Source: an uncultured bacterium (GTDB lineage: Bacteria > Verrucomicrobiota > Verrucomicrobiia > Verrucomicrobiales > V1-33). Taken from it: a stretch of DNA of 64,000 nt. A program made the translations under genes and the position numbers. This document shows, in pieces, positions 1 through 64,000 of the stretch (position 1 is its first letter; each line of letters begins with the position of its first letter). The notes beneath the pieces are model-generated. The model saw only the letters and a list, made by a program, of their open reading frames with translations, did not search any database and was not told where the DNA came from. Where the stretch lies: NCBI GenBank assembly GCA_903936775.1, contig CAIZWU010000118.1, positions 7,952 to 71,951 of the forward strand, given 5' to 3'.

Positions 1-18
1 CTGAACCGGGCGCCAACT

Positions 19-891
19 TTGGACACGGTGCATCATTGGGCCCGACTCGCCCGTGAGGTGGCCTTTCCGATGGAGGACGCAGGGGATAAAGATGACATTC
101 CGGAAGCCATCGTGGTGCCCCGCAGGGAGAAACCCCCTGTCCTTGGCGGATATGTGCCTCCCGCCCAGCGCGCCCGGCTCGCCGCGGCCGGGTCACCGCC
201 GCCCGCCGCGCCCATCGCTCCGCCGCCCGGCGAAATCCTGCAAGGTATCCCACTGCCGGGCTTCCGGACGGAGGCGCCTGCGGCAATGGTGTCAACTTCT
301 GACAAGGAGGAATTGGTGTCATCGCGCTTCAATACTTTTGAGGACTATCAAACCGGAGCGATGCGGGTAGCCCCGTTGAGCCGGCACTCCATTGATGCTC
401 CTCCCGAGCCGGTCGATCCTGCGGAAATGGAGCGGGTGGCGGCCAATGAGGAGATCCCCCGCACGACGCGGCGTGGGGTGGTGTATCCGGACCCGGTGCT
501 GTTGGTGGTGGGGGCGCTGGTCTCCCTGCTGTGGCGGGTCGCGGTGGTGGCCGCCGTGGTGGCGGTGCCCTGGCTGTTCTGGGCCGTGCCGCAGCCCAGC
601 GATTATGCGAAGGAAATTTATGTGGCGGCGGCCGTCCTCGCCGTGCTGGGGATCGCGCAGTTGGTGGTATTGGGCAAGGCCCGCTGCCGGATCTGCAGCT
701 GTCATCTCTTCTATTCGAGGAATTGTGCAAAAAATCGCAAAGCACATTCCATCCCGGGTCTTGGGAAGACCGCCAGTCTCGCGTTGCATCTGCTGCTGTT
801 CCAATGGTTCCGCTGCATGTATTGCGGCACTGCGATCAAATTGTGGTCCAACAAGAGTGAGCGGGGAGCAAAAACCCCGCCATTGATATGA
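19..891 (+). CDS. membrane protein with Pro/Ala-rich N-terminus and a C-terminal Cys-rich zinc-ribbon-like tail
   Basis: Track ORF starts at TTG 19. The frame is open back to position 1, so the true start may be upstream of the window or at ATG 70. Hydrophobic helices VLLVVGALVSLLWRVAVVAAVVAVPWLFWAV and IYVAAAVLAVLGIAQLVVLG. Cys motif CRICSCH...CMYCG. Its stop overlaps the next start (ATGA at 888-891). No family recognised. Confidence 0.45.
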   Translation: MDTVHHWARLAREVAFPMEDAGDKDDIPEAIVVPRREKPPVLGGYVPPAQRARLAAAGSPPPAAPIAPPPGEILQGIPLPGFRTEAPAAMVSTSDKEELVSSRFNTFEDYQTGAMRVAPLSRHSIDAPPEPVDPAEMERVAANEEIPRTTRRGVVYPDPVLLVVGALVSLLWRVAVVAAVVAVPWLFWAVPQPSDYAKEIYVAAAVLAVLGIAQLVVLGKARCRICSCHLFYSRNCAKNRKAHSIPGLGKTASLALHLLLFQWFRCMYCGTAIKLWSNKSERGAKTPPLI

Positions 892-1973
892 TCTGCCCCC
901 CGTTGTTTGCCGCCTTGGTCCTGCATGCTTCCTGTGCCCTGGTGCTGGCGGCGCCGGTCCGCACCGTGGCGGGTACCGGCGAAAAAGGCTATAGCGGTGA
1001 TGGCGGTCCGGCGCTGAAGGCCACCATGAACAATCCTTTCGGCATCACCCGGGGACCGGATGGTCTGCTTTATTTTTGTGAATTCGAGGGTCATCTGGTG
1101 CGGCGGATTGATCACAACGGCATCATCACCACGGTCGCGGGCACCGGCAGGGCCGGCTTCGGGGGCGATGGCGGTCCAGCCTTGAAGGCGCAGCTGAATA
1201 AACCGCATGAGATCCAATTCGGTCCCGACGGCCGGCTTTACATCTCTGACATGTCCAATCATGCCATCCGTGCTCTGGACCTGAAAACCGGCATCCTTTC
1301 CACGCCCATCGGCACTGGGAAACCTGGTTTTGGCGGTGATGGCGGCCTGGGCGGCCAGGCGCAGTTCCAAGATCCGATCAGTCAGACCTTCGGGCCGGAC
1401 GGTCTGCTCTACATATGTGATCTGGGCAATCAGCGGGTCCGCACCTGGGACCCGAAAACTGGAATCGTGCAGACGGTTTGCGGCTCCGGGCAAAAAGCCG
1501 CTCCGGCCGATGGCGCGCCGTTTTCCGCCGCCACGCCGCTCAGCGGTCCGCGCACCATCGCTTTTGATGGCGCCGGCCAACTCTGGCTCGCCCTGCGCGA
1601 TGCGAATTCCCTCTACCGCGTGGATTTAAAAGAGCGCGTGCTGCACCACATTGCTGGCACCGGCAAATCCGGGTTTGGAGGCAATGGCGGTGCCGCGAAG
1701 GAAGCACAACTGGCAGGTCCAAAAGGTCTGGCGATTTCCGCCAGCGGCAAGGTCTACATCGCCGACACCGAAAGCCATAGCATCCGCGTGGTAAACCCGA
1801 GGACCGGCAGGATTGAGGTGGTGGTGGGTGACGGCAAAAAAGGCGATGGCCCGGATGGCATGGCCAGCCGGTGCCAACTGGCCCGCCCCCACGGGGTGTT
1901 CATCGACAAGGATGGCACGCTCTATATTGGCGACAGCGAAAACCACCGGCTGCGCACGGTGGAGGTGGATTGA
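888..1973 (+). CDS. secreted NHL-repeat beta-propeller protein
   Basis: N-terminal signal-like MICPPLFAALVLHASCALVLAAP. Six or more repeats of the type G(T/S)G..G(F/Y)(S/G)GDGGPA..A.L..P.G, each followed by a short ...Y(I/F)(A/C)D... element, typical of NHL repeats. Confidence 0.7.
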   Translation: MICPPLFAALVLHASCALVLAAPVRTVAGTGEKGYSGDGGPALKATMNNPFGITRGPDGLLYFCEFEGHLVRRIDHNGIITTVAGTGRAGFGGDGGPALKAQLNKPHEIQFGPDGRLYISDMSNHAIRALDLKTGILSTPIGTGKPGFGGDGGLGGQAQFQDPISQTFGPDGLLYICDLGNQRVRTWDPKTGIVQTVCGSGQKAAPADGAPFSAATPLSGPRTIAFDGAGQLWLALRDANSLYRVDLKERVLHHIAGTGKSGFGGNGGAAKEAQLAGPKGLAISASGKVYIADTESHSIRVVNPRTGRIEVVVGDGKKGDGPDGMASRCQLARPHGVFIDKDGTLYIGDSENHRLRTVEVD

Positions 1974-2049
1974 GGCCCCAGTTGCCTTGAAAGCGCAGCA
2001 CCGACTGCAAGCCCCTGCGCCAGTGCTTGGGTCCGGGAGACTCCTGACA

Positions 2050-2088
2050 AAAAATCCCCGGAAGCCTTGCGGCCTCCGGGGATTTTGC
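2050..2088. terminator. putative bidirectional rho-independent terminator
   Basis: Imperfect inverted repeat aatccccggaagcc / ggcctccggggatt with loop ttgc. An A-run lies upstream and a T-run downstream. It sits in the gap between the convergent NHL gene (stop 1973) and metK (stop 2126). Confidence 0.5.
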
Positions 2089-2125
2089 TGCAGGAAAGGA
2101 TGGTTCCTGAAATCGTGGGGAATAT

Positions 2126-3298
<1,173 letters not shown>

Positions 3299-3483
3299 GA
3301 GCGGCAGTGGGTTCGTTGAAGGGTGGGAGACGCGCCCGGGTTCCACTGGAGAACGGAACATATGAACGCATCAGGATATGTTGATGTATGGCAATTTGAC
3401 GGGATTGGTCAATGGGGAAATGGGGGTGGGCTATCGTCAAAATTTCCGGGTTCGCACCGGGCGGTGATGTGCTTCGATGGAGG

Positions 3484-5283
3484 ATGCGCTATCTTCTTTG
3501 CTTCATCTCGATCCTGCTGCCGATGGTGAGCGGCCAGGCGGTGGATTTGCCGCCGGGAGGGCGCGAAATGCTGCCGTCCCCGGACGTGAAAACCTATGTC
3601 GGCCGGGCAGCCGAACAGGGGGCGGCGGCGGAAACGGTGCCGGTGACGGGACGGTCGTTTACCACGGCCCAGCGGGTGATTCTGCCACAGAATCCTACCA
3701 ATCCATGGGATGCTGGAGCCCGTTCGGTATTAGATGGCAGCCTTGGGGCGGGTGATATCGGATTGGTGACATTTGAAGCCCGGGCTTTGCCCTTATCGGG
3801 CCAGGACCCCGAAGAAGCCTCCGCCAGTGGGACGGCCTATCTGGAGGAAGCGGTCCCCCCGAAGTATCTGAAAGCCGCCCAAATGACCTTCCGCTGCGGC
3901 CCGCAGTGGCAGATTTATTACCTGTCCTTCAAAGCGGAACAGGCCATTCCGGAGGGCAAGGGAGCGCTGGTTTTCCATCTGGGCCAGCGGGCCCAGGCAT
4001 TTGAGATCGGCCCGGTGCGGGTCTTGAATTATGGAACCGCGATCGCCCTCAAGGACCTGCCCCGCACTCCGGTGACCTATCGTGGACGCGCTGCCGATGC
4101 GGGATGGCGCAAGGAGGCCGCCGCCCGGATTGGCCAACACCGCATGGCGCCCCTCGTGGTCAAGGTGGTGGATGCCACCGGACAACCGGTGCCTTCCGCA
4201 GAGGTCTCGGTGCGCCAGGTGCGCAGTGCTTTTGGCTTTGGCACCGCGATCACGGCAAACTGGCTGACCCAACCGGGTCCGGATGGCGACGCCTACCGGA
4301 AGATTGTCGACGAGTGCTTCAGCCGGGTGGTTTTTGAAAACGACCTCAAGATGGGGATGTGGGAACAGTCCCTCAAAAATGCCCCGGAGAGTTCCTTCCG
4401 GTGGGAGAACACCCTGAAAGCCATGGATTGGCTCAAGGAGCGGGGCCTTCCGGTCCGCGGCCACTATCTTTGCTGGGCGCCCTGGGAGGAGTGGTCGGAA
4501 GCCTTGAGAGCGGAGCCTGACAAGATCAGAGAACGCATCCTCGCCCACATTCCGCGCGTGGCGGCCGAAGTGGGGGAGCGAGTGATGGAATGGGATGCCA
4601 TCAATCACCTCGCCGGGTGGACCAAGAATATCGATGAAGTGACGGGACTGGATTTTTACACCGAAGTCATGAAGGCCTCCCGCATGGCCACCAAACTGCC
4701 GATCTGGGTAAATGAGGATCAGGTTTTCCGCCCTGGGCGCCAGCAGGAGGATTATTACACCCGGATCCAAAAGCTCATCGCGGATGGCCACAAGCCCGAT
4801 GGGATCGGAAATCAGGCGCATTTTGACGACAGCTTCCTGCCCAGTCCGCAGGAGATGCTGGCCAACAGCGACCGCTTTGCCGCGCTGGTGCCGGTGCTGC
4901 AGATCACGGAATTCGACGTGATGACCAACGGGGATGAGCAACTCGAGGCTGATTACCTGCGGGACATCCTGACGGTTTGTTACAGCCATCCCGCCTACAC
5001 CGGTTTCATCACCTGGGGATTCTGGGAAGGATCCCACTGGAAACCGCCGACCGCGCTGTGGCGGAAGGATTGGTCGGAAAAACCATCCGCCACCGTCTGG
5101 CGCGATCTCGTCAACAAACAATGGGCCACGCACGCCGCAGGCCAGACCGCGCCGGGTGGGGAATACACTGTCAATGCCCACCTCGGAACCTATGAAATCA
5201 CCGTCACCGCGGCCGGGAAAACGGCGGTGGTCCGCGCCCCGCTGGTCAAGGACAGCGGTCCCGTTGTGGTGAAGCTGCCTTGA
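3484..5283 (+). CDS. GH10-like (clan GH-A) glycoside hydrolase with an N-terminal carbohydrate-binding-like domain, secreted
   Basis: Trimmed to ATG 3484, giving signal peptide MRYLLCFISILLPMVSGQA. The C-terminal half carries GH10-like blocks FGFGTAI, ENDLKMGMWE, RGHYLCW, GIGNQAHF and ITEFDV (nucleophile block). The usual WDVVNE block reads WDAINH (see findings). Confidence 0.7.
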   Translation: MRYLLCFISILLPMVSGQAVDLPPGGREMLPSPDVKTYVGRAAEQGAAAETVPVTGRSFTTAQRVILPQNPTNPWDAGARSVLDGSLGAGDIGLVTFEARALPLSGQDPEEASASGTAYLEEAVPPKYLKAAQMTFRCGPQWQIYYLSFKAEQAIPEGKGALVFHLGQRAQAFEIGPVRVLNYGTAIALKDLPRTPVTYRGRAADAGWRKEAAARIGQHRMAPLVVKVVDATGQPVPSAEVSVRQVRSAFGFGTAITANWLTQPGPDGDAYRKIVDECFSRVVFENDLKMGMWEQSLKNAPESSFRWENTLKAMDWLKERGLPVRGHYLCWAPWEEWSEALRAEPDKIRERILAHIPRVAAEVGERVMEWDAINHLAGWTKNIDEVTGLDFYTEVMKASRMATKLPIWVNEDQVFRPGRQQEDYYTRIQKLIADGHKPDGIGNQAHFDDSFLPSPQEMLANSDRFAALVPVLQITEFDVMTNGDEQLEADYLRDILTVCYSHPAYTGFITWGFWEGSHWKPPTALWRKDWSEKPSATVWRDLVNKQWATHAAGQTAPGGEYTVNAHLGTYEITVTAAGKTAVVRAPLVKDSGPVVVKLP

Positions 5284-5406
5284 GATCCGCAGGTTGCGGG
5301 TCCCGCATGATCTCTTGCAAACGGCAGGCGCCAGGCTAAGGAAGCGGCCCCCCGGAAATGGCCTTGCAGGGCCGTTTCCTTTCCTAACTCCTCCCCCTCT
5401 TTCCCG

Positions 5407-5826
5407 ATGTCCACCGAAACCACCCTGATCCTGTTCAAACCCGACTGCGTCCAAAAAGGCCTGATTGGCACCGTGCTCGGCCGTTTTGAGTCTGCCGGTT
5501 TCCGCGTGCAGGGCCTCAAGATGATGCACCTCAGCCAGGACATCCTGAAGGAACACTACGCCCATGTGGCCGACCGTCCCTTCTTCCCGGAAATCGTCAG
5601 CTTCATGCAGAGCAGCCCAGTGGTGGCGCTCGCCCTCAGCGGGGAAAACGCCATTAGCCGGGTGCGCGATCTGCTCGGTCCGACCGACTCCAAGAAGGCG
5701 CCTGCCGGCACCATCCGTGGGGATTTCGGTACCGACATGATGGTCAATATGTGTCATGCCTCCGACAGCCCGGAAGCTGCCGACGCCGAGGTGAAGCGCT
5801 TCTTTGCCCCCGGCGAAGTCTTTTAA
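5407..5826 (+). CDS. ndk: nucleoside diphosphate kinase
   Basis: 139 aa. Contains TLILFKPD, the GTIRGDFG block, the NMCHASDS active-site His context and the typical length. Confidence 0.95.
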   Translation: MSTETTLILFKPDCVQKGLIGTVLGRFESAGFRVQGLKMMHLSQDILKEHYAHVADRPFFPEIVSFMQSSPVVALALSGENAISRVRDLLGPTDSKKAPAGTIRGDFGTDMMVNMCHASDSPEAADAEVKRFFAPGEVF

Positions 5827-5925
5827 TCTGATCCGGTGGGAAACCACGGATTTCACAGATGACCCGGAGGGTTCCGGAGAGGATGTGGGATTCATGAACT
5901 CCGTGCCGTCTTTGGTTTTTCCTCC

Positions 5926-6510
5926 ATGAAACCCTCCCGTCCCGCCCGTGCCCAGGACCCGCGTCAGGCGGTGCGCCGTCATCAGCACACCGACTACGCC
6001 AAGGCCCCCGAGATCGGGGACGAAGATGATCTCTATCAAATCGTCCGGAATCAGAAATCGCCGCTCCTGCTGATCCTCGACGGCATCACCGACCCTCACA
6101 ATCTGGGGGCCTGCCTGCGCACCGCCGATGCGGCCGGAGTCCACGCCGTAGTGGTGCCGAAGGACCGGGCCGCCACCCTGACAGACACCGTGCGGCACAT
6201 TGCCTGCGGGGCGGCGGAGAGCGTGCCCTTCATCCAGGTCACCAATCTGGCCCGCACCATGGAGAAACTGCAGTCCCTCGGGGTTTGGCTGGTCGGTCTG
6301 GCGGAGGAAGGCGGGCAGTTGTTATACGATATCGATCTCAAAGGCCCCATCGGCGTGGTGATGGGCGCCGAAGGCCCCGGGATGCGGCGCCTTACCGGTG
6401 AAAAATGCGATTTCCTCGCCCGCATCCCCATGGCCGGCAAAGTCGAGTGCCTCAACGTCTCTGTCGCCACCGGCGTGTGCCTATACGAGTGTGTCCGCCA
6501 GCGGCGGTAG
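5926..6510 (+). CDS. SpoU/TrmH-family RNA 2'-O-methyltransferase (RlmB-like, catalytic domain only)
   Basis: Motifs [34 protein letters not shown] and LNVSVATGV. At 194 aa it lacks the N-terminal substrate-binding domain of full-length RlmB. Confidence 0.8.
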
Positions 6511-6606
6511 ACACCCGCTGACTTCGGCAGGGACGGAGCCCGCTGGGAAATGAGGGCTGGAACTGAAAGCTGCTTTTCCCCGGCAAAGGTCGAAGCCGGA
6601 TCAGGA

Positions 6607-7677
6607 TTATCTTCTCCGGACGGTGGAGTGGGAGGGCTCGGGAACCGTTTTGATGGCCTTCAGTTCGGCGAAGATGAGACGTCCCGCGCTGGTTTGGAGG
6701 GAGGAGCTGACCGTGGCCAAGGCGGTGGAGCCGAGTTTTTCCCGGGCGTGATTGACCACGATCATGGTGCCGTCCGGCAGATAACCGACGGCCTGGTGCT
6801 CGTCCTTGCCTTCCTTGACGAGGACCAGTTCGATGTCGTCGCCCACATTGAGAATGGGGCGCATGGAGTGCGCGAGTTGGTTGAGGTTGAGCACCATCAA
6901 ACCTTGGAGCTGGGCGACCCGGCCGAGATTGCTGTCGTTGGTGAGGAGCCGGGCATCCAGTGACTTGGCGAGCTGGATGAGTTTGGTGTCCACCAGCTTT
7001 TCCTGAGGTTGATAGTCATCATGGATCGTGACGCTGAGGGACGGGGTGCGTTTCAGCTGTTCGAGGCACTCCAGGCCGCGGCGGCCGCGGTCGCGTTTGA
7101 TGGGATCGCTGGAGTCGGCGAGGACGTGCAGTTCATCCAGCACAAAGCGCGGAATGATGAGGGTGCCGCCGAGGAATCCGGTAGCGCAGATCCCGGGGAG
7201 GCGGCCATCGATGATGATGTTGGTATCAACGAGCAGCGGCTGCTGGATCACGCCTTCGTTGCGGAAGCGGACGTAGGGGATGATGAGGGAGAATTCCTGA
7301 CGGTTGCTGCGCAGGGCCAGCACGATGCCGAGATAGCCCAGGGTGAGGTAGATCACGAGAGTGAAGACGCGGTCGAATTCATCGGCATTGCCCCACTGCG
7401 GCGGGAAAAGGCTTTGCGCCCAGGGCACGCGGGTGAGCAGCCAGGCGCAGAAGACGCCGGTCATGAGGCCGAAGGTACCCGAGCCGAAGCTGCGGATGGT
7501 CATGTCCTTCAGCAGCAGGTCTGCGCCGACCACCAGTCCGCCGAACAGCGCGCCGAGCAGGCCGCCGGTGACCAGGCTCATGCCGCGCATCCCCGCCATG
7601 CCAAAGAAGACTCCCAGCAGAGTGCAGCAGATCAGAAAGATAATTCGGACGATGGGAATGGCGGAACGGGCGGGCAT
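6607..7677 (-). CDS. PIN/TRAM domain membrane protein (YacL-like)
   Basis: Track ORF 6607..8139 trimmed to ATG 7677 (MPARSAIPIVRIIFLICCTLLGVFFG). It has four hydrophobic helices, then a PIN block LLVDTNIIIDGRL, then a TRAM-like C-terminus IELVLVKEGKDEHQAVGYLPDGTMIVV. Confidence 0.75.
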   Translation of the reverse strand: MPARSAIPIVRIIFLICCTLLGVFFGMAGMRGMSLVTGGLLGALFGGLVVGADLLLKDMTIRSFGSGTFGLMTGVFCAWLLTRVPWAQSLFPPQWGNADEFDRVFTLVIYLTLGYLGIVLALRSNRQEFSLIIPYVRFRNEGVIQQPLLVDTNIIIDGRLPGICATGFLGGTLIIPRFVLDELHVLADSSDPIKRDRGRRGLECLEQLKRTPSLSVTIHDDYQPQEKLVDTKLIQLAKSLDARLLTNDSNLGRVAQLQGLMVLNLNQLAHSMRPILNVGDDIELVLVKEGKDEHQAVGYLPDGTMIVVNHAREKLGSTALATVSSSLQTSAGRLIFAELKAIKTVPEPSHSTVRRR

Positions 7678-7812
7678 GGAAACCCCATTATGCACCGCAA
7701 AACGCTGGCTGTCAGGTGCGGAGTGCGCGGAGTCTGGGCTGGCACGCCTCGAGGGCGGGGGGGATTCTTTTTGCGGTCGCATCCGCAGCATGCCTGCCCC
7801 TTGATCAGGGTG

Positions 7813-8580
7813 ATGCCTGACGTCGCCCTGCAGACCCTGTCCGACCACATTGCCACCCGATTGCGCATCGGGGAACTGCCCGACTACCCTGGGGCCATGA
7901 ATGGCCTGCAATTGCAGAACCGGGGCGGCAGGATTGTGCGCCTGCTGGCCGCGGTGGATGCCAGTCTGCCGGTGATCCGGAAGGCTGCGGAGTTCCCTGG
8001 GCCCTCCCTGCTGATCGTGCATCACGGCCTGTTTTGGAAAGGCGCCCAGATGATTACCGGTGCGGCCTTTGAAAAACTGCGGATCGCGCTCGACGCGGAT
8101 CTGGCCCTCTACAGCGCGCACCTGCCGTTGGATGTCCATCCGGTGTTAGGGAACAACGCCTGCCTCGCTGCCGCTCTCGGCTTCCGGAAGACCACTGCCT
8201 TTTTTGACTGGAAAGGCATGCCGCTAGGGCTCCGGGCCACCGTGAATCTCACCCGGGATGCCCTGACAGCCCGTCTCGCCAAGGCCGTGGGCGGTCCGGT
8301 CCACGTCTGTCCCGGCGGCCCGGAGCGCATCCGTCAGGTGGGCCTCATTACGGGCGGGGCTGGGTCGGAAGTCAGTGCCATCGCCGCCACCGGGGTGGAC
8401 ACGTTCATCACCGGGGAAGGCCCGCACTGGAGCTATCCGGCCGCCGAGGAGGCGGGGATCAACGTGCTTTACGGGGGGCATTACGCCACGGAAACCTTCG
8501 GGGTCAAAGCCCTCGCGGCGCACCTCGCCGCGGCCTTCAAACTGCCGTGGGAATTCATCGATCACCCCACCGGCCTCTGA
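7813..8580 (+). CDS. Nif3-like dinuclear metal centre protein (YbgI / GTP cyclohydrolase 1 type 2 homologue)
   Basis: Track ORF 7009..8580 trimmed to ATG 7813. Motifs IVHHGLFW, LYSAHLPLDVH, FITGEGPHW and YGGHYATE. About 255 aa. Confidence 0.85.
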   Translation: MPDVALQTLSDHIATRLRIGELPDYPGAMNGLQLQNRGGRIVRLLAAVDASLPVIRKAAEFPGPSLLIVHHGLFWKGAQMITGAAFEKLRIALDADLALYSAHLPLDVHPVLGNNACLAAALGFRKTTAFFDWKGMPLGLRATVNLTRDALTARLAKAVGGPVHVCPGGPERIRQVGLITGGAGSEVSAIAATGVDTFITGEGPHWSYPAAEEAGINVLYGGHYATETFGVKALAAHLAAAFKLPWEFIDHPTGL

Positions 8581-8644
8581 CCCGTAGCTCCGGCGCGTTT
8601 CCGCCGGAGGAAACCTGCCCGGCCGCTGCCGCGTATCTGCCCCG

Positions 8645-9781
8645 ATGTTCCGCTGCTCCTGTCTTCTCTCATGGATCCCCGCCGTGTTGGTTTCCATGGG
8701 GTCCCTCATGGCGGGCGCTTCCGCGCAGGACACCTGGCAACAGGCCCTGCCGGGCTGGAACTGGCAATTCCCCCGCGACCACTTCACCCACGATGCCTTC
8801 CGCACCGAGTGGTGGTATGCCACCGGCCAGGTGCATACCGCCGCCGGAAGACGGTTTGGTTATCAATTCACCCTCTTCCGCCGTGGGGTGCGGCCCCCCG
8901 GCGACCGGGCCCCGGTGGCGTCGCGCTGGGTGGTTGATCACCTGCCGCTGGGGCATTTTGCCCTGACGGATATCAGCGGGAAGCGGTTTTACTTCGATCA
9001 GCGGCTGGAGCGCGGCGCTTTCGGGCGCGCTGGATTTGCAGGCCCGGACAGCCAGGAAAACCGCCTCGCGTGGGTCGGCGATTGGGCCATTGCGCTCCAG
9101 CCCGGGGAAACCTTTACCCTCCGCGCCACCCAACCCGGGGTCCTGCTTGACCTGGCCCTGGTGCCGACGCGCCCACCCCTCCTGAACGGGCAGCATGGTC
9201 TCAGTCAAAAGTCCGCCGGCGCGGGCAATGCTTCACATTATTATTCCCTGACCCGGATGAAAACCTCCGGCACCGTCACGGTGGATGGCACCTCGCATGC
9301 CGTCACCGGACTGAGCTGGCTGGACCGCGAGTGGGCCACCAACCAGCTGGGGCCGGACCAGGTGGGGTGGGATTGGCTGGCGCTGCATCTGAGTGACGGC
9401 AGCGACCTCATGCTCTATCAACTCCGGCGGAAGGATGGCACGGTGGACCCTTATTCCAGTGGCACTTGGCGTGCGGCCGATGGCACGTCGCGGCACCTGA
9501 AGCAGGGCGATTTTACCCTGACCCCGGTGCCGGGCCGCACATGGAGCAGCCGCAAATCCGGCGGCATTTATCCGATTGTCTGGCAGATCCGCATCCCGGC
9601 GGAATCCCTCACCTTGGAAGTTGCCGCGGTCCTGCCGGATCAGGAACTCGCGCTCGATCCGATCGCTTACTGGGAAGGGGCGGTGGATGTCACCGGCACC
9701 CGCCTGGGCCAGCCCCTGACTGCGGAGGGTTATCTGGAAATGACCGGCTACAGCGGTCCGCTGAAGGCGCTGAAGCAATGA
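8645..9781 (+). CDS. AttH/CrtC-like lipocalin-fold protein, secreted
   Basis: Signal-like N-terminus ending AGASAQ. The blocks TEWWYATGQV..G..FGYQFTLFR and WLDREW are characteristic of the AttH / hydroxyneurosporene-synthase-like family. Confidence 0.65.
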   Translation: MFRCSCLLSWIPAVLVSMGSLMAGASAQDTWQQALPGWNWQFPRDHFTHDAFRTEWWYATGQVHTAAGRRFGYQFTLFRRGVRPPGDRAPVASRWVVDHLPLGHFALTDISGKRFYFDQRLERGAFGRAGFAGPDSQENRLAWVGDWAIALQPGETFTLRATQPGVLLDLALVPTRPPLLNGQHGLSQKSAGAGNASHYYSLTRMKTSGTVTVDGTSHAVTGLSWLDREWATNQLGPDQVGWDWLALHLSDGSDLMLYQLRRKDGTVDPYSSGTWRAADGTSRHLKQGDFTLTPVPGRTWSSRKSGGIYPIVWQIRIPAESLTLEVAAVLPDQELALDPIAYWEGAVDVTGTRLGQPLTAEGYLEMTGYSGPLKALKQ

Positions 9782-9808
9782 ATTTCCCGGCGGCTTACTG
9801 GCCGTCCT

Positions 9809-10051
9809 TTAGCGGGATGACGCCATCCTGACGGTCCAGTTCGATCTCAATGATCTGGAAATTGGGTTTTCGCCGTCAAATTCACCCTCCGATTTGCCGT
9901 GGATTCCACTGCCAACTTTGACGGCATCCTCGAACGGGGAAGCGCCGGCCATGGTGGTCTCGATTTCCAGCTGCTCACGGTGCTCCTCATTCAAATAGAC
10001 CCCCATGATCATGTGACCGGGCACCGTGACCAGATAGGGATCGAGTTCCAT
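9809..10051 (-). CDS. hypothetical small protein, possibly a gene fragment
   Basis: Supported only by an 80-aa ORF in a gap between convergent genes. No motif recognised. Confidence 0.2.
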   Translation of the reverse strand: MELDPYLVTVPGHMIMGVYLNEEHREQLEIETTMAGASPFEDAVKVGSGIHGKSEGEFDGENPISRSLRSNWTVRMASSR

Positions 10052-10192
10052 CTCAGAGTGAAAAAAGGGCGCAACGGGTCAACATAATGGAGGAATTGAT
10101 AGGGAAAAGGATTCGGTGGAGTTGATGTAGAGTGTAATGCAGGCCGATGGATAGGTGTTTTTTTCCGGCGTGAAGCGGTGTAGAAGGGCTTC

Positions 10193-10870
10193 ATGCAGAC
10201 TCACGGATTGAATGCCGGGCTCCGGGCCATGCCGCCCGCCATCCGGCACGATGGAAAATTTATTACTCTGGTTCCGCAGGAAGCGGCCCGCGAGGCGGAG
10301 GAGCTGTTCCACATCTCCCATGGCTTCCCGGAAGCGGAGGCGCTCTGGCGTTATCTGCCAGTGGGACCGTTTCCGGACGCGGGCGCGCTGGAGGATTTTC
10401 TGCGGTCGTGGGGGAACACCCCGGATGTGGTGGCTTTTACCGTCCGGTCGGCGGCCCATGACGCGGCGGTGGGGAGCATTTCGCTGATGAGTCTGCGTCC
10501 CGTCCATGGGGTGGGGGAGCTGGGCAATATCTGGTTTACCCCCGCGGCCCAGCGCACCCGGGCCAACACCGAGGCCAATTACCTGCTGCTGCGGCATTGT
10601 TTTGAGGATCTCGGCTACCGCCGCATGGAGTGGAAATGCCACGCCCTCAACGAGCCCAGCCGCCGGGCCGCCCTGCGATTGGGATTTTCCTACGAGGGCA
10701 CTTTCCGCCAGCACATGATCGTGAAGGGTGAAAATCGCGACACCGCATGGTTCGCCATGCTGGATCACGAATGGCCCGAGGTCAAAGCGGCCTTGGAAAG
10801 CTGGCTCTACGCGGGGAATCCGGGGCCACTCCGCTCCCAAGCACGACGCTTGGACAAAGAGGGGGCCTGA
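10193..10870 (+). CDS. GNAT-family N-acetyltransferase (RimJ/RimL-like)
   Basis: Contains GNIWFTPAAQRTRANTEANYLLLRHCFEDLGYRRMEWKCHALNEPSRRAALRLGFSYEGTFRQH, the typical Acetyltransf_3 core. Confidence 0.85.
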   Translation: MQTHGLNAGLRAMPPAIRHDGKFITLVPQEAAREAEELFHISHGFPEAEALWRYLPVGPFPDAGALEDFLRSWGNTPDVVAFTVRSAAHDAAVGSISLMSLRPVHGVGELGNIWFTPAAQRTRANTEANYLLLRHCFEDLGYRRMEWKCHALNEPSRRAALRLGFSYEGTFRQHMIVKGENRDTAWFAMLDHEWPEVKAALESWLYAGNPGPLRSQARRLDKEGA

Positions 10871-11118
10871 GTGTTTAAGAACGAGCCCGCGAACGAGGAT
10901 TGGCACCGTTTTGATTATGAAATGCGTAAATAAGCACAAGCATTACAGTTTACCCTTGTGAAATTCAATAATTTTGATACATGCAAGGAATTACATAAAA
11001 TTTCATGGAGAGAGCCCGGGTGATTCAGTGGCTAAATCCAGACCCTGGTTCTGCCAACGTGCGGTTCTGAAGAAAACAATCCCCACATCATTTTCAAACC
11101 AACCCACCACTCAACCCC

Positions 11119-11913
11119 ATGGAAATGGAAGCCAATCTTGTCGAACGCGTGGCCCGTGAGCACGAAGCCCACACCGAGCGCGATGTCCTCGCCGAAAGCA
11201 TCCGGCTGAAAAACAAATTTCCCCATCTCGGGGTCTATCCCTCCAAACAGCGGCTTTATGCCACCATGGACCGCCATACCGCGGATCTCCGGGGCAAAAC
11301 GATCCTCGACTACGGCTGCGGCCGGGGCGAAATGGCGATGAAGTATCTCCGGAATGGAGCGGACAAGGTAGCCGCCATCGATATTTCCGAAGTGTATGTG
11401 GAGGATCTCCGGCAGCAGGCGGAAGCGGCAGGCATTTCCAAAGCGCGCTGCGACTTCCGGGCGATGGATGCCCATCGCTTGGATTTTCCCGATGCCTCCT
11501 TTGATCTCATTGTCGGCTACGGCATTCTGCATCACCTCGACCCCCGGATTGCCTTCCAGGAGATCTACCGGGTGTTGAAGCCCCAGGGTCGGGTATTGCT
11601 CCAGGAGCCTTTGGCGGATAACCCGCTGCTCAAACTCTTCCGCAAGTCCACTCCCCATGCCCGCACCGAGGACGAGGCACCCTTCACGGCGGCACAGGTC
11701 CGGTCATTTGAGAGCCAACTCGCCTGGCGCACGGAGTCGGTCTACTGCGGGGTGGTGGAAATGCCGGTTTCGCTCGTGACCTCCAAACTGATGCCCTCCC
11801 ACCCGGAAAATCTGTTCCTGCGCATGGCGGACAAGGTGGAGAGCTGGCTGCACCGCCACCGGCTCCTCCTCGGTTGGAATCAATACATCGTCTTCAATCT
11901 GGTCCGGGCGTAA
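11119..11913 (+). CDS. class I SAM-dependent methyltransferase
   Basis: Motif I ILDYGCGRGE, post-I AIDIS, and the Methyltransf_11-like block FDLIVGYGILHHL..RVLKPQGRVLL. Confidence 0.8.
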   Translation: MEMEANLVERVAREHEAHTERDVLAESIRLKNKFPHLGVYPSKQRLYATMDRHTADLRGKTILDYGCGRGEMAMKYLRNGADKVAAIDISEVYVEDLRQQAEAAGISKARCDFRAMDAHRLDFPDASFDLIVGYGILHHLDPRIAFQEIYRVLKPQGRVLLQEPLADNPLLKLFRKSTPHARTEDEAPFTAAQVRSFESQLAWRTESVYCGVVEMPVSLVTSKLMPSHPENLFLRMADKVESWLHRHRLLLGWNQYIVFNLVRA

Positions 11914-12022
11914 CCAGGGACCCGCGGGCAAAATGGCCGCATACCAGCTCTATCGGTGAGACGAAACCAGTGGAGTTTACGGCAAAGCGTGATCGATTAT
12001 CACCACTTTAGTAATTTCTAGA

Positions 12023-13411
12023 ATGACTCACGCTGCCGCTGCCCAGTCCCGCACTCGTGCCATGGGCTTGGCCGTGGTGAGCTCCCTGGTGTCGAAAGGG
12101 GGGACGGCACTGCTCATGCTGGTGTCGATTCCCTTGGCCTTCAAGGTGTTGGGGGAAGAACGCTTTGGGGTTTATGGGGTCGTGCAGACCATGATGTGGT
12201 TCATCACCATGTCGGATTTGGGGATGGGGCCCGGGATCACCCGGCGCATCGCCGGAGCGGTCGCCCGGGGGGATCGGGAGGAAGAAACGGCGGCGGTGGC
12301 GTGCGGGTTTTTCATCACCCTCGGCTTCGCGCTGGTGTCGGCGGGGCTTTTTGCCACCCTGATGCTGACGGTGCCGGTGACGACTTTGTTCGGGGACGGT
12401 TTTGCACCGGTGGCGGATGAATTGACGCGGAATTTGTGGCTGTCGGGCCTGATGTTCCTTGCGATGCTGGTAGTGAACATGCTGGAGCGGAGCCGGGAAG
12501 GGTATCAGGAAATCCACATCGGGAATGCCTTTGGGGCGGCCCAGAATCTGATCGCGGCCGCGCTATTGTTTTTCGGGGTGCAGCACTGGCCGACCGTCAC
12601 GTTTTTGCTTTTGTCAATCTATGGGGTGCAAGCGGTGATGATGACCGCGAATGCCGGTTTTCTGATCTGGCAGCGCCCGTGGCTCTGGCCCCGCTGGGGC
12701 CGGATGCAGGGCGGACTGGCCAGGCAAATGATCGTCGAGGGTTTGGCGCTCTTTGTCGCGGGCAGTGTGGCTCCAATTTTTCAACGGGAGGGCACCAAGT
12801 GGTTGCTGGGGCAGATGGAGGGCCCGGGAGCCGTAGGGCGTTATACCATCATGATCCAGCTCGGGTTTTTCCTGTATGGATTCGTTTTCATGCTGAGCCG
12901 TCCCCTCTGGCCGGCGGTGGCGGATGCGGTGGCGCGGGGGGATCTGGACTGGGTGCGGGCGGCGCGGACGCGGATGCGGGCGTGGTTTCTGCCGCTGGCG
13001 GGGTTGACGGTGGGGGGATTCACGGTGCTGGGACCTTGGGTGACCGACCATTGGCTGGGGAAACATGTGGAGCTGGGGCGGAGTGATTTTGCCCTCTTCA
13101 GTCTGTCCTTTGTGCTGATGGTGTGGTCCCACCTCCACTATGTCCTGTTGGCAGGCAGCGGGGTGATCCGGCGTCCGGCTCTGGTGTTGGCACTGGAAAC
13201 CGTGGCAGTGCTGTTGCTGGCCTCCTTTGGGATTCATCACTACGGACTGTCCGGCGCCCTTGCGGGGAATGCGGTGGGAGTGCTGTTGTTTTCGGCCTGG
13301 CTGCTGCCGGGCATGTTGAGGAAATCCCTGCGTCCCACCGGTCCCGGGGGGCAGCGGGAAACCGGGGACTTTCCTGGGGTGGGAGGCGTGGCCCCGCAGA
13401 CACCGGGATGA
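12023..13411 (+). CDS. polysaccharide/oligosaccharide flippase (Wzx-like, MOP superfamily)
   Basis: 462 aa and roughly 12-14 hydrophobic segments. It sits in a glycan-gene context, and its stop overlaps the next start (ATGA at 13408-13411). Confidence 0.65.
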   Translation: MTHAAAAQSRTRAMGLAVVSSLVSKGGTALLMLVSIPLAFKVLGEERFGVYGVVQTMMWFITMSDLGMGPGITRRIAGAVARGDREEETAAVACGFFITLGFALVSAGLFATLMLTVPVTTLFGDGFAPVADELTRNLWLSGLMFLAMLVVNMLERSREGYQEIHIGNAFGAAQNLIAAALLFFGVQHWPTVTFLLLSIYGVQAVMMTANAGFLIWQRPWLWPRWGRMQGGLARQMIVEGLALFVAGSVAPIFQREGTKWLLGQMEGPGAVGRYTIMIQLGFFLYGFVFMLSRPLWPAVADAVARGDLDWVRAARTRMRAWFLPLAGLTVGGFTVLGPWVTDHWLGKHVELGRSDFALFSLSFVLMVWSHLHYVLLAGSGVIRRPALVLALETVAVLLLASFGIHHYGLSGALAGNAVGVLLFSAWLLPGMLRKSLRPTGPGGQRETGDFPGVGGVAPQTPG

Positions 13412-14730
13412 ATGTCCGCCTGCCATTGCAGATTGCGGTTTGGGTCTATGGTCTTTCCTGGGCCTTCGACTACCGTGCGGCGGCGGATTCCGGCGGGTCC
13501 CCGGTCCAGTATGTTTTTTTCGCCATCACCCTGGCGAGCGCCGCGGTGGTGGTGATGTTGGGTTTCCGCCGGCTCTTTGCGCTCCCCATGGGGTGGGTCA
13601 CCCTCGGCTGGATGGCTTATATGGCTTCCACTCTGGTGGTGGCGTTATTGAACCACGTGGAGTTCACCTGGTATTTCCGGAATGCCATCCCGCCGCTGCT
13701 GCTGCTCACCAGCCTGTGCGTCACCCAAGTCGCGGCAGCCAGCGGATTGTCCTGGCGGGATGTGTTGTGGCCCCTGCTCATTGCCAGCGTGGTGAATGTC
13801 CTCTGGCGGATTTTCTACGCGCTCTTTGTGGCGGGCATCCCGATTGAACTCGTCCGGGTGGAATTACTGAGCCCCTGCCTGCCCTTCCTGATGGGGTATC
13901 TTTTTTGTGCCCTCATGCTGAGCCGGCGGATGCCATGGCTGGCGATTTTTATCGGGGCGGTGGGGACGATGTCCTACGTGCTCAGTGTCACGCGGTCAGC
14001 CGTGCTGATTCTGGGGGCGGCGGGATTCGGGGCGCTGGTGGCCTTGTGGCTGGCGAGGCGCGAGGGTGTTTTGCCCCGGGGGTTCGGCAATGTAAAACTG
14101 GCGCACTTCCTCGTGATGATCGGATTGCTGACCGGCACCGCCGGAGTGACGGCGGTGGCTTTTCCCCTGGTGGTCGAGCGGTGGGCGGAGCGGCTTTTCA
14201 ATGCAGCGGGTGCCGAGTCCTCTTCGGCCGATCCCAGCGCGCTGACCCGTTATGCCGAGACCAGGGCTTTTTACGATTTGCTCAGCGAGGAACCGATGAC
14301 CTGGATCTACGGGCGCGGGCTCGGCGCGCCGTATTATTGGGACGAAAGCTACGCGGTGGAATTGGCACAATACACCTACGGCAATGAGGATCTCTTCCGG
14401 GCCGAAAGCCGCGATATCCGGTTCCCCGGGCACTCTATCTGGACCTACGCCGTCTTCTCGGGCGGAGTGATTGGGGGCCTGTTTTATGTGGGATTGTTTG
14501 CCGTGGCGGTCGGGATGTCCCTGCACTCGACCCAACTGTTGCGCCAGGTCAGGGATTATCCGGTGGAGGTGGCTTTTTTGCCGTTCATCGTGCTGATGGC
14601 TTTCCTGAGCCAGAGCCTGACGTTCAATCCCTTCATCGAGCGTTGTGGCGGACTGGTGCTGGGAATAGTGATCGGATTTCCCCAATTTTTGTATCATCAC
14701 GCCTGGTGCCAGACCCGGCACCGCCCGTGA
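13408..14730 (+). CDS. O-antigen ligase / polymerase-like integral membrane protein
   Basis: Track ORF 13123..14730 trimmed to ATG 13408 (MNVRLPLQIAVWVYGLSW). Polytopic, with a Wzy_C-like segment SYVLSVTRSAVLILGAAGFGAL and a large periplasmic loop. Confidence 0.55.
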   Translation: MNVRLPLQIAVWVYGLSWAFDYRAAADSGGSPVQYVFFAITLASAAVVVMLGFRRLFALPMGWVTLGWMAYMASTLVVALLNHVEFTWYFRNAIPPLLLLTSLCVTQVAAASGLSWRDVLWPLLIASVVNVLWRIFYALFVAGIPIELVRVELLSPCLPFLMGYLFCALMLSRRMPWLAIFIGAVGTMSYVLSVTRSAVLILGAAGFGALVALWLARREGVLPRGFGNVKLAHFLVMIGLLTGTAGVTAVAFPLVVERWAERLFNAAGAESSSADPSALTRYAETRAFYDLLSEEPMTWIYGRGLGAPYYWDESYAVELAQYTYGNEDLFRAESRDIRFPGHSIWTYAVFSGGVIGGLFYVGLFAVAVGMSLHSTQLLRQVRDYPVEVAFLPFIVLMAFLSQSLTFNPFIERCGGLVLGIVIGFPQFLYHHAWCQTRHRP

Positions 14731-14737
14731 CCGGGGT

Positions 14738-17700
14738 TCAGCGTACCACGTAACCTGCTTCATCTGCGATCCAGCCGGGGGGCAAGGCATCTGTCAGCAG
14801 TCCAGGCAAGAGCCGCCCCGGGCTGTCATGGCGATGGCCGGTCTGGGGCTCTGCGGTGCGGGTCGCCAAGGGAGGATCGGGGAGGCTCACGGCCACCAGC
14901 AGGCCCGCCGCCTCATGTGTCAGACCCTCACAGGTCAGGGCGCCGGTAGCAGCGGCAAGGGCCGTCGCGGTGGAGTCCGCCATGGCCTCGCCGGAAGCCG
15001 TCCAGTGCAGGAAAATGCGGAGGGAAGTCCCCGGGACGGTCAACGCGGCCGCAAGGGCCGGTCCTCCGAGGGCGAGGGTGGGTTTATACTCCGCCAGCCA
15101 CGCGGCACCGGCGCGGGGGTCCTTGGTTTCCGGAGTCATGATCAGCGTCAGGCCACGTCCGAGACACGACCATAGCAGCGCCTGTCCGCCGGCGGAAGCG
15201 AGGGGGTAGCAGCTCAAAATCACGTCGGATTGCCGCAGGAGATCCGTGGCCCGCAGCATCTCTGTCTGCGCCAGCACAGTGTGATCGGTGAGTTGGGTCA
15301 ACGTCAGCGATCCGTCAGGACCGCAGGAAATCCATCCCAGTCCGTCCTCTCCGGCCCGCCACTCCACTCTGAGGCGGCGGACGCTTTCTGTGGCGAGGGC
15401 GGCAAAGCCGAAGTCTCCCAGCACCCGGAGATCATCCAATTCCTCCATCTCCGCCTGCAGGTCGAGAAAGTGATCCGGCCAGGGCGCGTCCGCATGGGCG
15501 GCCCGCAGCGAGGTGTGGGACACCGCACTGCCAATTTTTTCCCGGATCAGAAACGCCGCCAGCTCCGGTGTGCCCAGCAGGCCAGGCGGCAACAACACCG
15601 GCACTTTGCCGGCCAGCTTGAGGGCCAGCATTACCAGCACCGCGGCGGCTCCGTCCGGCAGGACCACCAGCACCCGGCCGAGGGTAAAGGGTTCCCAGCG
15701 CCGCGCGAGGTGCATCGCCTGGGCAAACAGCGTGCCGCGGCTCAACCGGCGGCCGGGGTCACCCCGCACCTCCGCATCCGCCAGCGCGAGGCGCCAGGGG
15801 GCCTGACACAACCCTTCGGCCATGGCCAGACGCAGCGTGCGGTTTACTTCCGGGCGTGCGTGCAGGCCCTCCGCTGCGAGCCGCCGGAACGCATCCCGGG
15901 CGTGGTCGGCACTGACTTCAGCCGGAAGCATCGGCTCGCCCCATACTGCCGTCAGATGCGCCGGAAAATGGTGCGGCCATTTGGAGAAAAACCGCCCGCC
16001 TTCAAACGAGAAAATGGACCCCCATAACGCATCCAGGTAAACCGGCACCACCGGCGCCCCGGCCCGCCGGGCAATCAATACGAAGCCTTTCCTGACTTCA
16101 TTCATGAACCCCGTCCTGGTGACCTGGCCCTCTGCGAAAATGCACACCAGGTTCCCCGCCTTGATCGTCTCCGCCATGGTCAGGATCGCATCCTTGGCCC
16201 GCTTTTCCGAAATCGGCACTACCCCAAACAACCTCATGAACCGCGCGAGGAACGGGTTCTTGAAAAATTCGTCGAACACCGTGAACACCACCTCGCGGTC
16301 ACAGGTGGCTGACAGGACGAGGGCATCCACATAACTGACGTGATTGCAGATCAGCAGCGCCCCGCCGGTTTCCGGCAACCGTCCGGCATGCAGGCTCCGC
16401 GTCCGGTAAAGCACCCGGATCAATCCCAGTACCGTAAAACGCAAAAAGCTCTGCGGGATGATCCGCAGCACATAAACTGAAGTCGCGAGGCAGAGCACTC
16501 CGAGCATGGCAAACTGCCACAAGACCGGCACCCCCAGCTTCATCCAGATCCATTGCAGGGTGATCGCGATCATCATCGCCAGCGCATCCAGCAAGCCCGC
16601 CGCCGACAGCATCCGGCCGCGCACCCGGGGCACCAACAGGTCCTGCAAATACGCATTCAACGGCACCAGGAACACCGCGCTGGCTCCTCCCACCCAGAAC
16701 ATCAGACCCCGGAACATCAGGCCCGCCGGGTCCACTGCCAGCGTCGCCACCGCGCCCGCCGCCATGCCCAGCCCGCCCAGCGGCACCAGGCCCAGCTCGA
16801 TCTTTTCCGCCGACAGCCACGCCGTCAGCATACAGCCCGCGGCCACCCCGGCTCCGACGAACGCAAACAACATCCCGCTCCGCTCCGCCTGGGACGCTTC
16901 ATTCGGTTCGATCTGCGTCGCCAGCTGGATCAGCATCAGCGTCAGCATCACCGAGGAAAACCAGAAGTAGGAAACTCCCAGCGCCGTCAGCCGCAGCTTC
17001 TTCACCCGCAGCAGTTCCCCGAGGTGGTGGAAATGTTCCACCATCATCCCGCGGCGGAACGGCTCATCGGTATGCGAATTCGTTTCCTTCATCTGCAGCG
17101 ATAGGATGACCATCAGCAGCGAGAACAGCGCCATCACCAGCACCGTCCAGCAGGCGGCCATCCCCGCATCCGGCGGCTGGCCGGTTTCATAAAAATGCTC
17201 AAAAATCTTCCCCCCGACCCACTGCCCGCTGACAAACGCCAGGATGGCCGACATCTGCACCCATCCCGAAGCCATCCCGATAAAACGTTCCCCTACATAC
17301 TCCTTCACGATCCCGCCTTTGGCCGGCTGCAGCACCGCCGCCTGCAGCGCCAGCAGGAAAAAGAGCGCCGTCGCCGTCCAGAACCAATCCAAGGCAAATG
17401 CCCCGGCACACAACAGCAGCAACACCACCTGCGCCACGCTGGACCAGAGCACCACCTGACTCTTCCGGTAACGGTCCGAGACCCACCCCGCCACCGGCGC
17501 AAAAAACAACAGCGGCACCACCAGCAGCGCCGAGACAATGTGCGGATACCGTTCGCTGGCCGCCTTGTCCAAAAACACCTTGGCCATGCCCAGCAGGGTG
17601 AACTGGGCCACCTTGTCATTGAAGGCATTCTGCGTCTGCACCACCAGCAGCCGCCAGAGCGAGCCCCAATCCGGCCGCTGCACCGCGGCACCAGGGCCGG

Positions 17701-17746
17701 ACATATTCCCGGAAGCGGGCAAAGTGGAAATCGCGGAGTCAGGCAT
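14738..17746 (-). CDS. tri-domain fusion: LplT-like MFS transporter, PlsC-type acyltransferase and a degenerate, truncated AMP-binding (Aas-like) domain
   Basis: 1002 aa. The N-terminal ~420 aa are polytopic MFS. The middle carries the HX4D acyltransferase motif (LICNHVSYVDALVL) and FAEGQVTRTG. The C-terminal ~400 aa align by eye to the N-terminal subdomain of acyl-ACP synthetases, but the P-loop reads SCGPDGSLT and the protein ends at DEAGYVVR. Confidence 0.7.
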   Translation of the reverse strand: MPDSAISTLPASGNMSGPGAAVQRPDWGSLWRLLVVQTQNAFNDKVAQFTLLGMAKVFLDKAASERYPHIVSALLVVPLLFFAPVAGWVSDRYRKSQVVLWSSVAQVVLLLLCAGAFALDWFWTATALFFLLALQAAVLQPAKGGIVKEYVGERFIGMASGWVQMSAILAFVSGQWVGGKIFEHFYETGQPPDAGMAACWTVLVMALFSLLMVILSLQMKETNSHTDEPFRRGMMVEHFHHLGELLRVKKLRLTALGVSYFWFSSVMLTLMLIQLATQIEPNEASQAERSGMLFAFVGAGVAAGCMLTAWLSAEKIELGLVPLGGLGMAAGAVATLAVDPAGLMFRGLMFWVGGASAVFLVPLNAYLQDLLVPRVRGRMLSAAGLLDALAMMIAITLQWIWMKLGVPVLWQFAMLGVLCLATSVYVLRIIPQSFLRFTVLGLIRVLYRTRSLHAGRLPETGGALLICNHVSYVDALVLSATCDREVVFTVFDEFFKNPFLARFMRLFGVVPISEKRAKDAILTMAETIKAGNLVCIFAEGQVTRTGFMNEVRKGFVLIARRAGAPVVPVYLDALWGSIFSFEGGRFFSKWPHHFPAHLTAVWGEPMLPAEVSADHARDAFRRLAAEGLHARPEVNRTLRLAMAEGLCQAPWRLALADAEVRGDPGRRLSRGTLFAQAMHLARRWEPFTLGRVLVVLPDGAAAVLVMLALKLAGKVPVLLPPGLLGTPELAAFLIREKIGSAVSHTSLRAAHADAPWPDHFLDLQAEMEELDDLRVLGDFGFAALATESVRRLRVEWRAGEDGLGWISCGPDGSLTLTQLTDHTVLAQTEMLRATDLLRQSDVILSCYPLASAGGQALLWSCLGRGLTLIMTPETKDPRAGAAWLAEYKPTLALGGPALAAALTVPGTSLRIFLHWTASGEAMADSTATALAAATGALTCEGLTHEAAGLLVAVSLPDPPLATRTAEPQTGHRHDSPGRLLPGLLTDALPPGWIADEAGYVVR

Positions 17747-17839
17747 GCAGAAGAATAGGGCTGCATTTTCACCCCGCGCCGCCAGGGAAGCAAGAGCCGG
17801 AAGCAGGGCCTTGTGCCGAGTGCGGCATCCCTTTCATGC

Positions 17840-19213
17840 TTACGGAAGCCGGGCTCCGGGACTGGTTTTCAGGGGAGATACAAAGCGGCCGTCTGGCATG
17901 ACCGGCACGTCGTCCACACCATCTTCCCCGATCACAAAAACCGTCCCGCTGGGGGCGTCCCAACGAACTGGCTTCGCTTCGTAAGGATCAAGGGGCACGC
18001 CGGGTAGATAGTCCGGCACCAACTCCTGCAGGCTGCCGGGCCGGTGGCCTTGATGGGCGAGCGACCAGCGTTTTGCCGCCACGGCAGTCAGGCAACAGCG
18101 CCGGACCGCTTCGAAGGCGAAAAACCAGGATTCATCGTCCAGCAATCGAAGGGCAGCCGTACTGGCCAGCACCCGTCCGGTGCGGTTGGGCTCCACGCTG
18201 ATGAATGAAAGTTTGCTCTCGAGTTTGAGGACCGTATACAAATCCGCCACCTTTTGCCGGCCTTTCGGGCCTTCCAGAAAAATCACCTCTCCCAGCTGCG
18301 AGTAAATGTCAGTGAAGAGATTCTGCTCGGCTCCCTGCTTGTAGCGCATTCTGATCCACCAGGCGGGAGGCATGGGATCGTCGCAGCACGCCGAAAAAAA
18401 GGCCATGGGATCAGCTTGCCTGCCTGAGTGAAACAAAGGCTGTGCACGGTCTTCCATCTGCTGCCAGTAATCGCGCGCCACCAACTGAAGGAACTCTTTC
18501 TGATGGAAACCAGAACCCGTGAATATGGCTTGCGCCTCCGCCAAATCCTCAGCGGAGGCGGGGTATATGGCCAGTAGATGAAAGACGAGGAAATCCGTTT
18601 GCGCCAAAAAATACATCGCGAGTTTGGAGCGGTCAGGGGTGCCTGCTACGGCCCAATACCGTAGGGCCATGTTCCTTGCTTCCGTAATCCAACGCCGCGC
18701 GTCCATGGCCTTGTTTTGGCGGGCAAGATCCATAGCTTTTGCGAGGAAAATGTTGGTTACCGCCTTAAAATCGTCTCCACCATACCACAGGGAAAAATCT
18801 TCCTCTGGAGACCATGGGGATGGGCGGTCAGCCCGCGGAGAGGCAGGCCCTGTAGGTTTTTGCAGGGATTGCTGCACCATCTGTCTTGCGGCGGGCGCGG
18901 CATCCACCAAGGGCTGCATGATTTCCTGATCCCATGCAGCCCGGAGTCCGAGGATTTCCTTCTGCTGTTTTTGATGGGTCCAGTCACCCCGAGGTCGGCG
19001 CATGGACGCAACGCCTTCCAAGAGAAGCTCCAATCCGTTTTCCTCTGGCTGGTAAACTACCGTTTCCGTCCTCGCTAAAAACCCTTCCGGCGCCCGGACG
19101 GTTTCATCCCTGATGAGCTGCACCCAGCCCAGCCACCCCAAAAACAAAGCCAATCCGGTCCAGAATGAAACCTTGACCCAGCGGGGCAGGGGAGACGGTC
19201 TGTCTGACGGCAT
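17840..19213 (-). CDS. hypothetical membrane-anchored protein
   Basis: 457-aa ORF with one N-terminal hydrophobic helix (VSFWTGLALFLGWLGWVQLI). No family recognised. Confidence 0.4.
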   Translation of the reverse strand: MPSDRPSPLPRWVKVSFWTGLALFLGWLGWVQLIRDETVRAPEGFLARTETVVYQPEENGLELLLEGVASMRRPRGDWTHQKQQKEILGLRAAWDQEIMQPLVDAAPAARQMVQQSLQKPTGPASPRADRPSPWSPEEDFSLWYGGDDFKAVTNIFLAKAMDLARQNKAMDARRWITEARNMALRYWAVAGTPDRSKLAMYFLAQTDFLVFHLLAIYPASAEDLAEAQAIFTGSGFHQKEFLQLVARDYWQQMEDRAQPLFHSGRQADPMAFFSACCDDPMPPAWWIRMRYKQGAEQNLFTDIYSQLGEVIFLEGPKGRQKVADLYTVLKLESKLSFISVEPNRTGRVLASTAALRLLDDESWFFAFEAVRRCCLTAVAAKRWSLAHQGHRPGSLQELVPDYLPGVPLDPYEAKPVRWDAPSGTVFVIGEDGVDDVPVMPDGRFVSPLKTSPGARLP

Positions 19214-19310
19214 GTCGCCACGCTAACCACCAGGCGGGCCGCAGGCGAGAAAAAAGCGGCCGGGAAATTTCTTTGAGCCCCGGGCGCGGAGCGATGCGAG
19301 TGCCGGTCGC

Positions 19311-19769
19311 TTACGCCGCCGTGACCTGCCAAGTGTGGATGACGGGATTGACGATGTCCTTCACAAACCGGTCGGCGTGGACGGCGGCACCGGATTCCCC
19401 GAAGAGATAGACCCGGTGGTTGATCTTCAGGCTGGTGATGGCGAAGGCCGCGCCGGGGGTGCTGTGATGGTGCGCAAGGATGGTTTCCTTCTCGTGGTCG
19501 AGGGCGCCGGCTTTCATGCCGTAGTCGAGGAAAAAGGCGTAGCCGTCGAGGGCAGGGGCATCGCCGGTGCGCAGCTCGTGGCTGACGGGGTCGGCGAGGA
19601 CTTTGGTGAGGAAGGCCACGAGGGCGGCTTCATCGCCGGTGTAGTCCACCGTGTAGCGCCGGGTGTGGCGCGCGGTGAGCTGGGCCGCGAGCGGCGTGTA
19701 GAGCAGGGCGTTGGCGTCCCCGGCGTGGTCGAAGCGACCGATGACTTCAGCTTGCAAGCGCATGTTCAA
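19311..19769 (-). CDS. tandem PurS-like protein (FGAM synthase PurS subunit-like)
   Basis: 152 aa, immediately downstream of and overlapping purC. Each half ends in a PurS-like C-terminal block (LVAFLTKVLADPVSHE and ADRFVKDIVNPVIHTWQV; compare LLANxVIEDY in PurS). Confidence 0.45.
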   Translation of the reverse strand: MNMRLQAEVIGRFDHAGDANALLYTPLAAQLTARHTRRYTVDYTGDEAALVAFLTKVLADPVSHELRTGDAPALDGYAFFLDYGMKAGALDHEKETILAHHHSTPGAAFAITSLKINHRVYLFGESGAAVHADRFVKDIVNPVIHTWQVTAA

Positions 19770-20463
19770 CCCGGGTGAGAACTTCGTTATAACCTTCGAC
19801 GAGATCGCCGAGATCCTGACGGAAACGATCCTTGTCCAGCTTCTTGCCGGTCTCGCTGTCCCAGAGACGGCAGGTGTCCGGGCTGATTTCGTCGGCGAGG
19901 ACGATGTTGTGTTTGTTTGGATAGAGGCGGCCGAATTCGAGTTTGAAATCCACGAGGGTCAGGTTGGCCTTGGCGAAGAAATTGGTGAGGGTCCGGTTGA
20001 TCTTGAGGGCGGAGCGTTTGATTTTTTCCATCTCATCGCCGCGGGCGAGGGCCAGCTCGCGGATGTGCTCGTCGTTGATCATGGGATCGCCCAGTTCGTC
20101 GCTCTTGTAGTAGCACTCGATGATGGGCTGGCGCAGTTTGTGGCCTTCCTTCAGGCCGGTGCGTTTGATGAGGGAGCCGGCGACCACGTTCCGGATCACC
20201 ACCTCGATGGGGATGATCTCCACGCGCTTCACAATCAGGGTGTTCTCGGTGTCATCGCGGACGAAGTGGGTGGCCACGCTGTCGCGTTCCAGCAGTTCGT
20301 AGAGGTGGAGGGAGAGGCGTTTATTGAGGGCTCCCTTTTTGGCGAAGCTCTCTTTTTTCGCGCCATTGAAGGCGGTCGCGTCGTCCTTGAACTCCATCAG
20401 AAGTTCGTTCGGGTCCTCGGTGGTGAAGAGCCGTTTTGCCTTGCCTTCGTAGATGAGTGACAT
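19747..20463 (-). CDS. purC: phosphoribosylaminoimidazole-succinocarboxamide (SAICAR) synthase
   Basis: Trimmed to ATG 20463 (MSLIYEGKAKRLF). Also has IPIEVVIRN, LADEISPDTCRLWD and the typical ~238 aa length. Confidence 0.95.
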   Translation of the reverse strand: MSLIYEGKAKRLFTTEDPNELLMEFKDDATAFNGAKKESFAKKGALNKRLSLHLYELLERDSVATHFVRDDTENTLIVKRVEIIPIEVVIRNVVAGSLIKRTGLKEGHKLRQPIIECYYKSDELGDPMINDEHIRELALARGDEMEKIKRSALKINRTLTNFFAKANLTLVDFKLEFGRLYPNKHNIVLADEISPDTCRLWDSETGKKLDKDRFRQDLGDLVEGYNEVLTRVEHALAS

Positions 20464-20599
20464 GCCGGGGAGGGGGAGGGTGGGAGGTGGAAAATCGAGC
20501 GGAAAGGCTTGCACTAGGCCCCGGCTTGGCATGAGTCAAGGCGAGATGCCTTCGCCCACTCCGACCCCATCCTGCCTGTCGTCGCTCGCCCGCACCGCC

Positions 20600-21646
20600 A
20601 TGGAAGCGTCATGGCCCCTGCTCAAGGCGGGCCTGTTCCAACTGGATGCCGAGACCGCCCACCACGTCACCCTGCGCGGCCTGAAGCTCGCGGAAAAGGC
20701 CGGATTGCTGCGCCTGCTGCCGCCACTTGCCGAGGCCGCGCCGGTCACGGTGGCCGGGCTGCGATTTCCGAACCGGGTGGGGCTTGCCGCGGGTTTGGAC
20801 AAGGCCGGACAATGCGTGAACGGCTTTGGGGCGATGGGTTTTGGCCATGTGGAAATCGGCACCCTGACGCCCCGTCCGCAGCCCGGCAATCCCCAGCCGC
20901 GCCTCTTCCGGATCGTGGAGCGCGAAGCCATCGTGAACCGGATGGGCTTCAACAATCCTGGCATCGCCCAAGGGCAGGCCAACGCCGCGGACCGCACCTT
21001 TAAAGGAATTCTCGGGGTGAATATCGGCAAAAATTTCGACACCCCCAATGAGCGCGCGGCGGAGGATTACCTGTTGGGTTTGCGTGGCGCTTGGACCTGG
21101 GCGGATTACGTCACGGTAAATCTCAGTTCCCCCAACACCAAAGGGCTGCGGGACCTCCAGCAGGACGACGCCTGCCGGGCGCTCATCCGCACCCTCCAAG
21201 CCGAGCAAAAGCGGCTCGCCCAGCAGCACCAGCGTCACGTCCCGGTCTTCATCAAAATTGCCCCGGACCTCGAGAAGGAGCACCGCCGCAGCCTCGCCCG
21301 GTTGTTTGTGGAGGAGAAATTGGAGGGCGTCATCGCCACCAACACCACCCTCAGCCGCACCCATACCGAAGGCCTGCGCTACAGCAGTGAGAGCGGCGGT
21401 CTCAGCGGCGCTCCCCTGACGGCCCGCGCCACCGCCTTTATCGCGGGGCTGGCGCAGGATATTGATGGCGCGCTGCCGATTATCGGGGCGGGTGGTATCA
21501 TGTCGGGGGCCGATGCCGTGGAGAAACTCCACGCCGGGGCCACCTTGGTGCAGCTTTACTCCGGCCTGATATACCGGGGCCCTGGGCTGGTCCGCGAGTG
21601 TGTGGAATCCTGCTCGTCAGGGCTGGCGGATGCCGCGCGCCGCTGA
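20600..21646 (+). CDS. pyrD: dihydroorotate dehydrogenase (quinone), class 2
   Basis: Trimmed to ATG 20600 (MEASWPLLKAGLFQLDAETAHH; compare the E. coli PyrD N-terminus). Also has GLAAGLDK, GFVEIGT-like GHVEIGTLTP, NLSSPNT, ATNTT and GAGGI. Confidence 0.9.
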   Translation: MEASWPLLKAGLFQLDAETAHHVTLRGLKLAEKAGLLRLLPPLAEAAPVTVAGLRFPNRVGLAAGLDKAGQCVNGFGAMGFGHVEIGTLTPRPQPGNPQPRLFRIVEREAIVNRMGFNNPGIAQGQANAADRTFKGILGVNIGKNFDTPNERAAEDYLLGLRGAWTWADYVTVNLSSPNTKGLRDLQQDDACRALIRTLQAEQKRLAQQHQRHVPVFIKIAPDLEKEHRRSLARLFVEEKLEGVIATNTTLSRTHTEGLRYSSESGGLSGAPLTARATAFIAGLAQDIDGALPIIGAGGIMSGADAVEKLHAGATLVQLYSGLIYRGPGLVRECVESCSSGLADAARR

Positions 21647-22101
21647 GCCGCGGGAAGAGGGCTCAAAGGATCGGTTGGTCCGCCAAGGCGGTTTTCCTGT
21701 TCCAGCCACTTGAGGGCCGCCCCGACGGAACGGAAGACCGCGGCGCTGAGGCCGGCCGTGTCCAGATTCATCTGCACTACCCGGCACAGGCCAAACAGGA
21801 GATCTCCCGGAGCAATCAGGACGTGGCAAGGCAGCATGGGGTTGAAGATGGCCTGCCGGGCCAGTTGGCGGCCGAAGGAAGACGCATCATCAAGCGACGT
21901 CTGGCAATGCGTGACGCCGCTGAAATCCAGCACCCGGGTCCGGCCGGGGAGCTGACTGCAAGCCTCGCAAATGACCTGCCATCCCTCTCCGCCCAAGGCA
22001 CCTCCGACCGCGAGAATGGGCACCCCGTGCTGATCTGCCTCCATGAGCGTTACGGTCAGTTGGTTTTGCATGAGTGAAGGGTCGATAAAGATGGTATCCA
22101 T
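21556..22101 (-). CDS. hypothetical protein, divergent from the TetR gene
   Basis: Track ORF trimmed to ATG 22101 (MDTIFIDPS). No motif recognised. The 3' 90 nt overlap the end of the convergent pyrD. Confidence 0.3.
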   Translation of the reverse strand: MDTIFIDPSLMQNQLTVTLMEADQHGVPILAVGGALGGEGWQVICEACSQLPGRTRVLDFSGVTHCQTSLDDASSFGRQLARQAIFNPMLPCHVLIAPGDLLFGLCRVVQMNLDTAGLSAAVFRSVGAALKWLEQENRLGGPTDPLSPLPAAQRRAASASPDEQDSTHSRTSPGPRYIRPE

Positions 22102-22211
22102 ACAAACGTTGAAACAGGAACGCCCGTATAGTAACTTTACATGACTGTAAAAGCAAATTATTATCAAAGAAAACATTTTGACGAGCATTACAAATTAGTT
22201 TACAAATTGGA

Positions 22212-23006
22212 ATGAGTAAAAAAGACCGGCTGGAAAAGGTGGCGCGCCATGTCTTGACCCGTGAAGGCCTTTCCGGCTTTACCATGGAACGGTTGGCGGA
22301 AGCTGCCGAAGTCTCACGTCCAACGGTTTACCAATATTTTGGATCCCGGGAAGGAGCGCTCGCGGCGACGGCTTTGAGCACCATTGCGGTATGCAGCAAG
22401 TTGTTTGAATCGGCCCAGCGTTTCCAAGGCGCCCCCCGTGAACAAGCCATGGCACTCATGACGGGCTTCGAAGTGTTGGCCCGTTTCGAGCCGGACCACC
22501 TTGAAACGTTGGAATTTCTGGGGATGCCCTGGATCAAAAGAGCTCTTCCCTCGCCGCCATTGGATGCCCTGCAGGCGCTCGTCACGGGCTTCGGGGCCCG
22601 CTTGACGGGGCTGATGCAGCTTTCGGTGGAACAAGGCCAATTGGCGCTCCCCTCAGGCTATCCCATGGCGGCAGCCGCCTTCCATACGCAAAATTTCTAT
22701 TACGGCATCTTTTTTGCCGTCGCCCGCCGCCGCATTTCTTACGATTTATATGCCAGTGATAGCCCGTGGGAGTCCTCCCGGCGCGGACTGCATGTCTACT
22801 GGGATGGGATCGGCTGGTCCCCGAAAGCGGGCGACTCGGACATGGAAGCCTTGCATGACCGCATCCTCCGGCAGTGTTTTCCCGACTACTGGCTACGCAT
22901 CAAAACGGATGAATTGAAGCGCGGACTGGATACCCCGCTGGCGGAGCCCCTTTCCCATTCCATTCCAGAGCCGCGGAGCCGCGCCCGGGCCCTCAAGCCT
23001 TCCTGA
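22212..23006 (+). CDS. TetR-family transcriptional regulator
   Basis: N-terminal HTH: FTMERLAEAAEVSRPTVYQYFGSREGAL. Confidence 0.85.
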   Translation: MSKKDRLEKVARHVLTREGLSGFTMERLAEAAEVSRPTVYQYFGSREGALAATALSTIAVCSKLFESAQRFQGAPREQAMALMTGFEVLARFEPDHLETLEFLGMPWIKRALPSPPLDALQALVTGFGARLTGLMQLSVEQGQLALPSGYPMAAAAFHTQNFYYGIFFAVARRRISYDLYASDSPWESSRRGLHVYWDGIGWSPKAGDSDMEALHDRILRQCFPDYWLRIKTDELKRGLDTPLAEPLSHSIPEPRSRARALKPS

Positions 23007-23248
23007 AGCCGGACGGATTCGATCCACTTTGACCTGGCGGCCGGCTAAGCTGGCATTTTGCCAGACGGGAGCCGGGGACCTCTGGCAGGCTGCCAATCAG
23101 GTAGCGGGCCCGGAACGGGCCGGGCTTTGATAACCGGTTGATGATAAGCGGTCAAAGCAGCGGATGGGCCCGGGGCACGCTTCATGCAGAAGAGCTGGGT
23201 GGAAGCTGGAGATTTCCTCCACTCCTAGTCCTCAATTAAAAAACAGCC

Positions 23249-23413
23249 ATGAAACCGACCACCCGCTCCTCTTCCCTCCGTCCCCGCTTTGGCCTGCTGG
23301 GTTTGGCTCTTGCCGCCGTGGCCGTCAGTTCCTGCCGCACTACCGAAGGCCTTGGACGGGACATGCAGCATCTTGGCAACAAGATCGAGCACTCTGCCGA
23401 GCGCCATCTGTAG
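23249..23413 (+). CDS. entericidin A/B-family small lipoprotein
   Basis: Absent from the ORF track because it is only 54 aa. Hand translation: MKPTTRSSSLRPRFGLLGLALAAVAVSSCRTTEGLGRDMQHLGNKIEHSAERHL. It has a lipobox-like A-V-S-S-C followed by the entericidin core T.EG.G.D...LG..IE. Confidence 0.7.
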   Translation: MKPTTRSSSLRPRFGLLGLALAAVAVSSCRTTEGLGRDMQHLGNKIEHSAERHL

Positions 23414-23463
23414 ATGGCCTTGGGAACTGCCCATCACTGATGCTTTTCCAACCAAACCCTTCT

Positions 23464-23787
23464 ATGAACGAAACACCCTTTGCCCGCGATGAAGCCATGA
23501 ACTACTTAGAGCCGTTGGTGGAAATCGGCCGAGATGCCAATATTGACTTCGTCCATTCCGCCCATCAGGCGACAGATCTTGGATTGAAAATGCTGCCAAA
23601 CCAACAAGCCATGGCACGGGCCGCCAGAGTGGATGAATTCCAGCAACTCCAGGCCGGGCATGGCCAAGCCGGGATTGATAACTCCGGCAGTGTGACCGGC
23701 ACCCTGCACCGGGCATGGATCAACCTGCGCCCGGCGATATCCAATCCATCACGACCTCGTCATTTTGGAGGAAGTGGAGCGCGGTGA
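23464..23787 (+). CDS. hypothetical protein
   Basis: Internal ATG of track ORF 23164..23787, in a lower-GC stretch. No motif recognised. It overlaps a competing minus-strand ORF. Confidence 0.25.
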   Translation: MNETPFARDEAMNYLEPLVEIGRDANIDFVHSAHQATDLGLKMLPNQQAMARAARVDEFQQLQAGHGQAGIDNSGSVTGTLHRAWINLRPAISNPSRPRHFGGSGAR

Positions 23788-24045
23788 GGATGCCGCAGGA
23801 GCGGCTGATGGTGAGGCCCTCGAACCCCGGGAAATTCCGCTGCCGCGATCCATTGCAGCCGTGCTGGAACAGCAGTTCCTCAAAATAACGGCGGGCCACG
23901 GTGAGTTGCGGCAACGCCGCGAGGAGGCCCGCACCACTGCCGCTGCCGTGTCGGCTTGATGGCGGAAAGACTCAGTCCGCTCCACCGGGCCTCCATTCAT
24001 GGGGGGCGGTGGAGCGGGGTCCCTCCAGTGCCAGGGGCCTTGGGG

Positions 24046-25107
24046 TCAGTCGGTTGGCTCCCCGGCCGGTTCCGGCACTTCCCCGGCGGGTTCGTAAAGA
24101 GCCAATGGCCGCACCGGATTTCCCGGGAGGGGCCGCCGCCGCTCGAAGACATTCGGCGCCAGCAGCGGGGAAACTTGGTAGGTTTCCGCCATCATTTCCA
24201 GTTTGGCATCGATGTTGTCCACGTGATGCAGGAGAATCGCCTCGGGTGTCCGGGGTAGCACGGGGGACCCGAATTGATGCTCGCCGTGGTGCGCCCCGAT
24301 CAGATGCAGCAGATGCAGCCTGACGCTTTCACTGGCGGGGGTGAGGCTGGTCCAGCTGGTGGGGGCGGCCTCCATCAACTTGCGCCAGAGGCGGTTCACC
24401 ACCTCAATGCCCATGGGAATGTGGCCCATCAGTTCGCCCACTTCGGTGTAGGGCATGGTGAATCCCTCGCGGTCATAACAATTTTCCCAGAGCTTTCCGC
24501 AATCGTGAAAGAGCACCCCGGTCACGAGGAGATCCCGGTTGGTGTCCGGATAAACCGCCGCCAGGGCCACTGCCGCCCGCATCATCTGGGCCACATGCTC
24601 CACCAGCCCGCCACGCCGGGCGTGGTGATATTCCCTCGCGGCCCCGGTGCGGCGGAAGCGCTCACCATATTCCTCCAGAAAAATCCGGCATAGTCCAGCC
24701 AACCGGGGATCGCGGAGGGCTTCAGTCAGGGCCCCTATCTCCGCGTAATCCCGCGCCTGTTTTTCCCGCAGTTCCGGAGGCCCGCCCAGCAGGGCAATCC
24801 GTTCCTCTTCCTCCAGCAGCCGCAGCGTCCACTGTTTCGGTTCCAGACCGTAGGTGCCGCTGGACCACTCGCCCGCGATGGCGATGAAAGCCCCGTTGGC
24901 CAAAGCGCGGGCCGCGGGAAAACCTGGGGCATCCCCCCAGACCCGCATCACCAGATGATCCTCCGCGTCCGCCAGTTTGAGTTCCAGGTATTCCGACCCG
25001 CTTTTGGTTGGCTTCACCTGCACCCGCTCCACTTGCAGCTGTACGGCAGCCTGACAGGGGGAATCAACGGTGGCTTGTCTGACTTGGCGGAGGCTCAGGA
25101 GGTCCAT
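24046..25107 (-). CDS. OB-fold plus HD-domain phosphohydrolase (YhaM / Cbf1-like 3'-5' exoribonuclease family)
   Basis: N-terminal OB-like segment (VQVKPTKSGSEYLELKLADAEDHLVMRVW). HD domain with HHARRGGLVEH and VLFHDCGK. Confidence 0.7.
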   Translation of the reverse strand: MDLLSLRQVRQATVDSPCQAAVQLQVERVQVKPTKSGSEYLELKLADAEDHLVMRVWGDAPGFPAARALANGAFIAIAGEWSSGTYGLEPKQWTLRLLEEEERIALLGGPPELREKQARDYAEIGALTEALRDPRLAGLCRIFLEEYGERFRRTGAAREYHHARRGGLVEHVAQMMRAAVALAAVYPDTNRDLLVTGVLFHDCGKLWENCYDREGFTMPYTEVGELMGHIPMGIEVVNRLWRKLMEAAPTSWTSLTPASESVRLHLLHLIGAHHGEHQFGSPVLPRTPEAILLHHVDNIDAKLEMMAETYQVSPLLAPNVFERRRPLPGNPVRPLALYEPAGEVPEPAGEPTD

Positions 25108-25138
25108 CCTGCCTTTATGACTGCATTTGCCCTTGGGA

Positions 25139-25423
25139 TCAATCCCTCGCTATCGAAAACCCGATGATTCCGATGGGGGCCGGCGACACCGGATGTTCCT
25201 CCACTTCCTTGATGTAATGGGCCACCGCCGAGTTGTCCCGCAGCTCCGTCAAAAAGGCCTGGAGTTCCTCCGGGTCCCGCGAGAGGGCCAGCAGTTGCAC
25301 CCGTCCGTCCGGCAGGTTCTTCACCCAGCCTGACACCTCGTAACCGGAAGCCAATTGCTTTACGGTATAACGGAATCCAACTCCCTGCACCCGTCCCGTG
25401 TAAAAAACCTGTCTGGCGATCAT
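25139..25423 (-). CDS. acyP: acylphosphatase
   Basis: Trimmed to ATG 25423. Signature [16 protein letters not shown]...[13 protein letters not shown]. Confidence 0.85.
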
Positions 25424-25564
25424 GCCGCATGCTGCGCAGTCTGCCGGCCTTGGCAAGCCGGGGTATGCGGCCGTTGTAACGGGAGGTCAGGCTGACCAAA
25501 CCCTGGTTCCTCCCGATTTTGCCCATGCATGCGGCGTTCCTCCAGAGCAGAATGATGCCTCCCC

Positions 25565-26779
25565 ATGAATAACCCGATCGAACGCGAACGCGCTACTTTC
25601 CGCCTCGAGCGGGTGAGGGCGCTGGCGGGCGGCGTGTTGGAGACCGCTCAGGTGACCTTTCTGCTGCTGATTGCCACCCGGTGGTTTCAAGCCAGTCCGG
25701 GTGAAAAAGGACTGCTGCAGGGAGCTTCCAGCGCGGGATTGCTCCTGACACCCCTGCTGGTCTCGTGGGCCGCCGCTCTCGGAATGCATGCGGAGCGGGC
25801 GGCCGCCTGGTTGTTTGCCATGGGCGCGGCCGGCGTGCTGATGGCGGCGCTGGTGCCTGCCTTGCCGGTTTTTCTGGGCGGGGCGGGCCTGGGGTTCCTC
25901 TGTGTGGCGGCCACGGCTCCTTTTGTCGCTTCCATCTACAGCCAGAACTACCGGGCCGGGCGCCGGGGGGATCTTTTCTCGCGCAACATCGTGGTGCGCA
26001 TTGTCGCCAGTGTCGCCTTTGCCTGGATTGCCGGGCGAGTGCTGGAAGCCGATCCCGCGAACTTCCGCTGGATCCTCGGCGTTTATGCCGCCGCCTTGAT
26101 CCTGAATGCCTGGTGCGCCTGGCATTTGCCGCCGGTGCCGCTGGTGCGCACGGAAGGCCGCAATCCGCTGCGGGCGTTCCGCTGGGTGCGGGAGGACCGG
26201 CTCTTCCGGCTGACCCTGATCAGTTGGATGCTGATGGGCTTCGGGAATCTGGTGATGTTCCCCCTCCGGGTGGAATACCTCGCCAACGAGCGTTATGGCC
26301 TGCACCTCGCGGCCACCGACATCGCCCTTTTTACCACCATCATTCCCAACGCCGCCCGGCTCCTCTTCACCCGCGTCTGGGGCCGGCTGTTTGACCGGAT
26401 GAATTTCTTCACCCTGCGCATCCTGCTCAACACCGGATTCATGTTGGGAATCCTTTCTTTTTTCACGGGTGGCGGGTCGGCAGGCCTATGGGCCGGTGCT
26501 TTGTTATTCGGAGTGGCCAATGCCGGGGCTGACCTCGCGTGGAGCCTGTGGGTCACCAAGGTTGCCCCGCCGGAGCGCGTCACCGATTACATGGCGGTGC
26601 ACACTTTCCTCACCGGAGCCCGCGGCCTCGTAGCGCCCTTTGCGGCGTTTTATTGTGCGGCCCATTTCGGGGTGGGGCCGACGGCGGGCGGGGCAGCCCT
26701 GCTGATCCTCGCGGCTTCCCTGATGTTGATCCGGGAGCGCGGGCCCGCCGCGGCCCAAGGCGTGAAAGCAGGGGGATAA
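25565..26779 (+). CDS. MFS transporter
   Basis: 404 aa with about 12 hydrophobic segments, and Arg-rich loops between TM2/3 and TM8/9. Confidence 0.7.
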   Translation: MNNPIERERATFRLERVRALAGGVLETAQVTFLLLIATRWFQASPGEKGLLQGASSAGLLLTPLLVSWAAALGMHAERAAAWLFAMGAAGVLMAALVPALPVFLGGAGLGFLCVAATAPFVASIYSQNYRAGRRGDLFSRNIVVRIVASVAFAWIAGRVLEADPANFRWILGVYAAALILNAWCAWHLPPVPLVRTEGRNPLRAFRWVREDRLFRLTLISWMLMGFGNLVMFPLRVEYLANERYGLHLAATDIALFTTIIPNAARLLFTRVWGRLFDRMNFFTLRILLNTGFMLGILSFFTGGGSAGLWAGALLFGVANAGADLAWSLWVTKVAPPERVTDYMAVHTFLTGARGLVAPFAAFYCAAHFGVGPTAGGAALLILAASLMLIRERGPAAAQGVKAGG

Positions 26780-26798
26780 AACGGATGGGGCCGCCGGT

Positions 26799-27482
26799 TT
26801 AAAGCACCGGCCAGGTGCCCTGAAAATGCCAGACCTGCCAACCCGCCGCCCGGGCCGGTTCAATATCGTTGTCCAGCCGGTCACCGATCATCAGGGTCTC
26901 CTCCGGCAGAATCCCCCGCGCCGCCAGCCTTGCCGTCAGCCAGGAAAAGACTGCCGGGTCCGGTTTGCTGAAGCCCTGTTCGAAAGACCAGAAACACAGA
27001 TCGGGTTCAAATTGATCCACTGGAAGTCCCGCCGCCGCCAATTCATCAAACGTGTAGCGCTGGGCATTCGAGGCGATTCCGGTCAGGATTCCCTGTGGCC
27101 TGAGACCGGCGAGAAAAGGCAGCCCGCCGGGCATGGCCTGCGTGGTCCGCTGCAACTGCGCATGGCGGAACAGGAAATCATCCAGCGCTCCGGGAGCCAG
27201 CCCTGACAATCCGCCCGCCGCCCGGCAAGCCACCTTCCGCCAGTCCACTTCCGGCCACCGGTCGCCCGCGGACTTCCGGGGGGCATGGTCCGAGGCGACC
27301 ACGGTCCGGCAGGCCTCATCGAATTCCGTGAGGAGCATTCCCGGCGGCGCGCCAACATACCCGCCCCACAGCTCCTGCCACCGGTCGTCAGCCGCCGCCG
27401 GTCCCCCGGCCACCGCCAGCAGCGTGTGATAGACATCAAAAATCACCGCCTTCACTGGTTTCATAACATCCGTGCCCTCCAT
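26799..27482 (-). CDS. HAD-superfamily hydrolase
   Basis: Motif I VIFDVYHTLL, and motif IV MIGDRLDNDIEPARAAG. An alternative start lies at ATG 27464. Confidence 0.8.
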   Translation of the reverse strand: MEGTDVMKPVKAVIFDVYHTLLAVAGGPAAADDRWQELWGGYVGAPPGMLLTEFDEACRTVVASDHAPRKSAGDRWPEVDWRKVACRAAGGLSGLAPGALDDFLFRHAQLQRTTQAMPGGLPFLAGLRPQGILTGIASNAQRYTFDELAAAGLPVDQFEPDLCFWSFEQGFSKPDPAVFSWLTARLAARGILPEETLMIGDRLDNDIEPARAAGWQVWHFQGTWPVL

Positions 27483-27503
27483 GAAGTCCGTGGTTTCCTT
27501 TCC

Positions 27504-28259
27504 TCACGGGTCGCGCCGCCGGAAGACATACGTCCCATCCTTCTGCCCCACCAGCGGCGGGACTTTGGTCTGCTCGAACAGGTCGTAACCCTGCTTCAGA
27601 TTCCGCCAGAAGCCGGCCCACTCCTGACCTGCTGTTTCCGCCCGGGCCAGCCGGGCCTCCGTCATGCGGAAGGGAAAACAATGCACCGACACTTCATCCT
27701 GACGTTTTCCGCGCAGGGCGGCATCTACCAGCAGGTAGATAACCTCGATCACCGGGTCCGTCATGGCATAACAACCAATCGAGACATTGCTGCCGTGGAC
27801 CATCAGGGCCGAGCCGGTCCATCCGTGCGCCTGATCATAGGCATTGGGAAATCCCAGGTTGAACGCGAGGTGGAATTTTGACGAGGGGTTCAATTGGCGG
27901 GCCGCCACATGATAGAATCCTTCCGGGGCCTTTAGGTCGCCGGTCTTCAATTTCGGCCCCAGGCCCGCTCCCCCGTCGGCAGCAATGGGCCACTTTTTAA
28001 AGAGGGTGTAACGCCCGCCCATCTCATCGCGCATCCAGAGTTCCAGTTCGCCTTCCTCCTTGAAGATGCGGATGAACACGGGAGCGCCGGCTTTGAGGTG
28101 GGACCGCTTCAGTTCCTCGTTCAGGGGGCGGGCCACCCGGCGGCGGACTTCATCCAGCCGGTCGTTGTCGGCGGAAGGCGCCCCCATCACCCGGCGCAGG
28201 AAGAGGAACGCAAAAATGCCCAGCAACAGCAGGGCCAGTAGTGAAAAACGCAGGAGCAT
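27504..28259 (-). CDS. L,D-transpeptidase family protein (YafK-like)
   Basis: Signal anchor MLLRFSLLALLLLGIFAFLF. YkuD catalytic block LMVHGSNVSIGCYAMTD (His...Cys). Confidence 0.8.
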   Translation of the reverse strand: MLLRFSLLALLLLGIFAFLFLRRVMGAPSADNDRLDEVRRRVARPLNEELKRSHLKAGAPVFIRIFKEEGELELWMRDEMGGRYTLFKKWPIAADGGAGLGPKLKTGDLKAPEGFYHVAARQLNPSSKFHLAFNLGFPNAYDQAHGWTGSALMVHGSNVSIGCYAMTDPVIEVIYLLVDAALRGKRQDEVSVHCFPFRMTEARLARAETAGQEWAGFWRNLKQGYDLFEQTKVPPLVGQKDGTYVFRRRDP

Positions 28260-28316
28260 GGGCAGTCAGCAGAAGAGGTTTCCGGAAGCAGCCGCCGGTC
28301 CGGAGCAGGCGGAAAT

Positions 28317-28880
28317 TCAGAATCCTTCCAGCTTGCCGGTCGCGGCCGGAGTGGCAGGCGCCGGCGTCCCTGGCACCACCGTGCCGTCCGGAGCGGCCGG
28401 CCGCGGTTTGATGGCGAACTGCACCGCCTGCTGGGCCTTCATGGCTTTGGCCCAGGCATCGGAAGCGAGGTCGAGATAATTGGTTTCCACCGCTTGATAG
28501 GCCGAGGCGTGGCGCGCTTCCTCCTGGGCATTCCCCGCGGCTGTCCAGCACATCCGGCCGAGGAATTCCCCGGGGGGATTCCACACCAGGGGCCCCGCAT
28601 TCAATTCCAGCAGGGTCTGGCGCTCCTCCGCCCGCAGCCCGCGCCGGGAGAAGCTGATGAAAGCCGCCTTGCCGTCCAGAAATTCGATGCGGATGCGGAT
28701 GTCGCCTTTTTGATAGGCCGTCCCGGTGGCCGATTCCAGCAGGGCCGGCACTTCCGCGACCGCCTGGCCATAACGCACGGCACATTGTTCCCGCGTTTCC
28801 CCCAGCCGCGCCGGGGCGGAATCCGTGAAGGCCACGGCACACAGGGCAGCGGCAAGGAAGGGGAGGCGGGATGGCAGCAT
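28317..28880 (-). CDS. secreted hypothetical protein
   Basis: Trimmed to ATG 28880 (signal [19 protein letters not shown]). No family recognised. Confidence 0.4.
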
Positions 28881-29023
28881 ACGGCATTGTGCCAGTGCCC
28901 GGCGCCCACTCAATCAAAAACTCACCGTTCCGCCGGCTGGGTGAAATCCACTCCGCCGTCCCTCGCGGAGCTGGCGGCGCACACTCCTCTTGCCGTCCGT
29001 TGTCATCCGGGCAAAGTCCCCGC

Positions 29024-30082
29024 ATGCCCGCCCGCCGCCGCGACCCTGCCACGCCCCACCTGCTCCCGACCCCCGAAAGCCGGGGGCAGCGTGACCAGCC
29101 GCGGTTCATCGATCTTTTCTGCGGCATCGGCGGATTCCGGCTCGCCTTTGAGCAGGCCGGAGCCGGCTGTGTCTTCTCCTCGGACTGGGATAAATATTCC
29201 CAGCAAACCTATGCCGCCAACTTCGGCGAGCGCCCGCACGGCGACCTGCGCATCGTGGCCGACACCGACGTGCCTGCCCACGACATCCTCTGCGGGGGCT
29301 TCCCCTGCCAGCCCTTCAGCCTCGCCGGCGTTTCCAAGAAAAACAGCCTCGGGCGCGCCCATGGCTTTGACGATGAACGCCAGGGCAACCTCTTCTTCGA
29401 AATCGCCCGCCTGCTGCACCATCACCGCCCTGCGGCTTTCGTGTTGGAAAATGTCAAAAACCTGGCCAGCCACGACAAAGGAAATACCTTCAAGGTCATT
29501 TACAACACCCTGACGGAAGACCTCGGCTACACCGTCCACCACAAAATCATCGACGCCAAACCCTGGCTCCCCCAGCACCGGGAGCGCATTTTCCTCGTCG
29601 GTTTCCGCGATCCCACGCCCTTCGAGTTCCCCCGGCCCCCCGCCACCGGCCCCCGCCTCGCCACCATTCTGGAGGAGGCCGCTCCTGACAAATACACCCT
29701 GTCCGACAAGCTCTGGCAATACTTGCAGGACTACGCCGCCAAACACGCTGCTCTGGGCAATGGTTTCGGCTGCAGCGTCTTTGATGGCACCGGGGTGGCC
29801 CGCACCCTGAGCGCCCGCTACCACAAGGACGGCAGCGAAATCCTCATCAGCCGCGGCGAAGGCCGCAATCCCCGCCGCCTCACTCCCCGTGAGTGCGCCC
29901 GGCTCATGGGTTACCCCGACACCTTCAAAATCGAAGTCAGCGACACCCAGGCTTACCGCCAATTCGGCAACAGTGTCGCCGTCCCCGTTGTCACCGCGCT
30001 GGCCAAACAGGTCATGGCGGCGCTGCAGCATCCCGGCAGCACGGGTTCCGGGACCGCCCGGCCTGCCTTGCCTGCCTGTTGA
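29024..30082 (+). CDS. dcm: DNA (cytosine-5)-methyltransferase
   Basis: Trimmed to ATG 29024. Motif [12 protein letters not shown], motif [11 protein letters not shown], motif VI ENVKNL, motif [14 protein letters not shown], motif [17 protein letters not shown], motif X QFGNSV. Confidence 0.9.
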
Positions 30083-30182
30083 ACAGGTCCGGCGTTCCGT
30101 GATCAAAAGCCAGGAGGAATCCATCCCGGCCCTGTTTTCCCTCTCGACGCCGCCCTCAGGAAAGGTTCATCATGTCTGAGCT

Positions 30183-31016
30183 ATGATTAAACTTTTCCGG
30201 ACTTCCGATGCGGTGCTCGCGGTGCGCGGGGACGAGGCCTTCGCGCTGAATGATTTTTCCTTCGATGCCCTGTTCCGCTCCCCGGAGCCTGACATTCTGG
30301 TGGAGGAGGCGCTGCGCACCGCCCATTCCATCTCCCTGCCGGATCCCGCGCAAGCCTGGCTGGCCCCGTTGGAGTCGCAGGAAGTCTGGGCCGCGGGCGT
30401 CACCTACCTGCGCAGCCGGGCCGCCCGCATGGAGGAATCGGAGAGCGCCGGGGCCGACCGGTTTTACGACAAAGTGTACGCCGCGGACCGTCCGGAGCTG
30501 TTTTTCAAAGCCACCGCTCCCCGGGTGCGGGGCCATCTCGGTTTGGTCGGCATCCGCCACGACAGCACTTGGAGTGTGCCGGAGCCGGAACTCACCCTCG
30601 CGCTCAATGCCGCCGGTCAGGTTTTCGGGTTCACCATCGGCAATGACATGAGTGCCCGCGACATCGAAGGGGAAAACCCCCTCTACCTGCCGCAGGCCAA
30701 GATGTATCGCGGTTCCTGCGCGCTGGGTCCCTGCCTCCTGATGGGCTCCCGCCTGCCTGCGGCCGACGCCGCGGTGGATCTGATCATTGAACGGGCCGGA
30801 GCCACCGCTTTCGAAGGCCACACCGCCCTCGATCAATTGAAACGGAGTTTCACCGAACTCGCGGGCTGGCTGTTCAAGGAGGAGGATTTCCCCAATGGCT
30901 GTCTGCTCATGACCGGCACCGGCATCGTGCCGGACAGCAACTTCACCCTCCAGTCCGGCGACCGCATCCGTATTGCGATTGCTGGCATTGGCGAATTGAT
31001 CAACACCGTCGCTTAG
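30183..31016 (+). CDS. fumarylacetoacetate hydrolase (FAH)-family protein
   Basis: 277 aa. FAH-like blocks VWAAGVTY, ELTLALN, GFTIGNDMSARD and LMTGTGIVP. Confidence 0.75.
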   Translation: MIKLFRTSDAVLAVRGDEAFALNDFSFDALFRSPEPDILVEEALRTAHSISLPDPAQAWLAPLESQEVWAAGVTYLRSRAARMEESESAGADRFYDKVYAADRPELFFKATAPRVRGHLGLVGIRHDSTWSVPEPELTLALNAAGQVFGFTIGNDMSARDIEGENPLYLPQAKMYRGSCALGPCLLMGSRLPAADAAVDLIIERAGATAFEGHTALDQLKRSFTELAGWLFKEEDFPNGCLLMTGTGIVPDSNFTLQSGDRIRIAIAGIGELINTVA

Positions 31017-31040
31017 CGGCAGTCGGACCCGGACAGAACC

Positions 31041-31709
31041 ATGGAAGACCCCTCCCTCCTCACCCCCGTGGAAGCCCGCGTGCTGGGCTGCCTGCTCGAA
31101 AAAGAGATCACCACGCCGGACTACTATCCGATGTCTTTGAATGCTGTGGTGGTGGCCTGCAACCAGCGCAGCAACCGCGACCCGGTGACCGAGTGGGAGG
31201 AGGCCACCGTCGAGGCGGGTCTCGACGGGCTGCGGCGCAAGCGGCTGGCGGTCATGATCCATCTCGCCGGCGCCCGCGTGCCCAAATACAAACACGCCTT
31301 CGATGCCGTCTACGGCAACCTCGACCAGGCCATGACCGACATCCTCTGCGAGTTGTTGGTGAGGAATTTTCAAACGCCCGGCGAACTCCGCACCCGCACC
31401 GAACGGCTGCACCTGATCCCTGATCTCGCCGTGCTGGAGGATGCGCTGCAACGCCTCGTCAACTATGGCAGTGGCCCCCTGGTGACGATCCTTCCCCCCG
31501 GCGGCGGCCGCCGGGTCCGCACCGTGGCGCACCTGATGTGCGGACCCGTGGACGAAGCCGCCGCGGCGCTGCCTTCCCCGGCCATTCCTTCCATCGTGGC
31601 TCCGCCCGCCGATTGGAAAGCGGACATGGAACAGGAGGTCGCGGCCTTGAAACAGGAAGTGGCCTCCCTCCGTGAAACCGTGGACCGTCTGAAGGTGCTG
31701 CTGGATTGA
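31041..31709 (+). CDS. YceH / DUF480 (UPF0502) family protein
   Basis: N-terminus LTPVEARVLGCLLEKEITTPDYYPMSLNAVVVACNQRSNRDPV is the family signature. The C-terminus is a coiled coil. Confidence 0.8.
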   Translation: MEDPSLLTPVEARVLGCLLEKEITTPDYYPMSLNAVVVACNQRSNRDPVTEWEEATVEAGLDGLRRKRLAVMIHLAGARVPKYKHAFDAVYGNLDQAMTDILCELLVRNFQTPGELRTRTERLHLIPDLAVLEDALQRLVNYGSGPLVTILPPGGGRRVRTVAHLMCGPVDEAAAALPSPAIPSIVAPPADWKADMEQEVAALKQEVASLRETVDRLKVLLD

Positions 31710-31866
31710 GCGCCTGGAGTCCCGCTCCGTCATGGAAGAGCCGGGGGCGACCGGTGATGGCTGGTTTGGTAAAAGGAGAAGCCATGGCGCGCCGAAATCA
31801 CAGAGGGAAAGGTGATCCTGCTGGACTCTCCAGGATACCCTGTTAGATTTTCCAGATCATCCTCTC

Positions 31867-34257
31867 ATGTGGCCCCAACCGCTGATTCTGCCGATGGCCG
31901 CCCTCGTCTCCGGGGCCGGCTTGATGGCAAGCCGTGTTCAGGCCGGACAGCCGCAAGCCATGCCGGAGGTGCTGATTCCGATCCGCATGCCGGGCGATCC
32001 TGCGATTCTTTTGCCCACCCAAGCGAGGGAAAGCGGGCTGCCGCTGACCTGGGAGGTCGCGACCGGACCCGCAACGGTGTCAGGGAACATTGTGACCCTG
32101 ACCGGGGAGTTGGGACCGGTGACCTTGAAGGCCAGTCAGCCTGGCGATGCGGGGTGGGATCCGCTGGTGGGGCAGGTGTGTTTTTCCGTGACGGAGGACG
32201 GCGGTTACACACAGGTTTCCCTGACCGATCAATACTCATCGATTCGTTCCTATGCCGTATCGCGTTCGGGTAGGATCACCGGTTGGGGAGTTAATGGTGC
32301 AGCCAAGCCACTAACTACCAAGAAAGGCAGGCGCTGGAAGTGGGTAAGTGGTGGTGGGTGGTCCAGGCCTTATGCTATCGCTGAAGATGGGGGTCTCTGG
32401 GCCTGGGGGGATGGATTCTTGGGCAAGCCGCCACAACCGGATGGAAGCGCTGCTGAACCGTTCAGAATCGGGGTGGAAAATAATTGGCGGGCCGTGTCTG
32501 CTGGCAGAAGCCTGCGGGCGGCCATCAAGACCGATGGGACTTTGTGGGCATGGACCAATCCAGAGGGATTCCCGATCAATAACCTACCCGTTTTGAAAGA
32601 TGCCCGCACTGATTGGGCGGATGTCTGGGTTTCGCGTGATGATGGCAGTTTCTTTAGGCGATCCGATGGCACAACCTATCAACTAAAAGGTTCAAATGGT
32701 GGAAGTTCACTCTATACGGGGCAAAATGGCAGTGGACAATGGGCTGCTGCTTCCGTTAGTATCGGTGGGCTCACCGCCATTAGGGCAGATGGAACCCTGT
32801 GGCTCCATTATGGACAAGACTTTGGACTTAGCATGGATACCGACTGGATGGCGGTGGCTTCACTGAAAGAATTTTACATGGCACTGCGGTCGGAAGGAAC
32901 GTTGTGGGGAGGTCCGATGACCCGGGGTTCGCCGCCGCAGTTACCTGCGCACTATGTCACGAAAACGCGATGGTCGAAAATCTTTCCTGGAGACGACAGA
33001 TTGGAACTCATCAGTCTGGATGGGGCGCTGTGGATCAGGAACACTTTTGTTTATCCACCTTCGACAGGAGCGAATTCTGACGGAGGTTTTACCCGGGTAG
33101 CCCCAGCCTTTTTCCCGCAAACCCTCGACTTCATGGCCGCACGGGAGCAGCCGTTTCCCGTGGTGGCCGGTTCCATCCTCGCGGTGCCGGAGGCGGCGTT
33201 GAATAGCAGGTTGCCCGTGGAATTGACCGTGGTCAGCGGTCCGGCGGAGATCGTGGGGCAGGGGATTTTTTTCACGGGTCCGGGGCTTGTTGAGGTCAGC
33301 TTCAAACAGGCGGGCAATGCCACGTGGGGATTTTTCGAGGAGCGCCGCACCTTCCTGTCAGGAGCCCCGGGTCCGGAGATTGCGGTGCATGACGGCAAGT
33401 CCGCCACCCATCCGGCGCGCCAGGAGGGTGGGGCGGTGATCCTGCTCGGCAAGAAAACGCGGTCCGCCATGGCGGCAGGCTTGCCGCGTTCCTTTGTGAT
33501 TGAGAACACCGGGACCGACCCGTTGCAGCTGTCGGCGGTCACCGCGGAAACGGCGGGCCCCCTGACATTTACCACGCCCTTCGTCCCCGTGACGGTGGCG
33601 CCAGGGGGTTCGGTGCTGCTGGAGTTGACGCTGCGGGCAACGGAATACGGAAGCCATGCCCTGACGGTGCTGCTGCACAGCGATGACACCGATGAACCGG
33701 CCTACCGCATTCCGTTCCAGATCGTGCTGGCCAACACCCCGCCGGAGGCCCGCACCGGACCGGACCGGCAGATCCATGCCGGCCAGCCGATGCGGCTGGA
33801 TGGAGCATTTTTCAGCCGGGATCTGGAGCAGGCCGCGGTGGCCCTGACTTATGAATGGGATCTGGATGGGAATGGATATGCCTCCATCGGAGCCGTGCAG
33901 GAAATCACCCTGGCCAGTCCCGGCCAGCGCCTGACCGCGAAGCTGCGTGTGACGGATGCCGACGGAGCGGTGGCCTATTCGCAGTGTGCCATCAGCGCGG
34001 TGGCCCCGGGAATGGAAATCCCCACGGCCATCCGTCTGGCGGCGGACGGGGCATATGAGTTGGTGTTCCACGGAGAGCCCGGAAAAAAATACCGGACATT
34101 CGTGTCCTGGGATCTGACCCGATGGGAGCGGGAGGATTCCGGCACTTCTCAAAAATTTCCGGTGATGATCGCTGGGCCAGATGGGTTTTTCCCGGCGCGA
34201 TCGTGGTCCAAATACGAGGGGCGCACCTTCTATCGGGCCCAGGAAGTGGATGAATGA
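31867..34257 (+). CDS. secreted multidomain protein: RCC1-like beta-propeller repeats, Ig-like domains and a PKD-like domain
   Basis: Signal-like N-terminus. About 7 repeats carry DG(T/G)LW(A/L)(W/H) (DGGLWAWGDG, DGTLWAWTNP, DGTLWLHYG, EGTLWGG, DGALWIRN). The C-terminus has LTYEWDLDGNG, a PKD-type block. Confidence 0.5.
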   Translation: MWPQPLILPMAALVSGAGLMASRVQAGQPQAMPEVLIPIRMPGDPAILLPTQARESGLPLTWEVATGPATVSGNIVTLTGELGPVTLKASQPGDAGWDPLVGQVCFSVTEDGGYTQVSLTDQYSSIRSYAVSRSGRITGWGVNGAAKPLTTKKGRRWKWVSGGGWSRPYAIAEDGGLWAWGDGFLGKPPQPDGSAAEPFRIGVENNWRAVSAGRSLRAAIKTDGTLWAWTNPEGFPINNLPVLKDARTDWADVWVSRDDGSFFRRSDGTTYQLKGSNGGSSLYTGQNGSGQWAAASVSIGGLTAIRADGTLWLHYGQDFGLSMDTDWMAVASLKEFYMALRSEGTLWGGPMTRGSPPQLPAHYVTKTRWSKIFPGDDRLELISLDGALWIRNTFVYPPSTGANSDGGFTRVAPAFFPQTLDFMAAREQPFPVVAGSILAVPEAALNSRLPVELTVVSGPAEIVGQGIFFTGPGLVEVSFKQAGNATWGFFEERRTFLSGAPGPEIAVHDGKSATHPARQEGGAVILLGKKTRSAMAAGLPRSFVIENTGTDPLQLSAVTAETAGPLTFTTPFVPVTVAPGGSVLLELTLRATEYGSHALTVLLHSDDTDEPAYRIPFQIVLANTPPEARTGPDRQIHAGQPMRLDGAFFSRDLEQAAVALTYEWDLDGNGYASIGAVQEITLASPGQRLTAKLRVTDADGAVAYSQCAISAVAPGMEIPTAIRLAADGAYELVFHGEPGKKYRTFVSWDLTRWEREDSGTSQKFPVMIAGPDGFFPARSWSKYEGRTFYRAQEVDE

Positions 34258-34311
34258 GAAATAGACGACCCTTTGGAGATTCCCACCCAGACTTGATGCT
34301 GGGATTCGGAA

Positions 34312-34974
34312 TCAGGACCCAGGCAAATGGACCGTCGCCAGGATGGTGGAGCCAGGGCCGGGGCGGGTGGAGACGGGATGCGTTTCTCCGGTCTCCAGAT
34401 TGGTTACGCTGGCGGGCTGGCCGTCCCTGATGGTGACATGGATTTTGTCGGGAGGAAGGGACATGCCGCGGCCGGTGGCTTTCATGAGGGCTTCCTTGGC
34501 GGTCCAGAGGTGGAAAAAGCGGTCCACCGGGCCTTCCGCGATCCAGTCGCGTTCTGTGGGCAGGAAAAATTCCGCCGCGATCTCCAGGGCGGGAAAGGTG
34601 GGATCGATGGTTTCCAGATCCACCCCGAGGCGGCCACCCTGACAGATGCCGAGAGCGATCCATCCGCCGGTGTGGGACAGGTTGAAATCCAAGGCTGCCC
34701 CCGGCACATAAAGCCGCCCGCCGGGTTCGGCGGCGATTTCCACCGCTTCCGGACTCAGGCCGAGCACGGACCCCAGCTGCTGTCTGACCCACGCCCGGCC
34801 GCGGACCCAGCGCTGCCGGTCGCGTTCGAAGTGAAACCGTGCCGCACGGAGATGCTCGGAAGCTGACAGGATGGACCAGGCCGCCTCCCCATCGGAAGTG
34901 CCGTCGCCCTCCGTCGGCTGGACGGCGAGCAAAAGCGTTCCCGGGAGCAAGGATGAGCCTGGGAAAAGATCCAT
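34312..34974 (-). CDS. 4'-phosphopantetheinyl transferase, Sfp type
   Basis: Track ORF trimmed to ATG 34974. Motifs FNLSHTGGWIALG, GVDLE and LWTAKEALMKATG. It starts 13 nt downstream of the megasynthase stop. Confidence 0.85.
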   Translation of the reverse strand: MDLFPGSSLLPGTLLLAVQPTEGDGTSDGEAAWSILSASEHLRAARFHFERDRQRWVRGRAWVRQQLGSVLGLSPEAVEIAAEPGGRLYVPGAALDFNLSHTGGWIALGICQGGRLGVDLETIDPTFPALEIAAEFFLPTERDWIAEGPVDRFFHLWTAKEALMKATGRGMSLPPDKIHVTIRDGQPASVTNLETGETHPVSTRPGPGSTILATVHLPGS

Positions 34975-34987
34975 GGACGGGTGAAGG

Positions 34988-37900
34988 CTAGTGGAGTTGG
35001 AAGGGCCGGGCGGGCACCTTGCCTTCAAGGGCCTGGCGCAGTTGGGTGGCCAGGACGCCGGCGTTCTCCGGATCGAAGAGTTCAAGGTGATTGCCGCGGA
35101 CATCGCGGATTTGCAGCGACGCGACCGCCGTGCCCCACCCGTAGTCCGGCAGCCGTTCATACTTGTCGTTCTCGGCGGTCGAGCGCAGCAGCACCATGGA
35201 ACCGGGATACGGCCGGACTTTATAGTCCTGGATGGCATCAATGTGGGTCAGACGGACCTGGATGATCCGCAGATGGCCGGACGCGGCCGTGCCGGAATCC
35301 AACAGGGTGCGGGCTTCCGCTGCCTCGGCATCGCGGTTCAGCTTGCCTTTGAGGCCGGTGCCGATCCGCCCGCCCAGACCTTTGACCTTGCCGCTGAAAT
35401 CCTGTCCGCCCTGACGCCAGCCCGCCGCGAGTCGTTCCGTCAGGGTCAGCATGCGCACGCCCACCCCGGGATTCTCGGTGTCGAAGAGGATCAGATGTTC
35501 CGTGCTCTGGCCGGTGGCCCGGAGTTGCTGCGCCATTTCATAGGCCACCAGTCCGCCGAAGGAGTATCCGCCAATGCGATAGGGGCCCTCGGCCTGGACG
35601 GTTTGCATCAAGGTGATGAAGTGGTGGGCGGTGGCTTCCACGTTCTTCCGTGCCAGCAGCCAGTCATCATCGGTGAGGGCGGGGGACTCGAGGATGTAGA
35701 CCGGGGTTTCCGGCCCCAATCCAGGCAGCAGGGCGCGGTAAAACAGGGCCCCGCCATCGCCGCCATGGAGGAGGAAAAGCGGGGGTGCATCAAGGCCCCG
35801 TTGCAGGCAGGCGAGGGCATCGCCGGCGGGACGCAGCAGGGGATTGGCGCTGGCGTGGTCGATGGCCTCGGACAAACGGCTCAAGGTCGGCGATTTGAAA
35901 AGGGCTCCGAGCGGCAGGGTCACCGAAAAGTCCTGACGGATTTTCTGGATCAGCCGCAGGCCATTGAGCGAGGTGCCCCCGGTATCAAAGAAGTCGGTGT
36001 CGGGGCCGATATGATTGGTGCCCAGCACCTGCTGCCAGAGGCTGGCAAGGCGGATTTCGGTCGCCGTCTGTGGAGGCGTCCATTTCTTGTCAGGCGTGGC
36101 CGAAGCCTCCGGCAGAGGCAGGGCGCGGTAGTCGATCTTGCCGTTGGCGGTGACCGGGAGGGAATCCACCAGCAGGATCACGGAAGGGACCATGTATTCG
36201 GGGAGTTGCTGGCGCACCGCTTCCCGCAGGGTTTTGGGAGTGGCGGGCAGTTCCGGGCGGACCACCACCCACGCCACCAGCCTTTTGCCGGCGGCGGTTT
36301 CCCCTACGGCGGCCACACAGCATTTTTCGACCGAGAGGTGGCGGCCGAGGATGTTTTCCACCTCGCCGGGTTCGATGCGGAATCCGCGTATTTTCACCTG
36401 GGTGTCGATGCGGCCGAGGAATTCCAGCACTCCGTCCACCCGCCAGCGGACCAGGTCGCCGGTGCGATAGAGTGTCGCCTCAGGGTCTGCCGAGAAAGGA
36501 TTCCTCACAAAGGTTTTTGCGGTCAGCTCCGGACGGTTCCAGTAGCCTGGGGCCAGCCCCTCGCCCCCGGTCCACAATTCCCCCGGGACCCCGGGGGGCG
36601 CCGGCTGCCCCTCCGCATCCAGCACGTAAACCGTGGTGTGGGCGACCGGTTTGCCGATCGGAATGATGCCGCTGGCGGCGTCCTCCGGAGTCAGGGTATG
36701 GCAGCAGGTGAAGGTGGTGTTTTCGGTAGGGCCATAGCCGTTGATGATCCGGGTCTCCGGCAGGGCCGCCATGGCTTTGCGGACATGGGCGGGCGAGAGC
36801 ACATCGCCCCCGGCGAGCAGTTGCCGGAGGGACTTCAGGTCGTCCAGCCGCTCATCGACCATCATGGAAAAAAGGCCGGAAGTGAGCCAGAGGGTGGTGA
36901 CGCCATGACGCCGGATGGCGTCACCGATGGCTTCGAGGGACATTTGTCCATCAGGTAGCAGGGCGAGGCGGCCGCCATTGAGCAGCGGGCCCCACAGTTC
37001 CAAGGTGCTGGCATCGAAAGACAGGGCGGCCGCGAGCAGGAAGGTCTGCTGGTCGTCGAGCACGGCATAGTTGGTGTTCCGGACCAGCCGGACGATGCCG
37101 CGGTGGGGCACGGGATTGCCTTTGGGCAGGCCGGTGGAGCCCGAGGTATAGATCAGATAGGCGATGTCTTCCGGCCCGGTCCCCGGATTGGGGTTGCCGC
37201 GGTCCTCCCCCTGGATGGCCTCCTCCAGCAGCAGCGTCTGGATGCCGCCGGGAACGGCCGGAGCATGCCATGAATCCGTCAGGACAAGGCGGATGCCGGC
37301 GTCGCGCAGGAGGAATTCCACGCGTTCCTTTGGATAGGAAGGGTCGACCGGCACGTAGGCGGCCCCGGCTTTGAGGATTCCCAGCAGGCCGGCCACGAGC
37401 TCGAAGGATTTGCCGGCATAGACCGCAATCCGGTCTCCGCGGGCGACTCCGTTGGCAGTGAGAATGCTGGCGATCCGGTTGGCGGTGGTATTCAGGTGGC
37501 GATAAGTCCAGACGCGGTCTTCCTGGAGAATCGCGGGCTGGTCAGGGCGGACGGCGGCGATTTCCTCAAAAAGCGCCGCCGCCGTCCGGGGGGGAGGCGG
37601 AGGGCATCCTGTGTCGTTGAAAGTGGTGAGGATTTCCTCCCGCTGGGCGGCGGAAAGCAGGGGCAATTGCCGCACGGGGGTGGCCGGGGCCGCGATCATG
37701 CCTTCCAGCAAAACCTGATAGTACTGCATCCAGCGCGCCACGGTGGACGGGTGGAAAAGATGGTTCCGGTAGACGCAGAGCAGGCGGAACCCTTCGTTGG
37801 TCTGGAAGGCAAACAGGCTCAGATCAAAGCCGAGCCGGCGTTTGGCATTGAGTTGGAATTCGCCATGCAACCCTCCGCCCAGATCGAGGGGGCCGGCGGC

Positions 37901-40900
37901 GGGTTCCAGGGTGAAGGTGGTCCTGACAAAGCCTGATCTGCCGGCGGCCGTGAGGCCCGGCAACAGGTCCAGGACCTCGCCCAGGGTGCAGTCGAGGTGC
38001 TCCTGGGCGGCGAGGAACTGCTGACGGGTCAAGGCCAGCAGGGAAGTGGCGGTACTGCCTTCCGGGAGGGTGAGGCGGAGAGGCAGGAACTGCACACAAT
38101 GACCCACCAGACCAGGGTTTCCGCTGGCCGGTTGATTGGCCAGCGGCGTGCCGATCACCACATCATCCTGGCCGGTCAGGCGGCCGAGCAGACATTGCCA
38201 CGCAGTCAGGAAGGCCACGTAAGGAGTGACTTTGTTTGCCCGGCAGAAATTCCGCAGCCGTGCAGTGAGGGCGGCCGGCAGCGGTATTTCCAGGGAATCG
38301 GCATCGAGAGGAGTATCGGCCCGGCGCGGCAGATCGGCGGGCAATTCCAACGGCTGGGGCAGCGTGGCGAACTGACCGCGCCACCAGGCCCGGGCTTCTT
38401 CGAACTCACCACGGCTGGCCGCGTCCGTGCGGGTTTCGGCATACGCCGCATAGGACGGGGCCGGAGCCAATGCGGGCAGGGATTCGCCGCAGGCCGACCG
38501 GTAGAACAGGGGCAGCTCGTGCATCAGCACTCCGTAAGACCAGCCATCGCAGATGATATGGTGTGCCGTGAGGGTCAGACGGTGGCGGTCCGGGCCCAGC
38601 TTCAGCAGCAGGGCCCGCATCAAAGGGGGGCGGGCCAGATCGAAGGGAGTGAGGAACTCCCGGCGGCCGGCCTCCTCCCCCCGCCGCGAGGCCTCTTCCT
38701 CCGGGAGGCTGGAGAGATCTTCCTGCACCAGGGGCAGCGCGCCGCCGGGGCTGATCATCATTTGTCCGCCAGCGGCATCAAATCCGGTCCGCAGGGACTC
38801 ATGGCGGCGGGCCAGTTGCTGCAAGGCCGCTTCCAGGGCGGCGGGCTGCAACGGGCCGGAAAAATCCACCGTCAGCGACTCATGACACGCCAGGGAGGCC
38901 CCGGGACTCATGCGGGAAGCGAGGAACATTTCCTGCTGCGCGGGAATCAGCGGAGCGGTGACCGCTTCGGGATGCGGGAAAAAGCCACCCCGTTGGAGGG
39001 CGGAGATGCTGTCCGCGAAAGCCGTCAGGATTTCCTCCACGTCCTGCGCGGTGTGGGCGACGCTGAGGAAGCCGGGGCGTCCTTCCCAGAGGTGGATGCC
39101 GCGCAGGCGGAGGTGATAGTAGAGCAGGCCGGAGTATTTCAGGCCGGGGTCGGCATTCAGCATCCACATGCTGCTGAAGCGGGTCGATTTGAGGGGGACG
39201 CCGGTGGATTCGAAGAGGGCGTTGAGGCGGTCCACGAAGTCCCTCGTCTTGAGTTCCACCGCCTGCTGCAGGGTAGGCCCGATTTCCTTGAGTTTGAGGA
39301 GGACGGCACGGGCCGCGGCGAGGGTCAGGGGATGGCGGATGAAGGTGCCGGCGAAAAAGGTGACGCCCACTTCGGGCATGGAATCGTCGCCGTATTGCCA
39401 CGCTCCGCCATCGAGGGCATCCATGTATTTCCGCTGGCCGCAGATCACGCCCAGGGGCATGCCGCCGCCAATGATTTTGCCGTAGGCGACGAGGTCGGCC
39501 TGGATGCCGAAGTGAGCCTGCGCCCCGCCGGGGCCGGTGCGGAAACCCAGCACCACTTCATCGAAAACGAGGGCGGTGCCGGTGTCGCGGGTGATGGCGC
39601 GGAGCTTTTGGACAAAGTCGATCGGGACCACGTCCGGACGGCGGGACATCACGGGTTCCACCAGCACGCAGGCGATATCGTGGCCGTAGCGCTGCAGGAT
39701 TTCGAGGGATTCGGGATTGTCGTATTCGAGGACGAGGATACTGGCTTGCGCGAGGTCCGGAATGCCGGGCGCAATCGGGATGGAACGCAACTCGCCATTG
39801 ATGACGAGGGGACGGGCAAGGACTTCGTCGAAGATGCCGTGATACCCACCGGCGAACATGGCGATGATGTTGCGGCCGGAGATGGTGCGGCTGGTGCGGA
39901 TGGCGGCCATGAGGGCTTCCGATCCGGTATTGCAGAAGGCGACGCGTTCCTGGCCGCTGAACCCGCGGATGAGGTGGGCGACTTCGCCGGCCAGCGGTGA
40001 GGTGGGCCCGATCTCGAAGCCCAGATCGATCTGGGCGTGGAGGGCATCGGTGACGAATTTCGGACGGTGGCCGAAGAAGCCGAGGCCGAAGCCGTGGACG
40101 ACGTCGATCCAGCGGTGGCCGTCGGTGTCCCAGAGGTAGGCGCCTTCGCTGCGGTCGGTGACGGCGGGGAAGACCATGTCCTTCCACAGGAGATTGAATC
40201 CGGCGACGGCGCGGGGGTCGGCCAGGACGTCGCGGTGGTCGGCGGTGAAGGCTTTGGCTTTAGGGTATTTTGCGGTGTAAGCGGCGATGAGACCGGTGAG
40301 ATGCGCCTGCTGGAGGGGCGTGAGGCTGCCGTCCTTGGCGCGCTCAATGGGCTTGAAGGGGCCGAAGGCGATCTTCCTGCCGTCGCTGCCTTTGAGTGTT
40401 TTGACGGGGACGGTGTAGGCAGAGGCGGTGGGGCTGGAAGAAAAGGCACCGGGCTGGAGGCTGGTGCGGAGGGCGCTGATTTGTTGTTCAATAACAGCGA
40501 GGCGATCGGCGGTGGAGCCGGTGGCCGGGGTGGCGGAAAGCCCGGCCGCAGGGGGGCTGTTTTGAAGTGCTGGGGCAGGAGTGGCAGGCGGAAATTTGTC
40601 AGAGGGAAGTTGGGCGTCCAGCCAGGTGGCAAGATCGGCGATGCTGGCCTGGTCTTCCATCAGTTGGCGGAAGGTGATCTTGAGACCAAAGTGTTTTTTG
40701 AGGGAGTTGGAGGCGGAAGTCAGGAACAGGGAGTCGAAACCGAGGTCGAGGAAGGGCGTGGCGGGGTCGGCGGTGGCGGTGTCGATGCCGGAAATTTGGT
40801 GGAGTTGGGTGCGGAGTTCTTCAACAAGATGGGCATGGCGTGAAACGGCTGCGCTGATGGGAGCTTCCGAAACCAGGACCTCGGGAATTCCGGCGGCAGT

Positions 40901-43642
40901 GGCGCCTGGTGTGGGGACACTTGGCGGCGCGGCGGTGGTGCCGGTGGGGAGTTGGATCCACGCTTCGCCTTCGCGGGTGGTGCCGGCGGGCAGGATGGTG
41001 TCAGGGCAATAACGTTGGCGCTCGAAGGGGTAGCCGGGGAGGGGAAGGCGGCGGCGGCGGGTGTGGTGGTGGAAGGCGGGCCAGTCGAGCGTCAGGCCGT
41101 CGGTCCAGGCTTTGCCGAGGGATTGCAGGAAGGTGGGGTATTCGTTGGCTCCGGCATTCCTGGCGGGAGGGAGCAGCGGGAGCGAAGCCGTGCTGGCGGC
41201 GGCGGGATGTTGTTTGGCGAGGGGCGCGAGGGCGGTGCCGGGACCCACTTCAAGCAAAAGGGACGGGCCGGCCTGACAGAGTGTGGCAATACCATCGGCG
41301 AAGCGGACGGTGTGGCGGATGTGGCGGACGTAGTAGGCGGGATCGGTGGCCTCGGCTCCGGTGATGAATTCCCCCGTGAGATTTGAAATGTAAGGAAGCT
41401 GCGGCGGATGGAGCGTGATGGTGTCAACGGCCGCGCGGAAGGCTTCCAGCATGGGGTCCATCATGGCGCTGTGGAAGGCGTGGCTGGTGTGGAGCTTGCG
41501 GGCAGAGTGTCCGGCGGCTTCGAGCGTCAGGGCGAAGGCCTCGATGGCTTCGGCGGGTCCGGAGACGACGCTGAGACCCGGGGCATTGAGCGCGGCAACG
41601 TCCAACGTGGAAGGTAACAGGGGCAGGAGTCCGGCCTCAGGCAGACGGATGGCCAGCATGGAACCGGGGGCCATGGAGGCCATCAGGCGGCCACGGAGCG
41701 CGACCAGTTTGGTGGCGTCTTCGAGGGACATGACACCGGCGAGGGTGGCGGCAACGTATTCCCCGATGCTGTGGCCCAGCATGGCCGATGGTGTCAGACC
41801 GAAGGAGAGGAGCAGCTTGCCGAGGGCGTATTCGACCGCGAAAAGCGCGGGCTGGGTGAAACGGGTATCGTCGAGATCCGGGATGTTATGGAGATCGAGG
41901 TCCGCTTTGGCAAAACAAACGGCGCAGGCTTCGAAGGCCTCGCGGTAAGCGGGTTCGTGGGCGTAGAGTTCCTCGCCCATGCCAGGGTGTTGCGAGCCCT
42001 GGCCCGGGAAGAGGAAGACCACGGGGGGGGGCGGCGTGTCGGTGTGCGTTGACGGCGCGGGAGTGCGCAGTTGGGCGATGGCGTCCGGGATCGAGGCGAC
42101 CGCGAGGGCCCGGCGGTGGGGGAAGGCCTGCCGGCCGGTTTGCAGGGTCCAGGCAGTGTCCGCCAGGAGGGAATTCGGGATTTCAGATTTGAAATTTGAG
42201 AGGAGGGATTCGAGGTGGGTGGCGAGGTTGTCGCAGGCGGCAGTGAGGGCGGACGGGGTTTTGGCGGAGAGGACGAGGAGTTGGTGGGACCGGGTGGGGG
42301 TTTCGGAAGGAGCGGTGGCAGGGGCTTCCTCCAGCACGACGTGGGCATTGGTGCCGCCGACGCCAAAACTGCTGACGCCGGCGCGGAGGGGGGGGGCGCT
42401 GGTCCATGCCTGGAGTTTGTCGACAATGTAGAAGGGGCTGTCTTCCAGGTTCAGCGCGGGATTGGGACGCTTGAAGTGGAGAGTAGGGGGAAGTTGGCGG
42501 TGGTGGAGGGCCAGGGTGGTTTTGATGAGGCCTCCGATACCGGCGGCGGCGTCCATGTGGCCGGTGTTGGATTTGAGGGAGCCCAGGCCACAGAAGTTTT
42601 TGCGTCCGGTGCTCAGGCGGAAGGCCTGGGTAAGGCCGGCGACTTCGATAGGATCGCCGATGGGGGTGGCGGTGCCGTGGCCTTCGACGTAGGAAATGGT
42701 GTCAGGATCGATGTTGGCGAGCGCTTGGGCGAGGGCGATGACTTCGGCGTGGCCGTCGACGCTGGGGGCAGTGAAGCTGGCTTTTCCGCCGCCGTCATTG
42801 TTGAGGGCGGCGCCCTTGATGACAGCCCAGACGTGGTCGCCCTCCCGGACGGCGTCTTCGAGGCGCTTGAGGAGAACGACGCCGAGTCCATTGGAGAAGA
42901 CGGTGCCGCGGGAGTCGGCATCGTAGGGGCGGCAGTGGCCGTCCGGAGAGTAAAGACTGCCTTCCTGGGCGGTGTAGCCGCGGTGCTGCGGCCACTTGAC
43001 GCTGACGCCTCCGGCGAGGGCGGCGTCGCAGGCGTAGGATTGCAGGGCCTGGACGGCCTGGCAGACCGCCACGAGCGAGGTGGAGCACGCGGTGTAGATA
43101 TTCAGAGCCGGGCCGCGGAGGTTGAGTTTATAAGCCGTGCGGGTGGCGAGGTAGTCCTTTTCATTGGCGATCATGGTGCCCTCATAACCAAACTGGGCGC
43201 GGAGTTCCGCATTGGGCAGGATCTGGTGCTGGACCCACGAACTGTTGGACATGCCGGCGTAGACGCCGATGGCGCCGGGGTAACGGGAGGGGTCGCAGCC
43301 GGCGTCTTCGAGGGCGTGCTGGCAGGACTCGAGGAAGAGGCGCTGCTGGGGGTCGATGACTTCGGCTTCGCGCGGATTGATATTGAAGAAAGCGGCATCA
43401 AACCATTCAGGTTTTTCCAGGACCCCGCGGCGGGGGACGTAGTCAGGGTCGAGTTTGTTTTCCTCGGTGGGGATCTCTTCGACAGGGATGGTGGAGATGG
43501 TTTCGCGGCCGGCGGTGAGGTTTTCCCAGAAGGCGCTGAGGGTTTCCGCTCCGGGAAAACGCCCGGCCATGCCGACGATGGCGATGCCTTCGAGGGAGGG
43601 GGCGGCAGCTGGAGGGGACTGGGAGTCGGAGAAGCTGCTCAT
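34988..43642 (-). CDS. hybrid PKS-NRPS megasynthase: KS-AT-ACP-aminotransferase-C-A-T-TE
   Basis: 2884 aa from ATG 43642 (the track ORF extends to 43894 as Pro-rich read-through). Approximate domains follow. KS 42323-43594 (TACSTS, EGHGTAT, SNTGH). AT 41123-42022 (GHSIGE, HAFH). ACP 40613-40840 (LGFDS). Class-III PLP aminotransferase 38978-40345 (AFCNTGSEA, YGKIIGGGMP). C 37658-38959 (HHIICDGWS). A 36113-37585 (LIYTSGSTGLPKG, NGYGPTE, ANGKID; hand-read code DALWLGGTFK). T 35849-36070 (FFDTGGTS). TE 35018-35800 (GYSFGG, plus downstream Asp and His). Confidence 0.95.
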   Translation of the reverse strand: MSSFSDSQSPPAAAPSLEGIAIVGMAGRFPGAETLSAFWENLTAGRETISTIPVEEIPTEENKLDPDYVPRRGVLEKPEWFDAAFFNINPREAEVIDPQQRLFLESCQHALEDAGCDPSRYPGAIGVYAGMSNSSWVQHQILPNAELRAQFGYEGTMIANEKDYLATRTAYKLNLRGPALNIYTACSTSLVAVCQAVQALQSYACDAALAGGVSVKWPQHRGYTAQEGSLYSPDGHCRPYDADSRGTVFSNGLGVVLLKRLEDAVREGDHVWAVIKGAALNNDGGGKASFTAPSVDGHAEVIALAQALANIDPDTISYVEGHGTATPIGDPIEVAGLTQAFRLSTGRKNFCGLGSLKSNTGHMDAAAGIGGLIKTTLALHHRQLPPTLHFKRPNPALNLEDSPFYIVDKLQAWTSAPPLRAGVSSFGVGGTNAHVVLEEAPATAPSETPTRSHQLLVLSAKTPSALTAACDNLATHLESLLSNFKSEIPNSLLADTAWTLQTGRQAFPHRRALAVASIPDAIAQLRTPAPSTHTDTPPPPVVFLFPGQGSQHPGMGEELYAHEPAYREAFEACAVCFAKADLDLHNIPDLDDTRFTQPALFAVEYALGKLLLSFGLTPSAMLGHSIGEYVAATLAGVMSLEDATKLVALRGRLMASMAPGSMLAIRLPEAGLLPLLPSTLDVAALNAPGLSVVSGPAEAIEAFALTLEAAGHSARKLHTSHAFHSAMMDPMLEAFRAAVDTITLHPPQLPYISNLTGEFITGAEATDPAYYVRHIRHTVRFADGIATLCQAGPSLLLEVGPGTALAPLAKQHPAAASTASLPLLPPARNAGANEYPTFLQSLGKAWTDGLTLDWPAFHHHTRRRRLPLPGYPFERQRYCPDTILPAGTTREGEAWIQLPTGTTAAPPSVPTPGATAAGIPEVLVSEAPISAAVSRHAHLVEELRTQLHQISGIDTATADPATPFLDLGFDSLFLTSASNSLKKHFGLKITFRQLMEDQASIADLATWLDAQLPSDKFPPATPAPALQNSPPAAGLSATPATGSTADRLAVIEQQISALRTSLQPGAFSSSPTASAYTVPVKTLKGSDGRKIAFGPFKPIERAKDGSLTPLQQAHLTGLIAAYTAKYPKAKAFTADHRDVLADPRAVAGFNLLWKDMVFPAVTDRSEGAYLWDTDGHRWIDVVHGFGLGFFGHRPKFVTDALHAQIDLGFEIGPTSPLAGEVAHLIRGFSGQERVAFCNTGSEALMAAIRTSRTISGRNIIAMFAGGYHGIFDEVLARPLVINGELRSIPIAPGIPDLAQASILVLEYDNPESLEILQRYGHDIACVLVEPVMSRRPDVVPIDFVQKLRAITRDTGTALVFDEVVLGFRTGPGGAQAHFGIQADLVAYGKIIGGGMPLGVICGQRKYMDALDGGAWQYGDDSMPEVGVTFFAGTFIRHPLTLAAARAVLLKLKEIGPTLQQAVELKTRDFVDRLNALFESTGVPLKSTRFSSMWMLNADPGLKYSGLLYYHLRLRGIHLWEGRPGFLSVAHTAQDVEEILTAFADSISALQRGGFFPHPEAVTAPLIPAQQEMFLASRMSPGASLACHESLTVDFSGPLQPAALEAALQQLARRHESLRTGFDAAGGQMMISPGGALPLVQEDLSSLPEEEASRRGEEAGRREFLTPFDLARPPLMRALLLKLGPDRHRLTLTAHHIICDGWSYGVLMHELPLFYRSACGESLPALAPAPSYAAYAETRTDAASRGEFEEARAWWRGQFATLPQPLELPADLPRRADTPLDADSLEIPLPAALTARLRNFCRANKVTPYVAFLTAWQCLLGRLTGQDDVVIGTPLANQPASGNPGLVGHCVQFLPLRLTLPEGSTATSLLALTRQQFLAAQEHLDCTLGEVLDLLPGLTAAGRSGFVRTTFTLEPAAGPLDLGGGLHGEFQLNAKRRLGFDLSLFAFQTNEGFRLLCVYRNHLFHPSTVARWMQYYQVLLEGMIAAPATPVRQLPLLSAAQREEILTTFNDTGCPPPPPRTAAALFEEIAAVRPDQPAILQEDRVWTYRHLNTTANRIASILTANGVARGDRIAVYAGKSFELVAGLLGILKAGAAYVPVDPSYPKERVEFLLRDAGIRLVLTDSWHAPAVPGGIQTLLLEEAIQGEDRGNPNPGTGPEDIAYLIYTSGSTGLPKGNPVPHRGIVRLVRNTNYAVLDDQQTFLLAAALSFDASTLELWGPLLNGGRLALLPDGQMSLEAIGDAIRRHGVTTLWLTSGLFSMMVDERLDDLKSLRQLLAGGDVLSPAHVRKAMAALPETRIINGYGPTENTTFTCCHTLTPEDAASGIIPIGKPVAHTTVYVLDAEGQPAPPGVPGELWTGGEGLAPGYWNRPELTAKTFVRNPFSADPEATLYRTGDLVRWRVDGVLEFLGRIDTQVKIRGFRIEPGEVENILGRHLSVEKCCVAAVGETAAGKRLVAWVVVRPELPATPKTLREAVRQQLPEYMVPSVILLVDSLPVTANGKIDYRALPLPEASATPDKKWTPPQTATEIRLASLWQQVLGTNHIGPDTDFFDTGGTSLNGLRLIQKIRQDFSVTLPLGALFKSPTLSRLSEAIDHASANPLLRPAGDALACLQRGLDAPPLFLLHGGDGGALFYRALLPGLGPETPVYILESPALTDDDWLLARKNVEATAHHFITLMQTVQAEGPYRIGGYSFGGLVAYEMAQQLRATGQSTEHLILFDTENPGVGVRMLTLTERLAAGWRQGGQDFSGKVKGLGGRIGTGLKGKLNRDAEAAEARTLLDSGTAASGHLRIIQVRLTHIDAIQDYKVRPYPGSMVLLRSTAENDKYERLPDYGWGTAVASLQIRDVRGNHLELFDPENAGVLATQLRQALEGKVPARPFQLH
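42176..42204. repeat. AT-rich tandem-heptamer tract, copy 4 (ATTTCAG ATTTGAA ATTTGAG), in the KS-AT linker of the hybrid gene
   Basis: Plus strand cgggATTTCAGATTTGAAATTTGAGagga. It matches copy 1 at 28 of 29 nt but is translated in a different frame (LLSNFKSEIP). Confidence 0.8.
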
Positions 43643-43700
43643 GGGGAAAAGGACAAGATGGGCGGAAAGGCCGGAAGGGCTGAGGGGCTGAGGGGCGTGG

Positions 43701-46700
43701 TTAACGGCGGGCGGCGGCGGCCCGTTGGGCAGCGGCGCGGGCGGCGGCAGCGCGGGATGGGATGTCGTGGGCGGGCGGGGTGCCGGCCGGGGAGGGTGCC
43801 GGGGAAAGCCAGGCCGCAAGGGTGGCGATAGTGGGGTATTGGAAGAGGGCGGTGATGGGAAGGGGGCGGGCAAGTTCCTGACTGGTGGCGGCATGGACGC
43901 GGAGCATCAGAAGGGAGTGGCCGCCGAGGTCGAAGAAGTTGTCCATGGTGCTGATGCTGGTCAGGCCGAAGGCGCGCTGCCAGATGGCGGCGAGGCGTTG
44001 CTCCATGGGGGTGGACGGGGATTTGAAATTTGAAGTTTCAAGTTTGGGAGCGGCCGCGGGGGGAGAACACTGGGGGGGAAGCGGCAAGGCGGCGAGGTGT
44101 TGTGAGAGCGGTGCCCCGGGGTGGGTGGCGAAAGATTGAAGGAGGGTGGTGAAGGAAGCCACGATCTGCCGGGCGCGGGGGGCGGAGCAGGCGGCTTCCT
44201 GATAAACGAGGAGAAGATCCCAGGAGGCAGCGGAAGGGGTGACAACCACGGTGAGGGGGAAGTTGGTGTGGATGGGGCCGTCGAAATCTGAGAGGGTGGT
44301 CCGGGAGCCGAGTTGGGTGAGGGTCCCGTCGATTTGATAGTTCTGGAAGACGAGGAGGCTCTCAAAGAGGCGGAACCGCCACGGGACCGCGGAGCAGTCC
44401 TGGATGCGCGGGAGCGGGGTGGACTGGTGGGCGGCGAGATCGGTGAGGTGGTGGTGGACGCTGCGGAGGAAGTCGCTGGCGGGGAGGGCAGGATCGATTT
44501 TCGAGCGGACGGGGAGGTTATTGACGAAAGGTCCGGGGATGCGGTCGGCCCCGGGGAGGTCAGCCGGACGGCCGGAGAACGCCGAGCCGTGGACGACATC
44601 CTGGCTGCCGGCGGCGTGGGAGAGCAGGGCGGCCCAGGCGGCCTGGACGAGGACGCCGGGCGTGAGGCCGAGGCCGCGCGCGGCAGCCGTCAGGGAGGCG
44701 GAGGTTTCCGGGGAAAGGGTGGCGCGGGCTTCGGCCGTGCGCCGGGAAGTGCGGGGTCCGGGGAGGGCCTCGACCGGAATGGGGGTAGGAGCTTCAATCC
44801 CGGCCAGGGTGGCTTGCCAGAAGGGGTCGGAGCTGGCTTCGGGTTGGCGCTCCAGCCAAGCGAGGTAGTCACGGTAGGGCTGCGGGGACGGGAGGCCGGG
44901 GTTCCCTCCGGAGGTTAGCGCACGGTAGGTGGCAGCGGCTTCCGCGAAGACGACAGGCCAGGACCAGCCGTCAAGTTGGAGGCCGGGGACAGACCAGCAG
45001 AAGAAGTGATCCTCCGGGGAGAGGCGCATCAGGGTGAAACGGCCACAGGGCGCCTTGGTGAGGTCGTTGACGAGGGAGGCGTCCGAAGTGAGGAAATGAG
45101 TGATGCAGCCGGGACCACTGGATTCAAGGAAGTTGAATTCCGGGACCGCGGTGCGGTGCACCATCATGACGGCGTGCGGCAGGCCGGCACTGTGGAAGGT
45201 GGAGCGCAGGATGGTATGGCGTTGGACCACTTGGGCCCAGGCGGCCTGGAGCGCGGAGACGTCCAGCGGTCCGCCGATGCGGCAACACCATTGATCGAAG
45301 CCGGCGTTGGGTTTGGTGAGGGCGGCATGGTGGAACAGCCGCTGCATGGGGGAGAGGCGGCAGATGTCTTCCGGGCCCGGATGGGCGGCGAGGAGGGCAT
45401 CGAGGCTGGCCTGATCCAGGTGGGCGAGGGGAAAATCGGACGGCGTGCAGCGGGGAGTGGTGATGGTCAGGCAATGACCGATGACCTGATGGAGGGCGGT
45501 GAGGAAGGCTTCGGCGAAAGCCGTGAGGCTTTCCGGGGTGTGGGCCGGGGCAGCACTGGTGAAGGTAGTTTCCAGGCGGCTACCGATGACCATGGCGTTG
45601 ATTTCGGTGGCGTGGGCGCGGGTGGCGCGGGGGCTGTGCCAGGGGCCGGTGGATTCCGGGGCAAAGGAGAAGAGGGCACTGCCGGAAGTGAGGGCGTCGA
45701 ATTGCCCCAGGTAGTTGAAGACGAGGGTGGAGGAAGCGTTTTCAGTGGCTTGCCACTGATGGCTGGCGCCGTTGTCGGGGAGGGCGCGGAGGTGTTCTTT
45801 GATGAATGGAATAGCCTGGGCGGGGTCGGTTGACGGGACGGTGAGGTGGAGGGGGAAAAGGGCGGTGAACCAACCGATGGTGCGGTCCAACGGCAGGCCG
45901 GGCGCGAGGGTCTCTTCCCGGCCGTGACCTTCCAGATGCAGGGACAGGGTGGGGGCGGATGCCGTGGCCTGATGAGCCAGCGTCAGGGCTGTCAGCAGAA
46001 GGTCGTTGATGCGGGTGCGGTAGGCGGCGGGGGCGCGGTGGAGGAGGGCGGTGGTGTTGGCCTCGTCGAGGGCGACGGTGTGGGCAAAGGTGCCGGATTC
46101 GAGTGTTAGGTCAGCTTCCGGGACGGGCTGGATGGTGGACCAGTAATGGAGGCTTGGGCGGGCTTCCGGGGTGGTGGGCCAGTGGGCGAGTTGGCGGGCC
46201 CACTGCGGCCAGGTGGCGGTGGGGGCTGGGAGCGGCTGGCCGGTCAGGAGGGACTCGAGGTCTTCCAGAAGGATACGCCAGGACACGCCGTCGATGGCGA
46301 GGTGGTGGACGGCGAGGCAGAGGCGGCCGGGGCGGTCTTCGCCCGCGTCGAAGAGGGCGGCGCGGATGATCGGGCCGGTTTGGTGGTTGAGGGTGGTCTG
46401 CAGCTGGGCGCAGTGGGATTCCAAGCCGGTGAGATCCGGATAGGTGGTGAGGAGGTGGGCGGTTTCCTCCGGGGCGATGGAAGGCGTCCAAGTGTTGTTT
46501 TCCTGATGGAATCTCAGGCGCAGCGCGGGATGGCGGGCGGTGAGTTCACGGAGGACGCGGTGAAGGCATTCGGGATCGGGGCGGTCACTGAGGGTGAAGA
46601 GGAACGATTGGTTCCAGTGGTGGGAATCAGCTAGGTTTTGAGCGAAGAACCAGCGCTGGATGGGCGTGAGGGGGAAGGGGGCGGTGAGGTCGTCCGGGGA

Positions 46701-49700
46701 TGATTGAAGACTTGAGATATGAGATTGGAGCGGGGGCGCAACGCTGGCGAGAGAGGCGATCGTGGGGTGCTCGAAGAGTTGCCGCGGGGTGAGGGCGAGG
46801 CCGGCTTCGCGGGCCCGGGCGATGACTTGGATGGAAAGGATGGAATCGCCTCCGATCTCGAAAAAGTTGTCGGTGGTGCTGACGCGGTCGAGGCGGAGGA
46901 CCGCAGACCAGATGAGGGTCAGGACTGCCTCGGAGGGGGTGACGGGGGCTTGGAACGGGCGGGTGGTGGCGGGGCCGTCAGCGGCGGGCGCGGGGAGGGC
47001 CTTGCGGTCGAGTTTTCCGTTCGGAGTGATAGGAAACTTTTCCAGGAAGACGAAAGCGGCCGGGATCATGTAGTCCGGGACGCGGGTTTTGAGGAGGGCG
47101 CGGAGCTCATCCGGGGACGGTGGGTCGGCGGGGTCGGCAGGGACGAGGTAGGCGCAGAGGCGTTTGCCGCCGGGGCAGTCTTCGCGGGCGAGAACGGTGG
47201 CTTCCTCGACCGCGGGATGGGAAGTCAGGATATTTTCGATTTCACCCAGCTCGATGCGGAAGCCGCGGATTTTGACCTGGTGGTCGATGCGGCCGAGGTA
47301 TTCGATGTCGGGACTGGCGGCCCCGGGAATGAAGCGGGCTAGGTCGCCGGTTTTGTAGAGCCGCCCGTGGCCGGTCAGGTGGTTGGGGAGGAAACGGTCG
47401 GCGGTCAGTTCATCCCTCCGGAGGTAGCCGGTGGCGAGGCCAGCTCCGCCGACATACATCTCGCCGGGAACGCCGATGGGGACCGGTTGGCCATTGCCAG
47501 GATCGAGGATGTAGAGCTGGAGATCCGGGATGGGGATGCCGATGACGGAGCCACTCTCCAAATCCCGGGAGGACAGGGGGCGGTAGGTGACATGGACCGT
47601 CGTCTCCGTGATCCCATACATGTTGACGAGAACCGGGGCGGTGTCGCCGTGCCGGTCGAACCATGGTTTGAGGCTCTGCATTTCGAGGGCTTCGCCCCCG
47701 AAGATCACGTAGCGGAGGGACTGGGCCGGGAGGCCAGGATGGGTGGCGCGGGCGCGGGGTCCGGCCTGGATGAGTTGGCGGAAGGCGCTGGGGGTTTGGT
47801 TGAGGACGGTGACTTGTTCCTGACAGAGGAGGGCAAAGAACTCGTCAGGGCTGCGGCTGGTGAGCCAGGGGACGACGACAAGGCGGCCTCCGAAGAGGAG
47901 GGCGCCCCAGAGTTCCCAGACGCTGAAATCGAAGGCGGTGGAGTGGAAAAGGGTCCAAACGTCGTTTTCGTTGAAGCCATACCAGGGGTCGGTGGCTTTC
48001 ATGAGGCGGACCACGTTGCGGTGGGTGATCTGGCAGCCTTTGGGGAGGCCGGTGGAGCCGCTGGTGTATATGATGTAGGCCAGCGAGTCCGGGTCGGTGG
48101 GGATCCGGGATTTGAGATTTGAAATTTGAGAGGAAGCCGCGAAACCGATGTCTTCGATGAAGAGGGTAGTGGCGGGGTTTCCGGGGATTTTGGAGGCGAG
48201 GGGGCGCTCGGTCAGGAGGACGGGGGCCCGGGCGTCCTCCAGCATGAAGGCGAGGCGCGCGGGCGGGTAGGCGAGGTCGATCGGAAGGTAGGCGGCGCCG
48301 GCTTTGAGGATGCCGAGCAGTGACGCGATGAGCGGGGCGCGGCGGTCCATGCAGAGGCCGACGAAGTCACCAGGCTTGACGCCGGCGGTGATGAGAGCCT
48401 GGGCGACGAGGGTGGAGCGGCGGTCGAGTTCCGCGTAGGTCCAGGTGGCGTCTTCGGCGGTGACGGCGGTGCGGTTGGGATATTGCGCGGCGGTTTGGCT
48501 GAACCAGCCGTGGAGGGTGGTGTCCGAGTCAACCTGGGGGTCGGTGGGTTGCCAGTCCTGGAGGAGGAATTGGCGTTCGGCCGGAGTGATGAGGTGGAAC
48601 TTGGAAAGCGCGGTGGTCAGAGGGAGGGTGGCGAATTGCTCAAGGAGCTGGGCCATGTGGCCGAGGAGGCGTTGGATGGTTTCGTGGTCGAAGGTGGCGG
48701 GCTGATAGGCGCAATGGAGGCGGAGGGCGTGGGAGCCGTAAACGGCCAGGGTGAGGGGGACGCTGGTGAGTTCGTGGAGCTCGAAGGTGCGGTGGGCAAA
48801 GGCCGGTCCGCCGGTGGCGCGGAGCGTGTTGGTGTAGTCGTCGTTTTCGAAGACTAGGAGGTGGTTGAATGGAACCTGGGTGGCGCTGAGGCCGCAACTG
48901 CGGCGGATGAAGGAAAGCGGGGTCTGCTCGTGGGGACGGAGGTCGAGCCAGTGCTGGCGGAGCGACTGGAGGAGCGTGAGGAGGGGTTGGTTGGAGGGAA
49001 GATCGGCTTTGAGGGGGAGGGTGTTGATGAGGAGGCCGATGGTATTTTCCGAGTCCGGCACGGGAGTGTGGCGGCAGGCGCGGGTGGCTCCGAAAATGAT
49101 ACGGTCTTCCCCGGCGTAACGGCCCAGCAGGAGCGCGAAGGCCGCTTGGACAAAAGTATTTAACGTGAAGCCATGGGTGGCGGCGAGGTGGCGCAGGGTG
49201 GCAGTCAGGGAAGCGGGAAAGTGGAGATCGGCTTCTGCCTGGGGGGAGCGGGAGGAAACAGAATCAGCCGCGCCTGCAGGACTGGGACGGTGATTGGCGA
49301 TGGGCCTGATGACGTGATCGACGATCAGGGGGGTGGGGCCGGTGATGCCGCTGAGGTGGGACTGCCAGAAAGGAATGGAGGGCGTGTGGTCGAGCGAGGC
49401 TTGCCAGCGATTGTGGGATTGGAAGGACGGGCGGGATGGAGGGGGTTCCTGTGAGGGAATGTCGTAGCGGGAGAAGACTTCCTGGAGCAGGGCGGTGATG
49501 GCCCTGCCGTCGATCAGAATGTGATGGAACGTCCAGATGAGATGGTAATGCTCTGGCGACTGGCGGATAAGGGTGAGGCGTTGCAGGGGGCCTGCGGTCA
49601 GGTGAAGAGGGGTGGTGCGGTCATTTTCGAGGAAAGCGGCGACATCTGAGGAGTCCAGTTCTTGCCAGGGAACGGGGAGGGTATCGTGGACGGTGGCGGC

Positions 49701-49916
49701 TTCGGCGGTGAAGGTGGTGCGGAGAATGGGGTGGGCCGCGGCGAGGGCTTCCCATGCGGCGCGGAGGCGGGGGGCCTCAATGCTTTCCGGGAGGGTGCAG
49801 ACCATTTGCTCGACGTCGATCCCTGCGGCCGGGTCCTGGAGCCACGTAAAGTACATGCCCTGCTGCAGCGGGGTCAGCGGCAGGGGTGTTTCAGGCGCAG
49901 GCAGGGGGGCGCTCAT
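43701..49916 (-). CDS. non-ribosomal peptide synthetase: C-A(Thr)-T-E-C*-T
   Basis: 2071 aa. Approximate domains follow. C 48582-49889 (HHILIDG). A 46992-48524 (AYIIYTSGSTGLPKG, FDFSVWE, NMYGITETTVH, PNGKLD; hand-read code DFWNIGMVHK). T 46737-46949 (FFEIGGDS). E 45417-46685 (PLTPIQRWFF, HHLAIDG). C* 44082-45374 (all core motifs present except that HHxxxDG reads PGLQLDG at 44967-44987). T 43797-44015 (FFDLGGHS). Confidence 0.95.
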   Translation of the reverse strand: MSAPLPAPETPLPLTPLQQGMYFTWLQDPAAGIDVEQMVCTLPESIEAPRLRAAWEALAAAHPILRTTFTAEAATVHDTLPVPWQELDSSDVAAFLENDRTTPLHLTAGPLQRLTLIRQSPEHYHLIWTFHHILIDGRAITALLQEVFSRYDIPSQEPPPSRPSFQSHNRWQASLDHTPSIPFWQSHLSGITGPTPLIVDHVIRPIANHRPSPAGAADSVSSRSPQAEADLHFPASLTATLRHLAATHGFTLNTFVQAAFALLLGRYAGEDRIIFGATRACRHTPVPDSENTIGLLINTLPLKADLPSNQPLLTLLQSLRQHWLDLRPHEQTPLSFIRRSCGLSATQVPFNHLLVFENDDYTNTLRATGGPAFAHRTFELHELTSVPLTLAVYGSHALRLHCAYQPATFDHETIQRLLGHMAQLLEQFATLPLTTALSKFHLITPAERQFLLQDWQPTDPQVDSDTTLHGWFSQTAAQYPNRTAVTAEDATWTYAELDRRSTLVAQALITAGVKPGDFVGLCMDRRAPLIASLLGILKAGAAYLPIDLAYPPARLAFMLEDARAPVLLTERPLASKIPGNPATTLFIEDIGFAASSQISNLKSRIPTDPDSLAYIIYTSGSTGLPKGCQITHRNVVRLMKATDPWYGFNENDVWTLFHSTAFDFSVWELWGALLFGGRLVVVPWLTSRSPDEFFALLCQEQVTVLNQTPSAFRQLIQAGPRARATHPGLPAQSLRYVIFGGEALEMQSLKPWFDRHGDTAPVLVNMYGITETTVHVTYRPLSSRDLESGSVIGIPIPDLQLYILDPGNGQPVPIGVPGEMYVGGAGLATGYLRRDELTADRFLPNHLTGHGRLYKTGDLARFIPGAASPDIEYLGRIDHQVKIRGFRIELGEIENILTSHPAVEEATVLAREDCPGGKRLCAYLVPADPADPPSPDELRALLKTRVPDYMIPAAFVFLEKFPITPNGKLDRKALPAPAADGPATTRPFQAPVTPSEAVLTLIWSAVLRLDRVSTTDNFFEIGGDSILSIQVIARAREAGLALTPRQLFEHPTIASLASVAPPLQSHISSLQSSPDDLTAPFPLTPIQRWFFAQNLADSHHWNQSFLFTLSDRPDPECLHRVLRELTARHPALRLRFHQENNTWTPSIAPEETAHLLTTYPDLTGLESHCAQLQTTLNHQTGPIIRAALFDAGEDRPGRLCLAVHHLAIDGVSWRILLEDLESLLTGQPLPAPTATWPQWARQLAHWPTTPEARPSLHYWSTIQPVPEADLTLESGTFAHTVALDEANTTALLHRAPAAYRTRINDLLLTALTLAHQATASAPTLSLHLEGHGREETLAPGLPLDRTIGWFTALFPLHLTVPSTDPAQAIPFIKEHLRALPDNGASHQWQATENASSTLVFNYLGQFDALTSGSALFSFAPESTGPWHSPRATRAHATEINAMVIGSRLETTFTSAAPAHTPESLTAFAEAFLTALHQVIGHCLTITTPRCTPSDFPLAHLDQASLDALLAAHPGPEDICRLSPMQRLFHHAALTKPNAGFDQWCCRIGGPLDVSALQAAWAQVVQRHTILRSTFHSAGLPHAVMMVHRTAVPEFNFLESSGPGCITHFLTSDASLVNDLTKAPCGRFTLMRLSPEDHFFCWSVPGLQLDGWSWPVVFAEAAATYRALTSGGNPGLPSPQPYRDYLAWLERQPEASSDPFWQATLAGIEAPTPIPVEALPGPRTSRRTAEARATLSPETSASLTAAARGLGLTPGVLVQAAWAALLSHAAGSQDVVHGSAFSGRPADLPGADRIPGPFVNNLPVRSKIDPALPASDFLRSVHHHLTDLAAHQSTPLPRIQDCSAVPWRFRLFESLLVFQNYQIDGTLTQLGSRTTLSDFDGPIHTNFPLTVVVTPSAASWDLLLVYQEAACSAPRARQIVASFTTLLQSFATHPGAPLSQHLAALPLPPQCSPPAAAPKLETSNFKSPSTPMEQRLAAIWQRAFGLTSISTMDNFFDLGGHSLLMLRVHAATSQELARPLPITALFQYPTIATLAAWLSPAPSPAGTPPAHDIPSRAAAARAAAQRAAAARR
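44017..44049. repeat. tandem-heptamer tract, copy 3 (ATTTGAA ATTTGAA GTTTCAA GTTTGGG), in the C*-T linker
   Basis: Plus strand ggggATTTGAAATTTGAAGTTTCAAGTTTGGGa. It encodes PKLETSNFKSP. Confidence 0.7.
46703..46730. repeat. degenerate tandem-heptamer tract, copy 2 (ATTGAAG ACTTGAG ATATGAG ATTGGAG), in the T-E linker
   Basis: It is preceded by gggg, like the other copies, and encodes LQSHISSLQS. Confidence 0.55.
48106..48134. repeat. AT-rich tandem-heptamer tract, copy 1 (ATTTGAG ATTTGAA ATTTGAG), inside the NRPS A domain
   Basis: Plus strand cgggATTTGAGATTTGAAATTTGAGagga. It encodes SSQISNLKSR in the variable loop before the AYIIYTSGSTG core motif. Confidence 0.8.
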
Positions 49917-50698
49917 GCGGGGAAGAGATCGGTGCGGCGGTCGCGCAAGGCAGGGAATTGAGCGCGCCAGGCAGCGGTGGTTTCGGCGGAAATGGTGGTG
50001 CGGAGGAGGGTGGGGGCGGAACCCGCTTCGGTGACGACTTCACCGTGGGGATCGATGATGGCGCTGGCTCCGGCGTAGTGGAAATGGGGGTCGGAACCGC
50101 AGCGGTTGAGGCCGAGCACGAAGGCTTGGTTCTCGATGGCGCGGGCGCGGAGCAGGATGGTTTTATGCTGCTGGCGGCGGTCGGGCCAGTTGGCGATGAC
50201 GCAGAAGAGGTCGGCCCCGGCGCCGGTGGCGGCGCGGAAAAGTTCCGGGAAGCGGAGGTCGTAGCAGATGACGGGAGCGACCGTGAAGCCGTTCCACGGG
50301 AAGGTGACGATTTCCGAGCCCGCAGTGAAGGCCTGGGCTTCGCCAGCCGGGGAGAAGGAGTGGATCTTCCGGTAGCGGGCGAGGAGGGAGCCGTCGGGGG
50401 AGAAGGCGAGGGCCTCGTTGGCTCCGGTCCCGTCAGGAAGCTGCCGGGACAGGCCACCCAGGACGTAAATCCGGTGCTGGCGGGCGAGGCTGGCGAGGAA
50501 GCTTTCCGTCTCGGCGGCGGGAGTGTCGGCGGCTTGCGACACGTTCATGCTGAAGCCACTGGAGAACATTTCGGGCAGTACCAAGAGCGAGCCGGGGGCA
50601 AGGGCAGGGCGGGCGGAGTCCAGAGCCTGCGAGACGGTGGTAAAGTTCGCCGAACGGTCCTCCCAAGCGATGTCGAATTGAAGGGCACAAAGTTCCAT
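49913..50698 (-). CDS. carbon-nitrogen hydrolase, omega-amidase (YafV/Nit2)-like
   Basis: Trimmed to ATG 50698 (MELCALQFDIAWED). Nitrilase-superfamily Glu-Lys-Cys triad contexts: LVLPEMF, YRKIHSF and APVICYDLRFPE. Also ANWP and RARAIENQAFV. By eye it is collinear with E. coli YafV. Its stop overlaps the NRPS start (ATGA at 49913-49916). Confidence 0.8.
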   Translation of the reverse strand: MELCALQFDIAWEDRSANFTTVSQALDSARPALAPGSLLVLPEMFSSGFSMNVSQAADTPAAETESFLASLARQHRIYVLGGLSRQLPDGTGANEALAFSPDGSLLARYRKIHSFSPAGEAQAFTAGSEIVTFPWNGFTVAPVICYDLRFPELFRAATGAGADLFCVIANWPDRRQQHKTILLRARAIENQAFVLGLNRCGSDPHFHYAGASAIIDPHGEVVTEAGSAPTLLRTTISAETTAAWRAQFPALRDRRTDLFPA

Positions 50699-50982
50699 GG
50701 GACAAAAGGCAGTAAATTCTAAAAAATATACTGAATACAGTAAATCCAAAACACTCCATTTGCAAGAAATATTACAAACCTTAATAACCAATCAAAATTG
50801 ATCTAAACGGTTGGGCGGCCCTGCGGTTCGCGTCGGGTTCAGGGAGAAGAATGTGTCCGCGGTGAGAAAATATGGGCAGGTATAAAAAAGACGGAAAGAT
50901 TGATTATAATTCTAAAAATACTGGAAAAAACCAAAGGATCGTTTATACTTTACGGCAATTACCCGATTTATTTGCAATTTCC
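50699..50982. promoter_or_regulatory. AT-rich divergent intergenic (promoter) region between the NRPS/PKS operon and the polysaccharide-export operon
   Basis: This is the lowest-GC stretch in the neighbourhood. It lies between divergent starts at 50698 (minus) and 50983 (plus; the track allows 50872). It contains a direct repeat AATTCTAAAAA(TA)TACTG at 50715-50733 and 50908-50923. Confidence 0.45.
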
Positions 50983-52602
50983 ATGCTGTTTTATGAGCCC
51001 GAAAGCCTCCCCATCCGGAGCCTCCTGCACAAAGTCCTGTTGGGGGCGCTTTCGGCTGGGTTGATGCTGCTACGGTTGCCAGCCCAAAGTGTGCTGGTGG
51101 AGGACGATCGGGCGCCGCTGATAGTCGGTGATGATCCCGCTCCCGTGGCAGCCCCAGCCCCGGTAAATCCCCCGACCGACCCGGGCATCGGAGTCGAAGA
51201 GACTAAAAAGGCGATTCTGGGCGAGTCGGTGTTATGGGATCAAACCATTCCAACGGAGGAGTTGCGGGTGGCCAGCATCCCCGGGGAACCTGAAATCGGC
51301 GCGCTGCTCCCCTCAGGGAGTGTTGATCGCCCGGCAGGAACTCCTCCCTTGGTGGATGCGGGGGTGGGGGAGAAAAAGGCACTCCGGCCGCCGATCACGG
51401 GAAGTGCCCCTTTTGCCTCTGAGACGAAGAGTGGGAGTGGACCGGTGGTGATGGGCACGGATCTGGAGCCCAACGTGGCGGTGACAGCCCTTGCTCCGGA
51501 ACAGACGCCCCCGGAAATGCTGGACGCCCCCTTGGTGGAGTCAGCGGATCCGTGGGTTTTCCGGGTGGAGCAGATTTCGGTTTATGACGACAATATTGAG
51601 CTGAGCAACCGGGGGAAACAGGCCGATTTTGTGTTCATGCTGCGGGCCTCGGTGGCTTGGCAGCGGGGCGATCTGGAGCGCCGGCGCGGCTCGTGGGCGA
51701 GAGTCTTTTACGAAGCCACCGGTTCCGTTTTTGTGGACCGGAGCGATGAGAACAGCCTCGACCACGACCTTCAAGCCGGCGGACAGCGGCGCTGGGGGGA
51801 TCTGGCGACCGCCTTGGAAGGACGCTACCGCTACCTGAGCGGAGCCACGCCGGACCTTGGGGACCGGGTGCAGCGCCAGGAATATGAAGCCAAGCTGAGT
51901 GCCGCCTACGATCTGAGCGGGCGTACTTTTGTGGAGGCCGGGGCCGGGTGGAATGGGATCGACTACCAGGACGCCGTCTATGCTGATTTTGAGGAATGGA
52001 CGGTCGAAGGCTTTGCCGGGTATGAATTGTCAGGCCGCACGAAGCTCGCAGCGGGAGCTGCGGTTGGCCAGCTCAAGGTGAAGGGAACGGCCCCACAGGA
52101 CTACCAGCAGGCCCTCGTGAAAGTGACCCGGGCCACTACCGGGGCGCTGGGGCTGACCGGCCGGGCCGGGGCCGAGTTCCGTCAGATGGAGCGGGGAGAT
52201 GAGGTCACTCCGGTTTTTGCCCTGACAGCAGATTGGGAACCGATTGCGGATGGCACCCGGGTCACGGCAGAAGGTTTCCGCGAAACGGTCGCGTCGGGGT
52301 CGCTGGGCGGGGAAACCTATCTGCGGACCGGGGGCGCGCTGCGTATTCTACAGCAGCTGGGCAACCGGTTGGCGGTTGGGTTCGAGACGGGTTATGAACA
52401 GTTGGCCTACACGGAAATTTCCGATGGGGCGGGGGCGGGACGCACTGACGATTATTTCTTTGCCCGGCCCAGTTTGAAATATGAATTCAATGCCCGCCGC
52501 CGGGCGGAGCTGTTCTATCATTTCCGTGAGGACGAATCCACCTCGGATGACTTTAGTTTTACGGCCAACCAGTGGGGCCTGTCCTTCGGCCTCGATTTCT
52601 GA
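50983..52602 (+). CDS. outer-membrane beta-barrel protein associated with the polysaccharide export locus
   Basis: Start uncertain: 50872 in the track; ATG 50983 gives signal-like LLHKVLLGALSAGLMLLRLPAQS. The C-terminal half has alternating-hydrophobic beta-strand patterning, and the terminus FGLDF ends in Phe, as in OM beta-barrels. Confidence 0.5.
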   Translation: MLFYEPESLPIRSLLHKVLLGALSAGLMLLRLPAQSVLVEDDRAPLIVGDDPAPVAAPAPVNPPTDPGIGVEETKKAILGESVLWDQTIPTEELRVASIPGEPEIGALLPSGSVDRPAGTPPLVDAGVGEKKALRPPITGSAPFASETKSGSGPVVMGTDLEPNVAVTALAPEQTPPEMLDAPLVESADPWVFRVEQISVYDDNIELSNRGKQADFVFMLRASVAWQRGDLERRRGSWARVFYEATGSVFVDRSDENSLDHDLQAGGQRRWGDLATALEGRYRYLSGATPDLGDRVQRQEYEAKLSAAYDLSGRTFVEAGAGWNGIDYQDAVYADFEEWTVEGFAGYELSGRTKLAAGAAVGQLKVKGTAPQDYQQALVKVTRATTGALGLTGRAGAEFRQMERGDEVTPVFALTADWEPIADGTRVTAEGFRETVASGSLGGETYLRTGGALRILQQLGNRLAVGFETGYEQLAYTEISDGAGAGRTDDYFFARPSLKYEFNARRRAELFYHFREDESTSDDFSFTANQWGLSFGLDF

Positions 52603-52607
52603 AACCC

Positions 52608-53189
52608 ATGAGCCTGACGTTCCGCCAATTTCTCCTCACTGCTGCGTGGACCGCCGGGGTGCTCGGAACTGCCATGCCACGGGCGACCGCCCAGGCGGCT
52701 GCGTCCGGCGGGCGGCTGGGCCCAGGGGATGCGGTGGAAATCCGGGTCTTCCGGCACGATGATCTGGGCGGAAAATTCACCCTGGGATCCGACGGGGCGG
52801 TCGTGCTGCAGTTCATCGGCCGGGTGACTCTCGGCGGACTGAGCCCGGAGCAGGCGCGGCTGCGGATTGAGTCCCTTCTCGCCGATGGTTGGCTGCGCAA
52901 GCCGCAGGTGACCGTGAACGTGGCCGAATTCGCCAAAAATACCATCACCGTGACCGGGCAGGTGAACCGTGGCGGCGCCTTCAATGTCGCCCGGAACAAA
53001 CCTTTCACGGTTTCCCAGGCCATCGGGATGGCGGGTGGATTCAACACCCGGGCCAATCCCAAGGCGGTGATTCTGCAGAGGGACAACAAACCCTACACCA
53101 TCAACGTCAAGGCCATCCAGCAAGACCCTTCACGGGATATTCCGCTGAAGGACGGGGATGTGCTGGTGGTGAGGGAATCCCGGCTCTAA
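52608..53189 (+). CDS. polysaccharide export protein (Wza-like; Poly_export plus SLBB)
   Basis: Trimmed to ATG 52608. Has a signal peptide, the PGD motif (LGPGDAVEIRVF), GSDGAVVLQFIGRVTLGGLS and an SLBB-like C-terminus DGDVLVV. Confidence 0.85.
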   Translation: MSLTFRQFLLTAAWTAGVLGTAMPRATAQAAASGGRLGPGDAVEIRVFRHDDLGGKFTLGSDGAVVLQFIGRVTLGGLSPEQARLRIESLLADGWLRKPQVTVNVAEFAKNTITVTGQVNRGGAFNVARNKPFTVSQAIGMAGGFNTRANPKAVILQRDNKPYTINVKAIQQDPSRDIPLKDGDVLVVRESRL

Positions 53190-53203
53190 CTTTTTCACAA
53201 AAA

Positions 53204-55450
53204 ATGCCACCCGACTTTTCCCTGCTCCCCCCGCCGCCGCCGCCGGTTCCGGGATATGCTCCTGTGCCGGCGGGTCCGCTGGCACCGGTTCCGGGTCATT
53301 CCCCGTCCGGCGAAGGGTCCCCGGGGACATCGTTGCCGGTGGTGGATTTCGCCGGCATGGGGCAGGCGCTGAAACGCCGTTGGTGGGTGCCCCTGCTCAC
53401 CGGCGCCCTCCTCACCGGAGTGGTCGGCTGGTGGGCGTGGACCCAGCCCCGCTTTTATACGGCTACGGCGGTGCTTGCGGTGGAACAGACCAAGTCCGCG
53501 ATCCTGAGCGGCGGGGGCTCCGCCGTGCAGGATCTGAAATCCCTCGAAATCCTGCGCAGCATCGAGCAGGAAATCATCAGTCAGGGAGTGCTGCTGCGGG
53601 TGGCGGACCGGCATGGCCTGAGGAACGATCCCATTCTGGCCAAACCAAAAAAGAATGGCCTCCCCTATCAGGATGATGAGGTGGTCGATGAGTTCGGCAA
53701 AAGGGTGGTTGCAAAACTCGACCGCGGGACCCGTCTGATCAAAATAGAGGTGGACGATACGGATCCACAACGCGCCACGGATATTTGTGAGAGTATTCTC
53801 GGGGAGGCCACCCGCCAGAGCGCGGACGAGACGTCCCAGACCGCGATGCTGACCCGTCAGACCCTGGCTGAGGAAAGGGCCCGCACGGAAGCGAAGGTCG
53901 CCGCGAGCCAGCAGGCCGTGGATGATTTCCGGGCCCGTTTCCCCAGCCTGCCGCTTGATGAACACCAGAGCGACTTGAAGACCAATACCATCGAGGACGC
54001 TCTGCGGGCGACCGGCAGCGCCACCACGGCGGCCCGGGGCGAAGTGTCCCGGTTGGAAAACAATCTGAAGCAGATCGAGGCTGCCGGAGGGCAGATCGAT
54101 GCCCTGCTGCGGCTAACGGATATCGGGCAGCGGGAGGAGGTGGCCGCGCTCAAGCGCAGTCTCGGGGAGAAGGAGGCGGCCTTTGTGGTGATCGATGCCG
54201 AGTACGGACCGAAACACCCCCGCCATCAGCAGGCGGTCAAGGAAATCAGTGAAACCCGCTCCCAGCTCGCTGCCGCCGTCAGCCGCGCGGTTTCCATGAT
54301 GCGCAGCCGCCTCGAAAAAGCGCGGCAGGATGCCGCCGGGCTAACCACCGATCTCGCGGACCGCAAAGTGGACAGCCTCCAGTTTTCGAAAGTGGCCGGT
54401 GAATTTGCCACCCTGGTCAGCGAACTCAAAGCCGACCGCGCGAACCACGGGCGCGTGCTCGCGGGTCTCAAGGAAGCCGAGGTCAACAGCGCGGTCGGCA
54501 ACAGTGTGCTCCGCATTGTTGATGCACCCCTGAAGCCCAGTTATCCCTCGAAGCCGAGGCGCCTGCTCCTGACGGCGGCGGCCGGTGTTTTTGGCTTCGG
54601 AGCCGGCCTTGGGCTGGTGCTGGTGCTGCACTTCATGGACCGCACCCTGCGCAGCATTCAGGCAGGAGAAAACCTGCTGCACTTGCCAGGACTGGCCGCT
54701 CTGCCGGCTGACCCCGCCACCAGTCTCAAAGCAGGCCTGCTGCACGGGCGGCCGGATGCCACCGCGCAGATGGAGGCCTTCCGCTCCCTGCGCACCGCGC
54801 TCAGTATTCTTGGAAAAGGCACCGCCGCCAGAAGTTATCTTTTCACCAGTGCCCGCGAGGGCGAAGGCACCAGTTATACCGCGATGAATTTCGCAGTCAG
54901 TCTTGCCCAGCAGGGTTACCGCACGCTGCTGGTGGATGCCAATTTGCGGCGACCCACGCTTGACGGGGTGTTTCTCAAGGAACGTCCTGCGACCGGTCTC
55001 GCTGATCACTTGTCAGGGCAGGGCACCCGCGATGCTTCGGCTTGTCAACGCACGGAAATTTCCGGGCTTTATGTCTTCTCCGCCGGGGTCACGACCCGGC
55101 ATCCCAGCGAGGTGCTGAATGAACAGGCCTTTGCCATCCTGCTGCAGGATGCGGCCAAATGGTTTCATAAAATCGTCATCGATACCCCCCCCGTGGGACA
55201 GGTCACGGATGCCCTGCCCCTGGCGCGTCACGTCGATTCCGTCTGCCTCGTGGTCCGGGCCGCGGTCACGCCCCGTGCCGAAGTAAGGCGGGCCGCCAAC
55301 AAACTCAACATGGCCGGAGCCAAGCCAGCCGGATTCATTCTGAATGCCGCGCCCAAGGAGGCGCTCAGCGGGGGGTTTGTCGGTGACTTCGCGGCTGGGT
55401 TCGCACCCGCTCCCTCCTTCCGGGCGCTGGCCGCGCCGGGACCCTCCTGA
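53204..55450 (+). CDS. Wzc/GumC-like polysaccharide co-polymerase with a C-terminal BY-kinase-like ATPase domain that has an atypical P-loop
   Basis: Trimmed to ATG 53204. Has a Wzz-type TM1, a long coiled-coil periplasmic region and TM2. The C-terminal domain has Walker A' LLVDANLRRP and Walker B IVIDTPPV, but Walker A reads GEGTS (Thr codon at 54869-54871). Confidence 0.75.
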   Translation: MPPDFSLLPPPPPPVPGYAPVPAGPLAPVPGHSPSGEGSPGTSLPVVDFAGMGQALKRRWWVPLLTGALLTGVVGWWAWTQPRFYTATAVLAVEQTKSAILSGGGSAVQDLKSLEILRSIEQEIISQGVLLRVADRHGLRNDPILAKPKKNGLPYQDDEVVDEFGKRVVAKLDRGTRLIKIEVDDTDPQRATDICESILGEATRQSADETSQTAMLTRQTLAEERARTEAKVAASQQAVDDFRARFPSLPLDEHQSDLKTNTIEDALRATGSATTAARGEVSRLENNLKQIEAAGGQIDALLRLTDIGQREEVAALKRSLGEKEAAFVVIDAEYGPKHPRHQQAVKEISETRSQLAAAVSRAVSMMRSRLEKARQDAAGLTTDLADRKVDSLQFSKVAGEFATLVSELKADRANHGRVLAGLKEAEVNSAVGNSVLRIVDAPLKPSYPSKPRRLLLTAAAGVFGFGAGLGLVLVLHFMDRTLRSIQAGENLLHLPGLAALPADPATSLKAGLLHGRPDATAQMEAFRSLRTALSILGKGTAARSYLFTSAREGEGTSYTAMNFAVSLAQQGYRTLLVDANLRRPTLDGVFLKERPATGLADHLSGQGTRDASACQRTEISGLYVFSAGVTTRHPSEVLNEQAFAILLQDAAKWFHKIVIDTPPVGQVTDALPLARHVDSVCLVVRAAVTPRAEVRRAANKLNMAGAKPAGFILNAAPKEALSGGFVGDFAAGFAPAPSFRALAAPGPS

Positions 55451-55474
55451 CTCTTATCCCCCTGCCTCCCTGCT

Positions 55475-56971
55475 GTGCCTCCCGCTACCCCTGTGATGGT
55501 CTCTTTGAAGACGGCCGATTTACCTGCCGTCGTGCCTGCCCTCGGCCGGGAAACCCGCCGGGTGGACCGCCGTGCCTTTGGAGCCTACCTGATTGTGGTC
55601 AGTTTCATGGGGGACGCGGTGGTGGCGGTGGCCATGCTGTTTCTGGCGTTCTGGGTCCGGTTTGTCAGTCCTGTGAGCCAGTGGGTGCTGGCGGATGAGA
55701 TGGTGACCCTGCCTTCGTATCTGGGTCAGATCGCGCTCGGGGTCACCCTGATGATGGCGCTCCTGATCAATTTCCGCACCTATCATCCCGGACGTCTGCT
55801 CACGTTCTGCAGCCTCGCCGGCTCCATGGTCAAGGCCACCGCGACCTGGGTTATCGTCTTCATGGGCATCTCCCTCGTGCTCAAATTCCAACCGGGCATC
55901 TCCCGGCTCTACACGCTGGTTGGGTTTGGTCTGGCCACCATCGGTCTGTTGACATGGCGGGTCTATTTCAACCGGTATCTCTGGAATGAATCGGTGGCCC
56001 GCCGGCTGCGCGAGCGCGTCCTTATCATTGGCTGGACTAATGAATCAGAACGCATGGTCCAGCTTCTCAGCCGGGGTTCCCGCTGCCCTTATGAAATCGC
56101 CGGGGCCGTCGAGCCCCCCGATGGCTTCGGCGACCGGTCTCCGGGCAGCCATATTGCGATGCTGGGCTACTACCATGAAATCCGTGATCTGATCCAACAG
56201 CATGATATTGATGCCGTGCTGGTCTCGGATTTGAACCTGAGCCGGACCGAGCTGACCGATCTGGCCGTGATCTGTGAGAAGGAATTGGCCGATTTCAAGA
56301 TCGTGCCGAATTGTTTCCAGATTCTGCTGAGCGGGTTGCACCTCGAATCCATGAACGGGGTGCCCGTGCTGGGCGTGAGCCACCTGCCGCTCCACTCCGC
56401 GTTCAATCAATACTTGAAGCGGCTGGTGGATCTCATCGGAGGGGGATTCGGCCTGCTGATGGCCTTGCCGGTGATCGGCGTTTTTGGCCTGATGGTCCGG
56501 CTCGAAAGCAAAGGACCGGTCTTTTACCGGCAGGTCAGGGTAGGCCGGGACGGCAAGCTCTTCTACATCTGGAAAATCCGCTCCATGCGCCTCGATTCTG
56601 AAAAGAACGGCATTGGCTGGACTGTCAAAGGGGACCCCCGGCTGCTAAAAATTGGTGTGTTCATGCGGAAATGGAACATTGATGAAATCCCCCAATTCTG
56701 GAACGTGATGAAAGGCGAGATGAGTTTGGTAGGTCCGCGTCCGGAACGCCCGGAATTGATCCACGATTTCAAAGAGGAAATCCCCCACTACAACGCCCGC
56801 CACAGCGTCAAGCCGGGCATCACCGGCTGGGCCCAGGTCAACGGGCTGCGGGGCGATACCGATCTCGTGGAGCGCATCAAATGCGACCTCTACTACATTG
56901 AAAACTGGAAATTCCTCTGGGACTTCCAGATCATGGTCCTGACTTTCTTCAAGCGCGACAACGCGTGCTGA
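55475..56971 (+). CDS. polyprenyl-phosphate hexose-1-phosphate transferase (WbaP/EpsB-like priming sugar transferase)
   Basis: Starts at GTG 55475 (alternative ATG 55496). Has 4-5 N-terminal TM helices, a central linker and a C-terminal bacterial sugar transferase domain: DEIPQFWNVMKGEMSLVGPRPERPE, KPGITGWAQVNG. Confidence 0.85.
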   Translation: MPPATPVMVSLKTADLPAVVPALGRETRRVDRRAFGAYLIVVSFMGDAVVAVAMLFLAFWVRFVSPVSQWVLADEMVTLPSYLGQIALGVTLMMALLINFRTYHPGRLLTFCSLAGSMVKATATWVIVFMGISLVLKFQPGISRLYTLVGFGLATIGLLTWRVYFNRYLWNESVARRLRERVLIIGWTNESERMVQLLSRGSRCPYEIAGAVEPPDGFGDRSPGSHIAMLGYYHEIRDLIQQHDIDAVLVSDLNLSRTELTDLAVICEKELADFKIVPNCFQILLSGLHLESMNGVPVLGVSHLPLHSAFNQYLKRLVDLIGGGFGLLMALPVIGVFGLMVRLESKGPVFYRQVRVGRDGKLFYIWKIRSMRLDSEKNGIGWTVKGDPRLLKIGVFMRKWNIDEIPQFWNVMKGEMSLVGPRPERPELIHDFKEEIPHYNARHSVKPGITGWAQVNGLRGDTDLVERIKCDLYYIENWKFLWDFQIMVLTFFKRDNAC

Positions 56972-56986
56972 GGAACCGCGGCCGGG

Positions 56987-58297
56987 TTAGGCTATCTCCC
57001 CGGCTTTCTCATCCTCCGGCTCCGGCAGGAAGAAGATGGCGATGATGGCGGGAATCCACAACACGGCTGCCCAGAGCAGGGTCCGGCGGAAGTCGCCGCC
57101 GCCCGTGATCTGCACGGCGAAGACGGTGCCCGCCGCGGCGGCGAAACGGCCGATGTTATAGCAGAATCCGGCGCCGGTGGTGCGCAGCAGGCTGGGGAAG
57201 AGCGGCGGCAGATACATCGTGAACAACCCGTAAACCCCGGACCAGAATCCGACCGCGGGCAGCCAGAAAAAGCCCATGGCTTCCAGCGGATGCGGCCATC
57301 CGAAAGTGGCAAGCACCGTCACCACAAAGCCGCCGAACATCAGCGCAATCGCCCGCCGGTAACCCAACCGGGTGGCCAGCCAGCCCGCAAAAAAATTCCC
57401 CGGCACCGACACCAGAATCAGCACGCCGAAGCTGCGGGCCACGAAGCTGTTCACATCAGGCGCGGACCATTGGGCGGCTGCGGCCAGCGAGCGCATGTAT
57501 TGCGATTGCCAGAACAAAAACGCCCACCATGCCGTCAGGGAAAAGGCACAAACAATCACCGCCGGCACTGTGATCCGCACCAAACTCCCCCGGAACAAAT
57601 CCATCATGCCCGGTTTGACTTGAACGCCGGATTGCGCTCCCTCCCAGGCTTCGGGTTCCGGCACGTGTTTCCGAATCCAAAAGACGATCAGCGCAGGCAG
57701 CACGCCGACGAGGAAGATGTAATTTGGTGGCAGATCCTTCATCAGAAAACCAGCCAGACACGCCAGCAGGATGCCGATATTCACCGCTGTCTGCAGCACC
57801 GCCGCCAGCCACTTCCGCCAGGCTTTGGGCCACGTTTCCGAGAGCAGGGTGGAACCCACCGCCCATTCTCCGCCAATGCCGAGCGCGGCCAGGAAACGGA
57901 AGATCATCAGATGCCACCACTCGGTCGCGAAGAACGAAAACCCAGTGAAAACCGCATACGTCAAAATCGTCAGGCTCAGCGCCCGGCTGCGGCCAATCAG
58001 GTCGCCCAAGCGCCCGAAAAACGTCCCGCCGAGGGCCCAGCCAATCAGAAATGCCGCCTGAATCCACGCCGCTTTGGTTTGCACATCGGCCTTGGCCAGT
58101 TTGTCCAGGTCCCCCGTATAGCCGAGCAGGAGAGTCACGAAGGCCGTCGCGACCAAGGTGTAAAGATGCAGGTCCAGTCCATCAAACAACCACCCCAGCC
58201 ACGCCGCAATCCCCGATTTCCACTGGGAGGGCGAGAGGTCCTTCAGGGAGGTTTGCGGAGGGGTGGTGGATCGGCCTAAGGATGAATCACGGGTCAT
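56987..58297 (-). CDS. MFS transporter
   Basis: Trimmed to ATG 58297. Has 12 hydrophobic segments and the MFS loop motif GRLGDLIGRSR. Confidence 0.75.
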   Translation of the reverse strand: MTRDSSLGRSTTPPQTSLKDLSPSQWKSGIAAWLGWLFDGLDLHLYTLVATAFVTLLLGYTGDLDKLAKADVQTKAAWIQAAFLIGWALGGTFFGRLGDLIGRSRALSLTILTYAVFTGFSFFATEWWHLMIFRFLAALGIGGEWAVGSTLLSETWPKAWRKWLAAVLQTAVNIGILLACLAGFLMKDLPPNYIFLVGVLPALIVFWIRKHVPEPEAWEGAQSGVQVKPGMMDLFRGSLVRITVPAVIVCAFSLTAWWAFLFWQSQYMRSLAAAAQWSAPDVNSFVARSFGVLILVSVPGNFFAGWLATRLGYRRAIALMFGGFVVTVLATFGWPHPLEAMGFFWLPAVGFWSGVYGLFTMYLPPLFPSLLRTTGAGFCYNIGRFAAAAGTVFAVQITGGGDFRRTLLWAAVLWIPAIIAIFFLPEPEDEKAGEIA

Positions 58298-58377
58298 GGC
58301 CGGCAATCTATAGGGAGCGGCGGCGCCGCTGGCAAGAAACCGTTTTGCTCCTTTCCAGCGCCGTGCCATGGAGGAGG

Positions 58378-58989
58378 ATGGACCTCTTTGGTTATGATCC
58401 CGCCGTCAATCTGCTGCCCTGCGACGGAACCGTGAACTACCACGGCCCCGTGCTGGACCCCGGCGGGGCGCAGCGTTATTATGAGGCCCTGCTTCAGCAC
58501 GTTCCGTGGAAAAACGATGAGGTGATCCTCTTCGGCAAGCATCACGTCACCGCCCGCAAGGTGGCCTGGTATGGCGACGCCGGGTTCTCCTACAGCTACT
58601 CCGGCACCACCAAACAGGCGCTCCCCTGGACCGCGGAACTGCTGGAGCTCAAAACCCTCGTCGAGCAGCTCAGCGGCGCCCGCTTCAACTCCTGCCTGCT
58701 CAATCTCTATCACCACGGCGGCGAAGGCATGGGCTGGCACAGCGATGACGAAAAATCCCTCGGCCGCGACACTGCCATCGCCTCCCTCAGCTTCGGCGCG
58801 GAACGCGAGTTCCGCTTCAAACACAAGCTCCTCCCCGCCACCGCCCGGGTCCTTTTGGAACACGGCAGCCTGCTCGTCATGAAGGACGCCACTCAAACCC
58901 ACTGGCTCCACAGCATCCCCCAGTCCAGGAAAATCCTCACCTCCCGGATCAATCTGACGTTCCGGTGCATGGTAGGGAGTGGTGGGTGA
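58378..58989 (+). CDS. alkB: alpha-ketoglutarate/Fe(II)-dependent dioxygenase AlkB (alkylation repair)
   Basis: Track ORF trimmed to ATG 58378. Motifs NSCLLNLYHHGGEGMGWHSDDE (HxD), THWLHSIP (His) and RINLTFR. Confidence 0.9.
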   Translation: MDLFGYDPAVNLLPCDGTVNYHGPVLDPGGAQRYYEALLQHVPWKNDEVILFGKHHVTARKVAWYGDAGFSYSYSGTTKQALPWTAELLELKTLVEQLSGARFNSCLLNLYHHGGEGMGWHSDDEKSLGRDTAIASLSFGAEREFRFKHKLLPATARVLLEHGSLLVMKDATQTHWLHSIPQSRKILTSRINLTFRCMVGSGG

Positions 58990-59022
58990 CGCCGGGTTTG
59001 GTGACCCCAATTCCGGGCACCT

Positions 59023-59424
59023 TCAGCGCTCCGTCCAATCCACCACGGAAAGCTCCGGCACCCTCGAAAACTCCCGCAGATTTCCGGTAACCAGGGTGAG
59101 CTGATGTTCCAAAGCGTGTCCGGCAATGAGCAGATCCATTGGCCCGATCATCTGACCGGTGGAAGCCAGAGCCTGGCGAACCCGGGAGGAATGTTCCGCC
59201 GAGGATGGAGTGAAGGGCAAAATGGTCAGGGGAGCCGTGAAATCCTCCACCGCTTGCAGATGGCGCTGCACCGCGCCGGAGTGCAGGGCTCCATACCTTA
59301 ATTCATAATAGCTGATGGCTGACAGGAAGATGGTTTGCGGTCCCTGTCGGGCATAGTGGGCGCTGACTGCGGGGTTGCCCTTCATGAAGAAGATGCTGGT
59401 ATCGGAATCGAGCAGGAACATCAA
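59023..59424 (-). CDS. vapC: type II toxin VapC (PIN-domain ribonuclease)
   Basis: 133 aa. Acidic PIN residues are in context: LLDSDT, YYELRYG, PMDLLIAGHAL, TGNLREF. It overlaps the upstream antitoxin gene by 4 nt. Confidence 0.85.
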   Translation of the reverse strand: MMFLLDSDTSIFFMKGNPAVSAHYARQGPQTIFLSAISYYELRYGALHSGAVQRHLQAVEDFTAPLTILPFTPSSAEHSSRVRQALASTGQMIGPMDLLIAGHALEHQLTLVTGNLREFSRVPELSVVDWTER

Positions 59425-59654
59425 AAATGAATTTCACGGGATTCCCCCTGATCGGGCCGCACAAAAGTATCGTCGATTCTTCCGCCGGCGAAGGATTCGA
59501 GATAGCCTTCGGGCCACGTATTTTCATCAGGAATAGGGCGCAGGATCAGGGTCGCTCCTTTGCGCTCAATCTCGACCCGCTTGGCGTCAAAACGAAACTC
59601 CTTGGGAATCCGCACCGCCTGCGAGCCGCCGGACAGAAAAACCGTTGTTGTCAT
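59421..59654 (-). CDS. vapB: type II antitoxin VapB (AbrB/SpoVT-fold)
   Basis: 77 aa. MTTTVFLSGGSQAVRIPKEFRF is the swapped-hairpin AbrB-type N-terminus. It lies directly upstream of vapC. Confidence 0.8.
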   Translation of the reverse strand: MTTTVFLSGGSQAVRIPKEFRFDAKRVEIERKGATLILRPIPDENTWPEGYLESFAGGRIDDTFVRPDQGESREIHF

Positions 59655-59711
59655 GATGGATATACGTATATCCGGCGTCCCGGCTTACAAGGCTAAAATC
59701 CGAAATGGATC

Positions 59712-60626
59712 TCACTTTTGCTCCCAGGATTTCAGCAGGCTTTGGCGCTGGGTTTCGTCCTTGATGGTGTTTGCCCAGATCAAGGCCCCTTCCGGATCGA
59801 AAGCGTGGGCTTTGGCCGCGAAACCGGCTGCCGCGCCGTCATAGGCCGGGCTGTCGCGGTGGGCTTGCAGCCACGTGGCGACTTCGTCGGCGGTTTGCTC
59901 ATCGGTCCACTGGCCTACCGTGTTGGCGGAGGCATGGAACGTCCCCGCCGAGGCCGGGTGGGTTTCGATCCACGCCAGGACTTCTCCTGCTGGTTGGGAC
60001 TGCATCAGCGCGGAAGCAATATTGCCCATGGCTCCGCCAGGGAGGGCCGGACTACCAGCGAACGCATCAAACCAGGGTTTCAGCGTCACGGCGTAGGCGG
60101 GATCGTCATTGATGGCCATTTTCCCGCGGAGCATCTGCCGGAAAAATCCCTGCGCCAGCTGCTCTCCGCTGGCAGGGCCTTCATGATAAATGCCATCGAC
60201 CCAGCCTTTGGGCTGAGGATCCCATCGGGTTGGATCTGGGCGATCAGGATCTTTTTCCTTGGCAGGTTGCGCACTCAATTTCGCCAGCCAATCCCTCACT
60301 TTTCCCGGGTCGTGGGTCGCCATCCGGCCGGCGACCATGCTCCAAATAGTCCGGTCCTTGTCAGGATCGAGTTGGTCCAGGGCGGCCAGTGCCCGGTCCG
60401 GGTCCACTGCTGCCGCCGCTTCGAACCATCCGGCCATCAGCCCTTTCCGGTAATTTCCCTCCGGCTGTTTGGAAATCCAATCCCAGCTTCCCGCCACATC
60501 CTGGGTGGCCCAACCCACAATGCCGTGCCGGACGTTCCAGGTTTCCCAGCCATTCACCACATCGTCGGGCCGGCCTTTTTCGGCCAGCCGCTCGCGGCCG
60601 ACGCTGCCGAATTTCTGCATGAACAA
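59712..60626 (-). CDS. hypothetical Trp-rich helical-repeat protein (probably the C-terminal part of a split gene)
   Basis: 304-aa ORF starting at TTG. The same frame stays open upstream to about 60705. No family recognised. Confidence 0.4.
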   Translation of the reverse strand: MFMQKFGSVGRERLAEKGRPDDVVNGWETWNVRHGIVGWATQDVAGSWDWISKQPEGNYRKGLMAGWFEAAAAVDPDRALAALDQLDPDKDRTIWSMVAGRMATHDPGKVRDWLAKLSAQPAKEKDPDRPDPTRWDPQPKGWVDGIYHEGPASGEQLAQGFFRQMLRGKMAINDDPAYAVTLKPWFDAFAGSPALPGGAMGNIASALMQSQPAGEVLAWIETHPASAGTFHASANTVGQWTDEQTADEVATWLQAHRDSPAYDGAAAGFAAKAHAFDPEGALIWANTIKDETQRQSLLKSWEQK

Positions 60627-60666
60627 CTTCCATTCCTCATCACTGATCCGGCCATCCTTCCGGCTC

Positions 60667-61020
60667 TTACATCGGATCCCAGGCGCTTTCCCAATTCGAT
60701 TTGTTTATTCCGTCCAACGCTTCGGCCAACATCCGGTGCCGTTTCAGCGGATCGCGGCAGGTGCTGAAAATTTGGTAGGATTCCAGCCAGTCCCGGGAAA
60801 TGGCTACGTCCGCTCCGCTTGTGGTGGAGCCGGTGGAGCTGGCTTTTGGAGCACTGTCACGAGGCGCTGAATCCTTTGAACTTTCCCGCGCCGGAACGGC
60901 AGTGGTCATCCCCCCGCTGGAATCCCCATCCAGGCGGGACGTCCCCCAAGCCACACCCAGAGCCAGGCAAGCCGCACAGGCTGCCAGCCAATGCAAATCC
61001 CTGCGCGTCGGAAAAGTCAC
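60667..61020 (-). CDS. hypothetical signal-anchored protein (probably the N-terminal part of a split gene)
   Basis: 117-aa ORF with a signal/anchor LHWLAACAACLALGVAWG and a Ser-rich linker. It ends 40 nt upstream of the next ORF's listed start, in a different frame. Confidence 0.35.
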   Translation of the reverse strand: MTFPTRRDLHWLAACAACLALGVAWGTSRLDGDSSGGMTTAVPARESSKDSAPRDSAPKASSTGSTTSGADVAISRDWLESYQIFSTCRDPLKRHRMLAEALDGINKSNWESAWDPM

Positions 61021-61174
61021 GATCCCGTAAACATGTTAGATGGCGGCGGACCCGTAAAGTAAATTTGCGCCCCGGATGGAGGCGGATGGTCGTGGGCCGC
61101 CGGCCTTTGGACTGCACGCAGTCCAAGGGGGGGGCGTTCGGGTTTTCGGAGAAGCATCCGGTGAAGTCGTAGAG

Positions 61175-61468
61175 TCACAGAATGGGCGGACGGTTTTTGA
61201 CCAACGGCGTAAAGTCGCTCCAGTTTTCGATTCTGAATCCACGAATATCTCTCACGGATAAGGGGAACCATGGCAGCGCTTTTAGAGAGAGCAGGGCCGC
61301 AAACAAATTGGCCATGTCATCGCGGTGGGTCACTTAAAGGCTTCCCTGCACCCGCTCGAAAGCGAATTGGCGCAATGCTGCCGCGATATCCGCATAAGCG
61401 CCACTGACTCCTTTGGGATGGTGTTGCTCCGTATCGGCAACAGTAAGATCAAATGTGATGGCGAACAT
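61175..61468 (-). pseudogene. vapD: vapD (Cas2-like endoribonuclease VapD) interrupted by an in-frame TAA
   Basis: Hand translation from ATG 61468: MFAITFDLTVADTEQHHPKGVSGAYADIAAALRQFAFERVQGSL*VTHRDDMANLFAALLSLKALPWFPLSVRDIRGFRIENWSDFTPLVKNRPPIL*. It is collinear with VapD proteins (MYAIAFDL...YHPKG...GSLY...DMANLF...VRDIRAFRIE.WSDFT). The stop (plus-strand tta at 61334-61336) replaces the conserved Tyr. Confidence 0.75.
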
Positions 61469-61474
61469 GGCCGG

Positions 61475-61660
61475 TCACTCCGCTTCGGGATCCTGAAGTG
61501 CCTTTGAAGCGGGGTAATTTAAAGTCTCCCCGGTTTGCACGACTACGATGGAGAGCATCCTGGAATCCACTTTTTTCAGAACTTGATAAACCGGACCCTC
61601 ACGCCCGAACCGGCGGTAGGATCCCACCAGATCCCCGGAATTTGAAATCATGGTCTTCAT
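61475..61660 (-). CDS. small ORF immediately upstream of vapD (possible cognate partner)
   Basis: 61-aa ORF ending 6 nt before the vapD start, on the same strand. No motif recognised. The call rests only on its position. Confidence 0.3.
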   Translation of the reverse strand: MKTMISNSGDLVGSYRRFGREGPVYQVLKKVDSRMLSIVVVQTGETLNYPASKALQDPEAE

Positions 61661-61739
61661 GAAATTTCGTTGCCTCGAAACAGTGAAGGGGTCAAGAGGC
61701 CGCCGAAAAGAATACCAGCGAAAGAGCGGCAGGATATCT

Positions 61740-61985
61740 CTACACTTCCACCTTGTAAATTTGGAGCCGGCCCCACGGGGGCCAGATGCCGTTTTTGGGG
61801 GCGGGCTGGCCGTTGGCTCCGGCGAGGATCAGGGAATTTCCGTCGGCGGTGAAGCGGGCGTGGGTGATGCGCTTTTTGGTGTCGATGGAATGGACGGGCC
61901 TGCCGTCGCTGGAGGAGAAGAGGGCGGCATTCCAGGTGCCTTGGGCCTGGCGGCCGGCCATGATGAAGTGTTGGCCCTCGCGGAA
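61740..61985 (-). pseudogene. 3' remnant of a beta-propeller (WD40/PQQ-like) repeat gene
   Basis: The C-terminal ~75 aa of track ORF 61740..62408 read ...WNAALFSSSDGRPVHSIDTKKRITHARFTADGNSLILAGANGQPAPKNGIWPPWGRLQIYKVEV*. The upstream part of that ORF is merely antisense to the alkB fragment. Confidence 0.3.
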
Positions 61986-61988
61986 CGC

Positions 61989-62318
61989 CTCACCGGAGCC
62001 CGCTTCAACTCCTGCCTGCTGAACCTCTACCATCAGGGGAACGAAGGCATGGGCTGGCACAGCGATGACGAGAAATCGATCGTTCCGTATAGCGCCATCG
62101 CTTCGCTGAGTTTCGGAGCTGCGCGGGAATTCCGCTTCAATCACAAACACCTCCCCGTCACCGCCAAAGTTCTCCTTGGGCACGGCAGCCTGCTCATCAT
62201 GAAGGACCGCACCCAGACTCACTGGCTCCACAGCATCCCCAAATCCAAAAAAATCCAGACCCCCCGCATCAACCTGACGTTCCGCACCATGGAGGAGCCC
62301 GGAAATCGCCGGACCTAA
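61989..62318 (+). pseudogene. 5'-truncated alkB paralogue fragment (C-terminal ~110 aa only)
   Basis: LTGARFNSCLLNLYHQGNEGMGWHSDDEKS...THWLHSIPKSKKIQTPRINLTFR is collinear with residues ~98-200 of the intact alkB at 58378..58989. Identical nucleotide runs include cgcttcaactcctgcctgct, gaaggcatgggctggcacagcgatgacga and actggctccacagcatcccc. The N-terminal ~100 aa are missing. Confidence 0.75.
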
Positions 62319-62340
62319 CATAAATCCGGCGGGCGGCAGG

Positions 62341-63453
62341 CTATGCCGGAGGCAGGAACAGGGTGAATACTGCCCCGGACCGATCCTCCCGGTTGGTTGC
62401 CGTGACATGGCCGCTCATCCGTTCGGCCAGCATTTTCACAATCGCGAGGCCCATCCCGGTGGAATTCTCACCGGCGGTGGGACGGGCGCTGAGACGGCGG
62501 TATTTTTGGAACAAGCCGGCCTCATCTTCCGGGGTGAGACCGGGTCCCTCGTCCGTCACGAGGCAGGCGGGCATCCCGTCCGGTTGAAGCATGGCGGTCA
62601 CTGTCAGTTTGCTGCCACGGGGCGAAAATTTAATGGCGTTGGAAACAAGATTCTCCAGGAGATGCTTCAAGGCACTGGCGTCAGCCATGACCATCACCGG
62701 ATCAGCCGGAACCACCGTTTCGATCTGCGACTGCTTGTCCGCCGCTGCGCGGCTCAGCGAACCGATGGCAGCCTTGAGCGCGATTTCGAGATTGATCGGC
62801 TGAAAAGTCAGGGGGAACTCGGCAAACTCCTCGGCCTGCTGTGAAAGCAGGGATTCGATGCTGCCTGACATTTCCTTGACCGTGGATTCGATGCTATCAA
62901 TGATCCGCGTCTCGAAGCTGGCTTCCGGTGGCAACTTGTTGCGCAAGGTTTGAACAATCAGGTTGATGGCGAAGAGCGGGTTCTTCAAATCGTGGGCCAC
63001 CATCCCGAGGAGTTCATCCTTTTCCCGCAGCAGCCGGATCATCCTGTCCAGATTGGTCTTCAACGCGAGGTGGGTCCGCACCCGGGCAATCAGTTCGGGC
63101 TTGCGGAAGGGTTTGGTGATATAATCGACTCCGCCGCTTTCGAAGGCTTTGACAATAACCCCGGACTCCCCCGCCGCGGAGAGGAAAATTACCGGGACAT
63201 CGAGGCATTCCGGAATCAGGCGCACCCGTTCGTAGAAGGCGAACCCGTCCATTCCCGGCATCCGCACATCCAGCAGAATCAGATCAGGTCTCCTTGCCGC
63301 GATGTGTTCCAAAGCCAGCGGGCCGCTGTTGGCGGTATGGACCTCATAACCCTCCCTGCGCAAAAAACCGCTCACCAGTTGAAGATTGGCGTCCTGATCA
63401 TCCACTACGAGAATGGAAGGGATGCGAATAGTGACGGCGGGAATTCTGTTCAT
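62341..63453 (-). CDS. hybrid response regulator / histidine kinase (REC-HisKA-HATPase_c)
   Basis: REC domain: ILVVDDQDANLQL, DLILLDVRMPGMDGF, KPF. H-box MVAHDLKNPL. N-box LENLVSNAIKFS. G-boxes DEGPGL and GMGLAIV. Confidence 0.85.
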   Translation of the reverse strand: MNRIPAVTIRIPSILVVDDQDANLQLVSGFLRREGYEVHTANSGPLALEHIAARRPDLILLDVRMPGMDGFAFYERVRLIPECLDVPVIFLSAAGESGVIVKAFESGGVDYITKPFRKPELIARVRTHLALKTNLDRMIRLLREKDELLGMVAHDLKNPLFAINLIVQTLRNKLPPEASFETRIIDSIESTVKEMSGSIESLLSQQAEEFAEFPLTFQPINLEIALKAAIGSLSRAAADKQSQIETVVPADPVMVMADASALKHLLENLVSNAIKFSPRGSKLTVTAMLQPDGMPACLVTDEGPGLTPEDEAGLFQKYRRLSARPTAGENSTGMGLAIVKMLAERMSGHVTATNREDRSGAVFTLFLPPA

Positions 63454-63750
63454 AAAAGGGGAACCCGGAGTGGAAAGGCATCCTCCGGAAGGGGACGCGG
63501 TCTGATGCCGCTGACCCCCCCTGAATCCTTATTTGAAGTCAGGATATAGGCGGGTTCGGGCCACAATGCAATCCCGGTCTATCTCTTTATGGCATGTTGC
63601 CGGAAATCCATCCATTCAGGGCGCGTTGCCTATGGGGTGTATTACCCATGGTCTTCGTAAAAGAGCGGGGGTATCTTAAACGCTTTCAGATATTATGTTA
63701 GTAGCTTTTCCTTATTGCGGCATTTTCCAACCGGGAGCCTCTGGCTCAGG

Positions 63751-64000
63751 ATGCCACCCATTTTGAAAGTGCCTTTCAGAACCTGGGTATCGCTTGCGGC
63801 GGCCCTGCTGATCGTGGGGTTTGGCTCATGGGCCTGCTTCCGGGCCTATGGCCAGGTCCGGGATTCCGCCAGTTACCGGCTGCACCTTTCCGAAGTCTCC
63901 AGTCTCGCCAGCGAATTCGCTGCGGCCCTGACGGATGCCGAGACGGGGCAGCGCGGATTCGCGCTCACGGGCGATCCGGCCTTTCTGGAGCCATACGACG
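63751..64000 (+). CDS. CHASE3-type sensor protein, 5' partial (runs off the window)
   Basis: Hand translation from ATG 63751: MPPILKVPFRTWVSLAAALLIVGFGSWACFRAYGQVRDSASYRLHLSEVSSLASEFAAALTDAETGQRGFALTGDPAFLEPYD. A TM helix followed by E(T/S)GQRGF.LTGD..(F/Y)LEPY is the CHASE3 N-terminal signature. Confidence 0.6.
   Translation, partial: MPPILKVPFRTWVSLAAALLIVGFGSWACFRAYGQVRDSASYRLHLSEVSSLASEFAAALTDAETGQRGFALTGDPAFLEPYD

Follow-up and report, generated by a model that had tools for sequence, protein, structure and literature searches.

The 64,000-nt window, meaning the whole stretch of DNA that was analysed, carries four co-directional genes on the minus strand between positions 34312 and 50698: nit (49913-50698; 261 aa, ATG at 50698), encoding a carbon-nitrogen hydrolase; an NRPS gene (43701-49916; 2071 aa); a hybrid PKS-NRPS gene (34988-43642; 2884 aa, ATG at 43642); and a phosphopantetheinyl transferase (PPTase) gene (34312-34974; 220 aa). 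By their ORF coordinates, the nit stop and the NRPS start overlap in ATGA and the remaining gaps measure 58 nt and 13 nt. Translation reading and searches with Pfam and NCBIfam found the genes, domains and catalytic motifs intact, except for the C2 motif described below, and, judged from its sequence, the locus is a real, intact four-gene peptide/polyketide assembly-line operon in a Verrucomicrobiota genome. The nearest genome loci belong to Verrucomicrobiota MAGs, in line with the PVC-group host that had been suggested, and in the genome scan locus L006 is 91% identical to the window over the C2-T2 unit described below. Matches to promoters and terminators for the operon were at chance level only.

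Domain content of the assembly line

Pfam detected three Condensation, one AMP-binding and two PP-binding domains in the NRPS protein, and ketoacyl-synt, Acyl_transf_1, PP-binding, Aminotran_3, Condensation, AMP-binding, PP-binding and Thioesterase in the hybrid protein. All of the domains below lie on the minus strand. The N-terminal condensation domain, C1 (48561..49883; Pfam Condensation), is DCL-like, retains an intact HHILIDG motif and shares 31% identity with C2. Its best PDB matches were the McyB N-terminal C domain (9e-51), PvdL, BacC E-C and TycB, which we take to be C domains downstream of an E domain, and the starter domain RzmA (7c1h) matched at only about 1e-10. C1 therefore looks in sequence like the D-donor (DCL) domains, not the lipo-initiation starter domains, and this leaves the optional acyl cap proposed in the initial annotation without support. 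The adenylation domain A1 (47013..48503; Pfam AMP-binding and AMP-binding_C) has the Thr code DFWNIGMVHK and is followed by the carrier T1 (46746..46922; Pfam PP-binding; Ser1025 in IGGDSI) and by an epimerisation domain, E (45417..46694; motifs HHLAIDGVS, EGHGRE and FNYLGQFD), with PDB matches to the E domains of TycA and GrsA.

The hybrid protein opens with a KS (42209..43591; Pfam ketoacyl-synt and Ketoacyl-synt_C) whose active-site Cys, His and His are intact in TACSTS, HGTAT and NTGH. Its best PDB match was 8xjy, 'Polyketide synthase' (724 bits), an entry family that also includes a 'Peptide synthetase' chain, and CurL ranked second. The AT (41168..42019; Pfam Acyl_transf_1) contains GHSIGE plus HAFH, the malonyl-CoA signature, and the ACP (40613..40825) has Ser971 in LGFDSL; a query derived from this ACP matches the same position in family loci. 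The PLP-dependent amine transferase, AMT (38987..40360; Pfam Aminotran_3 E=6e-41), carries its PLP lysine, Lys1389, in YGKIIGGG, and among solved structures it is most similar to the MycA AMT (6kfm; 443 bits, E=6.6e-132, full length), compared with about 175 bits for GSA aminomutases in the same PDB search. A further condensation domain, C3 (37628..38959; Pfam Condensation E=1e-76; HHIICDG), the adenylation domain A2 (36137..37570; Pfam AMP-binding; Val-type code DALWLGGTFK), the carrier T3 (35861..36052; Pfam PP-binding; Ser2558 in GGTSL) and a TE (35033..35782; Pfam Thioesterase E=1.5e-17; GYSFG) complete the line. The Sfp/HetI-type PPTase (34312..34974; Pfam ACPS and AASDHPPT_N) contains the motif WTAKEALMK and scores 93 bits against the NCBIfam HetI model, under the model cutoff.

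These results bear out most of what the initial annotation had read from the letters: the four minus-strand frames with their overlap and gaps were exact, and the HMM check that it had proposed recovered its domains in the order given. The malonyl-type AT and the MycA-type AMT likewise stand, Pfam matched no KR, DH or ER domain in the operon, and the hand-read codes of A1 and A2 are identical to those obtained by aligning 120 A domains from the cluster family.

The cluster family and its A-less C2-T2 unit

One genome scan recovered relatives of C2-T2 in 357 species-level genomes. Architecture was examined in the best 80 of these 357 loci, where the order C-A-T-E-C-T / KS-AT-ACP-AMT-C-A-T-TE recurs across phyla, in Verrucomicrobiota, Acidobacteriota, Gemmatimonadota, Pirellulaceae, Nitrospira, Methylomirabilota, Proteobacteria and Thermoleophilia; it is also present on metagenome contigs. 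The cluster in the window is one copy of a large family of nearly fixed architecture, found in at least eight phyla and hundreds of uncultured bacteria, and this NRPS-PKS family has apparently been without study so far. The domain order had been reported as unrecognised, which holds in that no characterised pathway sharing it was found in the open-access literature, but it is widespread (357 genomes) and not an idiosyncrasy of this locus. Similarly, the operon was said to contain no tailoring gene; a JmjC/Cupin_8 tailoring gene is indeed absent from the window but is common in other loci of the family.

The most unusual part of the line lies at the end of the NRPS protein. C2 (44067..45365; labelled C* in the initial annotation) has a condensation fold and is DCL-like, but reads WSVPGLQLDGWS at the HHxxxDG site in translation, with PGLQLDG (codons at 44967-44987) as the replacement and both catalytic histidines lost. 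Its best PDB matches are McyB-C (3e-53) and PvdL-C, and C2 is also recognisably related to the AmbE C* structure 7r9x (1e-18). Pfam found no A domain after C2, leaving the carrier T2 (43797..44003; second Pfam PP-binding stretch; Ser2001 in LGGHSL) without a cognate A domain. The protein ends in an Ala/Arg-rich tail (43704..43796), into which the near-invariant R536, A537, Q540 and A543 of alignment A1 fall, and which probably mediates docking to the KS protein.

A neighbour-joining tree placed the His-less forms of C2 in one single large clade, and the sole fixed difference from the HH clade was H-to-P at residue 1644; both clades conserve 43 residues, including DGWSWP, at 95% or more. Some members of the HH clade bear an extra histidine (HHHLxIDG). 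Median identity of family loci to the window ranged from 33 to 65% per domain (C2 45%, E 43%, C3 37%), which argues for selection on the whole line; on this comparison C2, conserved about as well as E, is under clear constraint and not decaying. The exact A1 code was found in 49 of 66 family loci, with a predicted specificity for Thr in 57 and Ser in 8, and A2 is represented by at least seven different codes. This constancy of Thr or Ser at A1 (65/66 loci) while A2 varies suggests that a beta-hydroxy residue is needed.

Several characterised systems share parts of this organisation. The block KS-AT-ACP-AMT-C-A-T is common to the window and MycA (mycosubtilin/iturin synthetases of Bacillus), whose AMT is the close homologue noted above and aminates the beta-keto group on the carrier before NRPS condensation. 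In MycA, a fatty-acyl ligase and an ACP provide the priming, and the long beta-amino fatty acid that results goes into a cyclic heptapeptide, whereas the KS in the window is fed by an NRPS (Thr, E and A-less C-T) and only one further amino acid is added, with the TE directly after. McyE/NdaF, of the microcystin and nodularin synthetases, also have a PKS module with in-line AMT followed by C-A-T, at a PKS-to-NRPS junction; their modules extend a long polyketide (Adda) and include further domains, and no Thr-E-C-T unit precedes them as it precedes the PKS module here. The N-acyl-D-Asn prodrug starts of ClbN-ClbB and XcnA (colibactin, xenocoumacin) similarly run C-A-T-E, then a DCL-type C and later a KS. 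The window differs from them in its lack of a ClbP-type peptidase, in a C1 that is not starter-like, in a DCL domain (C2) that has neither A domain nor histidines and, across the family, in an A1 for Thr or Ser instead of Asn. In AmbE, from the AMB pathway of Pseudomonas aeruginosa (A-T1-C*-T2-TE), one A domain loads T2 as well as another carrier (PMC4357302), which sets a precedent for a T2 that follows a modified C domain and has no A domain of its own. As in AmbE, a modified C domain here separates two carriers, the second without its own A domain; the differences are that C2, by the E-values given above, resembles ordinary DCL domains far more than it does C* of AmbE, that an E domain lies ahead of it, and that T2 passes to a PKS and not to a TE.

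Proposed pathway and alternative explanations

The explanation towards which we lean, with modest confidence, is an NRPS-PKS-NRPS line with a working C2-T2, an AMT assisted by nit, and a small product. As read from the domains, the Sfp-type PPTase could prime the four carrier domains, A1 would choose Thr and E could invert it; the cis-AT module, whose AT is of the malonyl type and which lacks reductive domains, would yield a beta-keto thioester, whose keto group the MycA-type AMT is placed to turn into a beta-amine; C3-A2-T3 would then attach a Val-type residue, and the TE would free the chain. Other steps are more conjectural. The A-less C2-T2 would be a functional part of the line and no relic, with T2 most likely charged by A1, by analogy with T2 of AmbE, or alternatively taking over the D-Thr unit passed on by T1; in both cases, C2 would act on a beta-hydroxy residue through a chemistry that no longer needs the catalytic histidines. 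The expected product would be a small molecule of three or four units, containing a D-Thr-derived gamma-amino acid with an added beta-amine, amide-linked to Val. Among the features that count against this explanation, no donor for C1 is encoded, despite its intact histidines and DCL-like sequence, and the loss of both histidines in C2 is normally read as lost condensation activity, in which case charging of T2 by A1 would yield no dipeptide in the His-less clade.

That same loss, together with a T2 served by no A domain, would also be consistent with C2-T2 as a silent or skipped remnant, D-Thr or acyl-D-Thr going directly from T1 to the KS to give D-Thr, a C2 beta-amino unit and Val. This was the implicit model of the initial annotation, and we consider it unlikely: across phyla, C2 equals E in conservation and exceeds C1, C3 and TE; the His-less forms compose an old clade of many species, which shares the 43 near-invariant residues with the HH clade; and the T2 serine is retained, with the docking tail after T2 and not after T1. 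No locus showing both sides of the junction lacked C2-T2, although the loci were found with a C2-T2 probe and cannot reveal its loss elsewhere. The product sketch of the initial annotation skips a unit that, under such constraint, should not be left aside. Somewhat less doubtful is a C2 of modifying type, akin to the CmodAA or NocB-C5 condensation domains, so that the Thr/Ser side chain is dehydrated or otherwise transformed and a dehydrobutyrine-type or cyclised unit enters the KS. The nearly constant beta-hydroxy amino acid upstream, beside a drifting last residue, would fit this chemistry, as would the relationship to AmbE C*, presumably a solved CmodAA domain, and the extra histidine in part of the HH clade, a motif that we take to be that of the beta-lactam-forming NocB C5 domain. 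However, ordinary DCL domains and not AmbE match C2 best, the extra histidine is not conserved family-wide, and the dehydrating C domains so far known to us keep their histidines.

The contribution of nit is a separate question. This gene (49913..50698; Pfam CN_hydrolase E=5e-40) encodes a hydrolase of the Nit2/YafV (omega-amidase) type with the Glu, Lys and Cys triad motifs LPEMF, RKIH and ICYD; its PDB neighbours include mouse Nit2 (2w1v) and yeast YLR351C (1f89), presumably Nit3, and JGI names its homologues omega-amidase. A passage in PMC3870968, citing Aron 2005, gives glutamine as the amine donor of MycA. Since the AMT is MycA-like, its nitrogen may also come from glutamine, and the translationally coupled amidase would then hydrolyse the 2-oxoglutaramate co-product, pulling transamination forward. 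This would resemble the glutaminase II route, in which a Nit2/YafV omega-amidase with a similar triad is paired with a glutamine transaminase, except that the transaminase here, whose closest characterised relative uses glutamine, is a megasynthase domain; the open-access literature yielded no example of these two enzymes paired in a biosynthetic cluster. It is possible, if less probable than this role, that nit lies outside the pathway as a general omega-amidase or amidohydrolase, or acts on the product, for example by amide hydrolysis. In other Verrucomicrobia, orthologues with 52-55% identity lie in unrelated gene contexts, nit is missing from most family members, which also counts against our favoured explanation, and the best NCBIfam model, PRK10438 ('amidohydrolase', which we take to be E. 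coli YafV), is matched at 165.8 bits, under its 249-bit cutoff; nit may be a housekeeping omega-amidase that just happens to sit upstream. Against this, seven loci of one clade, in which NRPS identity falls as low as about 40-50%, have nit next to the NRPS gene, four of the seven (among them L006, L009 and L013) preserve the ATGA overlap, and an unusual codon-3 C excess is common to nit, the NRPS gene and the first half of the hybrid gene. Its listing as a cluster gene therefore holds for one Verrucomicrobial clade only. We also regard as improbable that the cluster makes a known compound class and that the family has been described under another name. Protein-database matches were all 977 aa or shorter, so that characterised megasynthases could not surface, and the literature covered was that of open-access texts; but no matching cluster was found there, the best 80 of the 357 loci are all from MAGs or assemblies of uncultured organisms, and the known AMT-containing lines (iturins, microcystin, puwainaphycin and zeamine) have a different upstream logic.

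Exopolysaccharide neighbourhood

Divergently transcribed from the operon, on the plus strand at 50872..56971, are exopolysaccharide genes for an outer-membrane protein, a Wzc-type chain-length determinant/tyrosine kinase and a polyprenyl glycosylphosphotransferase, with NCBIfam matches to TIGR03016 and EpsL (weak), TIGR01007 (148 bits) and TIGR03025 (395 bits). The same three genes flank L006, L009, L010, L013, L032 and L048, and exopolysaccharide genes lie beside at least 28 of the 49 loci with at least 3 kb of visible flank, as a raw count; other loci have as neighbours a TonB receptor, a TRAP transporter, a Sel1 protein or a DUF1501 protein. The polysaccharide-export genes that the initial annotation saw in the flanks are thus present, but as a recurrent neighbour of the family and not as mere background. 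Although this is the weakest point of our explanation, the repeated position of the family inside or beside exopolysaccharide loci suggests that its product probably has a role at the cell surface or in the biofilm matrix, and does not act solely as a diffusible antibiotic.

The operon in the window

Our Pfam analysis revealed a real and intact operon of four minus-strand genes, located where the initial annotation had placed them and with exactly the spacing it had described (a 4-nt ATGA overlap, a 58-nt gap and a 13-nt gap). These genes encode a C-N hydrolase, nit (49913-50698; 261 aa; CN_hydrolase), an NRPS ordered C1-A1-T1-E-C2-T2 (43701-49916; 2071 aa; Condensation x3, AMP-binding, PP-binding x2), a hybrid protein (34988-43642; 2884 aa) and a PPTase (34312-34974; 220 aa; ACPS and AASDHPPT_N). 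The Pfam order in the hybrid is ketoacyl-synt, Acyl_transf_1, PP-binding, Aminotran_3, Condensation, AMP-binding, PP-binding and Thioesterase, that is, KS-AT-ACP-AMT-C3-A2-T3-TE, where AMT denotes the amine transferase domain. Domain content and order were thus as first read from the DNA, as was the absence of reductive domains, none of which was matched by Pfam, and the adenylation codes DFWNIGMVHK (A1) and DALWLGGTFK (A2) came out identical when 120 A domains of the family were aligned.

The A3 (SGSTGLPK), A7 (Y[KR]TGD) and A8 (GRID.QVK) motifs were found in A1 and A2 alike; together with HHILIDG in C1, HHIICDG in C3 and all four carrier serines (4/4), they identify NRPS elongation modules (C-A-T). 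The Cys-His-His residues of the KS, the malonyl signature already reported for the AT (GHSIGE plus HAFH) and the DSL motif of the ACP mark a cis-AT type I PKS module, for which the best solved KS-AT match was a PKS (8xjy/8xjz) whose deposition also holds a peptide synthetase chain; CurL came next. The epimerization domain carries HHLAIDGVS, EGHGRE and VFNYLGQFD, with the E domains of TycA and GrsA as structural matches, and the TE carries GYSFG. With both lobes matched and WTAKEALMK at the W/FxxKEA site, the PPTase is Sfp-type; its score against the HetI equivalog model (93 bits) fell short of the cutoff of 370. A promoter and terminator scan gave chance-level matches, with the exception of one promoter-like site immediately before the nit ATG. 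Housekeeping genes elsewhere in the window include metK (2126-3361, minus strand; 551 bits) and an RlmB-type 23S rRNA methyltransferase (5926-6510, plus strand).

An orphan family with a near-constant architecture

The cluster is a member of a large orphan family spread over at least eight phyla. One scan of 185,579 species-level genomes returned 357 stretches that encode a relative of the C2-T2 part, and the best 80 of these, all from MAGs or assemblies of uncultured organisms, belong to Verrucomicrobiota, Acidobacteriota, Gemmatimonadota, Pirellulaceae, Nitrospira, Methylomirabilota, Beta- and Gammaproteobacteria, and Thermoleophilia. Domain maps of these loci (L-numbers below), for which the domains of the window served as queries against six-frame translations, showed the order C-A-T-E-C-T, KS-AT-ACP-AMT-C-A-T-TE wherever the contig was long enough, except at L083 and L084, which are unrelated, larger NRPSs. 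Homologous C2-T2 fragments were also abundant in metagenomes, about half with a VP-type and half with a THH-type motif, and the whole architecture was present on long contigs of a Pirellulaceae MAG, a Solirubrobacterales MAG and an unassigned contig in which the genes are ordered differently. An exact look-up of the 2071-aa NRPS returned no record, and a protein homology search, whose index appears not to reach megasynthases, gave no match longer than 977 aa, though one Verrucomicrobiota genome locus (L006) is 91% identical to the window over C2-T2. Given that identity, the window almost certainly comes from a verrucomicrobium. We found no description of this cluster family in the literature; MIBiG and BiG-FAM lay outside the comparison, and a known product is therefore possible.

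The first A domain has a Thr code in 57 of the 66 loci and a Ser code in 8, whereas the codes of the last A domain range over Thr, Val-type, Ser, Gly, Ile-like, Ala, Asn and others; because of this, the line needs a beta-hydroxy amino acid first and tolerates many residues last. Third-codon-position GC skew on the coding strand was about -0.55 to -0.7 (C-rich) in nit, the NRPS and KS-AT-ACP-AMT, and -0.03 to -0.3 from the AMT/C3 boundary through the TE and PPTase, with the change point at about 39000-39300. This shift suggests a different history for the terminal C-A-T-TE module (and the PPTase), in agreement with a swapped terminal module and in line with the variable last code.

A C-5 cytosine DNA methyltransferase gene (28871-30082, plus strand; Pfam E=9e-89) shows the same codon-3 C excess as the NRPS (-0.5), which most other window genes do not share; its neighbors gave no family matches. 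The 525-aa ORF at 30156-31733 (minus strand), in GC-rich DNA, is probably spurious, with a Gly/Arg-rich translation and no family match, and the true genes may be those opposite it at 30183-31016 and 31041-31709.

At the start of the chain, about 14 loci form a sub-form in which an extra N-terminal carrier domain precedes a first C domain of LCL type (HHI[IV]SDG), which stands in place of the DCL-like C1 (L011, L014, L019, L020, L024, L026, L027, L033, L034, L044, L066 and L085, with L015 and L037); at L015, C1 is even preceded by a T-E pair. These loci showed no loading enzyme for the extra carrier. Accessory genes also varied: the PPTase was seen in about 30 loci, and a Cupin_8/JmjC gene in about 26 (L001/L053, L003, L004/L070, L012, L016 and some 20 more), and in about one-third of loci such an oxygenase gene immediately precedes or follows the megasynthase genes. 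A search of the window for a JmjC/Cupin_8 gene found none, and its closest relatives likewise do not have one.

In the window, the N-terminal C1 retains its histidines and is 31% identical to C2. Its top PDB matches were the McyB N-terminal C domain (9e-51), the PvdL C domain, BacC E-C, TycB and SrfA-C, which we take to be C domains located after E; by this closest similarity, both C1 and C2 resemble DCL-type domains. A starter role for C1 was unsupported, given that the RzmA starter domain (7c1h) matched at only about 1e-10. No carrier was found upstream of C1 within the window, and no donor module or acyl-activating gene adjoined the family in a conserved manner at the loci mapped by domain. 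The observations of the initial annotation were confirmed, and its interpretation was supported in part. The optional acyl cap that it allowed on the product is possible, yet without support, with C1 being DCL-like and no acyl-activating neighbor conserved.

At the PKS-to-NRPS junction the line resembles MycA or McyE, but it is not an iturin or microcystin synthetase, since neither fatty-acyl loading nor a long polyketide lies upstream. The KS is preceded by the NRPS protein instead of an acyl ligase or a loading ACP, and a single C-A-T-TE module follows the AMT, in contrast to the multi-module peptide of iturin-family synthetases. The start of the line resembles the C-A-T-E/DCL logic of N-acyl-D-Asn prodrug motifs, but uses Thr/Ser and has neither a starter-like C domain nor a ClbP-type peptidase.

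The histidine-less C2-T2 unit

C2, marked C* in the initial annotation, reads WSVPGLQLDGWS at the HHxxxDG site, where both histidines are absent, and thus departs from the canonical motif (PGLQLDG). No A domain follows it. Its closest PDB matches are DCL domains of the ordinary kind (the N-terminal C of McyB, the PvdL C domain that comes after E, BacC E-C, TycB and SrfA-C). In a neighbor-joining tree of the family, the histidine-less sequences group as a single clade within the HH-type ones, with members from Verrucomicrobiota, Acidobacteriota, Nitrospira, Pirellulaceae and Methylomirabilota. The first His is replaced by Pro in 95% of its members, with Gly, Ala, Ser, Asp, Glu or Pro at the second position, and the His-to-Pro change at residue 1644 is the sole position fixed differently between the two clades.

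On conservation and clade structure, we rejected a reading of C2 as a decayed relic. In the 26 loci that are complete, C2 has a median of 45% identity with the window's copy, against 43% for E, 38% for C1, 37% for C3 and 33% for TE, and 43 residues, DGWSWP included, are at least 95% conserved in both clades. This identity level, the single histidine-less clade and the shared conserved residues argue for C2 as a working part of the line. With one such clade and retained conservation, the histidines appear to have disappeared in a single ancient event, after which the domain was maintained, so that the retained function would either never have required them or have changed. The C2 tree is at odds with taxonomy in general; in two loci labeled Verrucomicrobiia (L019 and L027), C2 is nearly identical to that of Acidobacteriota loci (L023, L024 and L085), which indicates recent inter-phylum transfer or mis-binned contigs.

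Two models may account for the retained function. Part of the HH clade carries HHH, a motif of the beta-lactam-forming C5 domain of NocB; it is not conserved. The strict Thr/Ser requirement would allow side-chain chemistry at C2, and the domain might carry out a reaction such as dehydration on Thr or Ser. Alternatively, A1 may charge both T1 and T2, by analogy with AmbE, whose carriers T1 and T2 flank a modified C domain; T2 there has no A domain of its own and receives its residue from an A domain that loads its cognate carrier as well (PMC4357302). The T1-C*-T2 stretch of AmbE resembles the C2-T2 unit in layout only.

Transamination, exopolysaccharide context and possible roles

The amine transferase domain (Aminotran_3, E=6e-41) has Lys1389 in place and sits after the ACP and before a C domain, as expected of a MycA-type AMT. 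Its best PDB match over the full length was the solved MycA AMT (6kfm; 443 bits, E=6.6e-132), with glutamate-1-semialdehyde aminomutases well below. The product of the line is predicted to contain Thr and Val, together with an additional nitrogen introduced by the AMT. The product of nit has the CN-hydrolase fold and the Glu-Lys-Cys triad; its best NCBIfam model was PRK10438 (165.8 bits, under the cutoff of 249), which we take to be the YafV model, its nearest structures include Nit2 and Nit3, and its homologs carry the JGI label omega-amidase. Transamination from glutamine yields 2-oxoglutaramate, the substrate of omega-amidase (Nit2/YafV). Glutamine has been established as nitrogen source for the AMT of MycA alone (PMC3870968, which cites Aron et al. 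2005). Because a MycA-type AMT acting on glutamine would yield 2-oxoglutaramate, nit is predicted to be its omega-amidase partner.

The distribution of nit bears on this prediction. The gene lies directly upstream of the NRPS in seven loci (the window, L006, L009, L010, L013, L026 and L032), with the ATGA overlap in 4 of those 7, and is confined to the window's Verrucomicrobial clade; most family members do not have it. Orthologs of 52-55% identity occur in unrelated neighborhoods in other Verrucomicrobia, which weakens the view of nit as a cluster-specific paralog. We infer instead that a general omega-amidase would have been drawn into the operon in the window's clade, where it would pull on-line transamination. 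Our literature search found no report of an omega-amidase paired with such an AMT in a biosynthetic cluster.

Divergent from nit, a plus-strand trio (50872-56971) encodes an outer membrane protein (OMP) with a weak match to the PEP-CTERM-system models TIGR03016 and EpsL, a Wzc-type chain-length determinant/tyrosine kinase that matched XrtA-associated models below cutoff, and an exopolysaccharide (EPS) polyprenyl glycosylphosphotransferase. The same trio flanks L006, L009, L010, L013, L032 and L048, and in other phyla the cluster is surrounded by further polysaccharide genes, among them those for GT4 and GT2 glycosyltransferases, Wzy, a flippase, AsnB-type amidotransferases, FemAB-like acyltransferases and a polysaccharide deacetylase. 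By a deliberately insensitive seed search and two Pfam samples, at least 28 of the 49 loci with at least 3 kb of visible flank had a polysaccharide neighbor, as a raw count; some of the remaining flanked loci had unrelated neighbors. The association of the cluster with EPS genes is thus recurrent, and a functional link is possible.

An NHL-repeat gene (888-1973, plus strand) matched a ScyF-type PEP-CTERM protein model at 68.8 bits, under the cutoff, which hints at an exosortase/PEP-CTERM system in this genome. No exosortase gene was found among the window genes scanned, nor did a crude scan for C-terminal motifs detect any PEP-CTERM tail in the vicinity of the operon. The gene at 31867-34257 (plus strand), convergent with that of the PPTase, encodes a 796-aa, probably secreted or surface protein whose domains are of the choice-of-anchor D, HYDIN-like Ig and PKD types; it showed no PEP-CTERM tail.

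A joint reading of these features, to which we assign a rather low probability, is that the family makes no free antibiotic; instead, it would supply EPS or cell-surface machinery with a conserved, amine-bearing peptide-polyketide unit derived from Thr/Ser (as a substituent, anchor or primer), with the histidine-less C2-T2 performing a non-condensation step, for example carrier-to-carrier transfer or chemistry on the D-Thr side chain. We know of no description of such a step for C domains. The fixed architecture over at least eight phyla and the position inside EPS loci would be explained by such a surface unit, and the same near-constancy makes a niche antibiotic unlikely.

The main leads are the constrained C-T unit without histidines or an A domain, the need for Thr or Ser, a possible coupling of omega-amidase and AMT, and the link to EPS loci. 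The C domain, long constrained and free of both histidines, offers a clean test of how such domains function without the textbook catalytic residue, and the short line (about 16 kb and four genes, with its own PPTase) is a practical target for heterologous expression. If true, coupling an omega-amidase to a glutamine-dependent AMT would offer a way of driving on-line transamination that is both simple and transferable. To our knowledge, few natural products have been described from Verrucomicrobiota, Acidobacteriota and Gemmatimonadota, and the spread of the cluster points to a common, yet unnamed metabolite of soil and freshwater bacteria; if the EPS link is functional, thiotemplate chemistry would be tied to matrix and cell-surface biology.

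Follow-up and report, generated by a model that had tools for sequence, protein, structure and literature searches.

We propose that the segment at 38978-43642 (minus strand) of the window—the 64,000-nucleotide stretch of DNA from an uncultured member of the Verrucomicrobiales analyzed here—probably encodes a working, NRPS-primed and amine-installing polyketide module. The module is embedded in a four-gene operon and would give a 3-amino-4-acylamino-5-hydroxyhexanoyl unit. The evidence comes from the domain organization of the operon, the features of its aminotransferase domain, the carrier that precedes the KS and the conservation of these elements across related genomes.

Organization of the operon and of the hybrid synthetase

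The operon spans ~16.5 kb and comprises genes for an omega-amidase, an NRPS, a hybrid PKS-NRPS and a PPTase (Table 1), a layout that is conserved as a whole among Verrucomicrobiales relatives. The hybrid gene, on the minus strand, specifies a KS-AT-ACP-AMT-C-A(Val)-T-TE protein of 2884 aa, which the KS-AT(malonyl)-ACP-AMT module opens. Residue numbers follow the printed ORF from which the protein was translated, at 34988-43894 (-). The 84-residue, Pro-rich N-terminus of this long ORF overlaps the end of the upstream NRPS gene and was rejected as a reading-frame artefact. The true start of the hybrid gene is the ATG at 43642-43640, located 58 nt past the TAA codon that terminates the preceding NRPS gene, and P0003, a database homologue of 2884 aa with 99% identity, begins at the same Met—placing the start of the protein 19 residues ahead of the KS.

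Table 1. Features of the operon and its neighbourhood, with positions in the window and, for the hybrid protein, Pfam boundaries in the ORF.
Feature	Position	Strand	ORF residues	Evidence or motif
Polysaccharide cassette: outer-membrane beta-barrel, Wzc-like co-polymerase, WbaP-like phosphoglycosyl transferase	50872..56971	+		divergent from operon
CN-hydrolase, Nit2/YafV-type omega-amidase-like, first operon gene	49913..50791	-		Pfam CN_hydrolase 5e-40
C1, N-terminal condensation domain, starter-type by position	48561..49883	-		intact HHILIDG
A1 adenylation domain	47013..48503	-		code DFWNIGMVHK = Thr
T1 carrier domain	46746..46922	-		GGDS, Ser1025
E epimerisation domain	45357..46691	-		HHLAIDGVSW
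C*, DCL-like condensation domain	44022..45341	-		HHxxxDG reads PGLQLDG (44967-44987)
T2 carrier, without own A domain, presumed KS donor	43752..43991	-		GGHS, Ser2001
KS	42473..43591	-	102-474	Pfam; Cys270 (TACSTS), His406, His446, each motif once
KS-AT linker			477-610	Pfam
AT	41168..42019	-	626-909	Pfam; malonyl-type motifs GHSIGE and HAFH, each once
ACP	40565..40864	-	~1011-1110	Pfam; GFDS, Ser1055, once
AMT, class-III (GSA-aminomutase-like) aminotransferase	38981..40291	-	1242-1563 (Aminotran_3)	Pfam PF00202 5.8e-41
C4 condensation domain	37628..38959	-	1646-2089	Pfam; HHIICDG
A2 adenylation domain	36137..37570	-	2109-2586	Pfam; code DALWLGGTFK = Val
T3 carrier domain	35861..36052	-	2615-2678	Pfam
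TE thioesterase	34988..35782	-	from 2705	Pfam; GYSFGG
Sfp-type phosphopantetheinyl transferase, last operon gene	34312..35241	-		conserved in relatives

The domain E-values span 1e-17 to 1e-90, so that these calls are not due to chance, and no Pfam match to a KR, DH or ER was found in the hybrid protein. The initial annotation had read an AT(malonyl)-ACP-AMT series free of reductive domains, and both the Pfam order and the catalytic motifs bear this out. With its Cys-His-His triad intact, the KS is predicted to be condensation-competent. Together with the AMT (70-97% identity), the KS (75-97%) is the most conserved domain of the clade. The CN-hydrolase gene is retained ahead of the synthetases in six relatives (L001, L002, L003, L005, L006 and L009), and the closest solved relatives of its product are 3P8K, 2E11, mouse Nit2 (2W1V) and yeast Nit3 (1F89).

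Features of the AMT domain

Placed after the ACP of the KS-AT-ACP module and before a C domain, the AMT is by its sequence a full-length MycA-type domain. It matches the structures of the MycA AMT (6KFM, 6KFR and 6KFU) over its full length (E 2.5e-128), with residues 4-440 of the query sequence aligning with residues 18-454 of 6KFM, and the two domains are ~48% identical as estimated by eye. Lys1473 (39476-39478) lies within YGKIIGGG, and Asp1445 within FDEVV (the DEV..GFR motif), both of which are present once. The assignment of the PLP lysine to YGKIIGGG, already made from the sequence at the outset, holds, as the motif is conserved and identical in the MycA AMT. Gln is the established amino donor for the latter enzyme (PMC3870968).

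We consider it highly improbable that the AMT is inactive, or catalyzes a reaction other than beta-keto transamination, such that no diamine is made. We found activity data for no NRPS-primed AMT, a point in favor of this explanation; against it stand the full-length alignment to the MycA AMT with the Lys, Asp and phosphate-binding motifs kept, the rank of the AMT among the best-conserved domains of the clade and the co-conservation of an omega-amidase that fits Gln-dependent transamination. In a tree of AMT domains, the NRPS-primed and FAAL-primed sequences were not cleanly split, and the tree was therefore not used as evidence.

The upstream NRPS and the carrier that feeds the KS

The KS had originally been described as directly following a Thr-activating NRPS. 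A Thr code is indeed present in A1 upstream—and the code extraction, when checked on an ItuA/BmyA-type A domain, returned the canonical Asn code DLTKIGEVGK—but the NRPS amounts to more than one Thr module. Its order is C-A(Thr)-T-E-C*-T, so that E, a His-less C domain (C*) and a second carrier, T2, separate the Thr module from the KS. T2 is encoded at the end of the upstream NRPS gene, from which the KS gene is 58 nt away, and is joined to the KS in one polypeptide in the relatives L006 (gene call P0020, 4920 aa) and P0109. The direct feeder of the KS thus appears to be T2 rather than the Thr module itself, and we infer the cargo of T2.

A Thr-ended donor is most likely the substrate of the KS, since relatives carry T2 and the KS on one protein, since the KS falls among NRPS-primed KSs and is only ~42% identical to fatty-acyl-primed ones, and since the only two amino-acid adenylation domains above the TIGR01733 cut-off in this 95%-complete genome (Thr and Val) are both located in the operon. 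Two sub-threshold adenylation matches were considered as in-trans loaders for T2 and rejected, as they correspond to an acetyl-CoA synthetase and to an AMP-binding protein beside BamA. The operon contains no acyl-activating gene for C1 and neither a fatty-acyl-AMP ligase (FAAL) nor a loading ACP. In L009, the amidase and hybrid genes are present with no NRPS within 5.9 kb upstream, and the hybrid can therefore exist without the C-A-T-E-C*-T feeder. The operon without an acyl-activating gene for C1 and this NRPS-free hybrid both count against the main pathway.

On the presumed T1-to-T2 route, the lack in C* of both His residues of HHxxxDG, a departure from the canonical condensation motif, likewise counts against the pathway. 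The motif reads PDLQLDG in most relatives, and VP[D/G]LQLDG is kept in L001-L007 and L019; in P0109, the canonical HHLQVDG is retained at the C* position. Within the clade, the identity of C* (49-91%) is at least as high as that of C1, E and C4.

The loss of both His residues would fit a dead C*, with A1 loading T2 with free Thr and the KS being primed to yield a free 3,4-diamino-5-hydroxyhexanoyl unit, while C1-A-T1-E acts later (e.g., in acylating one of the amines) or yields a product of its own. The many A(Thr)-T-KS-AT-ACP-AMT loci make priming by free Thr a standard design, yet we regard this route as unlikely here: C1, E and C* are conserved, with motifs intact or fixed, down to 41-49% identity, which argues for use of the T1-bound chain by way of C*, and a free gamma-amino-beta-keto thioester would be apt to self-cyclise.

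The fixed rather than decaying motif of C* could instead reflect a modification of Thr before it reaches the KS, e.g., a dehydration to dehydrobutyrine by C*-T, in which case the AMT would act on another 4-acylamino-3-oxo chain devoid of the 5-hydroxyl. A-less C-T pairs with an atypical C domain do modify their substrates elsewhere, as in AmbE CmodAA and MxgE (PMC13638107); however, the known dehydrating C domains are reported to form a clade of their own, different from His-lacking domains (PMC13638107), and the canonical motif kept by P0109 points to an ancestral, ordinary condensation at this position. We therefore hold such a modification to be quite unlikely, and a Thr-ended chain delivered by T2 remains our preferred reading.

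Phylogeny of the KS domain

A KS phylogeny, which the initial annotation had put forward as a check, offers partial backing for NRPS priming. In the best tree, the window KS falls in a 38-member clade (SH-aLRT 97) in which every KS is preceded by an NRPS carrier domain, and the KSs of FAAL- or polyketide-primed AMT modules (ItuA type, Ralstonia, Planktothrix and Burkholderia) form a separate clade (SH-aLRT 98). The window KS shares 51-57% identity with the NRPS-primed clade, against ~42% with the FAAL-primed KSs—the lowest value of all groups. A tree that joins the focal KS clade to the fatty-acyl-primed one was not rejected in an AU test (p = 0.48), probably since there are many places at which the long FAAL branch can attach; hence, the KS phylogeny is supportive and not decisive.

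This result bears on a further explanation, in which the KS receives, in an iturin-like manner, an acyl starter that is not an amino acid (e.g., a fatty acyl chain from ACP or CoA, or else a polyketide made elsewhere in the genome) and the NRPS is not colinear with it. The sister relation to FAAL-type KSs allowed by the AU test, the hybrid gene of L009 without its upstream NRPS and, on another contig of the genome, a highly reducing PKS accompanied by a stand-alone C domain would all be compatible with it. The explanation is nevertheless very unlikely in view of the operon's lack of a FAAL or loading ACP, the T2-KS fusions in relatives, the low identity to FAAL-type KSs and the nesting of the window KS among NRPS-primed ones.

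Proposed pathway

In the preferred, NRPS-primed pathway, C1 would N-acylate Thr on T1, and E would then epimerise the residue. Two routes could bring the chain to T2: A1 may load a second Thr onto this A-less carrier for condensation with the chain, or the chain may simply be passed on via the atypical C*. The KS would accept the Thr-ended thioester from T2 and, with malonate supplied by the AT and ACP, perform a Claisen condensation to 4-(acylamino)-5-hydroxy-3-oxohexanoyl-ACP. The AMT would convert the 3-keto group of the ACP-bound chain into a 3-amino group, probably with Gln as the donor, and the omega-amidase of the operon may clear the 2-oxoglutaramate left by the Gln-dependent reaction. 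Finally, C4 would add Val, and the TE would release the product.

The resulting unit would be a 3-amino-4-acylamino-5-hydroxyhexanoyl residue—that is, a beta,gamma-diamino acid with two neighbouring nitrogens. Since the chain begins with a C domain (C1), N4 is most likely an amide, and the unit is most likely not a free vicinal diamine. The idea of a vicinal diamine built from Thr, malonate and an AMT, with which the analysis began, is accordingly kept for the two adjacent nitrogens, which most likely are formed, and amended for the likely acylation of N4.

Relation to known systems

The window module is one of a large set of amino-acid-primed KS-AT-ACP-AMT modules that have yet to be characterised. 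We identified more than 40 such loci across several phyla, including ~24 in which an A(Thr)-T with the same Thr code feeds KS-AT-ACP-AMT directly; cultured strains such as Variovorax brevis J22R133 and Parapedobacter sp. I23B-00676 carry the Thr-primed cassette. The types A-CP-KS-AT-CP-PLP and C-A-CP-KS-AT-CP-PLP-C-A-CP were already catalogued in 2013 (PMC3870968 Table 2). The design of the building-block route is thus not peculiar to the window. Searches of the full-text literature yielded neither a characterised NRPS-primed AMT module nor an assembly-line beta,gamma-diamino acid, and no product or enzyme assay for an amino-acid-primed AMT module was found there. Besides the 2013 catalogue, these searches brought up only fatty-acyl or polyketide cases (mycosubtilin, ralsolamycin, flavipulchrins and zeamine); the term 'gamma-diamino' led only to papers on polymyxin Dab, and mechanistic detail on guadinomine was not found. 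Likewise, no named, characterised relative occurred among the best 120 matches from a collection of 5.8 billion proteins.

MycA and ItuA, which act in mycosubtilin and iturin synthesis, share with the window the core KS-(AT)-ACP-AMT-C-A-T without reductive domains. However, they begin with an acyl ligase and an ACP and extend a fatty acid, whereas the window has an NRPS carrier as the donor and no acyl ligase; the N-terminal acyl-AMP ligase and ACP of the iturin-family order AL-ACP-KS-AT-ACP-AMT are therefore missing from it. This FAAL-type layout was confirmed in an ItuA/BmyA-type protein (L079) and seen in a second locus (L081). The KSs of the amino-acid-primed A-T-KS-AT-ACP-AMT lines from Acidobacteria, Variovorax, Bacteroidota and others are 43-57% identical to the window KS. 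Most of these lines go on with Gly and C-T-TE, and their loading module is a bare A-T, so that the amine would stay free; the window differs in that C-A-T-E-C*-T precedes the module, a Val-specific part follows it and an omega-amidase gene is present.

In statine-type modules, a KR reduces the keto group, and no KR match was detected in the window with Pfam. The hybrid KS of these modules, as in pepstatin and didemnin, extends an amino acid thioester by malonate (PMC13638107). The window resembles them in this extension of an amino acid and departs from them in carrying an AMT in place of the KR. Primary metabolism provides a parallel as well, with the same chemical logic—an alpha-amino ketone turned into a vicinal diamine—operating in BioF and BioA. 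In biotin synthesis, the alpha-amino ketone 8-amino-7-oxononanoate, arising from a Claisen-type condensation of an amino acid, is converted into 7,8-diaminononanoate. BioA is a class-III aminotransferase with SAM as the donor, and both enzymes stand alone and handle free intermediates, whereas the window relies on a carrier-bound substrate and a MycA-like domain.

Genomic neighbourhood and significance

The polysaccharide cassette divergent from the operon remains adjacent to it in five relatives (L001, L002, L003, L005 and L006), and in Terracidiphilus the synthetase genes lie within a WbaP-acyltransferase-flippase...GT-GT operon. From co-location alone, we tentatively raise the idea, doubtful as it is, that amino-acid-primed KS-AT-ACP-AMT lines, the present one included, are accessory modules of polysaccharide loci and not free-standing antibiotic clusters. 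They would make a small, very polar peptide with a Thr-derived beta,gamma-diamino acid, which would be linked to an exopolysaccharide or its lipid-linked precursor or be exported together with it. That such modules recur beside polysaccharide genes may point to a function beyond classical secondary metabolism.

Vicinal diamines are of value as pharmacophores and as binders of metals or nucleic acids. If the proposed pathway is true, an amino acid, malonate and in-line transamination would together constitute a general, genome-encoded assembly-line route to beta,gamma-diamino acids. The module would then represent a ready-made engineering part, because it swaps the KR for an AMT within statine-type logic, and the compact size of the operon—four genes in ~16.5 kb, with its own PPTase and an amidase that probably removes the by-product—would make it a practical target for heterologous expression.

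Domain architecture of the hybrid PKS–NRPS

The region is dominated by two large ORFs, both on the minus strand, which encode an NRPS and a hybrid PKS–NRPS and share an operon with genes for an omega-amidase-like CN-hydrolase and an Sfp-type PPTase. The true start of the hybrid gene is an ATG located 58 nt beyond the TAA of the upstream NRPS gene, and P0003, a database protein 99% identical to the hybrid, comprises 2884 aa—exactly the length obtained from this ATG. The 84 proline-rich codons called ahead of it overlap, in a different frame, the 3' end of the NRPS gene and were dismissed as an ORF-calling artefact of GC-rich DNA. Pfam assigned the order KS, KS–AT linker, AT, ACP, class-III aminotransferase (AMT), C, A, T and TE to the hybrid protein, with no match to KR, DH or ER, in agreement with the initial annotation, which had also delimited the segment from KS through AMT exactly. 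The catalytic Cys-His-His of the KS is complete, with each residue in single copy; the AT carries one GHSIGE and one HAFH motif, as in malonyl-type domains; and the ACP serine and AMT residues Lys1473 (in YGKIIGGG) and Asp1445 are each present once.

The AMT aligned from end to end with its crystallised counterpart in the mycosubtilin synthase MycA (6KFM, 6KFR and 6KFU; E = 2.5e-128), the runner-up matches being glutamate-1-semialdehyde aminomutases at ~1e-50. Because this alignment is full-length and YGKIIGGG is identical in both proteins, an earlier concern that the PLP lysine had been misassigned is not borne out.

Coordinates of the features discussed, in the window unless another locus is named
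Feature	Coordinates	Strand	Remarks
Hybrid PKS–NRPS ORF as called	34988-43894	minus	ORF calling
True start of the hybrid gene	43642	minus	ATG
Proline-rich codons, rejected	43643-43894		
KS through AMT	38978-43642	minus	
C* condensation domain before T2	44022-45341; motif 44967-44987	minus	both histidines of HHxxxDG missing, reads PGLQLDG
WbaP-like phosphoglycosyl transferase, Wzc-like protein, outer-membrane barrel	50872-56971	divergent from operon	adjoins operon
MFS transporter–acyltransferase–AMP-binding fusion	14738-17746	minus	1002 aa
L009 (Verrucomicrobiales MAG)	5947-15622		KS-AT-ACP-AMT-C-A(Val)-T-TE gene immediately behind omega-amidase gene
L011 (Terracidiphilus) polysaccharide genes	4548-9881 and 23458-26088		flank Thr-primed synthetase genes
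L085 (contig C35, same genome as the window)	391-8000		second thiotemplate locus

Priming of the ketosynthase

The KS had been described as directly following a Thr-activating NRPS. The first A domain (A1) does carry a Thr code (DFWNIGMVHK), but the upstream protein is more than a plain Thr module: its order is C1-A1-T1-E-C*-T2, so that the KS would be fed by T2, behind E and C*. This last carrier lacks its own A domain, and its cargo must therefore be inferred. The E domain shows the usual motif (HHLAIDGVSW), and A2, after the AMT, has a Val code (DALWLGGTFK); our code-column extraction returned the canonical Asn code for an ItuA/BmyA-type protein from a Bacillus record.

Architecture provides the stronger evidence for a T2-fed KS. 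T2 and KS lie ~20 residues apart on one polypeptide in the related locus L006 (gene call P0020, 4920 aa; also P0064) and in the more distant relative P0109, and no acyl-AMP ligase or loading ACP was found in the operon. Phylogeny favours the same reading, short of proof. In a maximum-likelihood tree of 87 KSs, the window KS fell within a 38-member clade (SH-aLRT 97) composed entirely of KSs following an NRPS carrier, while the fatty-acyl- or polyketide-primed references (an ItuA/BmyA-type protein, a Ralstonia hybrid, a Planktothrix FAAL-ACP system and a Burkholderia PKS) formed a separate clade (SH-aLRT 98). Identities were 51-57% to NRPS-primed, 43-53% to polyketide-primed and ~42% to fatty-acyl-AMP ligase (FAAL)-primed KSs. 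However, a tree in which the FAAL clade and the focal clade adjoin was not rejected by an AU test (p = 0.48).

In the 95%-complete genome, no adenylation domains other than the operon's two scored above the TIGR01733 cut-off; of two weaker matches, one proved to be an acetyl-CoA synthetase and the other an AMP-binding protein adjoining BamA. T2 could therefore be loaded only through A1 (Thr) or A2 (Val), unless it takes over a Thr-ended chain from T1. The altered C* motif, VP[D/G]LQLDG, is fixed within the Verrucomicrobiales clade, L005 sharing the window's sequence and L001–L004, L006, L007 and L019 reading PDLQLDG. Across this clade, C* identity is 49-91%, against 43-90% for C1, 41-90% for E and 39-88% for C4; since C* is conserved as well as or better than these domains, it is under selection and not decaying. 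In P0109, a single F-A(Thr)-T-E-C-T-KS-AT-ACP-AMT-C-A(Thr)-T-TE polypeptide, the counterpart of C* retains HHLQVDG and both A domains are assigned to Thr, which indicates that ancestrally a normal condensation took place on a carrier without an A domain, for which Thr is almost the only conceivable load. Both P0109 and P0114, metagenome proteins of ~4750 aa, place the pathway on one polypeptide opened by a formyltransferase domain instead of C.

Distribution and genomic context

A scan of genome contigs retained 78 loci. Besides the window, the E-C*-T/KS-AT-ACP-AMT junction occurs in seven Verrucomicrobiales loci, and the whole operon, amidase and PPTase included, in L001, L002, L003, L005 and L006. 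Within this clade the code of the post-AMT A domain alternates, being Val in the window, L001, L002 and L005 but Thr in L003, L004, L006 and L007, the KS and AMT still being 70-97% identical. In ~24 loci, mostly from Terracidiphilus and other Acidobacteriaceae, KS-AT-ACP-AMT comes immediately after a loading module that consists of A(Thr)-T alone, an arrangement also seen in Variovorax, Parapedobacter and Desulfobacterales; a related deltaproteobacterial MAG (L030) has C-A(Thr)-T in this position. Most Thr-primed loci proceed to C-A(Gly)-T and C-T-TE, and other loci are primed by Val, a Pro-like code or further codes. The 5.9 kb upstream of the L009 genes contain no NRPS, and the L009 KS clusters with that of P0025, which is preceded by an N-terminal region of ~585 residues and then a carrier domain. 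A sister family without AMT (L056–L077, Acidobacteriaceae and others) encodes the single protein A(Gly)-T-KS-AT-ACP-C-T-TE, whose final C-T pair is likewise A-less.

A 2013 survey (PMC3870968) catalogued proteins of the types A-CP-KS-AT-CP-PLP and C-A-CP-KS-AT-CP-PLP-C-A-CP, with no products given, and in our literature search no amino-acid-primed AMT turned up with a characterised product or enzymology. The window encodes a MycA-type AMT module that is probably NRPS-primed—real, conserved and not unique to this window.

Polysaccharide genes are repeatedly found next to, or surrounding, AMT assembly lines with amino-acid priming, as a matter of co-location only. The WbaP/Wzc/barrel genes also adjoin the operon in L001, L002, L003, L005 and L006, down to ~53% identity, and L009 likewise counts among the loci with such neighbours. 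Across several phyla, 23 loci with an AMT have WbaP- or Wzc-like genes no more than 10 kb away, compared with 1 of ~20 related loci without AMT, many loci being close relatives of one another. At L011, the synthetase genes are co-directional between WbaP, acyltransferase and flippase genes on one side and two GT4 glycosyltransferase genes on the other. Elsewhere in the window, 17 kb from the operon and probably unrelated to it, an LplT/Aas-like gene fuses an MFS transporter, a lysophospholipid-type acyltransferase and an AMP-binding domain. L085 encodes a highly reducing PKS (DH-MT-ER-KR-ACP, ended by the contig edge), then a stand-alone C domain (477 aa) and a fatty-acid desaturase.

Proposed pathway and product

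From the anatomy, motifs, specificity codes and conservation shown here, we infer the following steps. Thr on T1 would be acylated by C1 and epimerised by E, and the chain would arrive at T2; the KS, with malonyl-ACP, would then give 4-(acylamino)-5-hydroxy-3-oxohexanoyl-ACP, which the AMT would aminate at C3 before C4 adds Val and the TE releases the product. BioF/BioA of biotin synthesis follow a parallel chemical logic, as do statine modules, except that the KR found there is replaced by an AMT in the window.

Glutamine is the established amino donor for MycA (PMC3870968). The first operon gene resembles Nit2-type omega-amidases, and its counterpart still accompanies the hybrid gene in L009, where the NRPS is missing; a role in removing 2-oxoglutaramate would fit.

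The KS-AT-ACP-AMT arrangement first noticed in this DNA is confirmed, and the interpretation attached to it holds in part. A free vicinal diamine had been proposed as the building block; N4 is probably an amide in the window, because a C domain opens the assembly line, and the free diamine would better suit the A-T-primed relatives.

Follow-up and report, generated by a model that had tools for sequence, protein, structure and literature searches.

The NRPS-PKS operon

The window (the whole stretch of DNA analyzed, 64,000 nucleotides) carries an operon in which two synthetase genes, for the NRPS P0001 and for a hybrid PKS-NRPS, are accompanied by an amidase gene and a phosphopantetheinyl transferase gene (Table 1). 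The stop codon of the C-N hydrolase (amidase) gene overlaps the start of the NRPS gene, and a C-N hydrolase gene also precedes the NRPS in a homologous locus, L001. No oxygenase, hydroxylase or tailoring gene is found in the operon, where just the amidase and phosphopantetheinyl transferase genes stand beside the synthetases, and there is no P450 among the neighboring open reading frames scanned.

The hybrid open reading frame was listed as starting at position 43894, which is too far upstream and extends into a Pro-rich frame; the KS begins at about residue 102 of this long open reading frame (Pfam). The true start is likely the ATG at 43642. The KS displays the Cys-His-His triad (TACSTS, EGHGTA and KSNTGH). 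Downstream of the NRPS in loci L001 and L002 are partner proteins with the same domain set, KS-AT-T-aminotransferase followed by C-A-T and TE; in locus L003 this set is spread over three separate proteins.

Table 1. Genes, domains and motifs of the operon (positions are those of the window)
Feature	Position	Strand	Basis or remark
C-N hydrolase (omega-amidase-like) gene	49913..50791	-	PF00795, 5e-40; first gene of the operon
NRPS gene P0001, 2071 aa, domain order C-A-T1-E-C*-T2	43701..49916	-	translation and Pfam
N-terminal C domain, aa 12-452, canonical FHHILIDG	48561..49883	-	Pfam and motif
A1 adenylation domain, aa 472-968, Thr-type pocket signature	47013..48503	-	PF00501/PF13193
T1 carrier domain, aa 999-1057, FFEIGGDS	46746..46922	-	Pfam and motif
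E (epimerization) domain, about aa 1080-1500	45417..46679	-	HHLAIDG at 1204-1210, EGHGRE, FNYLGQ
C*, DCL-type condensation domain without HH pair, aa 1515-1960	44037..45374	-	PF00668
PGLQLDG replacing HHxxxDG, aa 1644-1650	44967..44987	-	translation
Remodelled latch-strand end and loop, F1878-D-G-P-I-H1883-T1884	44265..44285	-	column comparison of clades
T2 carrier domain, aa 1978-2050; Ppant serine S2001 at 43914-43916	43767..43985	-	second PP-binding stretch
Basic Ala/Arg-rich C-terminal tail after T2	43704..43766	-	R2055, A2056 and A2062 at least 95% conserved
Hybrid PKS-NRPS gene, KS-AT(malonyl, HAFH)-T-aminotransferase-C-A-T-TE	34988..43642	-	Pfam and KS motifs
Sfp-type phosphopantetheinyl transferase gene	34312..35241	-	PF01648 and PF22624; last gene of the operon

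Domain structure of P0001

The P0001 open reading frame shows no internal stop over its 2071 amino acids. Pfam analysis gives three Condensation stretches, one AMP-binding domain (472-968) and two PP-binding stretches, and as there is only the one AMP-binding domain, no A domain lies between C* and T2. The T1 motif is of the form typical of a T domain that precedes E. The E domain is canonical and its HH is kept in all 111 aligned homologues. C* displays the core motifs LSPMQRLFHH (1521-1530), RHTILRSTF (1566-1574), YRDYLAWL (1681-1688) and PGPFVNNLPVR (1794-1804), and T2 has FFDLGGHS at aa positions 1994-2001 (43914-43937). The motifs quoted in a preliminary description of this DNA are thus all present in the P0001 translation where it had placed them.

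The same description reported a missing HH pair, a location of C* after the E domain and a non-canonical A-less module at the NRPS-to-PKS junction. These are borne out: aa positions 1644-1650 read PGLQLDG, the HHLAIDG, EGHGRE and FNYLGQ motifs of E are present upstream, and C*-T2 has no A domain while the next protein opens with a KS.

The C-terminal tail is predicted to contain a helix (543-561 in the AF2 model, with low pLDDT). The tail is a probable docking helix towards the KS protein.

Distribution and conservation of the His-less motif

The preliminary description allowed for a true HH pair hidden behind a read error, which resequencing would reveal. A sequencing or assembly error at 44967-44987 is ruled out, as the same motif is present in independent genomes. 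The genome G301, of the same genus (91% identity), has the identical WSVPGLQLDGWSWP motif, eight further relatives of the same family have P-D/E at the two HH positions, and every relative from the window's own family is His-less. The HH pair is missing in 94 of the 119 aligned homologues, and 93 homologues of the same C-A-T-E-C-T architecture display P-[A/D/S/G/E]xxxDGWSWP.

In a tree built with the two motif columns masked, these 93 sequences form one clade (own support low, 0.35) that branches from within a grade of HH-bearing sequences sharing the architecture. Support for the node that unites the clade with its nearest HH group is 0.97. The consensus of the His-less clade is WSVP[ADSGE][LM]xLDGWSWP, and the second-His position is freely variable, with A, D, S, G, E, C or P.

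Within the His-less clade, C* and the first C domain both have a mean identity of 0.54, and E has 0.55; the HH grade gives 0.46 for both C and E. The dN/dS values are 0.18-0.29 for C*, 0.16-0.26 for E and 0.24-0.39 for T2. C* evolves no faster than E and selection is not relaxed; a decaying pseudo-domain is ruled out by the per-domain identities together with dN/dS. The Ppant serine of T2 is invariant in 119 homologues. Conserved to at least 95% in both the His-less and the HH groups are R1566-H1567, D1649-G1650-W-S-W-P, Y1681, G1795/N1799/R1804, F-Q-N-Y at 1857-1860 and T1884.

A vestigial module that is skipped, or a motif created by sequencing or assembly error, is therefore a most improbable explanation. 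The missing HH pair and A domain are all that speaks for it, against the identical motif in an independent genome, the His-less motif in 93 homologues, dN/dS values for C* and T2 described as no higher than that of E, the invariant T2 serine, the conserved C-terminal tail and the uninterrupted open reading frame. About a hundred related clusters share the C*-T2 layout, which is genuine, passed on by descent and maintained by selection; it is thus a functioning variant rather than a broken copy.

Classification of C*

The AF2 model of C* has a pLDDT of 87.7 and a pTM of 0.86. Among solved structures, C* is nearest in sequence to the DCL domains of PvdL, McyB, BacC, SrfA-C and TycB (5e-61 to 4e-36 for PvdL C3, SrfA-C, TycB and McyB C1), where the best match is PvdL (E2-)C3 at 5e-61; the glycopeptide X domain gives 8e-21. 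TycB, PvdL and SrfA-C are also on top among the fold neighbors (the SrfA-C C domain superposes with TM 0.87 and rmsd 3.0 A), the X domain is at rank 33 and the AmbE CmodAA domain at rank 43. C* thus has the features of a DCL domain in its C fold (PF00668), its location directly downstream of E and its nearness to characterized DCL domains, and departs from them in the HHxxxDG motif with its second His, which reads PGLQLDG.

Other members of the superfamily are more remote. C* falls outside the X domains by its E-value and fold rank, and it is placed between E and T2 ahead of a KS. It is not a Cy domain, being without DxxxxD and displaying the C-type motifs LSPMQ and RHxILR, with an Irp2 match of only 1.4e-06. 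Nor does it fall within the CmodAA clade, as AmbE CmodAA (7R9X) matches at 2e-18. C* is of the DCL type by sequence and predicted fold, and is not X-like or CmodAA-like.

This classification bears on whether C* is a non-catalytic scaffold of the X- or I-domain kind, i.e. a platform on which a trans-acting enzyme or the KS protein docks, with the chain reaching the KS in some other way. Both His residues are gone, recruiting His-less C-like domains are known (the X domain, PDB 4TX2/4TX3, and I domains, PMC13638107), and Cupin_8/JmjC hydroxylase genes adjoin the homologous NRPS in L002, which is His-less, and in L003. The L003 NRPS, however, is HH-bearing, and the presence of Cupin_8 does not follow the His loss. 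Moreover, in both sequence and fold the working DCL domains are far nearer to C* than the X domain and AmbE are, the rest of its tunnel and active-site motifs show conservation of at least 95%, the operon in the window has no oxygenase to be recruited, and an inactive C* would leave the chain on T1 without a route to the invariant T2. We regard a scaffold as quite unlikely. The X-domain analogy of the preliminary description is not sustained, given the DCL type of C*, its intact remaining active-site motifs and the lack of a tailoring enzyme for recruitment in the operon.

It is also unsafe to go from a His-less domain to a non-condensing one, a step that this description took tentatively, since Cy domains condense without HH, in-line domains with HQxxxDG exist, and a new His (H1883) has been gained in C*. 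Several C domains that have been studied lose condensation when the second His is mutated, which counts against a condensing C*. The second His is not in every case essential, and its role in HHxxxDG is an unresolved question of NRPS enzymology according to a review (PMC11546977).

Gain of H1883 after the latch strand

Column-by-column comparison of the two groups shows three gains specific to the His-less clade, H1883 (44268-44270, 99% conserved), F1878 (100%) and G1880 (90%). H1883 is found in 0% of the HH-bearing relatives, which have R, E or T at this position. The comparison gave no new Asp, Glu, Lys, Cys or Ser as a compensating candidate. In one ancestor P-x took the place of the HH pair, and H1883 was fixed as a new His in the loop behind the latch strand.

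H1883 corresponds to residue 374 of the AF2 model and is located in the loop that follows strand 365-370. Motif homology to HMWP2-Cy2, together with secondary structure, would place this loop next to the old catalytic-His position. In HMWP2-Cy2, Q1855 precedes the latch Thr and belongs to one metal site together with the residue at the second-His position, and T1856 is part of the active-site lining (PMC9547227); the latch sits over the HHxxxDG motif according to a review (PMC11546977). At the position equivalent to H1883, PvdL C3 carries a His alongside HH, and therefore a His at this position is not necessarily catalytic.

Probable loading of T2

The A1 pocket motifs FDFSVWE, LNQTP and NMYGITETTVH are identical to those of the Thr-activating Thr1 (PDB 5N9W) and recur in about 95% of the family. 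The Thr-derived chain suggested in the preliminary description is therefore plausible.

C*-T2 has the makeup of an A-less module, i.e. a C-type domain and a carrier with no A domain of their own, following an A-containing module. T2 is preceded by no A domain of its own in any of about 120 relatives checked, and even the variants with additional loading modules finish in ...C-A-T-E-C-T. The module has probably been without its own adenylation domain throughout the history of the family. The only NRPS-type A domains in the genome (a 95%-complete assembly of 405 contigs) are A1 and A2 of the operon. Other AMP-binding matches are an acetyl-CoA synthetase, a 944-aa ligase without a carrier domain and an Aas-like fusion.

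Loading of T2 in trans, by A2 of the hybrid protein or by an enzyme from outside the cluster, would have C* condense a different building block. AmbE likewise has a C-type domain (CmodAA) followed by an A-less T2, which is charged by the A domain of another protein, AmbB, in the AMB pathway, and in the present operon A2 is available in the next protein. HMWP1 PCP3 is charged by the HMWP2 A domain (PMC9547227). The genome, at its level of completeness, has no stand-alone NRPS-type A domain, and loading in trans appears improbable. Among the options raised in the preliminary description, charging of T2 by A1 has a direct precedent in HMWP2, whose single A domain serves both PCP1 and PCP2 in cis, with a KS next in line (PMC9547227). 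With this precedent and no other A domain at hand, A1, which is Thr-type, probably loads both T1 and T2.

Proposed function of the C*-T2 module

C* appears from its sequence to have descended from a DCL-type condensation domain. DCL domains follow E and take D-configured donors only. The reading we favor, to which we give slightly less than an even chance, is that C*-T2 functions as an A-less module like that of HMWP2, with Thr loaded by A1 and the chain passed from T1 to T2 and on to the KS. A1 would charge T1 with Thr and likewise T2; the N-terminal C domain would acylate Thr-S-T1 and E would epimerize it. The D-epimer would then occupy the donor site of C*, and the acyl-D-allo-Thr chain would be moved to the amine of Thr-S-T2. 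This transfer would proceed without the classical His, by way of substrate positioning, with H1883 possibly assuming the old role. T2 and the conserved basic tail would dock on the next protein and give the chain to the KS, to be followed by malonate extension, transamination of the beta-carbon, addition of one more amino acid and release by the TE. C*-T2 may thus act as a stereochemical filter between E and a KS that is blind to the L or D form.

The HMWP2 kind of module draws support from Cy2, which has no HH and which condenses and is expected to set stereochemistry at an NRPS-PKS junction (PMC9547227). Two features of P0001 weigh against it: A1 would have to reach T2 across both E and C*, which is farther than in HMWP2, and a freely varying second-His position fits a site that is done with chemistry.

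That variable position is equally at home in a different reading, in which T2 is not aminoacylated and C* shifts the D-chain from T1 to the free Ppant thiol of T2 by transthioesterification. C*-T2 would then be a thiol relay and chiral gate, that lets only D-acyl-Thr through to the KS. Since a general base is not required for a thiol nucleophile, the HH pair would be dispensable. Consistent with such a relay, no A domain for T2 occurs in about 120 relatives and the genome has no spare NRPS-type A domain; C* is DCL-type and is placed directly after an active E and directly ahead of a KS, and the conservation of C* and T2 suits a relay as well as it does condensation. E domains yield mixtures of L and D forms, from which the downstream DCL domain picks the D form (PMC11546977). 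However, literature searches found no precedent for a C domain performing carrier-to-carrier thiol transfer, and the HH-bearing relatives of the same architecture have retained a fully canonical motif, an indication that the ancestral reaction was ordinary amide formation. To our knowledge, every characterized A-less C-T unit, e.g. that of HMWP2, is aminoacylated by another A domain. We consider a thiol relay unlikely, with perhaps one chance in several.

C* could be the first natural case of a domain that still makes peptide bonds after its catalytic or positioning His has left the N-lobe HHxxxDG loop for the C-lobe loop behind the latch (H1883), or else the first of a D-specific thiol relay between E and KS. 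That one or the other holds is possible, though we are inclined to doubt it.

Comparison with known systems

The closest likeness is to HMWP2 (Irp2) of the yersiniabactin pathway, which has the order ArCP-Cy1-A(E)-PCP1-Cy2-PCP2 and is followed by HMWP1, opening with a KS. Both have an A-containing module with epimerization, and then an A-less, HH-less C-superfamily domain with a carrier at the NRPS-to-PKS junction. The second C-type domain of HMWP2 is expected to set stereochemistry (PMC9547227). Unlike C*, Cy2 is a heterocyclization domain with DxxxxD and an Asp-Thr dyad and acts on Cys; C* displays P-x-x-x-x-D-G, is without Cy motifs and presumably acts on Thr. E is free-standing between T1 and C* in P0001, whereas it is embedded in the A domain in HMWP2, and the double carrier loading that is a feature of HMWP2 is putative in P0001.

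C* resembles PvdL C3, SrfA-C, TycB and McyB C1 in being right after E and in keeping the C1, C2, C4, C5 and FQN motifs. It differs from a canonical DCL domain in that both His are replaced, no A domain comes after it, a carrier is fused to it directly and a clade-specific His follows the latch. The X domain recruits P450 Oxy enzymes and its tunnels are closed. C* and the glycopeptide X domain (teicoplanin Tcp12) have in common a C fold, the absence of the His pair and the absence of a following A domain; however the X domain comes after the last T and before the TE, and C* comes before a carrier and a KS, keeps its tunnel motifs and has no P450 nearby. AmbE CmodAA and the I domains are, like C*, C-like domains of an atypical kind; I domains partner with alpha-KG (TauD-type) hydroxylases in beta-hydroxylase-dependent NRPSs, and the operon in the window contains none. 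Literature searches, within the library covered, for the architecture, for His-less DCL domains and for the cluster product returned no description of this cluster family or its product.

The family amounts to a natural experiment, in which about a hundred diverged synthetases have lost both His once, kept the rest under selection and fixed a new His nearby. The HH-bearing relatives of identical architecture can serve as controls. A relocated His or a thiol relay, if true, would be a new catalytic solution or function for the C-domain superfamily and would bear on the debate over the second His. Whether such domains make peptide bonds or act as chain relays and stereochemical gates is of importance for genome mining, which routinely labels His-less C domains inactive, and would also affect the engineering of NRPS-PKS junctions.

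Occurrence in other genomes

None of 300 other genomes was positive in a phylum-wide search, and thus the cluster is patchy outside the window's own family. A search of genome contigs was keyed on the generic carrier pattern NFFDLG and returned mostly unrelated NRPSs; only two matches were clearly of this type, a Verrucomicrobiales MAG (L004, 65% identical, His-less) and an Alphaproteobacteria MAG (L005, 37% identical, HH-bearing). A Gaiellaceae MAG (L068) has a full-length match with a translation interrupted by a stop. The compact four-gene operon recurs in Verrucomicrobiota, Acidobacteriota and other soil lineages. Among protein representatives, in-line DCL-like domains with HQxxxDG were found in multimodular NRPSs. 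Polysaccharide genes often adjoin operons of the present type.

Operon and domain order

The NRPS, a hybrid PKS-NRPS, a C-N hydrolase and an Sfp-type PPTase form one four-gene operon. In the NRPS, Pfam detects a single AMP-binding domain (aa 472-968), two carrier domains and three stretches of the Condensation family; together with motifs this gives the order C(FHHILIDG)-A-T1(FFEIGGDS)-E(HHLAIDG, EGHGRE, FNYLGQ)-C*-T2(FFDLGGHS), where C* is a condensation domain without the histidine pair (HH) of HHxxxDG. The protein after the NRPS is KS(Cys-His-His)-AT(HAFH, malonyl type)-T-class III aminotransferase-C-A-T-TE. Its longest open reading frame, as listed, over-extends across 43643-43894: it starts at 43894 and has a 194-nt overlap with the NRPS 3′ end in a Pro-rich frame. 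Translation most likely begins at the ATG at 43642 (MSSFSDSQ...), 58 nt past the NRPS stop.

Positions of features in the window, the NRPS and related loci
Feature	Position	Strand	Basis or remark
C-N hydrolase	49913-50791	minus	PF00795
NRPS, 2071 aa	43701-49916	minus	translation
Hybrid PKS-NRPS	34988-43642	minus	Pfam, motifs
Sfp-type PPTase	34312-35241	minus	
PGLQLDG of C*	44967-44987		NRPS aa 1644-1650
Conserved C*-T2 columns, examples	R1566-H1567 (C2), D1649-G-W-S-W-P, Y1681 (C4), G1795/N1799/R1804 (C5), F-Q-N-Y 1857-1860, T1884		NRPS aa
Tandem heptamer copies	44020-44037 (C*-T2 linker), 42179-42196, 48109-48126		
MFS transporter, acyltransferase and AMP-binding fusion, 1002 aa	14738-17746	minus	LplT-Aas type
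Cupin_8/JmjC-type oxygenase genes	L002 7644-9936; L003 25518-26288		L002 Acidobacteria-type, His-less; L003 HH-bearing
Polysaccharide genes	window 50872-56971; L001 3204-8972; L002 1-3108; L003 64-8863		adjoin the operon

The His-less motif and its conservation

On re-translation all motif coordinates of the preliminary description are correct, including those of PGLQLDG. The C*-T2 region is present in 6 of the 11 same-genus genomes, counting the window's own, and elsewhere in the family in several genera. In the closest relative (G301, 91% identity) the motif, WSVPGLQLDGWSWP, is identical to that of the window, and the remaining relatives' genomes all have P-D or P-E at the two HH positions. 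The best 120 homologues from a large protein collection are nearly all about 2100 aa long with the same architecture. HH is absent in 94 of the 119 that were aligned (PA 51, PD 16, PS 10, PG 8, PE 4, plus singletons) and is kept in 25. Since relatives' genomes and homologues share the loss, a canonical motif would not be restored by resequencing, and the sequencing error once allowed for is no longer an option.

A maximum-likelihood tree of these domains, with canonical DCL outgroups (the subtype that follows E domains and takes a D-configured donor) and the two motif columns masked, places all 93 His-less family members in a single clade nested in an HH-bearing grade of C-A-T-E-C-T proteins. 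Support is 0.97 for the nesting node and only 0.35 for the His-less clade itself. This topology points to a single loss of HH that was then long retained.

Selection on C* stayed unrelaxed once HH was lost. Within the His-less clade C*, E and the first C domain have mean pairwise identities of 0.54, 0.55 and 0.54; in the HH grade the value is 0.46 for both C and E. Values of dN/dS for the window against five relatives are 0.18-0.29 (C*), 0.16-0.26 (E) and 0.24-0.39 (T2). Across the aligned homologues the basic C-terminal tail behind T2 is conserved, and 64 C*-T2 columns are at least 95% conserved in both His-less and HH groups. Judged by sequence, this pattern is unlike that of a domain in decay or of one with a merely structural part to play. 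A reading of C*-T2 as a vestigial module or as an error is effectively refuted, because independent genomes share the motif, dN/dS is low and the T2 Ppant serine is invariant.

Ancestry of C*

The nearest solved sequences to C* are DCL domains behind E, i.e. PvdL E2-C3 (5e-61), McyB (7e-55), bacitracin synthetase 3, SrfA-C and TycB. Far weaker are the matches to the glycopeptide X domain (8e-21) and to AmbE CmodAA, a dehydrating domain (2e-18). An AlphaFold2 model of C*-T2, built from a 36-sequence alignment, is confident (pLDDT 87.7, pTM 0.86). It is closest in fold to TycB, PvdL C3 and the C domain of SrfA-C (target TM 0.87, rmsd 3.0 A), with the X domain at rank 33 and AmbE at rank 43. Sequence and predicted fold thus identify C* as a DCL-type condensation domain by descent, in agreement with its position directly after an intact E domain.

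The analogy with the X domain drawn earlier is disfavored by these affinities. An X- or I-like scaffold that recruits another enzyme is a distinctly improbable role for C*: its ancestry argues against this, tunnel motifs are retained, and the window operon encodes no enzyme to recruit. Cupin_8/JmjC-type oxygenase genes, which are absent from the window operon, adjoin His-less and HH-bearing homologues alike and so are not linked to the motif.

The missing A domain and A1 specificity

Absence of an A domain for T2 is a trait of the whole family, HH-bearing relatives included. Longer variants, such as P0081, P0011 and P0018, carry a loading unit ahead of the first C domain and still finish, without exception, in ...C-A-T-E-C(*)-T. 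The unit is a ~690-aa N-terminal region with an extra carrier domain in P0081 (named FkbH-like by one source), and A-T or C-A-T in others. These units indicate that the first C domain there uses carrier-bound donors; the window NRPS has no such unit and would have to be supplied with its donor in trans. The series KS-AT-T-aminotransferase, then C-A-T and TE, together with a PPTase, accompanies the NRPS in the His-less loci L001 and L002 and the HH-bearing locus L003.

No NRPS-type A domain was found in the window's genome (95% complete) beyond that of the NRPS (A1) and that of the hybrid protein (A2). Other AMP-binding matches there comprise an acetyl-CoA synthetase, an Aas-type MFS-acyltransferase-ligase fusion and a ligase of 944 aa that has no carrier domain. 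The 1002-aa fusion in the window, a lysophospholipid recycling enzyme of the LplT-Aas type, is no NRPS A domain. That T2 is loaded in trans, whether by A2 or by some enzyme from outside the cluster, is very improbable.

The Thr-activating domain Thr1 (5N9W) has exactly the same pocket motifs as A1 (FDFSVWE, LNQTP and NMYGITETTVH), and these are kept in about 95% of both His-less and HH groups. Threonine, proposed earlier, is therefore a reasonable substrate for A1.

Proposed mechanism

C*-T2 is probably a functional chain-transfer unit, and not an error, relic or pure scaffold. T2 is invariant with a conserved tail and the chain on T1 must reach the KS, so C* would have to move it from T1 to T2. 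What is said here of C* chemistry is inferred throughout.

The closest characterized architecture is that of the yersiniabactin synthetase HMWP2, ArCP-Cy1-A(E)-PCP1-Cy2-PCP2 followed by a KS (PMC9547227). In HMWP2 one A domain loads both PCP1 and PCP2 in cis and the epimerase yields a mixture; the second C-superfamily domain condenses without HH and, at the NRPS-PKS junction, is expected to control stereochemistry (PMC9547227). By analogy, and tentatively, it is quite possible that A1 charges both carriers. Thr on T1 would be acylated by the first C domain and epimerized by E, the DCL-derived C* would take only the D-epimer and join it to Thr-S-T2, and T2 would feed the KS.

Three observations show that amides can form without the classical histidine: Cy domains condense, some domains stay active when the second His is mutated (PMC11546977), and HQxxxDG domains occur. 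The latter, with Gln for the second His, are in-line DCL-like domains of multimodular NRPSs (9 among about 257 scanned motifs); here the "catalytic" His has been lost naturally from modules that have to condense. Several such domains per protein are found in P0127, P0142, P0260 and P0245.

Direct transfer of the chain from T1 to an unloaded T2, with C* as a chiral gate, would account equally well for the missing A domain and for free variation at the second-His position. This thiol relay is unlikely; no precedent was found, and it fits less well with the canonical HH of the sister grade.

Changes accompanying the loss of HH

A column-by-column comparison of His-less and HH groups gives very few clade-specific changes. 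In the His-less clade H1644 has become P (97%), H1645 is a variable small or acidic residue, and the end of the latch strand with the next loop is remodeled (F1878 100%, G1880 90%, H1883 99%). Position 1883 is never His in HH-bearing relatives (R, E, T, S or A) and is R, Q, T, A or G in canonical outgroups.

H1883 corresponds to model residue 374, within the loop that joins strands 365-370 and 379-385. By homology, two published descriptions set this segment at the active site. According to a review (PMC11546977), the latch sits over the HHxxxDG motif. In HMWP2-Cy2, solved at 1.94 A, one metal site is shared by the backbone of Q1855 and by N1621, which occupies the second-His position of the DxxxxD motif; T1856, directly after Q1855, is "in the latch" and faces the catalytic dyad (PMC9547227). 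Alignment on the conserved Thr (Q-T-P in Cy, H-T-N in C*) would put H1883 at the Q1855 position. His at 1883 alone is no proof of catalysis, since PvdL C3 has both that His and HH.

X, I, CmodAA, Cy and CT domains are already known as atypical C domains, and the C domain of MxgE, with Pro for His, is a recent case (PMC13638107). The literature searched, with incomplete coverage, gave no description of the cluster family, its product or the His-less DCL clade. The interest of the clade lies in its size and age, in HH-bearing controls of identical architecture and in the gain of a His near the old site alongside the loss.

Neighboring genes and sequence composition

The operon adjoins polysaccharide genes in distant genomes too. 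In the window and L001 they encode a porin-like barrel, a WbaP-type sugar transferase and proteins resembling Wza/Wzc; in L002 and L003 they include DegT aminotransferase, glycosyltransferase and FemAB-like genes. A link between the operon product and a surface glycan or lipid is possible.

Plus-strand GC skew across both megasynthase genes (window 40001-50000) is very strong, at +0.30 to +0.39, and is about zero in the remainder of the window. The coding (minus) strand is strongly C-rich, consistent with Pro/Ala/Leu/His-rich proteins. Both genes contain an AT-rich tandem heptamer (AACTTCAAATTTCAAATC, coding strand), in frame in inter-domain or loop regions, which encodes ...SNFKS / SNLKS... 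peptides. With at most two mismatches allowed, the window has 19 occurrences of the 11-mer GATTTGAAATT, where shuffled sequence would lead one to expect 10.8.
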